64,000 nt of DNA from Haplodiscus bocki (taxonomy: Eukaryota): positions 97,960,001-98,024,000 of the forward strand of contig OZ296649.1 in NCBI GenBank assembly GCA_965655095.1, written 5' to 3'. Shown here piece by piece: positions 1 through 64,000 of this stretch. A program made the position numbers and the translations under genes. Each line of letters opens with the position of its first letter. Position 1 is the stretch's first letter. Under the pieces are notes generated by a model. That model saw only the letters and a list, made by a program, of their open reading frames with translations, did no database searches and was not told the DNA's origin.

Positions 1-1719
1 AGATAGGTATGGATTGCCATTGGATAGCTTAAGGAAAGTTCTCATCATCTCTGTGGTGTGGCAAATCTGTCAAAACAGTGCTTTTCTTCATTCTCTCTGC
101 CGCAGTTGTTTCTGATCTCTAAAAAACTTTTGCACTGTGCTCAAGTCAAAAAATTGTTAACATAGTCCGTTTTTGTCCAAGTGCGCGTGGTTTAAATTGA
201 ATCTGTCGAGATCAATCAAACACATAGCTCCACCGGAAGGTCAACTCACGTTCTCGTTTGATTCGTTTGATTGTGGGAGCATCACGCAACTGAAAATTAA
301 TTGCCTTAGTGACTCATAGAATGGCCGTGGGCTCACATAGCGCGAGACTAACGTAAGTGTTTCATAACATGGTTTTGAGTTCACCCCGACTTATACAACC
401 AACGTTGGATTTATTTTTAACTACGTTTTTTGAATTGAGTTTGCAAAACTGAACTATTTTCAGGACTTGGTTTTCCAAGGTCTTGGAGCTGTGCTCAAGT
501 AAATTCGAAATTGGTTTGCGGGCTCGTTCGGACTTGTAGGTCAGTTGTTTACGTAATGTGAAAGATCTAGAACAACCTTCTGTTGTGAACTTGGAAAACA
601 AGGGCTTGTGCTTTCCGTAGTTCAAGAGACACCTTTCTGTCTTTTTCAGGCTAATTTTTGCCTTTACATGGCTGTACATTGAAAAGTTAATTTAGCTCAG
701 ACAACTAGAAACACCTTATCGGTTGGGATTTTGCCAAAGCATAGCGGTTCCTGCATGGATTTTGCTTTTGTTTAAAAGGAAGTTAAGGGTCAATTGTTTT
801 CCAATGTGGCTTTTGGGTTGTCGGTTTTTGTACGTTTTGTACGTACGTATTTAGTTGAGTCCGAGCGTAAAAAATAATTTTTTAAGATCATTCATCAACG
901 CACGGCATTTTCAAATGGACATTGTGTTTTCCGTAATGTAGTGTTTTTTACTTGCTTCCATATTTCTTTTGACCTGCAGAAGGCAATCCGATAATTTAGT
1001 TCAAATCGCAGTAGTGAAGCCACAGTTTTTCAGTGAGTTTGCAAAGGGACGGCATTTTTATAATTTGCTTTGTTTTTATGTATTGTGATACGAACGCTCA
1101 GTTGTTTTTCAAAAAAGTTTTTAGCTCGATAGGCCTAGTAAATGAAGTTTTTAGTTGAATATTTTTACTTCCAAAAGCGCACTTTCTGTTGTGATTTGGA
1201 AAAAAATGCACTTGTCAACAACCATTTTGTTCATCGGCATTGAGAATTGCGCTGAATTTTTACAGAAGGCGGCTTGTTTGCTCCCCAAAAGTCGTATATC
1301 AAATGTTTATTTGTAGGTCTAGCAAAGCCTTCTCGGCATGATTTAACGGAGCAAGGCTTTTTCAATGAGAAGTTTCCCGATTCAACACAGTAACGTTTTG
1401 TTTTTCCCGATTGCCATTTGGGATTTCCCGAGCCATCACAAAAAACTTTTAGTTCAGTTAAGATTTCTACCGTTTCGAATTTTTCGGACTTGCACACAAA
1501 ATTTTTTGTCCGATTCGAAGTTGTAAAAGCATATTTTCCTCGGAGACAGGAGAAAAAAAGCTTTTTCAGAAAGTTTTTGGTTAGAGGCGCTGTGATATCA
1601 ACGTTTAATAGTTTTCCAATATGTTTTTGGTCTTACACACACTTAATAATGGAACGGTTAGTTTGGTTGGGTTTTTTCAACTTCAGTTCAAAATTTTCAT
1701 AACTTTGGGTTCTGAACAT
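1..1719 (-). pseudogene. Decayed LRR-protein gene (runs off the window start)
   Basis: Manual minus-strand translation from an ATG at 1719 gives a long frame broken by stops and frameshifts. LRR-like remnants are KVVLDLSHYVNN (~546-579; cf. LxVLDLSxNxL) and RTFLKLSNGNPYL (1-45; cf. LxLSGNPWxC at the start of an LRRCT). Confidence 0.4.
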
Positions 1720-2793
1720 TGTCACACAACCGTCGTATTGTTTTGCAGTATATGATACCTAAAAAAATAATTTGGGGAAAAATTCAAAACTTGGCTTACG
1801 ATCGGTCATAAAACTATATTAATGTGACATGTCATAACTATGGGCTGTCGAGTTCAACAACATTCGCAGAGTTACTGTCGGATGTCGACAGTCGGTAAGT
1901 TTCAATTATTTTGATCAACTTAACCATCCTTCAACTAAGTTTAACTAAACTCTCAAGAAATCTCCACAATCTTCCTGTTTTCCATAAGTTCAGAGGAAGA
2001 CTATAGTAGAGGCAAGGGTCATCAAAATCATCTACCATCCAAATCTCAGCCGCCTTTCAATTTTGTCACCTGCATCGCAATTTGAATCTCCATTGCAATT
2101 ATGAGTCTCATCTCCATCGGATATAAAAATCTCAAATCCATTTAATAGAAATCTCATCTCCGTCGTAATTCACCCTTCCCAATCAAGAGTTGTTCGGCAC
2201 TCAAAAGTCTTGATTGATGACTTTCCTCATTCTGCCAAAAAGAACTGAAAACAACTTAGAGAACCCAAATCGCCTCAGACCCAGAAGAACGATGAACTGG
2301 AGGTTGAAAACCTAAGTTTTGTCAAAAACAGTATCTGAGAGCAAAATCATCACAAATTTGGAGTAGAAAATCTCTCGTGTACAGAATAAATATCGATTCT
2401 TAGCCGTACACATCTGGCATTCGTAAAACCTGCTGAAAATGGTGAAAATCACAAAACATTGGAGTTTCCCAGTAAAATCAAGCAGAATCCTTCCTCTAAC
2501 TAGCAAAAAACAACATTTTTTGATTTCTACTACCAATTAGAGTTTGATACCGGTGTGAACAATTTCCGAGCCACCTGCAAAGTATAAAAATGAAATTAGC
2601 AAAAAAATCGAATTAAATTAATTGTTTTTCATACAACCTGCAGACGTTCAGTGTCCTTGAATAGGCTTATATGAATTTAGTTGACTATTGAAAAGCAAAA
2701 GACGCCATAAACAGAAGTAAACTCACATGGCTGGGATTCAGCAAGGAGCCTTACAAATGAAAAAGTCATTGGAGATCAGTGGGTTTGTCTGAC

Positions 2794-2851
2794 TCCTTAC
2801 AGCAGTAAATTCGGTGCTGCGAGCTTGCATTCTATGAATTTACTGTAAGGA
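2794..2851. other. Imperfect hairpin (~16-bp stem)
   Basis: TCCTTACAG(CAG)TAAATTC pairs with GAATTTACTGTAAGGA; the loop contains the near-palindrome TGCGAGCTTGCA. Confidence 0.6.
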
Positions 2852-3120
2852 CACCAAGTAAATTGTAAATGGACAACAAAGTTTCAAAATAGCGCAATAT
2901 TAACAAGCAAAACAAAACAGTTTAAACACCAACAGTTTAAAATAAAGTAGCTTGGCGTCGCGTTAGTGGAACTATGGCTACAGGTACTTCCAAGATGTTG
3001 TTACGGGAACCTTTCACTGGCTCAAATAACCTTCAATGCTACATAACACATTTCGAGCTATGGTTTTGGAGTGACCCACCGTTATGCTCCAAATGTTTAA
3101 CTGAGTTCGGAGATCCAGAT

Positions 3121-3519
3121 TTATCTCTTCCGTTGTGGGCTTGCTACACCATGGCTCTTCAGAGCTTCTTGGGTTTTAAGCATTTCAAGACTAACTTTCA
3201 AGTAATGCCCTTCGCTGTTTTTGGACTCGTTCAGAATTTTATTCATTAGTTTCCTCTCATATTTGAATATGGAAGAAAACTCATCGAACGTTTTCATTAC
3301 GTTTTGCCGATTGACAATGTCCGACTTGAACGCTGAATGTCCGTTACTGAGTTCCAATTTTTTAATCCGTAGAATGCGACAGAAACAGCACGATTTCTCA
3401 AAATGTACTAAATTTGGATTTCTCGAAAAAAGTGTGTCTTTCCAAAGCCTGTTTGATTTCTGTCGATTTAGAAGCTTTTGTGATATAATGGATAGGCCGC
3501 AAAGAGATGCCAGATTTAT
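3121..3519 (-). pseudogene. Stop-free 132-codon frame without a 5' ATG; unidentified exon or gene remnant
   Basis: The frame INLASLCGLSIISQKLL...HFEKSCCFCRIL...ALKSHGVASPQRKR* extends the listed 3121-3357 ORF; broken coding-like frames continue toward ~2940. Confidence 0.25.
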
Positions 3520-4149
3520 TCAATGGTACGTTTGTGGAACTGTCAAATCTAGGTTTTCAACTTTGCATTGTCAACTAATTTTGACATTTGGTTTAATTAC
3601 TGTGTACTTTATCAACAAAATTTAGTTTCGATTGAATTTGTACTGATTTTGTACTTTGACCTTTTTGACTCAGAAAATTTTCGATTTGGTAGTTAAAAAT
3701 TGCAGCAACTCCCCTTCCTTTACTTCTCTCACCATAACAAAAAAAATCAGTATTACCGCAATTTTCAATGTTGCGTCAACGTTCGTGCGTTCGCAGACGT
3801 AATTGGCGGAAATCGGGTGGCGGACATTCAAGGGAAAATATGGTGCTACAATTGTGTTTTTGGAACACTTTTTGTTTTGGAGAAAAATTGAACCGAAAGA
3901 GAGATTCAGTAATCTCTCGATTCTCCACCAATAGTTCAGATTTTTTCTATAAACTCTCAATGTTCCGGCAATGATGGTAGAGATGCTTTTGCGAGTGCGT
4001 TGGTGGCTTTTGTGGGTGGGAATTTGTAATTTTCCGACAAATTTTTTTTTCTGAAGAGTGGGTCGATTAGAAGTGAGAAGAGCATCTTTCGGAAAAAGTC
4101 AATGAAATAGTCAGTTTTTTTCAGAACGCCGACTAAAAGCTTCTGTAAG

Positions 4150-4214
4150 TTGGTGCGGGTTTTAATCGAGGGGGGTTTCAGTTGAGGGCGACTTGTAATC
4201 AAAGAAATACGGTA
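4150..4214 (-). mobile_element. Single pogo/Tc2-like DNA transposon terminus
   Basis: The minus strand reads TA|CCGTATTTCTTTGATTACAAGTCGCCC, the TA-CCGTATTT start typical of Tc2/pogo-type TIRs. The only possible partner (TACCGCAATTTTC, ~3754) is weak. Confidence 0.35.
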
Positions 4215-4444
4215 GTTATTTTGCCCGAAACCAAATACAGATTTTGGTTTTGAGAAGAATTTAAGTTAATATCAGGCTTTCTATCGTGCCATTACAAATT
4301 AATCTGATGATCAAATCACCGTGATTTTCCCACGAATCCAAATGATAATGATCAGGTAGACGCCAGTTTAAACTTTGATGAATGCCTTGAAAACTACTCA
4401 GCTGATAATACACTTAGCACATTTAAGGTACGAAGATGATCATT

Positions 4445-4457
4445 CCGTTTTTTTCAG
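4445..4457 (+). promoter_or_regulatory. 3' splice acceptor in the MVK 5' leader
   Basis: CCGTTTTTTTCAG|G lies 54 nt before the ATG; candidate donors are CAG|GTAGAC (4356) and AAG|GTACGA (4428). Confidence 0.5.
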
Positions 4458-4511
4458 GCCATAAGGATGTCCACACGGTCTTCGTAAAGATTTGCACATG
4501 AGACCAAACAA

Positions 4512-5684
4512 ATGACAGCAAATTGTGTGCAATATAAATCACCTGGTAAAATTATTTTGAGTGGCGAGCATTCCGTCGCCCACGGTAAAGCAGCAATCGC
4601 TGCCGCGATAGATGTTCAGTGCTATGCATCTTTTGAATGTACCGATAGACAAAACGGTGATACAAAAACTATTGTATCATTTCAACCTGATTGTTTTATC
4701 GAGGTTTGTTTCCCCAATGCTGAAATCGCGGAATTGCTGCCGCTCTACTTATCCAGCTCTGTAGTGGAAATCACCCACTTGCCTACGAACGAACAAATAA
4801 AAACTCTGGAAAGATTTGTATCAGAATATACCAGTGAAAAGTTTCTTGCATTAGCTGCTCAGTGTTTTTTACATTGTTTCTTATCCTCTTATGTTTTTCT
4901 AAATTGCGAAAATTACTTGAAATGCAAAAACTATCGGATATCCGTAAAGTCTGACATTCCACTGGGAGCAGGATTAGGTTCATCGGCAGCTTTCAACACA
5001 GCAACCGCAGCTTGTGTTTTAGATTTGCTAGGGGGTCTAAAGTCGGGAAAAGGTAAAGAATTACTTGTCGACGATCAACGAAAAGTCAATGAACTGGCGT
5101 TTGCTGCGGAGCATATTGTACACGGTAAACCTTCCGGTGTTGATACTTATGTTAGTTGTTACGGTCGACCTATCTTGTTCAACAAGAAATCCTTCCAAGA
5201 AGACATCTCCATTCCAAGCTTCCAATTTTTGATTGTAAATACCCAGGAAGAGCGAAACACCAGAGTTCTTGTTGAAAAAGTGTCTAAACTGAAGGAGGCG
5301 AGCATGCAGATGTTTGATGATTTGATTGAGAAAATGGATCTGTGTACTAAATCGATTGCATCTATTTTAAAGGAATCAAAAACCAAGGACTCTAAATTCT
5401 GGGAAGACTTAGCTGAGCAAATTCGTGTCAATCAGGATCTTCTTGAGCAACTCGGCGTATCGACTGAGAAGTTGACTCAAGTTGTGAAGGTCGCTCAAAA
5501 TGAAAACTGTGCAGCTAAGTTGACTGGAGCTGGAGGCGGAGGTTGTGCAATAGTTATTCTGCCTCCCAACTGGGAGGTAAAATGTCCCAGTCTGAAAGAA
5601 AAATTGGAAATGATGTTTTCTGATTTAGAATGCGACGTTTTACCTGCTTCTCTAGCGTTAAGTGGAGTTCAGCGTATTTGCTGA
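4512..5684 (+). CDS. MVK: Mevalonate kinase (GHMP kinase), intron-free CDS
   Basis: 390-aa ORF with PGKIILSGEHSVAHG, the GHMP ATP motif PLGAGLGSSAA, HGKPSGVD and KLTGAGGGG. Confidence 0.95.
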   Translation: MTANCVQYKSPGKIILSGEHSVAHGKAAIAAAIDVQCYASFECTDRQNGDTKTIVSFQPDCFIEVCFPNAEIAELLPLYLSSSVVEITHLPTNEQIKTLERFVSEYTSEKFLALAAQCFLHCFLSSYVFLNCENYLKCKNYRISVKSDIPLGAGLGSSAAFNTATAACVLDLLGGLKSGKGKELLVDDQRKVNELAFAAEHIVHGKPSGVDTYVSCYGRPILFNKKSFQEDISIPSFQFLIVNTQEERNTRVLVEKVSKLKEASMQMFDDLIEKMDLCTKSIASILKESKTKDSKFWEDLAEQIRVNQDLLEQLGVSTEKLTQVVKVAQNENCAAKLTGAGGGGCAIVILPPNWEVKCPSLKEKLEMMFSDLECDVLPASLALSGVQRIC

Positions 5685-5990
5685 TTCTTCAACTATTTAC
5701 CTAGTCATCAAGTTTAGTACTTTTCTATGGAATCATGGTATGCTAAATTTATATTATTTTCTATTGCACTTCCATAATTTAATGTTTTCAAAAATGAAAA
5801 GTAGCAATTTGTATTCATGTTGGCGAATTTACATTTTCAACTAAACTGGGGCGAATCAATATCGCTTTCATAATGCAAGTTTCACATTATGCTAAGCTGT
5901 CAGAAATTTCGAATTTCGACTTATTTGTTGCATCCAATTTTTTTTTCACAAAAAAGCTACTTCAATTTTTGTAATTTTTCATTGCGTAAA

Positions 5991-6002
5991 CCGTCTTTTC
6001 AG
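5991..6002 (+). promoter_or_regulatory. 3' splice acceptor immediately upstream of SETD1
   Basis: CCGTCTTTTCAG|A lies 11 nt before the ATG at 6014 and is preceded by T-rich tracts (5938-5980). Confidence 0.5.
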
Positions 6003-6013
6003 ATATAATTTTG

Positions 6014-9000
6014 ATGGTATGCTGTGTCGCTGAGCCAACTCCACGGGTCTTAAGTGGAAAGCCGCCACAAAGCGCCACAGTGGTCAGTGTATGTAAATTT
6101 TCGCCCGTCGAAGCCATGTACAGTGCACCCGTTCCTCCTCATATTGAGAACAACTCCAATGTTCTCAACTCTGAAGCGTACCATGCTTCTTCCACTGCCA
6201 GTGGAAACGCGTCCGGGTCCGGACACCACCGACCTCATAACTTCATTGCCTATCGTATTTTGTCTGATCCAATGCTTACTGAAGGGTGCAGGCTCTCGTA
6301 CAGATACGACGGAAAAGAACCAGGAGATTCCAGTGGAAATACAATTTTACCTGGTGGCTCTTTTGGGATTGTACATGACCCACGTAATGCATTTATGAGA
6401 CTTCTCTCTGGTGAAATTGCTGACTTACCTTTGCCAAAATTTACAGTCGACGAATACTATGTTGGTGTTCCCCCTCCACGCGAAATAACAATTTGCAATT
6501 TGAATGATAATATTAACGTAGAATTTTTACAGGAAATGTTTTCTGTTTTTGGATCCCTGGAAAAAGCCAAAATATACACCAATCCAAAAACAAAAAAGCA
6601 TTTGGGTCTTGGTCGAGTTGTGTTCCAATCTGTCGGTGCTTGCAAAGCCGCGTATAATGCTTTGCATCAAAAACCGAGGATGGGAAACATTTTATACCTT
6701 CTTATTGACTCTCGAGGAACTATGCTACAAGAAGCATACGAGCTAGCAATGCAGAATAAACTGTCGTTTGATTCCCAAACGGGAAAACCAAATCTGACTT
6801 ATAAAACTAGTAATAACTCGAGAGCCAACAAACTCCAGAATGTTACTCGACAAATAGATCATCATCGTAATAGTTATAATTACACTACCAACACTTCCGG
6901 TGAGAGTAGCAGTCACAGGAATTCGGAAGTGACTATTGGAAGCAAAGTACAGTTAGATACTCCTGTATCAAACTCTTATCACAAGCAAGTGCAGTTCAAA
7001 GTATCGCCTGTGAAAGAAACAATTGACCCGAGATTGCATAGCACAAGTTTAAATATTCCCTCCAAAATTGAAAAACTGGACCAATTGGTGAAATCGATTG
7101 TGCCCAAAGCTACTAAACCTAGTGTTGAAAAAGACATGACAGATTCAAGCGTGGCGCTTTCTGAAAGATCTCCAGTGGATACAGAGAAAGATGATTCCCA
7201 AGTAAAAGAGGCCGTTGATCAAAGTAGTACGGACACCAATGATGAACAAACTGAAAGCGAGGACGACGAAGACGAAGAGCCTAGCGCAGATCGGGAAATC
7301 TCAGTTACTGTGCAGCAAAACCAGAAAAGTTTAGATGACAGAATTAACGAGCTTCTTGGAAAAACTGTGAAGCCTTCTGAAGATTATGACGAGTTTTCTT
7401 CCGATGACGAACTTCTTGATAATGAAACCACTCCCACTCAACCTCCTCCTCCGCCACCACCACCACCACCGATTGCAACGAATGACGTCCATCAGTTACA
7501 GGTGCAACCAACAATTGTTCAAGTTAACATGGTCCCACATAACACCAACTTGCAGATGATCGCAGCGCCGAACATGGTTCATAACTCTAACGGTCAACCA
7601 GTTGCTCTTCCCAATGGTATTGTACAGTCAGCTTTGACGATGACGCAATCCGTTCAAAATCAAGTGGATGATGACAATATGATGTTATCTCCTCTAAGCG
7701 ATGATGGGATACCGAAAAATGGCAATATTTACTTACAACCTCAGAATTTCCATCACTCTACGACTTTACCACCCAATATTTCCCAATTCACACCCGGATG
7801 CCAGCAACATTTCCTGGCCACTCATTGTGCACCACAAGACGTGATGCAGCCCAACGCTGGAATGATGCAAGCTTATGGCGCCGATGGAACTCCTCTACTT
7901 TCTCATTTACCCATCAATAATTTTACTCCGATGCCTTCTAAACCTCCTATGAAAGAAAAAGTGGACATTTTGACAAATGAATCTGTTAGAAAATTACTCA
8001 GAGATATCAGGACAACATTAAAACGTGATATACATAAACGTATGGTTGAAAGCGTCGCCTTTCGGGAACTTGATTTTTGGTTTGAAGACGAAACTGAAAA
8101 GTTGAAGCGTCTTCAGGAGCAAGCCGTCAAGCTAACAAAAGAAGATCAGGAAAACAAGAAACCCTCGACTGCCTTCAAAGAACCTGAAACACTAGCACCT
8201 CTTTTAGATTTATCATCGCTGATGAATGGAAGAACGACGGGAAGTATTCCTGGATTTGGTTTGAAAGGAAGCGTGATGTCTAGTTTTAGAATTCGTAAGA
8301 AACCCCAGGCATTACGAAATACCGAAAATATCAGCAATAATAATCAGAGGTTGAATCACGACATAAAACCTCTTTTCAGTAACTTGAAAAACTTGGCGGA
8401 GGCCAAAAACTCAGATATCGAGAAATCTCCAATTAAGAAGGATGACGTTGACGATGAGCCTCTACGCGATCCCAAAAAGATATACTCATCTGATAGCGAA
8501 GATGAAGATCTTGATACAAATAGAAATACGTTGGACAGTGAAGTGAGCGAATCGGAAAGTGAAAGTTCCTCTCCAGAGGAGTCTAGCTCTGAAGAAGAGC
8601 AAGACGAAGAAACCTCGGTCACCTCAAAACCTGTAGTGTCAAAACCTTCTAGAATGGGTTTAAAGGATGTATTGAAACCTCGGACACAACTTGAAGCCTC
8701 TGCGACTGAATCTGCTGAAGACGAAGAGCCAGAACCTCAGAAAGTGAATGACGAAGAATCGGAAACAGTTTCAGCGGATGAACAAGTAGACCCAGACGAT
8801 GAGAAAGCATCTGAAGAGGCATCAAGCGATGAGAGAAATGTAAACATCGAGAATACTCAAGAAACAGGGTTATTCGATAAACTGGAGTTCTCCAAATTTG
8901 AGGATGAGGGCCCTGAATTTGAAGAAAAACAACCGCAGCAATCGTTGAATGAGAACTCCGAATCATTTGTTTCCAGTATTCCTGTTGATCATTGTTATGC

Positions 9001-10195
9001 TGCTGTGACTTTGGAGATTAAACAGGCGCCAAAGGAAGAAGCTGAAGAAAATGTAAATGCCTCGTTGTTCATGAATCGCAAACGTGTAGCTACTCAGGAG
9101 ATTACTCCGACAGTTGTTCAGAATCCGGATCGAGGTCTTGAGCAACCAAAACAAAAGCGGCGAAAAACTGCAATAGAAAGATTGATTGAGGAAACTTTCG
9201 ATCAGGCTTCTCGAATGGGTAAAGATACATCCTCTGCTACTACTGTACATAGACCTCTAGAATCTGTATCACAACCTGCTATGCCAGACGAAGACGAAAT
9301 TTTGAGAAACTTCACAAAAGTAGGTTTAGACTTGGAAGATTGGAATTTCTTGAGGAAAGCATTCTTCGAGTTGGAATCACACCCAGAGCTCCATGGAGCC
9401 TTATGGACTGATTCAGCTTGTATACCTATTGCATCGCCCGAAAGATCGCACAAACGAAGACAGCGCAATGTTCAAAATGATGAAAGTGCTCTTTCTGGTA
9501 GCTGCTCAAGGTGTAGAATTTATTACAAAGGTAAGAAAGCGGCAGGAAAGAGTCAACCTACTGCTCCAAGGTCAACCTCAAAATCAGCGAGTTTGCAAGT
9601 TAGACAGGTAGATTATTCCAGTGAAAACGAAAGCAGACTTTCCCTTGCCTCTTCTTCCTCGACTGCAAAGTCACGTGGTGCTAGATTGGAGCAAAGGCAG
9701 CTCATGTCCATATCACAGGCTGCTGAGTACGACTCCGAACTCATGAAATACAATCAGTTACACTTCAGGAAAAAGAAATTAACGTTCGGAAGGAGTCGGA
9801 TACACAACTGGGGCTTGTTTGCTTTGGAAGCCATTCCAGCTGATGAAATGGTCATTGAGTACGTGGGCCAGGTTATCAGACAGCAGGTGGCCGACAACCG
9901 CGAAAAAAGTTATGAAAAAATTGGAATTGGTAGTAGTTATCTGTTCCGAATCGATACTGACACAATCGTGGACGCAACCAAATGTGGTAACTTTGGTCGT
10001 TTCATCAATCATTCTTGTACTCCTAATTGCACGGCCAAGATCCTTACGGTTGAAGATACAAAAAGGATAGTCATTTACTCCAAAGAGGACATTCCCGCCG
10101 GCGGTGAAATTACCTATGATTACAAGTTCCCAATTGAAGATGACAAAATACCCTGTCTTTGTGGTAGTCCTTTCTGTAGAGGCTCTCTCAACTAA
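6014..10195 (+). CDS. SETD1: Histone H3K4 methyltransferase SETD1/Set1 (COMPASS), intron-free CDS
   Basis: N-terminal DPR-like motif (HDPRN), Set1-type RRM ([12 protein letters not shown]...[10 protein letters not shown]), poly-Pro, acidic/Ser-rich region, HCF-binding DHCY, N-SET, SET (IHNWGLFA...[11 protein letters not shown]...EITYDYKF) and post-[16 protein letters not shown]. The first ATG is at 6014; an alternative start GCCATG is at 6116. Confidence 0.95.
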
Positions 10196-10539
10196 AGCAA
10201 AATCTGGGCAATTGTGATTAAGTTGATATGCCGACTGGTACTGCGTGGATGCCAAATAGCCGCCGTGAAATTTCAACAAGATATGATCCCGATAAAATAA
10301 TTCGTAATCTGACATACAAACCGACTTGTCATTCAATTGAAAACTAGCAATTGTGTGTTGGCGCGGAAATAACAAGCTGAAACAAGACTTGCCCAAAGAT
10401 TAATGTAAAGACTTTACGGAGCAATGTAATTGTATCAGAAAGGGACTTTAAAAGCGGGTCTAAATTAATTCAATATTGATATTTTCCAAATAGTACTTCA
10501 GTTTTGTTCTATATTTTGTTACCTGTCCATTTGTTTAAT

Positions 10540-10545
10540 AATAAA
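10540..10545 (+). terminator. Candidate poly(A) signal of SETD1
   Basis: AATAAA ~345 nt after the stop codon, followed by a T-rich tract at 10565-10576. Confidence 0.45.
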
Positions 10546-10865
10546 ATCAAATCTATGCAAATTAGTTTTTCTTTTCGTGAAGCATCAACAGTCAACATCT
10601 TCAGAAAAATATCTCGTGTTCATAATAATAGACACGACGGGATCTTGAAAAGGGCTATTTTCATTTGTTTTGACTTTGCATGGCTCTATATCTTCCATTT
10701 TAAGCACACAAAAAGGAGATGAACGTCTTAATTCTGAAATGAATCTCCGGATAGTTTCACTTGCGAACATGAATGAAGAATCGACAACTGACTTCTACCA
10801 GTACTCCTATTTCTATCTGGAGTTTTTGTGTCAACTGATCTATCCGCTCACATGAAACATTTTTA

Positions 10866-11528
10866 TTTTTCGCCGCATATGTAATATGCAAGAAAAATTA
10901 TTCATTCAGTAGGGTCGTTTTTCTTTTTTTTTCCAGACCAAAATTGCCACCTTTTTTTCAAAAGTAAATGACAGCAGTTGGGTTAGGACAACAGGGTTCT
11001 TAAGCAGTAGGTTCTGGGTTCGAGTCTCTGTCGTGCCAAATATTTTTACGATTTATCCCTAACAATTTTGGATACCCGAAATTAGTGAAACAATGAAGGG
11101 TTCCTTCAGGAAATTTTCGGCACTGTGAGACAGAAAATCGTGATACTACCCCCCCCCCCTCTTATCCATAAAATTTTTCGATACCAGAAATTTTGTGAAA
11201 CACAGAAGGGTTCCCCTACGAAGTTTTTCGGTTCTCTGAGACAGCAAATTTTCTATAGAAAACCGTGATATTCCCCTCTTGGGCATAAAATTTTTCGATA
11301 CCCGAAACACAGAAGGGTTCCTTTATGAAATGATTCGGTACTGTTGGGCAAAAATTTTTCGTGATACCCTTTTGCATAAGTAAAGAAATCAGTGGTGGAA
11401 TTGATGTTTGTAAAAACTCTTTGAAAACTAAATTCAAAACAGTAGTTTTGTTTTTAACCGTTTGCAAAAGTTGATCAAAATATTTGAAGTTGGGCGAAAA
11501 ATATGCCGGTGCTAGCCGGCCGTCTTGT
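10866..11528 (+). mobile_element. Non-autonomous Helentron-like element (HINE/DINE type), family A, copy 1
   Basis: 5' TTTTTCGCC is inverted against subterminal GGCGAAAAA. The 3' hairpin GCCGG-TGCTAG-CCGGC is followed by a CGTCTTGT end. It carries ~3 internal ~120-bp repeats and is colinear with 14524-16085. Confidence 0.75.
10963..11038 (+). pseudogene. tRNA-derived segment inside the HINE-A element
   Basis: A-box-like CAGTTGGGTTAGG, anticodon-loop-like TTCTTAA, B-box/T-loop GGTTCGAGTCT (11017-11027) and an end in GCCA. The acceptor stem is degenerate, so this is not a functional tRNA. A second copy is at ~14615-14690. Confidence 0.5.
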
Positions 11529-11659
11529 ATATTAGTCATCCAAATTCGAATATTATGCAATTTCGTGTCTTCCGCTTTTTCATTAGTGAAATTTGTTTGT
11601 GAATATAAATGAGATGTTTCTTATCAAAATGTCTTAACAGCATTGGTTTTGAAGATTAA

Positions 11660-12403
11660 ATGAGCGGTCCTAACTCCGCATCAGGCAGTCAGCTTAGTGG
11701 CGGTTCGGCGACGGATGTTTTGAATGAGCTGAACAGCGAGTTCGTCAAGTCATGGTATGATGTGGCTTGGACAAACTTGAACCGTTCCAACGTCATGATG
11801 TATTTCACTCAACGCTCGAACCCATTTTATGACCGCAGATCCAACAATGAATTACTGCGCCATCCTCATAATAAATCAACTGAGCTTCTCAAAACTATGG
11901 TCGGATTGGAGTATGACTTGATATACGAAGAACCTCCTATATTATTTGTTGTTCAGAAAAGACGGAGACATTCGCAAACACATGTAACCCCTATTGCAAA
12001 CTATTACATAATAGCTGGTGTGGTTTACAGGGCGCCTGACTTGAGTCGAATCCTGAGTTCAAGAATCGCAACAGCTTGTGATTATCTCAACGAAGCTTTC
12101 CAAGACCTTTCGTCTTCTGTGGCTGAAGGCAATCAGTTTTCCGATGCAAACCAGGGCAAGCATAATCAGACATCTGTAGGTGGTATCAGGTCCATTTCGT
12201 CAGAGGTTGAAAAGATGGAAGAAAGAAGTCGCTTAATAACTTCGTTCCAAACATTCAGAGTTGATCATTTGCTGAATATTATGGCACAAACGTATACTCC
12301 TCCATCCAATGATGCAACCAAACAGGAGCCCAAAGAGCAAAGCGATCTCATGGGTCCGACTGAAAGTAAGAGAAGCCGAAGAGATTCGCCATCCAGAAGT
12401 TGA
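11660..12403 (+). CDS. MED6: Mediator complex subunit 6, intron-free CDS
   Basis: 247 aa with SWYD..W, NVMMYF..SNPFYDRRSNNE, MVGLEY...EPPILFVVQK and YYIIAGVVYRAPDL. An acceptor TCTTAACAG ends at 11640. Confidence 0.93.
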   Translation: MSGPNSASGSQLSGGSATDVLNELNSEFVKSWYDVAWTNLNRSNVMMYFTQRSNPFYDRRSNNELLRHPHNKSTELLKTMVGLEYDLIYEEPPILFVVQKRRRHSQTHVTPIANYYIIAGVVYRAPDLSRILSSRIATACDYLNEAFQDLSSSVAEGNQFSDANQGKHNQTSVGGIRSISSEVEKMEERSRLITSFQTFRVDHLLNIMAQTYTPPSNDATKQEPKEQSDLMGPTESKRSRRDSPSRS

Positions 12404-13069
12404 AGGGTGTGTGAATCCCCAAAATATCTTGCTTAGCGGTGGAAGATGTGAGATGAGAGCAGCTGTGGAGTTCAAGTATTCGAGGGTGAGAATTGTAAAC
12501 ACTTGATCGAATTTACCGAGTAAAGTCTATCATCGGCTGCTAATAATCCAACGGGAGTTAATGTAACAATGAACTAATTATTATTTCCGTAGTTGAATTT
12601 TTGATTCAGAAATTTTTTTAAAGTACCTTGAGCAGGAAGTATCTACAGTATCGGAAACTTGGCTTCTTGGATGTCATCATAAATTCTAGTGGATTGATCT
12701 AAACTTTTCGAAACGATATTTCGATACATTTGGCAGGTATTTAGCACTTAGAAAAGTTTTGTAATTTTCGGAATAGTTTGCATTGGTGCACAGAAAGAGT
12801 TTCGTCGGCTCTATTGAACGTACTCAATGCCCATAATACCCCCACCTTTGCTTATGCCGGAGAATTTTCGGAAGCTCAAATCCAGAGTCTCCGTGATACC
12901 CCATCATCATCATTTTCCCGAAAACATATCAAAAATTGCCTCAGTTACCCCCCGATTATCCGCCACTCAAAAATCCGCCTGTTTGCCAATATGCTTTTTG
13001 TTAGTAGTAAAAAAACCGCCAAACTCGATTATACGCCAACCTCGAGAAAATTTCGCTACTGACGTTCTA

Positions 13070-13107
13070 TTATTTAAAATAAGATATTTGAACTCAGGCC
13101 CACTGTG
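13070..13107 (-). mobile_element. Possible Transib-like terminus
   Basis: The minus strand begins CACAGTGGGCCTGAGTTCAAATATCTTATTTT. A degenerate direct copy of the subterminal part is at ~13351-13375. No partner TIR was found. Confidence 0.25.
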
Positions 13108-14523
13108 CCTCATTATCCCCCCTAAAATTCTAAGTGATTACCGACGGAAAATCGAGGTATTACCTAACTTCTAGAAAAGAAAAACAGAAGAATACTTCCA
13201 ATTTTTTACCGGATACAAAATTTTGTTGTCCACCCTAATGTCTGCTACTTGAAAATTTGGCGCTTTCACCAATTTACTACGCATGCTTTTTTCTGAGATA
13301 AATAATCGCCAAACTACAAATCGATGAGAATTGTGGCGCTTTATGGTTGAAAATAAGATAATCGAACTCGGGCCAAGCTTCGGTTAGCTATTGCCCTCGG
13401 GTATCTGCCCAAAAGTTTGCAAAAATGCTGGCTGAAAATCAAGTGATTGTTATACTTTTATTTGTGGCACCTATAAGTATTTTGGGCCTGACAGGCAGCG
13501 CCGGCTGCCATTCTTGGCTCGTAATTAATCGGCGCTTTATGTAATGCGCCCGAAGAAACATTTGCGCAGGCTCTTTGCAGCGATTTGATACTCAAAACTC
13601 ACTTGAAATCCATTCATTAGCAATAGCATGCAGTTATCACAGATGCAATAATGTCTGCCACCGTTCCACGATCGACAAGGCATCCGTCACCCACACCGGC
13701 AGAAATAACGAAGAAGTCAAAACTGAAGCTGCTTGCTGACTTTGGGATTGGGGACATTAACTATTCTCACGCATTGCAAAAAGATGGCTCCAGAATTGCT
13801 TGTGCTCTCGATTGCTACTTCGTACCTAGAAGGTTCAAACTTTTGCATATTCTGCGACGGTGGGTAGGGTCCTGTCCGGCCCCTCAAAACAGCTTACGGT
13901 GTATTAAAAAAGTCGCCCGATTTCGTTGTTCTCAAAAACTAAGCGTTCGTTTCGGCTTATTTTTTGCATGCGGGTCTGAATTGGCCGTGCGCGCAATTTC
14001 TGCTGGCTTTTTGACTCATTTTTGGGCAATTTTTCACGTAGAGACGGGCCATTTTTTACGTATTTTGAGCTGAAAACTCCAAAATGATGAATTTTTCTTT
14101 AGAGGTATGTGGCATAGCAACATGCTTCCAGTGACCTCAACGAAGCCCCAAACCCGATTCACGTAACTTTGTTCACGTTGTTATAAATGGATTTTTCCTG
14201 ACTTATCATGTTATACTAGATGAATTAAAGTAAAAGAATGTCGGAAAAGTCCGTGAAAAAAGTATTTTATGATCAAGTGGCCTATACTGCTCCACCGACG
14301 CCGTCCCTAGAGCTGTCCGTTACTACCGTCAGGTTTGTGATAAATCTTGAAGAAAACTTATTCAGACATATTTTATGGAATTTGAATATGTCAAAACTCG
14401 GTGAAGGTTGAATTTTTTCTTTGGCCCTGTTGACACGATTATAGCTGTGCTTTAGAGTCCGAGAGTACTCTCGCGTGAAGCAACCTGGATATGGAACTTG
14501 CGATGATCCCTAGATTTTTTAAA

Positions 14524-16085
14524 TTTTCCGCCGCATATGTAATATGAAAGAAAAATTAATCATTCAGTAGGGTCGTTTTTTTTCAGTCCAAAATTGCCAA
14601 CTCTTTTCACTCAAAAATGAATGACAGCAGTGGGGTTAGGACAACGTGGTTCTGAAGCGGTAGGTCCAGGGTTCTAGTCCTTATCCTGCGAAATATTTTT
14701 ACGATTTGGAATCCTGACACCCCCTACCTCCACCTTCTCATCCACAAATTTTGTCGATACCAGAAATTTTCTGAAACAGATTAGAAGGGTTCCTCTACGA
14801 AATTTTTCGGCACTGTGAGACAAAAGAATTTCGACGCAAAATCGCGACATAACTCTCTGAAGCTTAAAATAATTCGATACCCGAAATTAGTGACACACTG
14901 AAGGGTTCCCCTACGAAGTTTTTCGGTACTGTGAGACAAATTTTGTCAGAAAATCGTGATACTCCCTCCCTCCCCTCCCCCTCTCTTATCGATAAAATTT
15001 TTCGATACCAGAAACTTTGTGAAACACAGAAGGGTTCCCCTACGAAGTTTTTCGGTTCTGTGGGACAACAAATTTTCGACAGAAAATCGTGATATACCCC
15101 TCTTGTGCATAAATTTTTTCGATAGAAATTTTCTGGAACACTAAAGGGTTCTCCTACGAAAGTTTCGGTACTGTGAGACATAAAACAGTCTACTGAAAAT
15201 CGCGCTACCCCACCTGACTGGAAATCGTGATATCCTCCTCATGCAAAAAAACTTTTGATACCAGAAATTTTGTCCCATGCAAATTTGAGAAGGGTCCCTC
15301 ACGAAGTTTTTCGGTAAAAGGAGACAAAAAAAATTTCCGACGGAGAATCGTTATACTCCCCCCCCCTTATGCATAAAATTTTTCGATACCCCAAAGTTTC
15401 TGAAACACAGAAGGGTTCCCTCACGATATCTTTCGGCACTGTGAGACTTAAAATTTTCGAAGGAAACTCGTGATACCCCCTATTATACATAAAATTTTTC
15501 GATACCCCAATTTTTCTGAAACATTGAAAGGGTTCCCCACGAAATTTTTCGGTGCTGTGAGACAAAAAAATTCGCTCGAAAATCGTGATCCCCCCCCCTT
15601 TTTTTTATCCATAGTTTTTTCTATACATGAATTTTTCTGAAATAGAAAGGTTCCCGTCCGAAGTTTTTCGGTCCTGTCAGACAAAATTTTCGACGAAACC
15701 GTTATGCCCCCCTCCTGTGCATGGAAATTTCCGAAACCAGAATTTTTTTGACACACAAAAGGGTTCCCTCACGATATTTTTCGGCACTGTGAGACTAGAA
15801 ATGTTCGACGGAAAATAGTGATAACCCTTTCTTATGCATAAATTTCTCGATACCCGAAATTTTCTGAAACATTGAAGTGTTCCCCAACGAAGTTTTTTGG
15901 TACTGAGACGAAAAATTTTGAACGAAGTCTTGCATAAATTATGGAAATCAGTGGTGGAATTGATGTTAGTAGAAAACCTTCGAAAACTAGATTTTAAACT
16001 TTAGTCTCGTTTTTAACTATTTGCATGTTGATCAAAATTTATGTATTCGGGCGAAAAATATGACGGTGCTAGCCGGCCGTCTTGT
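14524..16085 (+). mobile_element. Non-autonomous Helentron-like element, family A, copy 2 (expanded)
   Basis: Same 5' end (TTTTCCGCCGCATATGTAATATG) and 3' end (GGGCGAAAAATATG...GCTAGCCGGCCGTCTTGT|TT) as copy 1. Confidence 0.8.
14750..15935 (+). repeat. Internal ~120-bp tandem minisatellite, ~10 units
   Basis: Recurring GATACC.GAAATTT...GAAGGGTTCCCCTACGAAGTTTTTCGG.ACTGTGAGAC...AAAATCGTGATA-C-rich tract, with starts near 14756, 14876, 15004, 15121, 15258, 15385, 15501, 15622, 15733 and 15849. Confidence 0.9.
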
Positions 16086-16604
16086 TTGACATACATTGGG
16101 GTTCAATACAAGCCATTCTTTTGGGAATTTCTCGAAAGGACTAAGGAAAAAAATTGTCAAAATGGAATACGCTACTTTGCTACAGTGTATTCATGGTAAG
16201 CTTGTGGTACAATTCAAAGGACGCACCAGACACAAGAGAAAGCATCGAAATATTTCACGGAAAGTTGGTTTTGATTCTCTCATAGTCTCCCAGAAGCCAA
16301 ATATCGTATGAAATTATTTCAAGAAACGCTTGAAACGGTACTTAAGTCATGTCTTTGTTTCTTAAAGACAAACACGGGACTTTTCGGCGAGTCCGTTCTC
16401 GTTTAACCATAAGGCAATGGGAACGGCGAACAATTGCCGAAGGCACAAAACAAAATGCTTTCGATTTTGTTGGCTTCGAAGACGTACAGATTTGGAACAT
16501 GGACGAGTTTCGACTGTCAAGCCGGTCACCACAGGTCATCGGACTAAGTCGGAGCGCAGCGTAGCAGAGCAAGTGCGAGGACGTACGGGCCGCAATACCA
16601 ATTG

Positions 16605-16725
16605 GACCACGGTCACCGACTGTAGGCGGGCAGGGCCCCCCACTTTCCCGCGTTTATATAGCTATACCTGCCGGAGGGGCCCTCACTGCCCGTAGAGTTT
16701 CTGGATCATTTTTTTGGCCGTGGTC
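16605..16725. promoter_or_regulatory. GC-rich nested inverted repeat with an E2F-like site and TATA box
   Basis: Arm pairs GACCACGGTCA/TGGCCGTGGTC, CGGGCAG/CTGCCCG and AGGGCCCC/GGGGCCCT surround the central palindrome TATAGCTATA (16657-16666). TTTCCCGC at 16644-16651 is followed by TTTATATAG. Confidence 0.5.
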
Positions 16726-17190
16726 ACTACGCTCTGAAGGACGAATCAGCTGAAATCCTTTTGGAAGACCCAAGAGGGTGTTTGGAAAAGAGGGAAATTC
16801 ATAAAATTCCTGAAATTGATGACGAAGGTGGCATGTGCCTTAATTGGTTCATTGATAGTTGCAATCACTCGGAGAGATAGAATTGTTTAATTTACTTCAA
16901 TTTTTCACTGCCAGTGCTGGCGCAGCATAGACGATGAACGACTGACTATTGTTATTTTTTTCCATGGATTGAAAAATTGTCTAACAATTGCTGTTTATCA
17001 TTGGTTGCCTCGCGTTACAATTCTAAGTTATTGACGAAGTTCATATAGAAAGTAAACACTATAACTGCGGCAGTTACTCTTTTCGATTACCTTTTCATTT
17101 CAATTGCTCAGGCTAACTAATTCCCAATTTTTAGAACTAAGATATGAGTTAAAATTTAGAAGTTGCTAACTGTAAAAGACAAATATTTAA

Positions 17191-17340
17191 ACAAGACGGC
17201 CGGTTAGCTACATCATATTTTTCGCCCGATCGCAGTGTTTAATGTAACTTTTACAATTTTCGAAAAAATAACAGTTGTGAGTTCAATCTTCAAAGGTTTT
17301 CCTCAAAATATCGTTTCCACCATTGCTTTCTGCTTATGTT
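17191..17340 (-). mobile_element. HINE family A 3' fragment (diverged)
   Basis: ACAAGACGGCCGGTTAGC...CATATTTTTCGCCC is the reverse complement of the family A 3' end; loose similarity extends to ~17340. Confidence 0.65.
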
Positions 17341-17468
17341 GGCATTATCAATTCATCAGGGCTCAGAAGCAAAGTACAAAAACCAAGATATTTTTCTGAA
17401 TCACCTGAAAATATGAAATGGTCTAGTGAGATCTTGATACTAAAAATGCAACCTGTAGTTTTGAAATT

Positions 17469-19070
17469 TTGAGTTTGACTAAAGTCACTACAAAGTGCTC
17501 TTGTTGCCGCTTTCGGTTTATGGGGTTTCCAATGCTGGAAATTTATCTTAATATGTTCATCGAGTACCTTTCTACATCGAGAGAAATGTTCACGGAGACC
17601 CTGATGGAAGAAGAGAAGTCGGTAGTTTTGGAGTTAAATCAGTTGGAACCTCAAGGAGAAGCACACGCATATAAAAATTTAATCAATTTCAGGCAATGAA
17701 AGTTTCATTGGAAACACAAACAATAGTTCACATTTGGAAACTGGTTACTGGTAATACGTTGTCGATTGACGTGATGAAGTGTAGACACTAGTTCTGGACC
17801 GAATTCAATTGATTTATAAAGAAGCATCATGCATCCATAAAAGTTCTGCGATTTCGGCCTTAAAAAGTGCCGTTACAGGATGAAAACGCAGGGTGTGCAC
17901 TTCGAATTAGTTTTCACAAAAACCGCTGTTGAAACATTGATGGAAGAAATGCAGCAAAAATTTGGTATTCAGTTTTAAAGTTCGGGAAAAAAACTCTACT
18001 TTTCGACCAAATCGGTCCATGGAGTATCCGATGCCAGGAACCTATCCCGGAATAAAAGTATAATGATTTTCTCAATAGAAGCCCAATAGAGACGGTGATT
18101 GATGTTGAGGGTTGTTTTGAAGAAGGTTCAGTTTGGGTATCAAATTTAGGCAATTTCAGTTTATCACCCTTCTTTTGGCAAGAAACCAGGTGCCACAACT
18201 GACGAGTGACTTTGCCAGGAGAAAAAGTCGACCTCAATTATACTGGAAGAAACACAGCCTTTAATCTCATTGAGAAATCAATTCGATTCCGGGAAAATTT
18301 ACTAACTTTGCACTTTGACTATCCTGTTTTGGTGCATTTTTTATCCGAAGCAGGAATTTTTTCACCAGCTATATTTCCTGAATGTTGTCCTTTAACTACG
18401 CAACTGTCGCATGAGAACGTTACTCCAAAAATCCAAGCGGATGTTTCGAGGAAAATAGCTATCAGAATGTCATTTCGGAACCATACGAACTTTCAATTTT
18501 AGGCAAATTGCGCCTGCTAGCTTTCCGTTGTTAAAAAAGCACAACATCCGACATTCGAGTAGCCGTTTTCAAGTTAAAAGCTGTTGGTTGACACGATGGA
18601 ACAAAAGCAACTGTTAGTTTTGGAGAAATGTCGGTTTCATTTTCGGGAAAGTCAATGAAAGGGACTTCTTGACCATTGTCCATGAAATTGCGATGCGAGT
18701 ACATGAAACTGATGAAAGTGAGAAAATTTAACTCAATGATTTTCTGGCAGTAGGAAATTTTATCGAGACTTGAAGGCAAGAAGTCCAGCTGGAATTTCTT
18801 GGAAGAAAATGATATCGAATCAAAAAACCCACGGGATTAGAAAAAGGTTGGCAATTTTGATTTTGACTTCAGAGGTCTCTGCTGCAAGGAAGGAATTACT
18901 CTACGTTTTAGTTGAACAACTGATAACAAGTAAAAAACATTGGCCGATTGATCCCGTGATTCAGAAAGCCCTGCCGAATATTTTGGAAGAATGCAGGTTT
19001 GAATTTCTGGAAAAACCTTTCTTTTGCGCTTTTCTGCTACTTAGGTCTATTAATATTTCCATTGGGTAAA
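17469..19070 (+). pseudogene. Decayed LRR-protein gene
   Basis: Broken frames with LRR-like segments VVLELNQLEPQGEAHAYKNLINFRQ, TLVLDRIQL, NLGNFSLS and FCAFLLLRSINIS. Boundaries are approximate. Confidence 0.35.
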
Positions 19071-20198
19071 AATTTTCCTGTTGTTTTGACGTTTTTCGGA
19101 GGTGATAGTGCCATTAGTGACCGTGATGGAAAAATTTCAGCCGGTGGTTTTAGAGGCAAGTGGTTTTGTGTATCGAAAACAGTAAAAGTATGTTTTTCTG
19201 GATCACCCTGCTCCGACTGTTGAATTTTTCGATCAACGTGTTGGGAGAAAATTGTTCGCGGTTTAGTTTTTTGTCTGTGAGAGCTCTAGTTTACAACAAT
19301 GAACTACTACTGGGAAAAGAACTTCAGGAAAAAGTGAGAATTGTTAAGAAACAGAAGCTAATTTGCCAATTTGTCAAGAAACGTGAAAGTTTTTCGAGAA
19401 GAAAACACTATTGACCAAGAGTTTCCTGACTGTTCATGAAAAATTCCTTGAACAAAAAGTAGGCTTCTGACGCGATACAAACCCTCTGCCTTAGGGTTTC
19501 TTGTTTGCAGCACCAGGGATTATTTGTTTTATACAAGACAAAATATGCAACACGAAGTCTGCGTGGCATTCGCAATTTCTGGGAAAGGAAAATTCACTTC
19601 TGAAATGAACAATTTCAGTTTTTTCAACGGAACCTTAAAAAGTTGGCAGGAAAAATTTTTTGACAGGATTATTAACGAATAAATTTTGAAAAACGTAATG
19701 AAAAAAAAGGAAAATCGTCATGATTCGACGCAGTACACTGTGGCGACGGGAATTCTGCCTCAAACGGATTTCAGTGGGACCGAAAAAATGGGAAGGCTGA
19801 GATTCCAACCTGGACCTACTGGTTAGCAAGGATTTGTACTAACCCCATTGCCGTGATACAAATAAATCACTTATGACTTGGCAAAAACACTGAAAAACCG
19901 ACGGAAAAACCGACCCTATCGACGGTAACTTATTTTTTCAAATCTGGAAAGATGTAGCTAAAAGTAGGAAAACGGCGAGTACTGTGAATCCACTATTAAC
20001 ATTCTCAACAAAAATGTGTGAGAACGAAAACGAAGAATACATTGTCAGTTTCATATAAAGGGAGTCGCCACATAGTGCACGGTACGTAAAAGCCTATGCG
20101 ACACTAAAATTGGCATCTTCTGGTATCTCAGATGTTGGCAAAAGAACGGTGATAGCTTTGATCCCAAGTTAATCCTCACGTTTTTCCTGATATCTCGT

Positions 20199-20396
20199 CT
20201 AACCAATGGTTAAAAATTCCAGACTACTAGACATGCTGTGCTTATCGAACACTACAGTACTGTCTGGAAAGATTCGGACTTTCATTGTAACATCCAAAAC
20301 GATAAATATTGACGGTAGGACGATCTAATTTCCAGACCGGACATTACTGAACCGGACAATCCTGCCTCACTTGCTTGTTAATTGACCACTGGTTAG
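20199..20396. mobile_element. Candidate ~200-bp MITE
   Basis: Terminal inverted repeats CTAACCAATGGTTAA / TTGACCACTGGTTAG (13/15 match); internal TTCCAGAC/GTCTGGAA inverted pair and repeated CCGGACA. Confidence 0.4.
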
Positions 20397-21580
20397 TTAC
20401 ATAAACCACTTGTGCCAGTTAGAAAGATACGTTTGCTAATCTTGAATGTACATTTTGTACCACCAGCTTTTTGCTTTGGTGATTTTCCGAAATGATAATT
20501 TGAAATGGATATATCTAGCCCATTTTTATCATGTTTATGGAGCTTCCGACGTTTTGCTGTTCGAATCATCTATATCTATGGAAAATTGGCACAATCCGGG
20601 ACAAGAAGGTTTTGAATGTTCCAAGGAAACGGCATTTTGGTGTGCCAAACTAAGGAAAAAGTAGCAACTCTTGTGATTCTTCCAACATTTGCTAACCTTC
20701 GTCCGCCACAGCAATTTTAGCGACTAATCAAAACGAAGGCGTTACGGCGGCACAACTGTAGCAAAATGCAGCGGAAAATTTCCATACTGAGGCTTTTCGT
20801 TCGATTAAGTCAGAAGGAGAAACATTCTTTTCCGACTTTTTTCGGATTCTTGCTTTTGCCATCTGGCTCTGTTTTGTAACTACAGGTGCATAGAAGAAGT
20901 GCCAAAAAATAGCAAGGCCACCTTGAAGGAAGACGACCTTTTTCTCCTGAAAAAATCATTTAGTGTCTATTAGTCAACAAAGCAAAAACTGCAATACTCG
21001 CGACCTCGACGAAATATTTTGAGTATTTTGAGTTTTCAAAACCTTTTTGGCAGCAAACAAGCAGCTCATTTTGATAAAAAGAAACCAAAGGCGAATGTAG
21101 TGCATCTTTTGGAATCGCACAAAACGGAGTTTTTAGGTTTTTTCAGTTTTAAAATGTTTACAACAAGTGTGATTTTGAGTTTTTAGGGGTTTCTCAGCTC
21201 TTCTGTCTTCCCAATCGTCTTTTGTATTCCATCTTCATTGGAAAACAACACCGCTATATGTGTTTGCATTCTCTCAAATAGGAACTGGCTCTGGAACTAC
21301 CTATTTGAGAGGCCCCAAAAGGCAGGTTGGGCAATTTGTCAGACACTTCCTCTTTTGCTTTCAGTTTTAGCATCAGGTGCCACAAGTAGGCTGAAAATGC
21401 GATACCTGTGAAAAATTTCAGCAACATTTGCCTAAGGCTTTAATCTGGTTATGTTGGGTACCCTTGGATCCAAGAGCAAGTCTTTTCGCGCGATTAGCTG
21501 CTACTGTTTCGTGCCTCAAAATTATGGCTTTTTGTTCTTGCGCCTCAATATAAAGAGGCCCACCAGGGGCCTATTCTGTT

Positions 21581-22018
21581 AAAAAGAACCGGGCTACGGA
21601 GTTTTTTTGCTTCACACTCAAAAACAATTTGAGAAGATGAAATGATACTTTCAAATGAAAAGTTTGCGATTTTTATGCAGAAAAACACAAATTAGGTTGA
21701 GAAAAGCTCCAATATTTATTCTCGTTTGATACGCTTTCTACGGCAAAGTTGTCACTTTTACCGATTTTCAACTTCAACTTCTTTTCCATAAAAACTTAAT
21801 TCCTTCTCAAAAAAACACAAATTTCGTACAAATTTCTTGAAATTCACTAAGTCAGTTGCATTCTATGACAAATTTGCTCCAAATTGTCTTTAACAGTTTT
21901 CAAATTCTCAACTGAATATTCCGTCAGATGGTTTCAAAGGGCAGGTAAACAGAAAAAGGGTGGCCGTTGAGTGGTCGTTTTTCCTTCCGGAATGGAAATG
22001 GAAAAATGGGGGGAGAAG
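21581..22018 (-). mobile_element. Non-autonomous Helentron-like element, family B, diverged; forms the left anchor of the macrosatellite
   Basis: Colinear with the reverse complement of 56414-56934 (CATTCTATGACAAATTTGCT...GCCGTTGAGTGG..TTTT.CTTCC...ATGG.G). The 3' end is degenerate (AAAAAGAACCGGGCTA vs ACAAGACGCCCGGCTA). Confidence 0.55.
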
Positions 22019-25000
22019 AAAACTCCATCAACACACACATTGATCAGCAAACTTCAACACAAAATGACGCCGCCAAAACCTTAGCACACAGTCAAACTTA
22101 ACTTTAATGCTGTAGTAAAATTGCAAATCATTGATGAACCGGAAGGGTACAAGTAGGAGATTGAAATCTAAAAACATTGCAAGGAATCAAATAAATATAT
22201 ACGGGAAAAAGTTTTCCGGGAACAGTGGATATTCGATAGTGTTTCAATACAAAGGAGGTGGGTGACACCAGCAAGTGGTTTTCAAAACAAAAGGGGCTGG
22301 TTCGCAAAATGCCAAAATTTTCAAATGGCAAAACTTACGAAAACAGTTCAAAACTTACGTTTCTACCCTGATATTGAGTGCCCTGGGTTTTTTTGACACG
22401 GATCGAGGACAGATAGCTTGTCCAGTTGGCTCAAAAAACAAGGTGCACTAATAAACGAGAGCAAGGATTTACACAAAGAAAGTGATTTTGGAATGTTTTG
22501 TAATCGTTGCCTCTTACTAAAAAACAGGCTCCGAGTGTTTCAGAGGTTTTCGAAACTTCGAAACCTCAGCCTTAACTGAATACTACGTTCGTTAAAGTTT
22601 TGTACCAAATTGTGTCTAGTTGTCATGGATAAGTTAACTCAAAGCAAAAATGCGTAATCTAATACGTTCAAAATTACTCAGTACCTCCAAAACTTGATGA
22701 GAAAAAGCTATTTGTGACATGCCCTTGACACCTGCTTAGCCACGTTAGCAGCGCCATCGAGTTGAGTTTCCCGGCTTCCACTTTAAGGACCACCAAATTT
22801 GTCAATATGATTTCTCAGAAAATTCCGAGTACAACATGCGAGTTTCGAGTTTTTACGAAAAAAATATCGAGGGAATATGACTAAACTGAGTTAAAGCAGT
22901 GATTATTGGAACAGAATTGGAAAAAGATTTGACTTGAAGTGACCATAGCAGCAACAATGATATTGAGATTTTTCATTTTAAAAAATTAATCACGCTTTCG
23001 ACCAATATCTCCGAAACTTTTTTCTCAAACTCTTAGTTCCACGGATCCAGATAGTTAAGAGCTTCTCCACCAATCTCCTAGTGTTGACCAAAAACTCTCT
23101 GCTTTAGGAGTTGGAAGGATACTGTAACTGCTATTGGAAATTGCTTCTTACATTTTTCTCACTTTTTGTTGTCTCAGCCAAAAACAAAACTCGAAAGGTC
23201 GAACGACTCAGAAGTTTTCTTGAAGCATTGCACAGTTCTAAGTCTGAATTTTCTCCAAATGGATCGTTTATCTATATAGCTGCTGTTAGATGGTCATTTA
23301 TTTATCTAAAAAATTAAGCTGGCAAACATTAAAATCGAAGCCGTCTAGCAAAGGAAATGACGTGAATGTGAAAAAAAGTCTATTAAGGATGACTCAAAGT
23401 CTTTAGCTAAACGAATTTAGATATTGCGTCTCTATTTTAAAAATTTCAGCATTATGATTTTCAATATCATGGCAGCTAACAACATGAAGTTATCTTTGCT
23501 ATGGTCAATCAAGCTTTAACGCATTCTTAAGATGTCAGAGTTTCAAATATCGAAAGTCTTTTTTATGACAACTGGTAATGTTCTAAACCTACCTATCGAT
23601 AAAAATTAAAGGAAGGTTTTTGCATAGAACTCTCGCATTTTCACTGAAAGTCAACAGAAACTGCTGTCGGCTACCGTGAACTTTCCAATCTTTAGAAATT
23701 GAACTTTCCAGTCTTTTTTAAATGACGTTTTGTTGTGATTTTGAATTAAATCTCTCAGTAGAACTCAAGTTTGCGGTACATTTTTGTGCCTTGACTTTTC
23801 TGGCCATTTTGGACCAAACTGTTGACATTTTAAGTTTAATCCCCATTTTTAATCCCGGCGAGCAGGAAAAAGAAGTGACTATTTATGTTGAGCCAAACAA
23901 ATGAAGCTTTCCGCGAGGAGTAAAATTCTGCACGTCAATTGGATTTTGCCAAGACTGCGTAGGGATTAAGTTGTTGCTTATTTATAGAAAAAGCAAGGCC
24001 CAAAACATCTCCGAAAAAACAGCTTTGCTTTTGTCATTTCTGATACTTTCAATCTTCATTTGTTGTCAAATTGAACTCCACGTAGTCACACTGAAACTGC
24101 TGTTGACGTTTTTTCAAGGTACTGATGGCAAATTTGCTATAATTTGTGATTAGAGGTTTTCAAATTCTGAACTGATTATTCGGTCAATTTGTTTCAATAG
24201 GCAAGGAAACAGAAAAAGTGAGCGTTGAGTGCTCAATTTTCCTTCCAGAAGAGAAATAGAAATATTGGGGAGAATGAAATTGCATCAACACATTGATCAG
24301 CAAACTTCAACACAGAATTACGTCGCAAAAACGTTAGCACACAGTCAAACTGAACTTCAATGCTGTAGTAATATTGCAAATTATTGATGAACCGGAAGGG
24401 TACAAGTAGGAGATTGAATTCTAAAAACATTGCAAGGAATCAAATATTTATATACTGGAAAAAGTTTCCCGGGAACAGTGGATATTTGATAGTGTTTCAA
24501 TACAAAGGAGGTGGGTGACACCAGCAAGTGGTTTTCAAAACATAAGGGGCTGGTTCACAATATGCCAGCTTTTTCAAATGGCAAATGTTACGAAAACAGT
24601 TGAAAACTTACGTTTCTACCTTGATATTGATGCCCTGGATTTTGTGACTCGGATCGAAGACAGATAGCTTGTGCAGTTGGCTCAAAAAACAAGGTGCACT
24701 AATAAAGGGGAGCAAGGATTTACACAAAGAACGTGATTTTGCAATGTTTTGTAATCGTTGCTTCTTACTAAAAAACAGGCTACGAGTATTTCAGTAGTTT
24801 TCATGTCTTCGAAATCTCAGCTTTAACCGAATAAAATATGGGTTAAAGCTTTGTACCAGATTGTGTCCATTTGTCATGGATACATTAACTCAAAGCAGAA
24901 ATGCGTAATCTAATATGTTCAAAAATACTCAGTACCTCCAAAACTTGATGAGAAAAAACTATTTATGACATGCCCTTGATACCTGCTTAGCCACGCCTAT

Positions 25001-28000
25001 AGCGCCACCGAGTTGAGTTTCCCGGCTTCCACTTTAAGGACCACCAAATTTGTCAATATGATTTCTCAGAAAATTCCGTGTACAACTTGCGAGTTTCGAG
25101 TTTTTGCGAAAAAAATATCGAAGGAATTTGACTGAACTGAGTTAAAGCAGTGATTATGGGAACAGAATTGGAAAAAAATTTGACTTGAAGTGACCATAGC
25201 AGCAACAAAAATATTGAGACTTTTCATTTTAAAATAATATTCAGGCTTTCGACCAATATCTCCGAAATTTTTTTTCAAAAACTTAGTTCCACGGATCTAG
25301 ATAGCTAAAAGTTTCTCCACCAATCTCCTAGTGTTGACCAACAACTCTCTGCTTTAGGAGTTAGAAGGATACTGTAACTGCTAGTGGAAATTGCTTCTTA
25401 CAGATTTTTCACTTTTTGTTGTCTCAGCCAAAAGCAAAACTCGAAAGGTCGAACGACTCAGAAGTTTTCTTGAAGCATTGCACAGTTCTAAGTCTGAATC
25501 TGCTCCAAATGGATCATTTATCCATCTAGTTGCTGTTACATGGTCATTTATTCACCTAAAAATTCAACTGGCAAACGTTCAAATTGAAGCTGTCCAGCAA
25601 AGGAAATGACGTGAATCTGAAAAAAGGTCTATTAAGGATGATTCAAAGTCTTTAGCTAAACGAATTTAGATATTGAGTCTCTATTTTAAAAATTTCAGCA
25701 TTATGATTTTCAATATCATGGCAGCTAACAACATGAAGTTATCTTTGCTACGGTCAATCAAGCTTTAACGCAATCTTAAGATGTCAGAGTTTCAAATATC
25801 GAAAGTCTTTTTTATGATAACTGGTAATGTTCTAATCCCACCTATCGATAAGAAATAAAGGAAGGTTTTTGCATACAATTCCCGCTTTTTTTACTGAAAA
25901 TCAACAGAAAGTGCTGTCGGCTACCGTGCACTTTCCAGTCTTTGGGAAATGAACTTTCTAGTCTTTTTTAAGGGACGTTTTGTTTTGCTTTTGATTTAAA
26001 TCTCTCAGTAGAACTTAAGTTTGCGGTACATTTTTGAGCCTTGACTTTTCTGGCCATTTTGGACCAAATTGTTGACATTTTAAGTTTAATCTCCATTCTT
26101 CAATCCGGCGAGCAGGAAAAAGAAGTGACTATATGTCGAGCCAAACAAATGAAGCTTTCCGCTTGGAGTAAAATTCTGCACGTCAATTGGATTTTGTCAA
26201 GACTGCGTAGGGCTTAAGTTGCTGCTTATTTATAGAAAGAGCAAGGCCTAAAACATCCTTCTCCGAAAAAACAGCTTTGCTTTTGTCGTTTCTGATACTT
26301 TCAATCTTCATGTGTTGCCAAATTGAACTCCACGTAGTCACACTGAAACTGCTGTTGTCGTTTTTTTCAAGGTACTGATGGCAAATTTGCTATAAATTGT
26401 GATTAGAGGTTTTCAAATTCTGAACTGAGTTTTCGGTCAATTTGTTTCAATAGGCAAAGAAACAGAAAAAGTGAGCGTTGAGTTCTCAATTTTCCTTCCA
26501 GAAGAAAAATAGAAATATCGGGGAGAATGAAATTGCATCAACACATTGATCAGCAACTTTCAACACAGAATGACGCCGCCAAAACGTTGGCACACAGTCA
26601 AACTGAACTTCATTGCTGTAGTAATATTGCAAATTTTTGATGAACCGGAAGCGTACAAGTAGGCGATTGAATTCTAAAAATATTGCAAGCATAAAAATAA
26701 AAATATACAGGAAAAGGTTTCCCGGGAACAGTGGATATTTGATAGTGTTTCAATACAAAGGAGGTGGGTGACACCAGCAAGTGGTTTTCAAAACATAAGG
26801 GGCTGGTTCACAATATGCCAGCTTTTTCAAATGGCAAATGTTACGAAAACAGTTGAAAACTTACGTTTCTACCTTGATATTGATGCCCTGGATTTTTGTG
26901 ACTCGGATCGAAGACAGATAGCTTGTGCATTTGGCTCAAAAAACAAGGTGCACTAATAAACGGGAGCAAGGATTTACACAAAGGACGTGATTTTGGATTG
27001 ATTTGTAATCGTTGCTTCTTACTAAAAAACAGGCTACGAGTATTTCAGTGGTTTTTATGTCTTCGAAACCTCAGCTTTAACCGAATAAAATTTTGGTTAA
27101 AGCTTTGTACCAGATTGTGTCCACTTGTATTGGATACGTTAACTCGAAGCAGAAATGCGTAATCTAATATGTTCAAAATTACTCAGTACCTCCAAAACTT
27201 GATGAGAAAAAACTGTTTATGACATGCCCTTGACACCTGCTTAGCCACGCTAGCAGCGCTATCGAGTTGAATATCCTGGCTTCCACTTTAAAGACCACCA
27301 ATTTTGTCAATATGATTTCTCAGAAAATTCCGTGTACAACATGCGAGTTTTGAGTTTTTACGAAACAAAATATCGAGGGATTTTGACTAAACTGAGTTAA
27401 AGCAGTGATTATTGGAACAGAATTGGAAACAGATTTGACTTGAAGTGACCATAGCAGCAACAATGATGATGAGTTTTTTCATTTTAAAAAAATATTCACG
27501 CTTTCGACCAATATCTCCGAAACTTTTTTCTCAAACTCTTAGTTCCACGGATCCAGATAGTTAAAAGCTTCTCCACCAATCTCCTAGTGTTGACCAACAA
27601 CTCTGCTTTAGGAGTTAGAAGGATACTGTAACTGCTATTGAAAATTGTTTCTTACAGATTTTTCACTTTTTGTTGTCTCAGCCAAAAACAAAACTCGAAA
27701 GGTCGAACGACTCAGAAATTTTCTTGAAGCATTGCACAGTTCTAAGTCTGAATCTGCACCAAATGGATCATTTATCCATCTAGTTGCTGTTAGATGGTCA
27801 TTTATTCACCTAAAAAATTCAACTGGCAAACATTTAAATCGAAGCCGTCCAGCAAAGGAAATGACGTGAATCTGGAAAAAGTCTATGAAGGATGTTCATA
27901 GTTTTTAGCTAAATGAATTTAGATATTGCGTCTCTATTTTAAAAATTTCAGCATTATGATTTTCAATATCATGGCAGCTAACAACATGAAGTTATCTTTG

Positions 28001-31000
28001 CTACGGTCAATCAAGATTTAACGCATTGTTAGGATGTCCGAGTTTCAAGTATCGAAAGTCTTTTTTATGATAACTGTTAATGTTCTAATCCCACCTATCG
28101 GTAAAAACTAAAGGAAGGTTTTTGCATACAATTCCCGCTTTTTTACTGAAAGTCAACAGAAAGTGCTGTCGGCTACTGTGCACTTTCGAGTCTTTGGAAA
28201 ATGAACTTTCCAGTCTTTTTTAAATGTCCTTTTGTTTTGCTTTTGAATTAAATCTCTCAGTAGAACTTAAGTTTGCGGTAAAGTTTTGAGCCTTGACTTT
28301 TCTGGCCATTTTGGTCCAAATTGTTGACATTTTAAGTTTAATCTCCATTTTTCAATCCGGCGAGCAGGAAAAAAAGTGACTGTTTGTCGAGCCAAACAAA
28401 TGAAGCTTTCCGCGTGGAGTAAAGTTCTGCACGTCAATTGGATTTTGCCAAGATTGCGTAGGGCTTAAGTTGTTGCCTATTTATAGAAAGAGCAAGGCCC
28501 AAAACAACCTTCTCCGAAAAAACAGCTTTGCTTTTGTCGTTTCTGATACTTTCAATTTTCAGGTGTTGCCAAATTGAACTCCACGTAGTCACACTGAAAC
28601 TGCTGTTGACGTTTTTTCAAGGTACTGATGGCAAACTTGCTAAAATTTGTGATTAGAGGTTTTTAAACTCTGAACTGATTATTCGGTCAATTTGTTTCAA
28701 TAGGCAAGGAAACAGAAAAAGTGAGCGTTGAGTGCTCAATTTTCCTTCCAGAAGAGAAATAGAAATATTGGGGGAGAATGAAATTGCATCAACACATTGA
28801 TCAGCTAGCTTCTACACAGAATGACACCGCCAAAACTTTGACACACAGTCAAACTGAACTTCAATGCTGTAGTAATATTGCAAATCATTGATGAACCGGA
28901 AGGGTACAAGTAGCAGATTGAATTCTAAAAACATTGCAAGGAATCAAATTATTATATACAGGAAAAAGTTTCCCGGGAAAAGTGGATATTTGATAGTCTT
29001 TCAATATAAACAAAGGAAGTGGGTGACACCAGCAATAGGTTTTCAAAACATAAGGGGCTGGTTCACAATATGTCAGTTTTTTCAACTGGCAAAACTCACG
29101 AAAACAGTTCAAAGCTTACGTTTCTACCCTGATATTGAGTGCCCTGGGTTTTTTTACTCGGATCGAGGACAGATAGCTTGTGCAGTTGGCTCAAAAAACA
29201 AGATGCACGAATAAACGGGAGCGAGGATTTACACAAAGGACGTGACTTTGGAATGTTTTCTAATCGTTATTATTCTTACTAAAAAACAGGCTCCGAGTGT
29301 TTCAGCGGATTTTGAATCTTCGAAACCCCAGCTTTCACCGAAGACTATATTGGTTAAAGTTTTGTACCAGATTGTGTCCGGCTGTCATGGATAGGTCAGC
29401 TCAAAGCAGAAACAGAAAATCTAATACGTCCAAAAAAACTAAGTTTCTCCAAAACTTGGTGATAAAAAATTGATTATAACATCCCCATGACACACGCTGA
29501 GCCACGCTATCAGCGCCACCGAGTTGAATTTCCTGGCTTCCACTTTAAAGACCACCAAATTCGTCAGTATGATTTCTCAGAAAATTCCGTGTACAACTTG
29601 CGAGTTTCGAGTTTTTGCGAAAAAAATATCAAAGGAATTTGATTGAACTGACTTAAAGCAGTGATTATGGGAACAGAATTGGAAAAAAATTTGACTTGAA
29701 GTGACCATAGCAGCAACAATGATATTGAGATTTTTCATTTTAAAAAATTAATCACGCTTTCGACCAATATCTCCGAAACTTTTTTCTCAAACTCTTAGTT
29801 CCACGGATCCAGATAGTTAAAAGCTTCTCCACCAATCTCCTAGTGTTGACCAAAAACTCTCTGCTTTAGGAGTTAGAAGGATACTGTAACTGCTATTGGA
29901 AATTGCTTCTTACATTTTTCTCACTTTTTGTTGTCTCAGCCAAAAACAAAACTCGAAAGGTCGAACGACTCAGAAGTTTTCTTGAAGCATTGCACAGTTC
30001 TAAGTCTGAATTTTCTCCAAATGGATCGTTTATCTATATAGCTGCTGTTAGATGGTCATTTATTTATCTAAAAAATTAAGCTGGCAAACATTAAAATCGA
30101 AGCCGTCTAGCAAAGGAAATGACGTGAATGTGAAAAAAAGTCTATTAAGGATGACTCAAAGTCTTTAGCTAAACGAATTTAGATATTGCGTCTCTATTTT
30201 AAAAATTTCAGCATTATGATTTTCAATATCATGGCAGCTAACAACATGAAGTTATCTTTGCTATGGTCAATCAAGCTTTAACGCATTCTTAAGATGTCAG
30301 AGTTCAAAATATCGAAAATCTTTTTGATGATAACTGGTAATGTTCTAATCCTACCTATCGATAAAAACTAAAGGAAGGTTTTTGCAAAGAGTTCTCGCAT
30401 TTTCCCTGAAAGTCAACAGAAACTGCTGTCGGCTACCGTGAACTTTCCAATCTTTAGAAATTGAACTTTCCAGTCTTTTTTATATGACGTTTTGTTGTGA
30501 TTTTGAATTAAATCTCTCAGTAGAACTCAAGTTTGCGGTACATTTTTGAGCCTTGACTTTTGTGGCCATTTTGGACCAAATTGTTGACATTTTAAGTTTA
30601 ATCTCCTTTTTTCAATCCGGCGAGCAGGAAAAGAAGTGACTATATGTCGAGCCAAACAAATGAAGGTTTCCGCGTGGAGTAAAGTTCTGCACGTCAATTG
30701 GATTTTGCCAAGACTGCGTAGGGCTCAAGTTGTTGCTTATTTATAGAAAGAGCAAGGCCCAAAACAACATTCTCCGAAAAAACAGCTTTGCTTTTGTCGT
30801 TTCTGATACTTTCAATTTTCAGGTGTTGCCAATTCGAACTCCACGTAGTCACATTGAAACTGCTGTTGACGTTTTTTCAAGGTACTGATGGCAAATTTGC
30901 TATAAATTGTGATTAGAGGTTTTCAAACTCTGAACTGATTATTCGGTCAATTTGTTTCAATAGGCAAGGAATTAGAAAAAGTGAGCGTTGAGTGCTCAAT

Positions 31001-34000
31001 TTTCCTTCCAGAAGAGAAAAAGAAAAATTGGGGGAGAATGAAATTGCATTAACACATTGATCAGCAAGCTTCAACACAGAATGACACCGCCAAAACGTTG
31101 ACACACAGTCAAACTGAACTTCAATGCTGTAGTAATATTGCAAATCATTGATGAACCGGAAGGGTACAAGTAGGAGATTGAATTCTAAAAACATTGCAAG
31201 GAATCAATTAAATATATACAGGAAAAAGTTTCTCGGGAAAAGTGGATATTTGATAGTCTTTCAATACAAACAAAGGAAGTGGGTGACACCAGCAATAGGT
31301 TTTCAGAACGTATGGGGCTGGTTCACAATATGCCAGTTTTTTCAAATGGCAAAACTCACGAAAACAGTTCAAATTTTACGTTTCTACCCTGATATTGAGT
31401 GCCCTGGTTTTTTTTTGACTCGGATCGAGGACAGATATCTTGTGCAGTTGGCTCAAAAAACAAGGTGCACTAATAAACGGGAGCAAGGATTTACACAAAG
31501 GACGGGATTTGGAATGTTTTCTAATCGTTGCTTGTTACTAAAATACAGGCTCCGAGTGTTTCAGTGGTTTTGAATCTTCGAAACCTCAGCTTTAACCGAA
31601 GACTATATTGGTTAAAGTTTTGTACCAGACTGTGTCCAGCTGTCATGGATAGGTCAGCTCAAAGCAGAAACAGAAAATCTAATACGTCCAAAAAAACTAA
31701 ATTTCTCCAAAACTGGGTGATAAAAAATTGATTATAACATCCCCATGACACATGCTGAGCCACGCTATCAGCGCAACCGAGTTGTATTTTCCGGGCTTGC
31801 TCTTTAGGGCCCACCAATTTTTTCAATTTGATTTTTCAGAAAGTTCTGGTTACATATTGCAAAATCAGAGGTTTTACGAAAAAAAGGAGGGAATATGGCA
31901 AACCTGAATCAAAGCAGTGATTATTGGAACATAGTTTGAAAAAATTAGACTTGAACTGACCATAGCAGCAACAATGATATTGAGAATTTTCATTTTAAAA
32001 TATTATTCACGTTTTCAGTCAATATCTCCAAAACTTTATAATTCAAACTCCTAGTGCTACGGATCCAGATAGTGAAAACTTTCTCCACCAGTCCCCTAGT
32101 GTTGACCAACAACTCTCTGCTTGAGTAGTTAGGAAGATACTATAATTGCTATTGGAACTTGTTTCTCACGTCATTTTGTCTTTTTATTGTCCCAGCCGAA
32201 ATCAAAACCCGGAAAGTCGCACAACTTAGATGTTTTCTTGAAGCATTACCCACTTGTAACTCTGAAACTGCTCCAGTTGGATCATTCAACCATCTAGTTG
32301 GTGTTAAAGGGTTATGTAATAACCTGGAAAGATAAACCGGCACACATTGAAATCGAAGCCGTCCAACAAATTAAATGACCTGATTCTGGAAAAAATTGAT
32401 ATAAAGATGACTCAGAATCTTTTGCTAAACGAACGTTGATATTTAGGCTCTTTTTTAAATTTTTCAGGATGATGATTATCAATATCGTGGAAAAGAACAA
32501 CATGAAGTTATTTTTGCTACAGTCAATCAAGCTTTAACGCACTCTTAAGATGGCAGAATTCCAAATATCAAAAGTCTGTTGATAAACACTGGAAATCTTC
32601 TAATCCTAACTATCGATAAAAACTAAATGAATGGTCTTGCGTACAGTTCGCGCATATTTACTTGAAGTGAACAAAAACTGCCGTGGACCACTGTGAATTA
32701 TTTGCAATTGTTTACACTCTAGAAGTTTTCATTCTTCAATGTTTTCAATCAGATCATTAAATTACAATTTTCAATGACCAAAACTCTGTTCTCAGTACTT
32801 TTGCCCTGAACAACAAAATAAACGCACGTTATCTCCGTTAAAAATTTGTTTTCAGAAGTTTTCCAAAAATAGTTTTTTTGGACACACAGCCAAAAACGAT
32901 TATTGGCAGAACTACTCCGCGGAAACATTTCCACTAATTTTACACAAGCAGCGAAAAAGAACAGCGACCCATCTTATTTTCTGTCAACTTTCTCGCAGTT
33001 TCTCACAAGTAAACTTTGAATACTTTGTTAAAAAAATAAATCAATAGAGATGAGTTTGTCCTAACCTCGAACTTTAACAAAACTTTGCCATTTTACAGCA
33101 AAAAATTAAGAACGATAATATTCTACAACAGTTTGATGAAGGCCGCGAATTCAAAACTAAACTACTTACTGAAGAAAAAAAAGTTTCTCTCAGAGATTAA
33201 CTTTTCTATTAGAAAAACTACCCTAAAATTATGAAATGGTAGCAAAATCATCTGCACTATGGAACGATAGTGTTGTGCACAGTGACGATGACAAAAATAA
33301 TGATGAAAACTTCGCACACAAGTAGAAACGTAGACCATCAGAGCACAAGTGCTAAAAACTGCCGATAACCGGTATCAATTCGAAACTAAAACAATACATT
33401 ACCGGTAAGAAACTGATCTGGTAGGTATCTGCTCAGAATAAAAAACCCCACAAAAACAATCAACAACTTCCATCGTTGACATCGATCCAGAGAAAGTCAT
33501 AAATTTTTCTAAGTCCATTGTTCTGGATCTCATAAACGGGTTATTGTTACAAAATCACAAATCTGGGCTGAGTTGAAAGATCAAAGAACTGAAAAGTCTC
33601 GAATAACAAGTCAACTTTTACACGAGGCAAGGCATTAAATCTTTGTTCTGCCCCCTTCGAAGTTTCAGAAAATGAACATTCCAGTCCTTACTAAACAAAA
33701 TTTTATTTCGCTTTTGATTTAAATCTCTCAGTAGGATTCAAGTTTGCGGTACATTTTTGTGCCTTGATTTTCTGGCCATTTTGGACCAAAAAGCTGACAT
33801 TTCAAGTTTAATCTCCTTTTTTCAATCCGGCGAGAAGGAAAAGAAGTGACTATATGTCGAGCCAAACAAATGAAGGTTTCCGCGTGGAGTAAAATTCTGC
33901 ACCTCAATTGGATTTTGCCAAGACTGCGTAGGGCTTAAGTTGTTGCTTATTTATAGAAAAAGCAAGGCCCAAAACATCCTTCTCCGAAAACAGCTTTGTT

Positions 34001-37000
34001 TTACTCGTTTCTGATACTTTCAATCTTCATTTGTTGTCAAATTTAACTCCACGTAGTCACACTGAAACTGCTGTTGATGTTTTTTCAAGGCACTGATGGC
34101 AAATTTGCTATAATTTGTGATTAGAGGTTTTCAGATTCTGAACTGAACATTCGGTCAATTTATTTCAATAGGCAAGGAAAAAGAAAAAGTGACCGTCGAG
34201 TGCTCAGTTTTTCTTCCAGAACAGAAATAAAAATATTGGGGAGAATGAAATTGCATCAACACATTGATCAGCAAACTTCAACACAGAATGACGCCACCAA
34301 AACGTTGGCACACAGTCAAACTGAACTTCAATGCTGTAGTAATATTGCAAATTGTTGAAGAACCGGAAGGGTACAAGTAGGAGATTGAAATCTAAAAACA
34401 TTGCAAGGAATCAAATAAACATATACAGGAAAAAGTTTCCCGGGAAAAGTGGATATTTGATAAAATTTCAATACAAAGGAGGTGGGTGACACCAGCAAGT
34501 GGTTTTCAAAACATAAGGGGCTGGTTCACAATATGCCAAAATTTTCAAATGGCAAAACTTACGAAAACAGTTCAAACCTTAGGTTTCTACCCGGAATTTG
34601 AGTGCCCTGGGTTTTTTTTACTCGGATCGAGGACAGATGGTTGTGCAGTTGGCTCAAAAAACAAGGTGCACTAATAAAGGGGAGCAAGGATTTACACAAA
34701 GAAAGTGATTTTGGAATGTTTTGTAATCGTTGCCTCTTACTAAAAAACAGGCTCCGAGTGTTTCAGAGGTTTTCGAAACTTCGAAACCTCAGCCTTAACT
34801 GAATACTACGTTCGTTAAAGTTTTGTACCAAATTGTGTCCATTTGTCATGGATACATTAACTCAAAGCAGAAATGCGTAATCTAATATGTTCAAAAATAC
34901 TCAGTACCTCCAAAACTTGATGAGAAAAAACTATTTATGACATGCCCTTGATACCTGCTTAGCCACGCCTATAGCGCCACCGAGTTGAGTTTCCCGGCTT
35001 CCACTTTAAGGACCACCAAATTTGTCAATATGATTTCTCAGAAAATTCCGTGTACAACATGCGAGTTTTGAGTTTTTACGAGAAAAATATCGAGGGATTT
35101 TGACTAAACTGAGTTAAAGGAGTGATTATTGGAACAGAATTGGAAAAAATTTGACTTGAAGTGACCATAGCAGCAACAAGGATTTTGAGATTTTTCATTT
35201 TAAAATAATATTCACGCTTTCGACCAATATCTCCGAAATTTTTTTTTCAAACACTTAGTGCCACGGAGCCAGATAGTTAAAAGTTTCTCCACCAATCTCC
35301 TAGTTTTGACCAACCACTCTCTGCTTTAGGAAATAGGAGGATACTGTAATTGCTATTGGAATTGCTTCAAATGGATTTTTCTCATTTGTTGTCTCAGCCA
35401 AAAACAAAACTCGAAAAGTCGAACGACTGAGAAATTTTCTTGAAGCATTGCACAGTTCTAAGTCTGAATCTGCTCCAAATGGATCATTTATCTATCTACT
35501 TGCTGGAACATGGTCATTTATTCATCTAAAAAATTGAACTGGCAAACATTAAAAACGAAGCCATCCAGCAAAAGAAAGGACGTGAATCTGAAAAATGGTC
35601 TATTAAGGTTGACTCAAAGTCTTTAGCTAAAAGAATTTAGATATTGCGTCTCTATTTTATCAATTTCAGCATTATGAATTTCAATATCATGGCAGCTAAC
35701 AACATGAAGTTATCTTTGCTACGGTCAATCAAGCTTTAACGCATTCTTAAGATGTCAGAGTTCAAAATATCGAAAATCTTTTTGATGATAACTGGTAATG
35801 TTCTAATCCTACCTATCGATAAAAACTAAAGGAAGGTTTTTGCAAAGAGTTCTCGCATTTTCCCTGAAAGTCAACAGAAACTGCTGTCGGCTACCGTGAA
35901 TTTTCCAATCTTTAGAAATTGAACTTTCCAGTCTTTTTTATATGACGTTTTGTTGTGATTTTGAATTAAATCTCTCAGTAGAACACAAGTTTGCGGTACA
36001 TTTTTGTGCCTTGACTTTTCTGGCCAATTTGGACCAAATTGTTGACATTTTAAGTTTAATCTCCTTTTTTCAATCCGGCGAGCAGGAAAAGAAGTGACTA
36101 TATGTCGAGCCAAACAAATGAAGGTTTCCGCGTGGAGTAAAGTTCTGCACGTCAATTGGATTTTGCCAAGACTATGTAGGGCTCAAGTTATTGCTTATTT
36201 ATAGAAAGAGCAAGGCCCAAAACAACATTCTCCGAAAAAACAGCTTTGCTTTTGTCATTTCTGATACTTTCAATCTTCATTTGTTGTCAAATTGAACTCC
36301 ACGTAGTCACACTGAAACTGCTGTTGACGTTTTTTCAAGGTACTGATGGCAAATTTGCTATAAATTGTGATTAGAGGTATTCAAACTCTGAACTGATTAT
36401 TCGGTCAATTTGTTTCAATAGGCAAGGAATTAGAAAAAGTGAGCGTTGAGTGCTCAATTTTCCTTCCAGAAGAGAAAAAGAAAAATTGGGGGAGAATGAA
36501 ATTGCATTAACACATTGATCAGCAAGCTTCAACACAGAATGACACCGCCAAAACGTTGACACACAGTCAAACTGAACTTCAATGCTGTAGTAATATTGCA
36601 AATCATTGATGAACCGGAAGGGTACAAGTAGGAGATTGAATTCTAAAAACATTGCAAGGAATCAATTAAATATATACAGGAAAAAGTTTCTCGGGAAAAG
36701 TGGATATTTGATAGTCTTTCAATACAAACAAAGGAAGTGGGTGACACCAGCAATAGGTTTTCAGAACGTATGGGGCTGGTTCACAATATGCCAGTTTTTT
36801 CAAATGGCAAAACTCACGAAAACAGTTCAAATTTTACGTTTCTACCCTGATATTGAGTGCCCTGTTTTTTTTTGACTCGGATCGAGGACAGATATCTTGT
36901 GCAGTTGGCTCAAAAAACAAGGTGCACTAATAAACGGGAGCAAGGATTTACACAAAGGACGGGATTTGGAATGTTTTCTAATCGTTGCTTGTTACTAAAA

Positions 37001-40000
37001 TACAGGCTCCGAGTGTTTCAGTGGTTTTGAATCTTCGAAACCTCAGCTTTAACCGAAGACTATATTGGTTAAAGTTTTGTACCAGACTGTGTCCAGCTGT
37101 CATGGATAGGTCAGCTCAAAGCAGAAACAGAAAATCTAATACGTCCAAAAAAACTAAATTTCTCCAAAACTGGGTGATAAAAAATTGATTATAACATCCC
37201 CATGACACATGCTGAGCCACGCTATCAGCGCAACCGAGTTGTATTTTCCGGGCTTGCTCTTTAGGGCCCACCAATTTTTTCAATTTGATTTTTCAGAAAG
37301 TTCTGGTTACATATTGCAAAATCAGAGGTTTTACGAAAAAAAGGAGGGAATATGGCAAACCTGAATCAAAGCAGTGATTATTGGAACATAGTTTGAAAAA
37401 ATTAGACTTGAACTGACCATAGCAGCAACAATGATATTGAGAATTTTCATTTTAAAATATTATTCACGTTTTCAGTCAATATCTCCAAAACTTTATAATT
37501 CAAACTCCTAGTGCTACGGATCCAGATAGTGAAAACTTTCTCCACCAGTCCCCTAGTGTTGACCAACAACTCTCTGCTTGAGTAGTTAGGAAGATACTAT
37601 AATTGCTATTGGAACTTGTTTCTCACGTCATTTTGTCTTTTTATTGTCCCAGCCGAAATCAAAACCCGGAAAGTCGCACAACTTAGATGTTTTCTTGAAG
37701 CATTACCCACTTGTAACTCTGAAACTGCTCCAGTTGGATCATTCAACCATCTAGTTGGTGTTAAAGGGTTATGTAATAACCTGGAAAGATAAACCGGCAC
37801 ACATTGAAATCGAAGCCGTCCAACAAATTAAATGACCTGATTCTGGAAAAATTGATATAAAGATGACTCAGAATCTTTTGCTAAACGAACGTTGATATTT
37901 AGGCTCTTTTTTAAATTTTTCAGGATGATGATTATCAATATCGTGGAAAAGAACAACATGAAGTTATTTTTGCTACAGTCAATCAAGCTTTAACGCACTC
38001 TTAAGATGGCAGAATTCCAAATATCAAAAGTCTGTTGATAAACACTGGAAATCTTCTAATCCTAACTATCGATAAAAACTAAATGAATGGTCTTGCGTAC
38101 AGTTCGCGCATATTTACTTGAAGTGAACAAAAACTGCCGTGGACCACTGTGAATTATTTGCAATTGTTTACACTCTAGAAGTTTTCATTCTTCAATGTTT
38201 TCAATCAGATCATTAAATTACAATTTTCAATGACCAAAACTCTGTTCTCAGTACTTTTGCCCTGAACAACAAAATAAACGCACGTTATCTCCGTTAAAAA
38301 TTTGTTTTCAGAAGTTTTCCAAAAATAGTTTTTTTGGACACACAGCCAAAAACGATTATTGGCAGAACTACTCCGCGGAAACATTTCCACTAATTTTACA
38401 CAAGCAGCGAAAAAGAACAGCGACCCATCTTATTTTCTGTCAACTTTCTCGCAGTTTCTCACAAGTAAACTTTGAATACTTTGTTAAAAAAATAAATCAA
38501 TAGAGATGAGTTTGTCCTAACCTCGAACTTTAACAAAACTTTGCCATTTTACAGCAAAAAATTAAGAACGATAATATTCTACAACAGTTTGATGAAGGCC
38601 GCGAATTCAAAACTAAACTACTTACTGAAGAAAAAAAAGTTTCTCTCAGAGATTAACTTTTCTATTAGAAAAACTACCCTAAAATTATGAAATGGTAGCA
38701 AAATCATCTGCACTATGGAACGATAGTGTTGTGCACAGTGACGATGACAAAAATAATGATGAAAACTTCGCACACAAGTAGAAACGTAGACCATCAGAGC
38801 ACAAGTGCTAAAAACTGCCGATAACCGGTATCAATTCGAAACTAAAACAATACATTACCGGTAAGAAACTGATCTGGTAGGTATCTGCTCAGAATAAAAA
38901 ACCCCACAAAAACAATCAACAACTTCCATCGTTGACATCGATCCAGAGAAAGTCATAAATTTTTCTAAGTCCATTGTTCTGGATCTCATAAACGGGTTAT
39001 TGTTACAAAATCACAAATCTGGGCTGAGTTGAAAGATCAAAGAACTGAAAAGTCTCGAATAACAAGTCAAATTTTACACGAGGCAAGGCATTAAATCTTT
39101 GTTCTGCCCCTTTCGAAGTTTCAGAAAATGAACATTCCAGTCCTTACTAAACAAAATTTTATTTCGCTTTTGATTTAAATCTCTCAGTAGGATTCAAGTT
39201 TGCGCTACATTTTTGTGCCTTCATTTTCTGGCCATTTTGGACCAAAAAGCTGACATTTTAAGTTTAATCTCCATTTTAAAACCAACGAGCAGGAAAAAGA
39301 AGTGACTATATGTCAAGCCAAACAAATGAAGCTTTCCGCGTGGAGTAAAATTCTGCACGTCAATTGGATTTTGCCAAGACTGCGTAGGGCTTAAGTTGTT
39401 GCTTATTTATAGAAAAAGCAAGGCCCAAAACATCCTTCTCCGAAAAAAACAGCTTTGCTTTTGTCGTTTCTGATACTTTCAATCTTCATTTGTTGTCAAA
39501 TTGAACTCCACGTAGTCACACTGAAACTGCTGTTGACGTTTTTTCAAGGCACTGATGGCAAATTTGCTATAGTTTGTGATTAGAGGTTTTCAGATTCTGA
39601 ACTGAACATTCGGTCAATTTATTTCATTAGGCAAGGAAAAAGAAAAAGTGACCGTCGAGTGCTCAGTTTTTCTTCCAGAACAGAAATAAAAATATTGGGG
39701 AGAATGAAATTGCATCAACACATTGATCAGCAAACTTCAACACAGAATGACGCCGCCAAAACGTTGGCACACAGTCAAACTGAACTTCAATGCTGTAGTA
39801 ATATTGCAAATTGTTGAAGAACGGGAAGGGTACAAGTAGGAGATTGAAATCTAAAAACATTGCAAGGAATCAAATAAACATATACAGGAAAAAGTTTCCC
39901 GGGAAAAGTGGATATTTGATAAAATTTCAATACAAAGGAGGTGGGTGACACCAGCAAGTGGTTTTCAAAACATAAGGGGCTGGTTCACAATATGCCAGCT

Positions 40001-43000
40001 TTTTCAAATGGCAAATGTTACGAAAACAGTTGAAAACTTACGTTTCTATATTGATATTCATGCCCTGGATTTTTGTGACTCGGGTCGAAGACAGATAGTT
40101 TGTGCAGTTGGCTCAAAAAACAAGGTGCACTAATAAACGGGAGCAAGGATTTACACAAAGGACGTGATTTTGGAATGCTTTCTAATATTTGCTTCTTACT
40201 AAAAAACAGGCTACCGGTGTTTCAGTGGTTTTTATGTCTTCGAAACCTCAGCTTTAACCGAATAAACAATTGGTTAAAGCTTTGTACCAGATTGTGTCCA
40301 CTCGTCTTGGATACGTTAACTCAAAGCAGAAATGCGTAATCTAATATGTTCAAAATTACTCAGTACCTCCTAAACTTGATGAGAAAAAACTATTTATGAC
40401 ATGCCCTTGACACCTGCTTAGCCACGCTAGCAGAGCCACCGAGTTGAATTTCCTGGCTTCCACTTTAAAGACCACCAAATTTGTCAATATGATTTCTCAG
40501 AAAATTCCGTGTACAACATGCGAGTTTTGAGTTTTTACGAGAAAAATATCGAGGGATTTTGACTAAACTGAGTTAAAGGAGTGATTATTGGAACAGAATT
40601 GGAAAAAATTTGACTTGAAGTGACCATAGCAGCAACAAGGATTTTGAGATTTTTCATTTTAAAATAATATTCACGCTTTCGACCAATATCTCCGAAATTT
40701 TTTTATCAAACACTTAGTGCCACGGAGCCAGATAGTTAAAAGTTTCTCTATCAATCTCCTAGTTTTGACCAACCACTCTCTGCTTTAGGAAATAGGAGGA
40801 TACTGTAATTGCTATTGGAATTGCTTCAAATGGATTTTTCTCTTTTGTTGTCTCAGCCAAAAACAAAACTCGAAAAGTCGAACGACTGAGAAATTTTCTT
40901 GAAGCATTGCACAGTTCTAAGTCTGAATCTGCTCCAAATGGATCATTTATCTATCTACTTGCTGGAACATGGTCATTTATTCGTCTAAAAAATTGAACTG
41001 GCAAACACTAAAAACGAAGCCATCCAGCAAAAGAAAGGACGTGAATCTGAAAAAAGGTCTATTAAGGTTGACTCAAAGTCTTTAGCTAAAAGAATTTAGA
41101 TATTGCGTCTCTATTTTATCAATTTCAGCATTATGATTTTCAATATCATGGCAGCTAACAACATGAAGTTGTCTTTGCTACGGTCAATCAAGCTTTAACG
41201 CATTCTTAAGATGTCAGAGTTCAAAATATCGAAAATCTTTTTGATGATAACTGGTAATGTTCTAATCCTACCTATCGATAAAAACTAAAGGAAGGTTTTT
41301 GCAAAGAGTTCTCGCATTTTCCCTGAAAGTCAACAGAAACTGCTGTCGGCTACCGTGAATTTTCCAATCTTTAGAAATTGAACTTTCCAGTCTTTTTTAT
41401 ATGACGTTTTGTTGTGATTTTGAATTAAATCTCTCAGTAGAACACAAGTTTGCGGTACATTTTTGTGCCTTGACTTTTCTGGCCAATTTGGACCAAATTG
41501 TTGACATTTTAAGTTTAATCTCCTTTTTTCAATCCGGCGAGCAGTAAAAGAAGTGACTATATGTCGAGCCAAACAAATGAAGGTTTCCGCGTGGAGTAAA
41601 GTTCTGCACGTCAATTGGATTTTGCCAAGACTGCGTAGGGCTCAAGTTGTTGCTTATTTATAGAAAAGCAAGGCCCAAAACAACTTTCTCCGAGAAAACA
41701 GCTTTGCTTTTGTCGTTTCTGATACTTTCAATCTTCATGTGTTGCCAAATTGAACTCCACGTAGTCACACTGAAACTGCTGTTGACGTTGTTTCAAGGTA
41801 CTGATGGCAAATTTGCTATAATTTGTGATTAGAGGTTTTCAGATTCTGAACTGAACATTCGGTCAATTTGTTTCAATAGGCAAGGAAAGAGAAAAAGTGA
41901 CCGCCGAGTGCTCAGTTTTTCTTCCAGAACAGAAATAGAAATATTGGGGAGAATGAAATTGCATCAACACATTGATCAGCAAACTTCAACACAGAATGAC
42001 GCCGCCAAAACGTTAGCACACAGTCAAACTGAACTTCAATGCTGTAGCAACATTGCAAATTATTGATGAACCGGAAGGGTACAAGTAGGAGATTGAATTC
42101 TAAAAACATTGCAAGGAATCAAATAAACATATACAGGAAAAAAATACCCTGATATTGAGTGCCCTGGGTTTTTTTTTGACTCGCATCGAGGACAAATAGC
42201 TTGTGCAGTTGGCTCAAAAAACAAGGTGCACTAATAAACGGCAGCATGGATTTACACAAAGGGCGTGATTTTGGAATGTTTTCTAATCGTTGCTTCTTAC
42301 TAAAAAGCAGGCTCAGTTTCAGTGGTTTTCGAAACTTCGAAACCTCAGCTTTAACCGAATACTACAATGGTTAAAGTTTTGTACCAGACTGTGTCCGATT
42401 GTCCTGGATACGTCAACTCAAAGCAGAAATAGTTAATCTAATATCTTCAAAAAACTCAGTTCCTCCGATACCTGATGAGAAAAAAATATTATTGACATGC
42501 CCTTGACACCTGCTTAACCACGCTAATAGCGCCGAGTTGAGTTTCCCAACTTGCACTTTAAGTACCACCAATTTTGTCAAAATGATTTCTCAGAGAATTC
42601 CGTGTACAACTTGCAAATTCCGAGGTTCTACGAAAAAAACATCGAGGGAAAATGGCTAAACTGAGTTAAAGCAGTGTTTATCGGAAAAAAAACTGGAAAA
42701 AATTTGACGTGAAGTGACCATAGCAGCAACAATGGTATTGAGAATTTTCATTTTAAAATAATAATCACGTTTTCGACCGAAATCTCCAAAACTTTCCAAA
42801 TCAAACTCCTAGTGCCACGGTTCCAGATAGTTAAAATTTTCTCCAGCAATCCCCTAGTGTTGACCAACGACTCTGCTTTAGGAAATAGGAGGATACTGTA
42901 ATTGCTATTGGAATTGCTTCAAATGGATTTTCTCTTTTTGTTGTCTCAGTTCAAAACAAAACTCGGAAAGTCGAACAACTCAGAAATTTTCTTGAGGCAT

Positions 43001-46000
43001 TGGACAATTCTAAGTCTGAAACTGCTCCAATTGGATCGTTTATCTATCTACTTGCTGGAACATGGTCATTTATTCATCTAAAAAAATGAACTGGCAAACA
43101 TTAAAATCGAAGCCATCCAGCAAAGGAAATGACGTGAATCTGAAAAAAAGGTCTATTAAGGTTGACTCAAAGTCTTTAGCTAAAAGAATTTAGATATTGC
43201 GTCTCTATTTTATCAATGTCAGCATTATGATTTTCAATATCATGGCAGCTAACAACATGAAGTTATCTTTGCTACGGTCAATCAAGCTTTAACGCATTCT
43301 TAAGATGTCAGAGCTCAAAATATCGAAAGACTGTTTCATCAAAACTGGAATTGTTCTAACCCTACCTGTCGATAAAAACTAAAGGCATGTTTTTGCATAC
43401 AATTCTCGCATTTTTACTGAAAGTAAACAGAAACTGCTATCAGCTACCGTGAACTAATTGCTTTTGTTTCCCCTCTAGAAGTTTTCATTCTTTTGGTTTC
43501 TGGATCAGATCATTCAATTGCAAATTGCAATGACCACAAATAAGTTCTCAGTATTTTTGCCCTGAACGACAAAATAAACCCACGTTGTCTTCGTTACTAT
43601 TTTATTTACAGAAGTTTTTCAAAATCAGTTTTCTTGGACGCACAGCCAAAAATGATTATTGGCAGAACTGCTCCGCAGAAATGTTTCCACTAAAAGATTA
43701 CAAAAGCAGCGAAAAATACAGCGACCCATCCTGTTTGCTCTTAACTTTCTTGCAAGGAACTTTTTAATAACATTTAAAAATAATAAGCCATTAGAGATGA
43801 GTTACTCACAACCTTGAGCTTTAACGAAACTTTGCCATACTTCATCGGAAAATCAAAAACGATATTCTTCTAAAACAGTTCGATGAAGGCCGCGAAGTTA
43901 GAACTAAACTACTTACTGACGAAAAAAGTTTTTCTCATAGAATAACTTTCCAATTAAAAAATTACCTTAAATTTATGAAATGGTAGCAAAATCATCTGCA
44001 CTTTGGAACGATAGTGTTGTGCACAATGACGATGACAAAAATGCTGATGAAAGCTTCGCACACAAGCAGTAACGCAGACCATCAGAGCAAAAGTGCTGAA
44101 AGTTGCTGACAACCGGTAACAATTCGAAACTAAAAAATTACATTACCTGTAAGAAACTGATCTAGTAGGTAACTCCTCAGAATTTTACACCCACAAAAAC
44201 AATCAGTAATTTCCATCGATGACATCTATCAAGAAAAAATCATAAAATTTTCAGCTCCGTTGTTCTGGATCTCATAAACGGGTTATTGTTATAAACCCAC
44301 AAATCCGGGGTGAGTTGAAAGATCAAGGAACTGAAAGTCTCGAATAACAAGTCAACTTTTACACGAGGCAAGGCATTAAATCCTTGTTCTGCCCCCTTCG
44401 AAGTTTCAGAAAATTAACATTTTAGTCCGTATTAAACGAAATTTTATTTCGCTTTTGATTTAAATCTCTCAGTAGGATTCAAGTTTGCGGTATATTTTTG
44501 TGCCTTGACTTTTCTGGCCATTTTGGACCAAAGTGCTGACATTTCAAGTTTAATCTCCATTTTAAACCAACGAGCAGGAAAAGGAAGTGACTTTATATCA
44601 AGCCAAACAAATGAATCTTTCCGTGTAGACTAAAAATCTGCACCTCAATTGGATCTGGCCTTGACTGCGTAGGGCTTAAGTTGTCGCTTGTTTATTGTAA
44701 AAACAAGGCCCAAAACATTCATCTCCGAAAAAACTGCTTTGTTTTTGTCGTTTCTTGTACTTTTAATCTTCATGTGTTGCCAAATCTAACTCCACGTAGT
44801 CTCACCGAAACTGCTGTTGAAGTTGCTTCAAGGTACTGATGGCAATTTGGCTATAATTTGTGATTAGATGTTTTCAAATCGTCAACTGAACTTTCGGTCA
44901 AGTTGTTTCAATGGGCAGGTAAACAAGAAAAGTGAGCGTTGAGTGGTTAATTTTTCTTCTAAAATAGAAAGAGAAAAAGGGGGGAGATAGAAATTGCATC
45001 AACACATTGATCAGCAAACTTCAACACAGAATGATGCCGCCAGTATTTTGGTGCACAGTCAAACTGTACTTTAATGCTGTAGCAGTATTGCAAATCTTTC
45101 ATGAACCGGAATGTTGCAAGTAGAAGATTGAAATCTAAAAACATTGCCAGGAATCAAATAATCTTATACGGTAAAACAACATCCGGGAAAAGTGGACAGT
45201 TGGTAGTGTTTCAATATAAACAAAGGAAGTGGGTGACACCAGGAGCTGTTTTTTAAAACAAAAGGGGCTGATTTACACAATGGCAGCTTTTTCAAATGGC
45301 AAATGTTACGATAACAGTTTAAAACTTACGTTTATACCCTGATATAGAGTGCTCTGGGTTTTTGTGACTAGTATCGAGGACACATAGCTTGTGCAATTGG
45401 CTCAAATTGCAAGGTGCACTAATAAACGGGTGCAAGGACATAAACAGAGGACGTGGTTTCGGAATGTTTTCTAATCGTTGCATCTTATTAAAAAATAGGC
45501 TCCCAGTATTTCAGTGGTTTTGGTATCTTTTAAACCTCAGCTTTAACCGATTACTACAATGAAAAATTTTTTTTACTAAACTGTGTCCGACTGTCATGGA
45601 TACGTCAACTCAAAGCCGATACAGATAATCTAATACGTTCAGAAATACCCGGGTTCTCCGAAAGCTGGTGAGAAAAAAAAAGATTATTGACATTCCTTTG
45701 ACAAGTGCTTAGCCACGTTAGCAGCGCTACCGAGTTGAACTTTCCTGGCTGGCCCTTTGAGGCCCACAAAGTTTGTCAATATGATTTCTCAGAAATTTCC
45801 GGGTACAATTTGCAAAGTCCGATATTATACAAAAAAACGAGGGAAAATGGCAAAACTTAGTTAGAGCAGTGATTACTGGAACAGAATTGGAAAAAATTTG
45901 ACTTGAAGTGACCATAGCAGCAACAATGATTTCGAGATATATCATTTTAAAAAATTGTTCAAGTTTTCGACCAATATCTCCAAAACTTTCTTTTTCAAAT

Positions 46001-49000
46001 TCCTAGTGCCACGGACCCAGATAATTGAATCTTTCTCCACCAATCCCCTAGTGTTGACCAACAACTCTCTGTTTGAGAGTTAGGAGGATACTGTAATTGC
46101 TATTGGAAAATGCTTCTCACCGACTTTTCTTTTTCTTGTTATGCCAGCCGAAAACAAAACTTGAAAGGTCGAACGACTCAGAAGTTTTCTTCAAGCATTA
46201 CACAATTCTATGTCTGAAGCTGCTGCAGTTGGATCATTTATCTGTTTAGTTGCTGTTAAATGGTCATATATTCACCTAAAAAACAAAACCGGCAAACAAT
46301 AAAATCGAAGCCGTCAAGCAAACGAAATGACGTGAATCTGAAAAAAGGCCTAATAAAGATGACTCAAAATCTTTTGATAAAAATGTTTCGTTATTGCGTC
46401 TCGTCATTTTAATCCTTAGGATGATGATTCTCAATATCATGGGAACTAACAACACGAAGTTATTTTTGCTACGATCAATCAAACTTTAACGCACTCTTAA
46501 GATGACAGAGTTCCAGATATCAAAAGTCTTTTTTTTAATCATAATTGGAAATGTTCTAATCCTAACTATCGATAAAAACTAAAAGCATGTTTTTGCTTAC
46601 AATTCTCGCAAATTTACTGATAATGAACAGAAACTGCTACTGGCTACCGTGAACTAGTTGCTTTTGTTTACATTCTAGAAAATTTTATTCCTTTGGTTTT
46701 TGAATCAGGTTTTCAAAATGGAAATCTCGATGACCACAAGTCTATTCTCAGTATTTTTGCCCTGAACGACGAAATAAACCCACGTTATCTCCGTTAATGT
46801 AATATTTTCAAGATTTTTCCAAAAAAAATTTTTTTGGACACACAGCCAAAAATGAAAGTTGGCAGAAACGCTCCACAGCGACGTTTCCACTAAAATATTA
46901 CAAAAGCAACGAAAAATACAGCAACCCATCCTAGTTTCTGTTAACTTTGTTGCAAATTCTTGCAAGGAACCTCTGAAATTTTTATAAAAAAAAGTCATCA
47001 GAGATGAGTTGATCACAAACTTGAACTTTAATAAAAGTTTGCCATTTCACAGCAAAAAATCAAAAACGATATTGTTCTACAACACTTTGATAAAGGCCGA
47101 CAAAAAAACTAAAACAGTTACTGAAGAAAAAAGTTTCTCTCAGAGATTAACTCTCCATTAAAAAAAACTACCCTAAAATTATGAAATGGTAGCAAAATCA
47201 TCTGCACTATGGAACGATAGTGTTGTGCACAGTGACGATGACAAAAATGTTGATGAAAGCTTCGCACACAAGCAGAAACGCAGACCTTCAGAGCAGAACT
47301 GCTAAAAGTTGCTGACAACCGGTAAAAATTCGAAACTAAAATTTTACATTACCTGTAAGAAACTGATCTGGTAGATATCTCCTCAGAATTTTAAACCCCA
47401 CAAAAACAATCAAGAACTTCCATCGATGACATCGATCAAGAAAAAAATATAAGTTTTTTAAGTCCGTTGTTCTGGATCTCATAAACGAGTTATTGTTATA
47501 AAACCACAAGTCCGGGGTGAGTTGAAAGATCAAAGAACTGAAAAGTCTCGAATAACAAGTCATCTTTTACACGAGGCAAAGCATTAAATCCCTGTTCTGC
47601 CCCCTTCGAAGTTTTAGAAAATGAACATTGCAGTCTTTATTAAACGAAGTTTTGTTTTGCTTTTGAATTAAATCTCTCAGTAGGATTCAAGTTTGCCATA
47701 TATTTTTGTGCCTTGACTTTTCTGGCCATTTTGGACCAAAGTGCTGACATTTCAAGTTTAATCTCCATTTTAAACCAACGAGCAGGAAAAGGAAGTGACT
47801 TTATATCAAGCCAAACAAATGAATCTTTCCGTGTAGACTAAAAATCTGCACCTCAATTGGATCTGGCCTTGACTGCGTAGGGCTTAAGTTGTCGCTTGTT
47901 TATTGTAAAAACAAGGCCCAAAACATTCATCTCCGAAAAAACTGCTTTGTTTTTGTCGTTTCTTGTACTTTTAATCTTCATGTGTTGCCAAATCTAACTC
48001 CACGTAGTCTCACCGAAACTGCTGTTGAAGTTGCTTCAAGGTACTGATGGCAATTTGGCTATAATTTGTGATTAGATGTTTTCAAATCGTCAACTGAACT
48101 TTCGGTCAAGTTGTTTCAATGGGCAGGTAAACAAGAAAAGTGAGCGTTGAGTGGTTAATTTTTCTTCTAAAATAGAAAGAGAAAAAGGGGGGAGATAGAA
48201 ATTGCATCAACACATTGATCAGCAAACTTCAACACAGAATGATGCCGCCAGTATTTTGGTGCACAGTCAAACTGTACTTTAATGCTGCAGCAGTATTACA
48301 AATGTTTAATGAACCGGAATGTTGCAAGTAGAAGATTGAAATCTAAAAACATTGCCAGGAATCAAATAATCTTATACGGTAAAACAACATCCGGGAAAAG
48401 TGGACAGTTGGTAGTGTTTCAATATAAACAAAGGAAGTGGGTGACACCAGCAGGTGTTTTTCAAAACAAAAGGGGCCGGTTTACCACATGGCAGCTTTTT
48501 CAAATGTTAAATGTTACGATAACAGTTTAACACTTACGTTTATACCCTGATATAGAGTGCTCTGGGTTTTTGTGACTAGTATCGAGGACACATAGCTTGT
48601 GCAATTGGCTCAATTTGCAAGGTGCACTAAGAAACGGGTGCAAGGACATAAACAAAAGACGTGGTTTCGGAATGTTTTCTAACCGTTGCATCTTACTAAA
48701 AAACAAGCTCCCAGTATTTCAGTGGTTTTGGTATCTTTTAAACCTCACCTTTAACTGATTACTACATTGAAAAATCTTTTTACCAAACTGTGTCCGACCG
48801 TCATGGATACGTCAACTCAAAGCCGATACAGATAATCTAAAACGTTCAAAAATACCCAGGTTCTCCAAAACCTGGTGAGAAAAAAAGATTATTGACATCC
48901 CTTTGACAAGTGCTTAGCCACGCTAGCAGCGCTACCGAGTTGAACTTTCCTGGCTGGCCCTTTGAGGCCCACAAACTTTGTCAATATGATTTCTCAGAAA

Positions 49001-52000
49001 TTTCCGGGTACAATTTGCAAAGTCCGATGTTATACAAAAAAAACGAGGGAAAATGGCAAAACTTAGTTAGAGCAGTGATTACTGGAACAGAATTGGAAAA
49101 AATTTGACTTGAATTGACCATAGCAGCAACAATGATTTCGAGATATATCATTTTAAAAAATTGTTCAAGTTTTCTACCAATATCTCCAAAACTTTCTGTT
49201 TCAAATTCCTAGTGCTACGGATCCAGATAGTTGAATCTTTCTCCACCAATCCCCTAGTATTGACCAACAACTCTCTGTCTGAGAGTTAGGAGGATACTGT
49301 AATTGCTATTGGAAAATGCTTCTCACCGACTTTTCTTTTTTTTGTTATGCCAGCCGAAAACAAAATTCGAAAGGTCGAACGACTCAGAAGTTTTCTTCAA
49401 GCATTACACAATTCTAAGTCTGAAGCTGCTGCAGTTGGATCATTTATCTGTTTAGTTGCTGTTAACTGGTCATGTATTCACCTAAAACACTAAACCGGCA
49501 AACATTCAAAATGAAGCCGTCCTGCAAAAGAAAAGACGTGAATCTGAGAAAAGTTCTATTAAAGATCAATCAAAATCTTTTGCTAAAAGAAAGTTGATAT
49601 TGCGTCTTTATATTGTAATTTTTAGCATGATGATATTCAATATCACGGGAACTAATAAGATGATGTTATCTTTGCTAGGGTCAACCAAGCTTTAACGCAT
49701 TCTTAAGATGTCAGAGTTCCAAACATTGAAACTCATTTCTATTATAACTGGGAATGTTCTAATCCTACCTATCGATAAAAACTAAAAGCAAGTTTTTGCA
49801 TACAATTCTCGCAAATTTACTGATAATGAACAGAAACTGCTACCGGCTACCGTGAACTAGTTGCCTTTGTTTACATTCTAGAAAATTTCATTCCTTTGAA
49901 TTTTGAATCAGGTTTTTAAAATGCAAATCTCGATGACCACAAGTCTATTCTCAGTAGTTTTTCACTGAACGACGAATAAAACCCACGTTATCACCGTTAA
50001 TGTAATATTTTCAAGATTTTTCCAAAAAAAACGTTTTTTTGGACACACAGCCAAAAATGATAATTGGCAAAAACGCTCCACAGCGACGTTTCCACTAAAA
50101 TATTACAAAAGCAACGAAAAATACAGCAACCCATCCTAGTTTCTGTTGACTTTGTTGCAAATTCTTGCAAGGAACCTCTGAAACTTTTTTAAAAAATAAA
50201 AAATCATCAGAGATGAGTTAGTCACAAACTTGAACTTAATTAAAACTTTGCCATTTTACAGCGAAAAATCAAAAACGATTTTATTCTACAACACTTTGAT
50301 AAAGGCCGAAAAAAAACTAAAACACTTACTGAAAAAAAAATTTCTCTCAGAGACTAACTCCTCATTAATAAAAACTACCCTAAAAGTATGAAATGGTAGC
50401 AAAATCATCTGCACTATGGAACGATAATTGCTTTTGCTGTAATTGCTATTGGAAATTGCTTCAAATGGATTTTTCTCTTTTTGTTGTCTCAGCTAAAATT
50501 AAAACTCGAAAAGTCGAACGACTCATAATTTTTCTTGAAGCATTGCACAGTTCTAAGTCTGAATCTGCTCCGAATGGATCATTTATCTATCTAGTTGCTG
50601 TTAGATGGTCATTTCTTCATCTAAAAAATTAAACTGGCAAACATTAAAATCGAAGCCGACCAGCAAAAGAAATGACGTGAATCTGAGAAAAGGTCTATCA
50701 ATGATGACTCAAAGTCTTTAGCTAAAGGAATTTAGATATTGCGTCTCTATTTTATCAATTTCAGCATTATGATTTTCAATATCATGGCAGCTAACAACAT
50801 GAAGTTATGTTCGCTACGGTCAATCAAGCTTGAACGCATTCCTTAGATGTCAGAGTTCCAAATATCAAAAATCTTTTTTATCAAAACTGGAATTGTTCTA
50901 ACCCTACCTGTCGATAAAAACTAAAAGCATGTTTTTTGCATACAATTCTCGCATTTTTACTGAAAGTAAACAGAAACTGCTATCAGCTACCGTGAACTAA
51001 TTGCTTTTGATCCCCCTCTAGAAGTTTTCATTCTTTTGGTTATTGAATCAGATCATTCAACTGCAAATCGCAATGACCACAAATAAGTTCTCTGTATTTT
51101 TGCCCTGAACTACACAATAAACCCACGTTGTCTTCGTTAATATTTTATTTTCACGAGTTTTTCAAAAACAGTTTTCTTGGACACACAGCCAAAAATGATT
51201 ATTGGCAGAACTGCTCCGCAGACATGTTTCCACTAAAAGATTACAAAAGCAGCGGAAAACACAGCGACCCATCCTGTTTGCTCTTAACTTTCTTGCAGTT
51301 TCTTGCAAGGAACTTTTTAATATTTTTTTAAAACATAAGCCATTAGAGATGAGTTACTCACAACCTTGAGCTTTAACGAAACTTTGCCATACTTCATCGG
51401 AAAATCAAAAACGATATTCTTCTAAAACAGTTCGATGAAGGCCGCGAAGTTAGAACTAAACTACTTACTGACGAAAAAAGTTTTTCTCATAGAATAACTT
51501 TCCAATTAAAAAAACAACCCTAAATTTTTGAAATGGTAGCAAAAGCATCTGCACTATGGAACGATAGTGTTGTGCACAGTGACGATGACAAAAATAATGA
51601 TGAAAGCTTCGCACACAAACAGCAACGCAGACCATCAGAGCAGCAGTCCTAAAAGTTGCTGACAACCGGTAACAATTCGAAACTAAAATTTTACATTACT
51701 TGTAAGAAACTGATCTAGTGGATATCTCCTCAGAATTTTACACCCCACAAAAACAATCAATAACTTCCATCGAAGACATCGATCAACAAAAACATAAGTT
51801 TTTCAAGTCCGTTGTTCTGGATCGCATAAACGGGTTGTTGTTATATAACCACAAATCCGGGGTGAGTTGAAAGATCAAGGATTTGAAAAATCTCGAATAA
51901 CAGGTCAACTTTTACACGAGGCAAGGCATTAAATCCTTGTTCTGCCCCCTTCAAAGTTTTAGAAAATGAACATTGCAGTCTTTATTAAACGAAGTTTTGT

Positions 52001-55000
52001 TTTGCTTTTGAATTAAATCTCTCAGTAGGATTCAAGTTTGCGGTATATTTTTGTGCCTTGACTTTTCTGGCAATTTTGGACCAAATTGCTGACATTTCAA
52101 GTTCAATCTACATTTTAAAACCAACGAGCAGGAAAAGGAACTTACTATTTAGGTCAAGCCAAACAATTGAATCCTCCCGTGTGGACTAAAAGTCTGCACC
52201 TGAATTGCATCTGGCCTTCAGGGCTTAAGTTGTCGCTTGTTTACTGTAAAAACAAGGCCCAGAATATCCTTCTCCGAAAAAACAGCTTTGCTTTTGTCGT
52301 TTCTGATACTTTCAATTTTCTTGTGTTGCCAAGTCCAACTCCACGTAGTCACACTGAAACTGTTTTGACGTTTCTTCAAAGTACTGATGGCAATTTTGCT
52401 ATAATTGGTGATTAGAAGTTTTCAAATCGTCAACTGAATTTTTGGTCAAGTTGTTTCAATGGGCAGGTAGACAAAAAAATGAGTGTTGAGTGGTTAATTT
52501 CTCTTCTAAAATAGAAATAGAAATAGGGAGAGATAGAAATTGCATCAACACATTGACCAGCAAACTTCAACACAGAATGACGCCGCCAAAAAATTGGCAC
52601 ACAGTCAAACTGTACTTTAAGGCTGTACTAAAAATGCAAAACATTCATGAACCGGAATGTTACAAGTAGAAGATTGAAATCTAAAAACATTGCCAGGAGT
52701 CAAATAAATTTTTACGGTAAAAAGACATCCGAGAAAAGTAAACAGTTGGTAGTGTTTCAATATAAACAAAAGAAGTGGGTGGCTTTCAAAGCAGAAAGGG
52801 CTGGTTCACAACATGGCAGATTTTTCAAATGGCAAAAGTTACGAAAACAGTGCAAAACTTACGTTTTTACCCTGATATTGAGTGCCCTGGGTTTTGTGAC
52901 TCGGGTCGAGGACACATAGCTTGTACAGTTTTCTAAAAATGCAAGGTGCACGAATAAACGGGAGCACGGATTTACACAAAGTACGTGATTTTGGAAGGTT
53001 TTCTGATCGTTGCTTCTGACAAAAAATTAGGCTCCGAGTATTTCAGTGGTTTTTATATCTTTGAAACCTCAGCTTTAACCGAAAACTACATTGGTTAAAG
53101 CTTTGTACCAGAGTGTGTCCGATTGTCATGGAAACGTCAACTCAAAGCAGAAAAAGGAAACCTCATGCGTTCAAAAAAACCCAGTTTCTCCAAAACCTAG
53201 TGAGAACAATTTGTTAATGACATCCATTGGACATTTGTTTAGCCACGCTAGCAGCTCCACCAACTTGAATTCTCTTCGCTGGCTCTTTAAGGCCCACCAA
53301 ATCTGTCATTATTGTTTCTCCAAAAATTCCGGGTACAACTTGCAAATTGCGAGGTTTAACGGAAAAAAAAACGAGTGAAAATGGCAAAACTTTGTTAGAG
53401 GAATGAATATTGGAACACAATTGGAGAAAAATTAACTTGAAGTGACCATAGCAGCAACAATGATATCGTGACTTTTCATTTCAAAATAATTTTCACGTTT
53501 TCGACCAAATCTTTATATTTCAAACTCCTTGTGCCACGGTTTCAGATAGTTAAAACTTTCTCCACCAATCCCCTAGTGTTGACCAACAACTATCTGCTTT
53601 AGGAGTTAGAGAGCTACAAAAAGTGCTTTTGGAAATTGCCGCCTCCGGATTTTTGTCTTTCTGCTACCCCAGCCGAAAACAAAACTCGAAAGGTCGAACG
53701 ACTCAGAAATTTGCTTGAAGCATTTCACAATTCTATGTCTGAAACCGCTCCAGTTGGATCATTTATCTATTTAGTTGCTGTTAATTGGTCATATATTCAC
53801 CTAAAACACTAAAACGGCAAACATTCAAAATGAAGCCGTCCAGCAAAAAAAAAGACGTGAATCTGAGAAAAGTTCTATTAAAAGATGAATCAAAATCTTT
53901 TGCTAAAAGAAATTTGATACTGCTTACTATTTTCTTATATTTACTGAAAATGAACAGAAACTGCTATCGGCTACCGTGAACTAATTGCTTTTGTGTACAC
54001 TTTAGAAGTTTTCATTCTTTTGGTTTTCGAATCAGATCATTCAATTACAAATCTCGATGACCACAATTCCGTTCTGACTATTTTCGTCCTGAACGACAAA
54101 ATAAACCCACGTTATCTCCGTAATTATTTTATTTTCACGAGTTTTCCAAAAACAGTTTTTTTGGACTTACAGCCAAGAACGATCGTTGGCAAAACTGCTC
54201 CGCAGAAGCTTTTTCACTAAAATATTAAAAACCCAACGAAAAATACAGCGAGCCATCATATTTTCTGTTAACCTTCTTGCAGTTTCTTGCAAGGAACCTT
54301 TGATAATACTTTAAAAACAATAAATATATAGAGATGAGTTAGTCACAACCTTGAACTTTAACAAACCTTTGCCGTTTTACAGCGAAAAAACCAAAAACCA
54401 ATATATTCTACAAGTGTTTGATAAAGGCCGCAAAGTGAAAATAAAACTACTTACAGAAGAAAAAGTTTTTCTCATAGGTTAATTCTCCATTAAAAAAACT
54501 ACCTAAAGACATATAAAGCGGTAGCAAATTGATCTGCACTATGGAACGATGCCGTTGTGCACAGTGACGATGACGAAAATGTTGATGAAAACTCCACACA
54601 AGCAGAAAAGCAGAACATCCGATCAGAAGTGCTAAAAGTTGCTGACAACCGGTCACAATTCGAAACTAATATGCCACATTACCTGTAACCAACTGATCTG
54701 GTAGGTATCTCCTCAGAATATAGAGCCCCACAGAAACAATCAATAATTTCCATCGTTGATATCGATCAAAAAAACGTTTTGTTAATTTTAATGTCTCTTG
54801 CTCAGGATCTCATAAATGGGTTATTGTTTAAATATCACAAATCCGGGATGAGTTGAAAGATCCATGAACTGAAAAGTCCCGAACAGCACGTCTACTTTTA
54901 CACGAGGCAAGGCATCAAATCCTTGTTCTGCCCCCTTCGAAGTTTTGAAAAATGAACTTTCCAATATTTTTCTAGGTGACCTTTTAATTTGCTTTTGATT

Positions 55001-55396
55001 TAAATCTCTAAGTAGAACACAAGTTTGCGGTCCATTTTTGCGCCTTGACTTTTCTGGCCATTTTGGACCAAATTGCTCACGTTTTATTTTTAATAATTTT
55101 TTTTAAATCGGACGAGCAGGAAAACGAAGTGACTGTTTAGTGACTTTTTATGTCAAATCAAACAAATGAAGCTCTTCGCGTAGACTAAAATTCCGCACTT
55201 CAATTAGATTTTGTCAAGACTGCTTAGGTTTTAAGTTGTCGCAAAATTATTGTTTAAAGAGGCCCAAAACATCCTCTTGGAAAAAAAAACAGCTTTGATT
55301 TTGTTGTTTCTGATGCTTTCAATCATCATGTGTTGCCAAATCAAACTCCACGTAGTCACACTGAAACTGCTGCTGATGTTTTTTCAATGTACTGAT
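21865..55396 (+). repeat. Macrosatellite: 12 tandem units (short ~2.25 kb, long ~3.21 kb, plus variants)
   Basis: The junction marker ACTGATGGCAA occurs at 24121, 26374, 28624, 30884, 34092, 36342, 39551, 41800, 44835, 48043 and 52383; the array ends at ACTGATCTGCAA (55391). Unit lengths are ~2260, 2253, 2250, 2260, 3208, 2250, 3209, 2249, 3035, 3208, 4340 and 3008. Confidence 0.95.
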
Positions 55397-56300
55397 CTGC
55401 AAATTCTAACCCATTCCAGTTTTATTCCATAGGTTGGGATCAAAACAAACTTTCAAGATGAGGGTTTTTTAATAGTCTCCTTAGCTTTGAATTTCACCCA
55501 CATTTTCCCAAACACTCCCTAGGTAGATGGCTCGTTCATCAGCTTGATCAAACAACTCGTTAATTTCGAACTACCTCACATCCAAACTATTTTAGCTGAT
55601 CAGATGAAGCTGAATTTTAAACTTTTGCATATAACAAACCACTTCCTGGATCTACACTAGCTCCATTCAAAAAATTTTCCAACGAGAAACAACAGACTTT
55701 ATTGAAAATGTTTGAAAATGACGCGTGCTGAAAACGAAAACAAACTTGTTAAGGCAAAAATTGTAAGAACTAACTCCTTTTTTCTCATATGGTCAACATA
55801 GTCCAACTTGCGAAATTACAATTATAAACTAAACATTCAAATACATATACTGTGCATTTATTCCATGCAATGAACTTATTCTCGTTAACATCTTCCTATT
55901 AAGGTCCGATTGCTTTCAATATCCAGGATTAAATCATATAAATGTAAGCATCTATAAACTAGAAGATCGGACCCTTGTATTACAATTGAAAACTAAAAGA
56001 AATCCCCGTCAATTCCAAAAGACATCCTCCAATAACATGTCTCTTCGAATTTTTGCACCAATTAATAGCTGTAAGATTTGAGTTATTGTCACAGAATGGA
56101 ATTTTTCAGTTGCACAATGAAATCATCTAACCCTATTTTATTGCATTGTCACTCATTTCTAAAATCTCATTCAAGAGCAGAATTGTCCTAATTCTCCAGA
56201 AAACGTCCATATGGAAAGTTCTTGTTTCCAATTTTGCTTGACAATTGACAACAAACACGTCTACCACGTCAAATTACGCAACAAATTTCTGTCAAAATCA
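22020..56300 (+). pseudogene. Decayed LRR-ectodomain gene; its first ~3 kb is amplified in the macrosatellite and its 3' part is single-copy (55397-56300)
   Basis: Plus-strand remnants in the units: VKLNFNAVVIL, LRNLSFNRI, LLVLTNNSL and APNGSFIHLVAVRW, plus FVLND and VLDLINGL in long units only. Beyond the array: DGSFISL, LNVSIYKLE and LSQNGIFQLHNEI (56086-56124). All copies carry stops and frameshifts. Confidence 0.55.
30884..41799 (+). repeat. Higher-order repeat: two copies of a 5458-bp long+short dimer
   Basis: Identical or near-identical ORF-track peptides are offset by 5456-5459 bp (31528/36985, 32149/37606, 32749/38205, 34204/39663, 35871/41330). Confidence 0.9.
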
Positions 56301-56413
56301 AAGTGACACCGCCGGCACCTAGAGGTGGAGCCATATTTTCCAAAACTTCTGTTTTTTGAACCCCTGAGGTTTGGCCGTCCCCGAAAGCAACCTGTCACAG
56401 GTTACAAAAGTTA

Positions 56414-56934
56414 ATATTTGCGCCATATCTGAAATATGGAAGCAAAATCTTCCTCTCAACGGCTCCGTTTCTGACGTTTTTTTGTACCCGATGTTTGCCA
56501 ATTGCATTCACGCCAAATCGGCAAAATTTTTCACGCTACTGAACGTGATTTTATTTTCTGACCAAATTGTAGCAAATTTGCCGTAGAATGCGACTGAAAT
56601 AATAAGATTTTTCAAAACGTTCGATCTGGGTCTTTTTTGAAAAAGTAGATGCGTTTTTCCAAACAAACTTGAAATTTTTTCAAAATCGCTTAAGGTGGCA
56701 AATTTGCTATAAAAAATGTATAAAATGGTATTATTTCTTTGAAAGGTATTTTGGTCTTAATTATGAGATTTTTTTGGCAAAAAGTCAGAAATCTGAAATT
56801 TTTGGAAGTTGGAAAAGTTAGAAAATATGATGGAAGAAGTGTTTTTTCATGAAAAAAAAAACGTTTTAGTTTTCTTAAATGCATTCTTTACAAAAAAAGG
56901 ATGGCGGAAAATATGTAGTAGCCGGGCGTCTTGT
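56414..56934 (+). mobile_element. Non-autonomous Helentron-like element, family B
   Basis: 5' ATATTTGCGCCAT is inverted against subterminal ATGGCGGAAAATAT. It ends GCCGGGCGTCTTGT like family A but has a different internal sequence. Confidence 0.7.
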
Positions 56935-57689
56935 GTGTATTCCGTATGAGAATCATTTTCATTTTGGATAATTTTCATTCAAGCTAACTCGAAACAAACC
57001 TATAATTTCTAAAACTAAATTTTTTAAAAAATCACCCCATGTCTTTATAAATGTTTAAGAATTGAAAACCAATTAGAGCATCAATTGAAAAATTCTATCC
57101 AGTTTCGAGTTTTGGTTTGCTGACGTAATAATAATTTCGGAATATCGAGTATTTTCACCGACCATCCACACCCATTAGTGAAGCAAGTTAACCAATCCGA
57201 CTGCGTGGCCGTACAGCTTTTAACCAATCTTAGACAATTTTTAGGAAAATAGAAACTGAGCACTGCTTCAATTCAGTCAGTGAGAAACTTCAAGACTTCT
57301 GAGCTGCTTTCTGAACAAACGGATGAGTCCATAACTTTTGTCAGAGATTGCAAAACCTTCTACAACTCAACTCTTTGCATCAAAAACTCAAGAAAGATAG
57401 TTAAACCTTAAAAAACAAATAATTTTCTTGAATTCCAATCTTTTATTCTCCTTTAGAGGTTTGCAAAAACTCTTTTAAACTATCGATAACCTACAATATT
57501 TATTTTCAATTCCTTTTGAAACGATATTTTCACCGTCTTTAGGTTTTTCCAAAATTGAATTGACAAAAACAAACAGAAATTATTTTCAAAAAAGAGCCAT
57601 CCCAGACATTCTTGCAGCAAACCTGTTTCATCACTTCAACTTATTCTCTGATCATGCACTATTGTTTTTAGAGGTTGATTATAGCAACA

Positions 57690-60350
57690 ATGGAATTATT
57701 AACTTTTTTCGTTGTTCTTGTTGGAGTAATAGAGTCTAAAAAAGTAGTATCCGTTAATGCTACAATAGGAGCAAACTTTGACAAACAATTGTTGACTCTT
57801 CTCCTTGTCGACCTTACTCACCAACACAACATTTCATTTTTGTTCGCGTTCAATTCGTAATAACGGACGTTTTTTAAAAGAAAACACCGCACAGTTGTCA
57901 TCAAATGACTTTACTCCATCCGATCCCATTCAAAGTTTTCGAAGAAGTTAGTGTATTAACCATGAATGTTTTGACAATAATTCCTGCGTAGGACGTCACG
58001 TCGACAGTTTTAGCTAAACCTCATCACAAGAACTTCCTCAAAATCTTTTGAATAACTACAGAAGTTCTCAATGACTTAACTTTATCCGCCGGATTTGATC
58101 ATGATAAAAAAAATCGAGTCATTTTGAATTGTCAGTGCAAATCACATCTCCAGCCTCAGCTCTGACATAAAAACGAAGGAAATACAGATGCCCGAAAAAC
58201 CGAATTAGGCTAACCAATTTCCAGTCCCTCTTTGAGCCACAGAAACTGATGTTCGCCTCGTTCTACTTTTTTGTCATAACATAATTTTTTTCTGCGGAAT
58301 TATCTCGATCGAGTAGATGATTGTGCAGCAAAACCACCTGAAGTTGCTAATAAAGAAACAACTGTTGATTGTTTTATCAGAGTTAAAATTTCTTCCATCA
58401 TAGCTTTGGAATGCTTCCATCCATATACAAAAAAACTAGGTTTTGTGAATACAACAAAAGCTCCAACAATCATTATGATCGACAAAGTTTTTAACAGAAA
58501 ACAATGATTAGGTATTATACTTTTAGTTAGAAGGACTGTCGGAGTCAAATTCGATGACTGTTTCAACTTTCTGTTTGGTAGCATAACCGAACTATCGAAC
58601 TTCCCGAAGACTTTGCTTTGTTAATAGGATTGGAACAACCAAACACTCTTGCTAGAACCTACGGCCTTAATCAAGCTACTCCAATAAAAAAACATGTGTA
58701 TGGTGTTTAGGTTTCTATCTCTCAATCCACGTGATTTTATGGATTTCAAAAGTTTTTACGAAATTATCTTCATTATCTGACAAACAGTAAATCTGAAAAG
58801 TACGTCGAATATCTCAAGTCTAAATTTGTTTTGTAAATCTGTTATTACGTTTTTTCTATTACTATTGCAGGGTAGTCGCCAAAAATTATGCTTTGCTATG
58901 TGTCTGAAAACATAAATATTGCTATGTGACAGGAAAGTTCGCCGCCCCTAACATTTTTTTTCAAGGTGACCTTTGATATCTTTTCTTCTCTCATGAATTC
59001 GAAGCAAAAACTACGAAACTGAGCAATCTTAAAAGGGTCACATCTCTACCTGGTATAGGAAAGGGATGTTCCCATAGCCAAGTTTACTAAATGAAGACCA
59101 TGGATACCAGAAAACTACAATTTAGGTTCACCATCAGTAGCATTAGTTTGTTCCAGTAGCTTCAACATAAAAATCAAATTGAAGTCCTTATATTTCTTCA
59201 TGTCTTTTTGATGGAAGTTTTGATGCAGACACGGGGCTCACAGTTCACACAAAAATAATTGGTAACCTCATCGAATGTGAGAATAACACGACTTTGAAAT
59301 ATGAATCTTTTTTAGTTACTGCTGATGCAAGACACAAAAAATTATCCTGCTGTGAATGGTTTTTTTTACCAATACCCAGACGAAAATATAAGATCAAGGC
59401 TTGGAACTTTGGGTGCACTGGTACCTTTTGACTTTGAATGTGACTGTCTTAAAAAATATGTTTTTGCTAAAATGACTTCCGCTGAAGCAACTACTTTAAT
59501 ATAGCTAATTTAATTAGAACGCACCCGTATATGCCCAATTTATTTCGCTCAAACAATTTGTTGCACTGTCAGCCAAATTGTAAGCGCATGACTTGGATTT
59601 ATGATTTTCAACATTGTTCATCACGCTTTTAAACTTTTGATTCAAAATTTTTTCAATCTTTACTTTTGAACCTATATTTTCGAATCAACTCTTGTGAAAA
59701 AATTAAATAGTTTCATGTAAATACTATTGGTCGGCCAATTTACTCTGTTGCCACTTAACCTCCTTGTGACGGCGACACTGTTACTGTTCCTGCTCCAGAC
59801 CCTGGCGGCAACTATCAAAGTTTAATAACAACAGCAGGAATGAAACAACCTCCACCTGCTAAGTTTATACTATCTGAAATTGGCATTACAATACAACTAT
59901 TCAATTTTTCAGGTCATAGTGCTGGCCTAAAACTCCTGAACAAACATCTGTTTTTGGAATCAAAATCAACTATCAGAACGTGCTGACGAAACAATACTGA
60001 TTTTATGCACAGCAAATAGTTATTGATCTTTTATTGACAGTGATACATATTTCTACGGTCGTGAACACTTTCAATCCTGTCTGAGGAAGGAGAATTAAAA
60101 TGACGGATCGCCTTCTAAAGTAAGTTTTGTTCTCCACAAATACCGATTTGAGGGTTTTTTCTATATATTTGGAGAGGCAGTGTAGTTTCATTAAATGCGG
60201 CCCATACCTTACAACCCACCAAATGTTACATTTTGCAGTGGCATCAATTGTGTTTCTCCTCCACATTTTACAATTGCACAGAAGGCCCAGAGCCATTGTA
60301 GGCTTTTCTCTATTTGAGTCATCTAAACTACCGTGCCTGTTTTCGAAATA
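57690..60350 (+). pseudogene. Decayed secreted/membrane LRR-receptor gene
   Basis: An acceptor TGTTTTTAG (57671) is followed by ACAATGG and a signal-peptide-like MELLTFFVVLVGVIES. LRR remnants are IESF*IVSANHISSLSSD (58113-58166), LSVW*HNRTIELPEDFALLIGLE (58568-58636) and VTFDIFSSL. A Cys-containing and a hydrophobic segment lie near 60180-60270. Confidence 0.5.
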
Positions 60351-61515
60351 GTATCTAATTTTTTGGCCTTAATCCAATGGACTCGGATCACGTCAACTAT
60401 AACAGTGTTACAGGAAATGAGCAGTACTTTGTGTCATCAAACAGTACCACGGAAACAAGAGCTAAAAAATTTCAAACAATCAAAATAAAGCACAGTATTT
60501 TTCTAATAGTACCAAATCTACAGAATTAACGGAAGAGGTAAAACCGACTAAACATTCCACCTCTAGTTCAAATTGCTACCACCGCCAAAAAGATAATTTC
60601 TCTGCGACCCCTCTAGTTCTGATGCAGTACATAAACAAAAGATTCCCTTATCTCAGAGCAGATTTTAAAGAAAAGCGAAACACTCGCAAAGAGGCAAACT
60701 AACTTAAAAACCTCACCTCATTGATTAATGCTAAAGGATAGTGCAACATGTCTTCCCCTTCCTTATGTCGAGAATGGGCACCTATTTCCTCAAATTAAAA
60801 AGAACTTTCAATTGTTTTGGAACATTTTTTTCTGCACAATCTATAAGAAGATGGAACAAAGTAAAAACACGGCTTCAGCACCGATTCCGGTGTGAGTTAA
60901 GTCTTCCCCGGATCTTGACACTTTGGTAACTGACCTACTTCTCCATTTTCTGAACTACCACGTCCTGATTCAACAATTCCAAATTCTCAGTGGCCCATTT
61001 TTTCTCCAAGAGCATCCCAGGCACCATTAAAAACCACGATGTTTTTGTGCAATCCATCCCACAAACATCATTATCGGCAAGTCTAATTAACCCACAAACT
61101 CTTGTTTAACAAGCAACACAAAGGCAAAAACAAATACCAGTTACCATAGAACCAAATTTTCTCTAAACCGATCTAATTTCTTTTTCACGCACTAACTTTT
61201 TTCTTCCCAAAATAAACACTCATGGCATCCTCTCTAACAACACAATCCCTATCCTCGTTTCCACCTAATAACCTAGTTTTCCCAGCAGTCCATCACTCAC
61301 CACTGAAAGAAAAAAACCTCCTCAATTTCACACATCCATATCATCGACATCTAAGGCATCCAACCCGTGTCCCCTAAATTAACGCTCCAATGTATATATT
61401 ACATAAAAAACTCCAAAGAATTCATCTTCCTCCATCGTCTGCAATACCTAATTTTCACGAAAACCCCGAAAGAAACTTCCGACAATTATACCATCATGTG
61501 ATCTTGTGAAACCAC

Positions 61516-61563
61516 AGCATCATAGAACTACATACAGGAAAAACACCATATCCTTGTGAAATC
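61516..61563 (+). pseudogene. C2H2 zinc-finger linker remnant
   Basis: QHHRT, a 1-nt frameshift, then HTGKTPYPCEI; cf. HxRxHTGEKPYxC. Confidence 0.45.
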
Positions 61564-62662
61564 ATCGACCTAAATTACACAAACCAACAACCCCCAGTCC
61601 CGCGCTACTGATGCAATTTACACCTATGGCGTTTGGTTCAAGAAATCTGGATTAGTCATCTTCCCTTTCAGTTCATTCAACCCAATAAACGAGTATTGTT
61701 AAAAGTCACCAGCAAACATAGTCTCTTTGAATCAAGTGTTCTCATTTAAAAAACTTCGACAATGAATTTATGATTTGCACACTAACCACCAACACTTTTT
61801 TGTTATTAACAAAAATTGATCCCCTTGTTCACCTTCTGAACAATGCTGTGTTGATTCTTCGTTTTTGCATGTCGGAATAGGAAAGTGGGTTCAAGTGAAA
61901 CAGTATTTCATTTAGGGCCTAGAAGTTAACTTTCATGGAAAATAGTGGTTCCAAGCGAAGCACTTTCTTACGGTCCACACTGTTTGCTTTTTCACAATCA
62001 AGCACCACATAAATTAGCACTAGGATCTTGTCTATCTCTCGTGCATTTGTTTCCGATTCAATTCAACACAGTTATGTTTAAATTAAAAACACTTTCTCAC
62101 CGCTGAACACAGGTTTCCTCATTTACACCTACTAATCAGAAACTTATCAAGTACACTACCAACAACAAAAGCACTCGCAAACCCTCCTCCCTTTTCTCAC
62201 GACTGACCATGGAAGCTTGCAATTACCCGCATTCTCTGCGCTTCGCTCAAGGAAGTTAATCCCGCTCATTTCGCCGATGCCGTCTGCACCCAAATAGAAC
62301 ATTAAAAAATACTCGCCAAAATTTTTGGGCTGCACAAAACGTTTTTTTAATTTCATTTTTATATATTTTCAAAAAATCAATTCACTCATTACTGGTTTCA
62401 AGATCTGCAAAGGAACATACAAAACTTTCAACAACGTTTTCACGACGACAATTCAAATTGTTAATAACTGCATCAAGGAAACGCAGCCAAATTTGGACTC
62501 TCATAATCTCCTCATTTTACTCTGCGTTACATCACAATGAATTTTGGTAAAAATTGTTTTTAACTTTTTTTGACGCATAGAACTTTATACTAAAAAACTG
62601 CAAACCAACTTGTTTGTTATAAAAAATGGTATGATTTACTGATAGCGTTTGAGCCAGTTTGA

Positions 62663-62845
62663 ATGGAAAAGCTTACGAATTTCCCCGTGTTTTGTTATGC
62701 ACTACCCACCAACTCCAGCTCAATCATTACTTCCAAATCCTTCCTCCTTCTCAGCATGTCACACCCATTGCATCTGCATCTACTGTCGCGACAACAGATC
62801 TTATCGCCATGTCCGCAGTGTCGAACCAAACTATTTGTAGCGTAG
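62663..62845 (+). pseudogene. Frameshifted RING-HC domain remnant (possibly a TRIM-like N-terminus)
   Basis: Joining two frames gives MEKLTNFPVF (cf. LxCPVC), P..FSACHTHCICIYC (cf. PxxLxCxHxxCxxC) and SPCPQCRTKL (CPxCR). Confidence 0.5.
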
Positions 62846-62968
62846 GAATGCAAATTACGTCTTGTAAAAGGTCACTTATAAACGAATGTTTCTTAAAACA
62901 ACTCATTCATAGTACTTGCAGATTATTGCTGCAGCTTACTTTCGTCTTCTCGACATACGGATTAAAAA

Positions 62969-63463
62969 ACAAAACAGTCGGCTCCCACCGGAAACTTTGC
63001 GCCTTCTTATTTCGGTAAAGATGCTAAACGTTTTTTTTAAAATACTCTGTTTCTTTATCATATGTAATAATTTTTAAATCTCCAAAAATTTACTGTGGTT
63101 TAGCGAAAACAAACCTCACAGAGAAAGTGGAAACACATATTTAGGAAATTTTACCGTTTTATACGTTGTCTATAAAACAATTGCCAAATTTGCTTTTTTT
63201 GGAAAAATTCAAAGCTTTATAACAAGAAAAACCCGACGACTTCTCCGAAAAAAGCTCAAAGTTTGACTTTTTGAGAAATCTAACTATTGCAATCGTTTTC
63301 TACGGCAAGTTTGCTACAAATTGGTAAGAAAAATTCACGTTCAGAAAAGTGAACAATTTGGCCGAAATCGTTTAGTTTGAAAGCAATTGGCCAACTTCGA
63401 TTAAAAAAATGCAACGATTTGAGAGGAAGATTTTGCTTCCATTTTGTAAATATGGCGCACAAT
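62969..63463 (-). mobile_element. Non-autonomous Helentron-like element, family B, diverged
   Basis: GAGAGGAAGATTTTGCTTCCA...TATGGCGCACAAT is the reverse complement of the family B 5' end, and TCTACGGCAAGTTTGCTACAAATTGGT is an internal match. The 3' end is degenerate (ACAAAACAGTCGGCT). Confidence 0.65.
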
Positions 63464-64000
63464 AACAACTTGATAAATGCAGAAACGTGACTTGTATGTT
63501 CTATCACTGATGACTTGATTCTGGCGGCATTGAAATGGACGAACGTTTTTCTGTTGTCTAGCCTGGCTCCTCATTGAATTGAAAAAGAATATTCAATAAC
63601 CTACACTGTACACGCATATTTATTCAAGCGGTGCTAGTTAAGAGGCATTCAACTATTCATACTCCTCTAAACGACGCAAAGTACTATTCTAATGAGATTT
63701 TGGATAATTAAAACAACATCCTTTGTGTTAATAAGGTGAACGACGACACAATATTTTTCTCCGCTAATGGTTCAGACAAACGGCAAACATCTGACTCAGA
63801 CTATTTGCTACAACTTATTCAGAAAACAGAAAAACAAATAATTGACTGTGTAATAGATTTTACTGCGATTTATTACAATGTGTTTTTTTACTACTTTTAT
63901 CAAGAAACTACGCAGAGAAAAAAATTCTCAACCCGGATAAGATAGACTGAACGAAAACTATAAGTTACAAAGTTCATCAACCGAAGAGTTGTAAGTACTA

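What the first reader, a model, noticed from the sequence alone, without database searches (positions are those of the whole stretch)
21581..56300. 33-kb macrosatellite formed from a Helentron end fused to a dead LRR gene, with both ancestral breakpoints preserved
Seen: each unit starts with ~150 bp matching the 5' end of HINE family B in minus orientation, followed by 2.1-3.05 kb of LRR-like pseudogene. At the left edge the HINE continues into its full body (21581-21864); at the right edge the LRR sequence continues as unique DNA (55397-56300). The junction ACTGAT|GGCAAATTTGCT joins gene-side ACTGATCTGCAAATTCT to element-side CTATGACAAATTTGCT via CAAATT microhomology. Inference: one microhomology-mediated tandem duplication was followed by expansion to 12 units. 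Every unit retains a Helentron terminus, so Rep-mediated nicking or rolling-circle amplification could have contributed.
Basis: partly seen in the sequence, partly recalled or inferred. Interest (0 to 1): 0.7.

Follow-up and report, generated by a model that had tools for sequence, protein, structure and literature searches.

The report
Tandem array of dead transposon pieces
A 33.5-kb block of twelve head-to-tail repeats arose when a ~3.2-kb stretch was duplicated in place and then grew stepwise; the stretch runs from inside a small rolling-circle transposon to inside a dead retrotransposon, it holds no LRR gene, and this is an ordinary way for such repeats to arise.

Summary
The array is real. 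It has 12 head-to-tail units at 21865-55396, each 2.25-4.34 kb and 80-99% identical to the others. All 11 internal junctions are the same, and the array occurs once in the 1.5-Gb genome.

Every unit starts at the same internal position of a HINE-type element, carrying about 150 bp of its 5' end in minus orientation. The rest of that element lies just left of the array.

The "dead LRR gene" is not supported. No LRR signal was found. The unit body is a decayed Ty3/gypsy-type retrotransposon pol on the + strand (RT, RNase H, start of integrase). The integrase remnant runs on across the right boundary into the flank. About 960 bp of each unit is unassigned.

The long form (~3.2 kb) is ancestral. 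The six short units share one 955-bp deletion and form one clade. Growth was stepwise and local, not one burst.

A role for the Helentron replication enzyme (Rep) is unlikely. The junction lies about 150 bp inside the element, the amplified DNA lies on the wrong side of its 5' end, and the terminal repeats are decayed.

This scan has described similar transposon-born, single-locus arrays on other DNA of this genome (s1-382628, s1-382588). Verdict: an ordinary member of a known kind, with an unusually readable origin.

The parts
21547..22018 (-). Resident HINE-type non-autonomous element. Its 3' body (21547-21866) lies outside the array; its 5' ~150 bp (21867-22018) is the start of unit 1. The 3' subterminal repeat is deleted.
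   Evidence: Alignment with 12 genomic copies. nhmmer hit at 21649-22018, model positions 120-494, E 8e-53. At least 621 candidate copies in the genome. subTIR check.
21865..55396 (+). Macrosatellite of 12 head-to-tail units, found at a single locus in the genome.
   Evidence: Self-BLAST, junction motif 11 times, unit table. The genome search finds the unit body only at this locus.
21865..30889 (+). Units U1-U4, short form (2250-2262 bp). They carry the shared 955-bp deletion that removes the RNase H part.
   Evidence: Unit map against U10. The short units form one clade with 96/99 support.
30890..41805 (+). Units U5 (long), U6 (short), U7 (long), U8 (short). This is a recent duplication of a 5.46-kb two-unit block: U5 and U7 are 99.3% identical, U6 and U8 96.2%.
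41806..55396 (+). Units U9-U12, long form. U9 lacks positions 337-493. U11 has an internal duplication of positions 1251-2379 (4340 bp in all). U12 lacks positions 1543-1753 and is the most diverged unit.
24125..24272 (-). Example of the HINE 5'-end fragment that opens every internal unit. The others begin at 26378, 28628, 30888, 34096, 36346, 39555, 41804, 44839, 48047 and 52387. All start at model position 340, and the subTIR is decayed (3-5 mismatches in 12).
   Evidence: nhmmer E 4e-18 to 1.5e-11. subTIR check.
44987..45948 (.). Unassigned ~960 bp of the unit (unit positions ~146-1108, shown here for U10). It matches neither the HINE nor the gypsy family and occurs nowhere else in the genome.
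45949..46120 (+). Piece homologous to the family's region upstream of pol (gag-like, no Pfam match), shown for U10. A ~3.2-kb deletion relative to family copies follows it.
   Evidence: DNA match to L038 9315-9149 and L036 890-1051. tblastn. Pfam finds nothing.
46135..46533 (+). Reverse transcriptase remnant (relative's pol residues ~557-732), shown for U10; present in the RT hits of 11 units.
   Evidence: tblastn with family pieces. The family piece matches RVT_1 below Pfam's cut-off, 27.9 vs 29.6 bits.
46511..46879 (+). RNase H remnant (pol ~726-885), shown for U10. Found only in long units, inside the 955-bp segment.
   Evidence: tblastn E down to 2e-14 in U12. The family piece scores RT_RNaseH 48.1 bits against a cut-off of 24.8.
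55150..55386 (+). Integrase remnant, end of the zinc-binding domain and start of the core (pol ~1116-1248), in the last ~250-370 bp of the unit (shown for U12).
   Evidence: tblastn E 2e-14. The family piece scores rve 42.6 bits against a cut-off of 32.6.
55397..56406 (+). Right flank: the same dead retrotransposon continues here (integrase core at 55558-55698, C-terminal part at 55929-56177). This is the preserved right parental sequence.
   Evidence: A single DNA alignment, 53918-56174 to L038 5478-3193, spans the boundary. tblastn.
56416..56934 (+). Second, nearly full HINE copy of the same family, inserted in the retrotransposon remnant.
   Evidence: nhmmer E 3e-74. Self-BLAST 21663-21886 against 56791-56563.
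57544..59555 (+). Further remnant of the same retrotransposon family to the right. Colinearity with the chromosome-1 copy runs as far as 62588.

Best explanation
The locus once held, from left to right: a HINE-type element in minus orientation, about 960 bp of unassigned DNA, and a rearranged, already dead Ty3/gypsy-type retrotransposon in plus orientation.

One tandem duplication copied a ~3.2-kb segment. That segment ran from about 150 bp inside the HINE's 5' end to a point inside the integrase remnant. The duplication created the junction ...ACTGAT|GGCAAATTTGCT... at a 2-nt shared AT next to an imperfect GCAAATT match.

The duplicate then provided long homology for repeated local duplications, which I infer were unequal sister-chromatid or homologue exchange, with some gene conversion. 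One unit lost 955 bp (the RNase H part), and that short form spread. The latest event copied a two-unit block (U5-U6 to U7-U8).

The array is non-coding, decaying DNA. The transposon pieces are passengers, not the engine.

Shown: the anatomy, both breakpoints, the single locus, the identity of the contents, and the order of the events.
Inferred: the molecular mechanism of the first join and of the later growth.
For: - Twelve units share one junction.
- Unit starts all begin at HINE model position 340, and U1's hit continues into the element body.
- The family has the anatomy given for HINEs in PMC4067079: a 12-nt subterminal inverted repeat and a 3' GCCGG...CCGGC palindrome.
- The unit body and right flank are colinear with six other decayed copies of one retrotransposon family. 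One alignment spans the right boundary.
- At protein level RT (11 units), RNase H (long units only) and integrase (10 units) hits lie on the + strand in the RT-RNase H-integrase order; together they touch every unit. The integrase core continues in the flank.
- The matching family pieces pass Pfam for RT_RNaseH and rve.
- An intact 1651-aa relative reads PR-RT-RNase H-INT.
- The 955-bp segment is present in all family copies, so the long form is ancestral.
- The short units form one clade, and the tree has strongly supported inner branches. Pairwise identity ranges from 80.4 to 99.3%.
- The unit body is found nowhere else in the genome.
- Short-read contigs from two samples bridge the left boundary. 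Word depth at the junctions is 4-9 times the flank depth (the tool warns that depth is not a copy number).
Against: - No long reads were available, so the full 33.5 kb and the exact unit count are not independently confirmed.
- About 960 bp of each unit is unexplained.
- No LTRs were found, so the retrotransposon's limits are unknown.
- The exact join lacks clean microhomology beyond AT.
- Unequal exchange cannot be told apart from replication-based re-duplication, or from circle-mediated growth of sub-blocks, by sequence alone.
Confidence: 0.8

Rival explanations
1. One reading: a Helentron end fused to a dead LRR gene.
For: The HINE part and the fusion junction are real.
Against: No LRR motif pattern in any frame. 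No LRR family at E<=1 in 23 stop-free pieces of the units and flank. The same DNA is accounted for by retrotransposon RT, RNase H and integrase, with E down to 2e-14.
Confidence: 0.03
2. Helentron Rep nicked the retained 5' ends and rolling-circle copying amplified or helped amplify the units.
For: Every unit carries a HINE 5'-end fragment. The genome encodes a Helentron with an open 2203-aa Rep-helicase-endonuclease frame.
Against: - Unit boundaries lie about 150 bp inside the element, not at its terminus.
- Copying from a 5' end proceeds into the element, leftwards here. The amplified DNA lies on the other side.
- The 5' subTIRs carry 3-5 mismatches in 12, and the resident 3' subTIR is deleted.
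- The composite is not found elsewhere in the genome.
- The unit tree is hierarchical, not a burst.
- The tested Helentron does not share this family's termini.
Confidence: 0.05
3. An extrachromosomal circle of the segment, closed at the AT/GCAAATT match, was copied by rolling-circle replication and re-integrated by homology at its source.
For: This would give the same junction and preserved edges. The route is discussed for retrotransposon-derived repeats in PMC3648361.
Against: A single burst predicts near-equal divergence among units. Observed identity is 80-99% with nested clades and neighbour similarity. At most it could explain one early step.
Confidence: 0.08
4. Assembly artefact: a collapsed or inflated repeat.
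For: No spanning long reads could be examined. U5 and U7 are 99.3% identical.
Against: Most units differ by 6-20% and carry private deletions and duplications. Independent short-read contigs match at 99% or more, bridge the left edge in two samples, and show raised depth at the junctions.
Confidence: 0.03

Closest known systems
Tandem repeats derived from Ty3/gypsy centromeric retrotransposons in maize (CRM1TR, CRM4TR; PMC3648361)
   Same: Arrays whose monomer is a fragment of a Ty3/gypsy element. The founding junction was made by illegitimate recombination, followed by local homogenisation, variant monomers and higher-order pairs.
   Different: Those monomers are LTR-UTR pieces of about 0.7-0.8 kb, at centromeres, in many copies. 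Here the piece is pol (RT-RNase H-integrase) plus unassigned DNA plus a HINE end. Units are 2.25-4.3 kb, there are 12 copies at one arm locus, and the genome is apparently an animal's.
Satellite birth from transposon double insertions (PMC5932611, title and abstract only)
   Same: A transposon-derived junction provides the first tandem dimer, which can then expand.
   Different: There the dimer comes from one element inserting into another copy of itself. Here it is a segmental duplication whose two breakpoints fall in two unrelated dead elements.
HINE/DINE-1 elements and Helentron-carried satellite-like repeats (PMC4067079; PMC7492417, title and abstract only)
   Same: The same kind of element (subTIRs, 3' palindrome, non-coding, high copy), and such elements are often associated with tandem repeats.
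   Different: Their repeats are the element's own central repeats and move with it. Here only a truncated 5' end is a passenger in a much larger, immobile unit that is not bounded by element termini.
Other single-locus arrays noted by this scan in the same genome (s1-382628, a 124-bp satellite from a junction of two transposons; s1-382588, a 133-kb array of 1.2-3.3-kb units)
   Same: Same genome, same general route: in-place duplication of decayed transposon or gene DNA, then growth.
   Different: Different sequences. This unit matches nothing outside its own locus. Here both parental edges survive.
Vertebrate macrosatellites such as D4Z4 (from my own knowledge, not tested here)
   Same: Kilobase-sized units that include retro-derived sequence, in a single or few loci.
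   Different: D4Z4 keeps an open reading frame and has chromatin roles. Nothing of that kind is shown here.

Membership tests
Macrosatellite (kb-unit tandem array) | Several head-to-tail copies of a unit of 1 kb or more with one recurring junction | tested here: met
   12 units of 2.25-4.34 kb; the junction motif occurs 11 times against 0.16 expected.
Macrosatellite (kb-unit tandem array) | Copy number and order confirmed by spanning molecules | not testable with these tools
   Only short-read contigs were on offer. They bridge the left edge and show 4-9 times the flank depth at junctions.
Helentron-associated HINE | 12-15 nt subterminal inverted repeats, the 5' one a few nt from the terminus (PMC4067079) | tested here: met
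   Genomic copies show TATTTTCCGCCC and GGGCGGAAAATA at the two ends. In the array units the repeat is decayed, with 3-5 mismatches.
Helentron-associated HINE | Short palindrome near the 3' end | tested here: met
   GCCGG...CCGGC lies between the 3' subTIR and the terminus in the copies.
Helentron-associated HINE | Non-coding, interspersed, high copy number | tested here: met
   At least 621 candidate copies. Elements are about 500 bp with no coding frame.
Helentron-associated HINE | Insertion within TT or T-rich sites | tested here: inconclusive
   Flanks are A/T-rich, but the termini were not resolved to the base.
Helentron-associated HINE | An autonomous Helentron sharing the termini | tested here: inconclusive
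   A Rep-PIF1-endonuclease frame of 2203 aa exists in the genome. It and a second Rep locus lack this family's subTIR. Other loci were not examined.
LRR protein gene (dead) | LRR profile or motif signal in some frame | tested here: not met
   No motif pattern. No LRR family at E<=1 in 23 stop-free pieces of the units and flank.
Ty3/gypsy-type LTR retrotransposon (dead copy) | RT, RNase H and integrase in that order on one strand | tested here: met
   tblastn hits in that order on the + strand across the units (RT in 11, RNase H in the 6 long units, integrase in 10), running on into the flank. The family pieces pass Pfam for RT_RNaseH and rve. An intact relative reads PR-RT-RNase H-INT.
Ty3/gypsy-type LTR retrotransposon (dead copy) | Flanking long terminal repeats | tested here: not met
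   No LTR pair was found in the window or in the 10-kb family loci. The copies are old and the loci may be too short.
Rolling-circle (Helitron/Helentron) head-to-tail arrays | Unit boundaries coincide with element termini | tested here: not met
   Every unit begins at internal model position 340 of 502 and ends in integrase-derived DNA.

The most novel reading that the evidence does not exclude
The twelve retained HINE 5' ends still act as weak entry sites for a Helentron Rep. This would make the array a hotspot for nicking, circle formation and copy-number change, so that a transposon fragment drives macrosatellite instability.
Probability: 0.04. Interest if true: 0.6.

Novelty: new member of a known kind. 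Interest (0 to 1): 0.25.

Why it matters
The locus is a clean natural record of how a kilobase-unit tandem array is born. Both parental sequences survive at the edges and the founding junction is legible. The later history (a deletion, its spread, a two-unit re-duplication) can be put in order. It could serve as a teaching case, or as a marker for copy-number variation in this species. It adds no new mechanism, and it corrects a mistaken gene call.

Tried and rejected
- Tandem Repeats Finder cannot see periods above 500 and missed the array.
- Default BLAST between the two HINE copies gave only a 35-bp match. Relaxed scoring and a profile were needed.
- A genome search with the 4.3-kb unit returned no self hits, apparently a filter effect. 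I repeated it with shorter pieces.
- LRR tests by motif count and Pfam were negative.
- The window's own pieces give no Pfam hits. The retrotransposon identity rests on closer family copies used as go-betweens.
- The LTR search failed.
- The search for the HINE's autonomous partner failed.
- The unassigned 960 bp did not match the family's upstream region.
- Rfam and tRNA scans of the window were empty.
- No RNA runs and no long reads were on offer.
Full report
**Is the array there?**
Self-comparison of the window shows a block of long direct repeats from 21865 to 55396, at 80-95% identity. Chance expectation is 0.16. This cuts the block into 12 units of 2262, 2253, 2250, 2260, 3208, 2250, 3209, 2249, 3035, 3208, 4340 and 3008 bp. 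Tandem Repeats Finder missed it only because its longest period is 500. A search of the whole 1.5-Gb assembly with a unit body finds matches only at this locus on contig C2. It is therefore a single-locus macrosatellite.

**Left edge and unit starts.**
A genome search with 21400-22200 showed an interspersed family with at least 621 candidate copies. Those copies align across the array's left boundary. I fetched 12 copies and aligned them.
- The family is about 500 bp long.
- Copies carry a 12-nt inverted pair near the two ends (TATTTTCCGCCC and GGGCGGAAAATA).
- They carry a GCCGG...CCGGC palindrome between one repeat and the terminus.
This is the anatomy given for Helentron-associated HINEs in PMC4067079. 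In the window the element lies in minus orientation at about 21547-22018.

A profile built only from the 12 outside copies hits the window as follows:
- The resident copy at 21649-22018 (E 8e-53).
- Full copies at 56416-56934 (E 3e-74) and 62968-63459.
- The start of every internal unit (E 4e-18 to 1.5e-11). Each of these hits begins at model position 340 and ends near the model's end.

So each unit opens with the same ~150-bp 5' end fragment. Only in U1 does the element continue leftwards into its body.

**What the rest of the unit is.**
All six frames have a stop about every 16-21 codons and no LRR motif pattern. 23 stop-free pieces from the units and the right flank gave no LRR family in Pfam at E<=1.

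A genome search with the right flank turned up a weak colinear match on contig C1. I fetched that locus. It is colinear with window 53672-62588 at about 57-63% identity, straight through the array's right boundary. One translated stretch looked like retroviral-type RNase H. The C1 version scores against RT_RNaseH. Used as a query it finds more than 3000 candidates in the genome, including open frames of 1651 aa. One such frame reads protease - RT - RNase H - integrase zinc domain - integrase core - Tf2-type SH3, which is a Ty3/gypsy-type pol.

Six closer, decayed family copies are colinear with the unit body and flank. One of them (L038) gives a single alignment from 53918 to 56174 across the boundary at 55396/55397. 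Stop-free pieces of these copies hit the units on the + strand in a fixed order:
- RT at unit positions ~1270-1700 (hits in 11 of the 12 units).
- RNase H only in long units.
- Integrase zinc domain and start of the core in the last ~250-370 bp (hits in 10 units).
- The rest of the integrase core in the flank at 55558-55698.
Together these hits touch every unit.

The go-between pieces themselves pass Pfam for RT_RNaseH (48.1 bits) and rve (42.6 bits). RVT_1 falls just below its cut-off. A short piece at unit positions ~1108-1282 matches the family's region upstream of pol. A ~3.2-kb deletion relative to family copies follows it. Unit positions ~146-1108 match neither family nor anything else in the genome.

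The "dead LRR gene" is therefore a dead, rearranged Ty3/gypsy-type retrotransposon plus about 960 bp of unassigned DNA.

**The junction.**
- The right parental sequence reads ...GTACTGAT|CTGCAAATTCT.
- The HINE family at the break reads ...CATTCTA(C/T)|GGCAAATTTGCTATAATTTG.
- The junctions read ...GTACTGAT|GGCAAATTTGCTATAATTTG.

Internal units keep a more family-like HINE sequence than U1 does. By homology the left breakpoint is 21866|21867. The two parents share AT just before the switch. They also share GCAAATT one or two bases after it, offset by one base. A shared 7-mer that close to two random points in this window has a chance of about 0.002.

**History of the array.**
Mapped on U10, the six short units all lack the same 955 bp (positions 1816-2770). 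U9 lacks 337-493, U12 lacks 1543-1753, and U11 repeats 1251-2379. The 955 bp is present in all family copies, so the long form is ancestral.

In a maximum-likelihood tree of shared columns:
- The short units form one clade (support 96/99).
- U5 and U7 are almost identical.
- U6 pairs with U8, U2 with U3, and U10 with U11.
- The edge unit U12 is the most diverged.

Pairwise identity runs from 80.4 to 99.3%, with a median of 84.6. This is a nested pattern in which neighbours resemble each other. It is what repeated local duplication and unequal exchange give, and it does not fit a single burst.

**Rep or rolling-circle involvement.**
The genome does hold a Helentron with an open 2203-aa frame (OTU, Rep, PIF1 helicase, endonuclease). 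Four points speak against a role here.
1. Unit boundaries are about 150 bp inside the element, not at a terminus.
2. Copying from a Helentron 5' end proceeds into the element, which here means leftwards. The amplified DNA lies on the other side.
3. The 5' subTIRs in all 12 units have 3-5 mismatches in 12, and the resident 3' subTIR is deleted.
4. The composite never moved, and the tested Helentron lacks this family's termini.

**Assembly check.**
Four short-read runs from two samples of one study hold the stretch. Their contigs bridge the left boundary (20900-22149, or 20900-22045 in the fourth run, with 0-1 differences). Word depth in the junction bins is about 4-9 times the flank depth. The tool warns that depth is not a copy number. 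No long reads and no RNA runs were on offer. The structure is therefore supported, but the exact unit count is not independently proven.

**Comparison with what is known.**
Retrotransposon-derived tandem repeats founded by illegitimate recombination are described in maize (PMC3648361). Transposon junctions as seeds of satellites are described in Drosophila (PMC5932611, seen by title and abstract). HINEs are known carriers of internal repeats (PMC4067079; PMC7492417, seen by title and abstract). This scan has already reported two other single-locus arrays on other DNA of this genome.

The present case is a further member of that kind. It is notable only because both parental edges and the order of later events are legible.

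Noticed in passing
G000:C1:147367480-147374088 (L039:5481 to L040:2089): An open 2203-aa frame with DUF6570, OTU protease, Helitron Rep, PIF1 helicase and an Exo_endo_phos endonuclease. This is a complete-looking Helentron. Its flanks do not carry the subTIR of the HINE family studied here.
   Followed up: partly
G000:C6:63144097-63150771 (L041:4098 to L042:772): A 2225-aa open frame with a UCH ubiquitin hydrolase domain ahead of DUF6570, Rep and PIF1. No endonuclease domain was seen in the tail.
   Followed up: partly
window 10860-11531 and 14518-16087: Arrays of a ~116-bp tandem repeat, bracketed by HINE end fragments (profile hits at 10869-10922, 11476-11528, 14522-14588 and 15888-16086). 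They look like HINEs with central repeats.
   Followed up: partly
window 53672-62588 and G000:C1:193526000-193540500: The dead retrotransposon copy and the chromosome-1 copy stay colinear for about 9 kb, some 3 kb beyond where other family copies stop matching (~59555). This may be a long 3' region of the element or an old segmental duplication.
   Followed up: partly
window 62968-63459 and 3245-3446: A third full copy and a partial copy of the same HINE family.
   Followed up: no
window unit positions ~146-1108 (for example 44987-45948): About 960 bp in every unit that matches no transposon family examined and nothing else in the genome. Its origin is unknown.
   Followed up: partly
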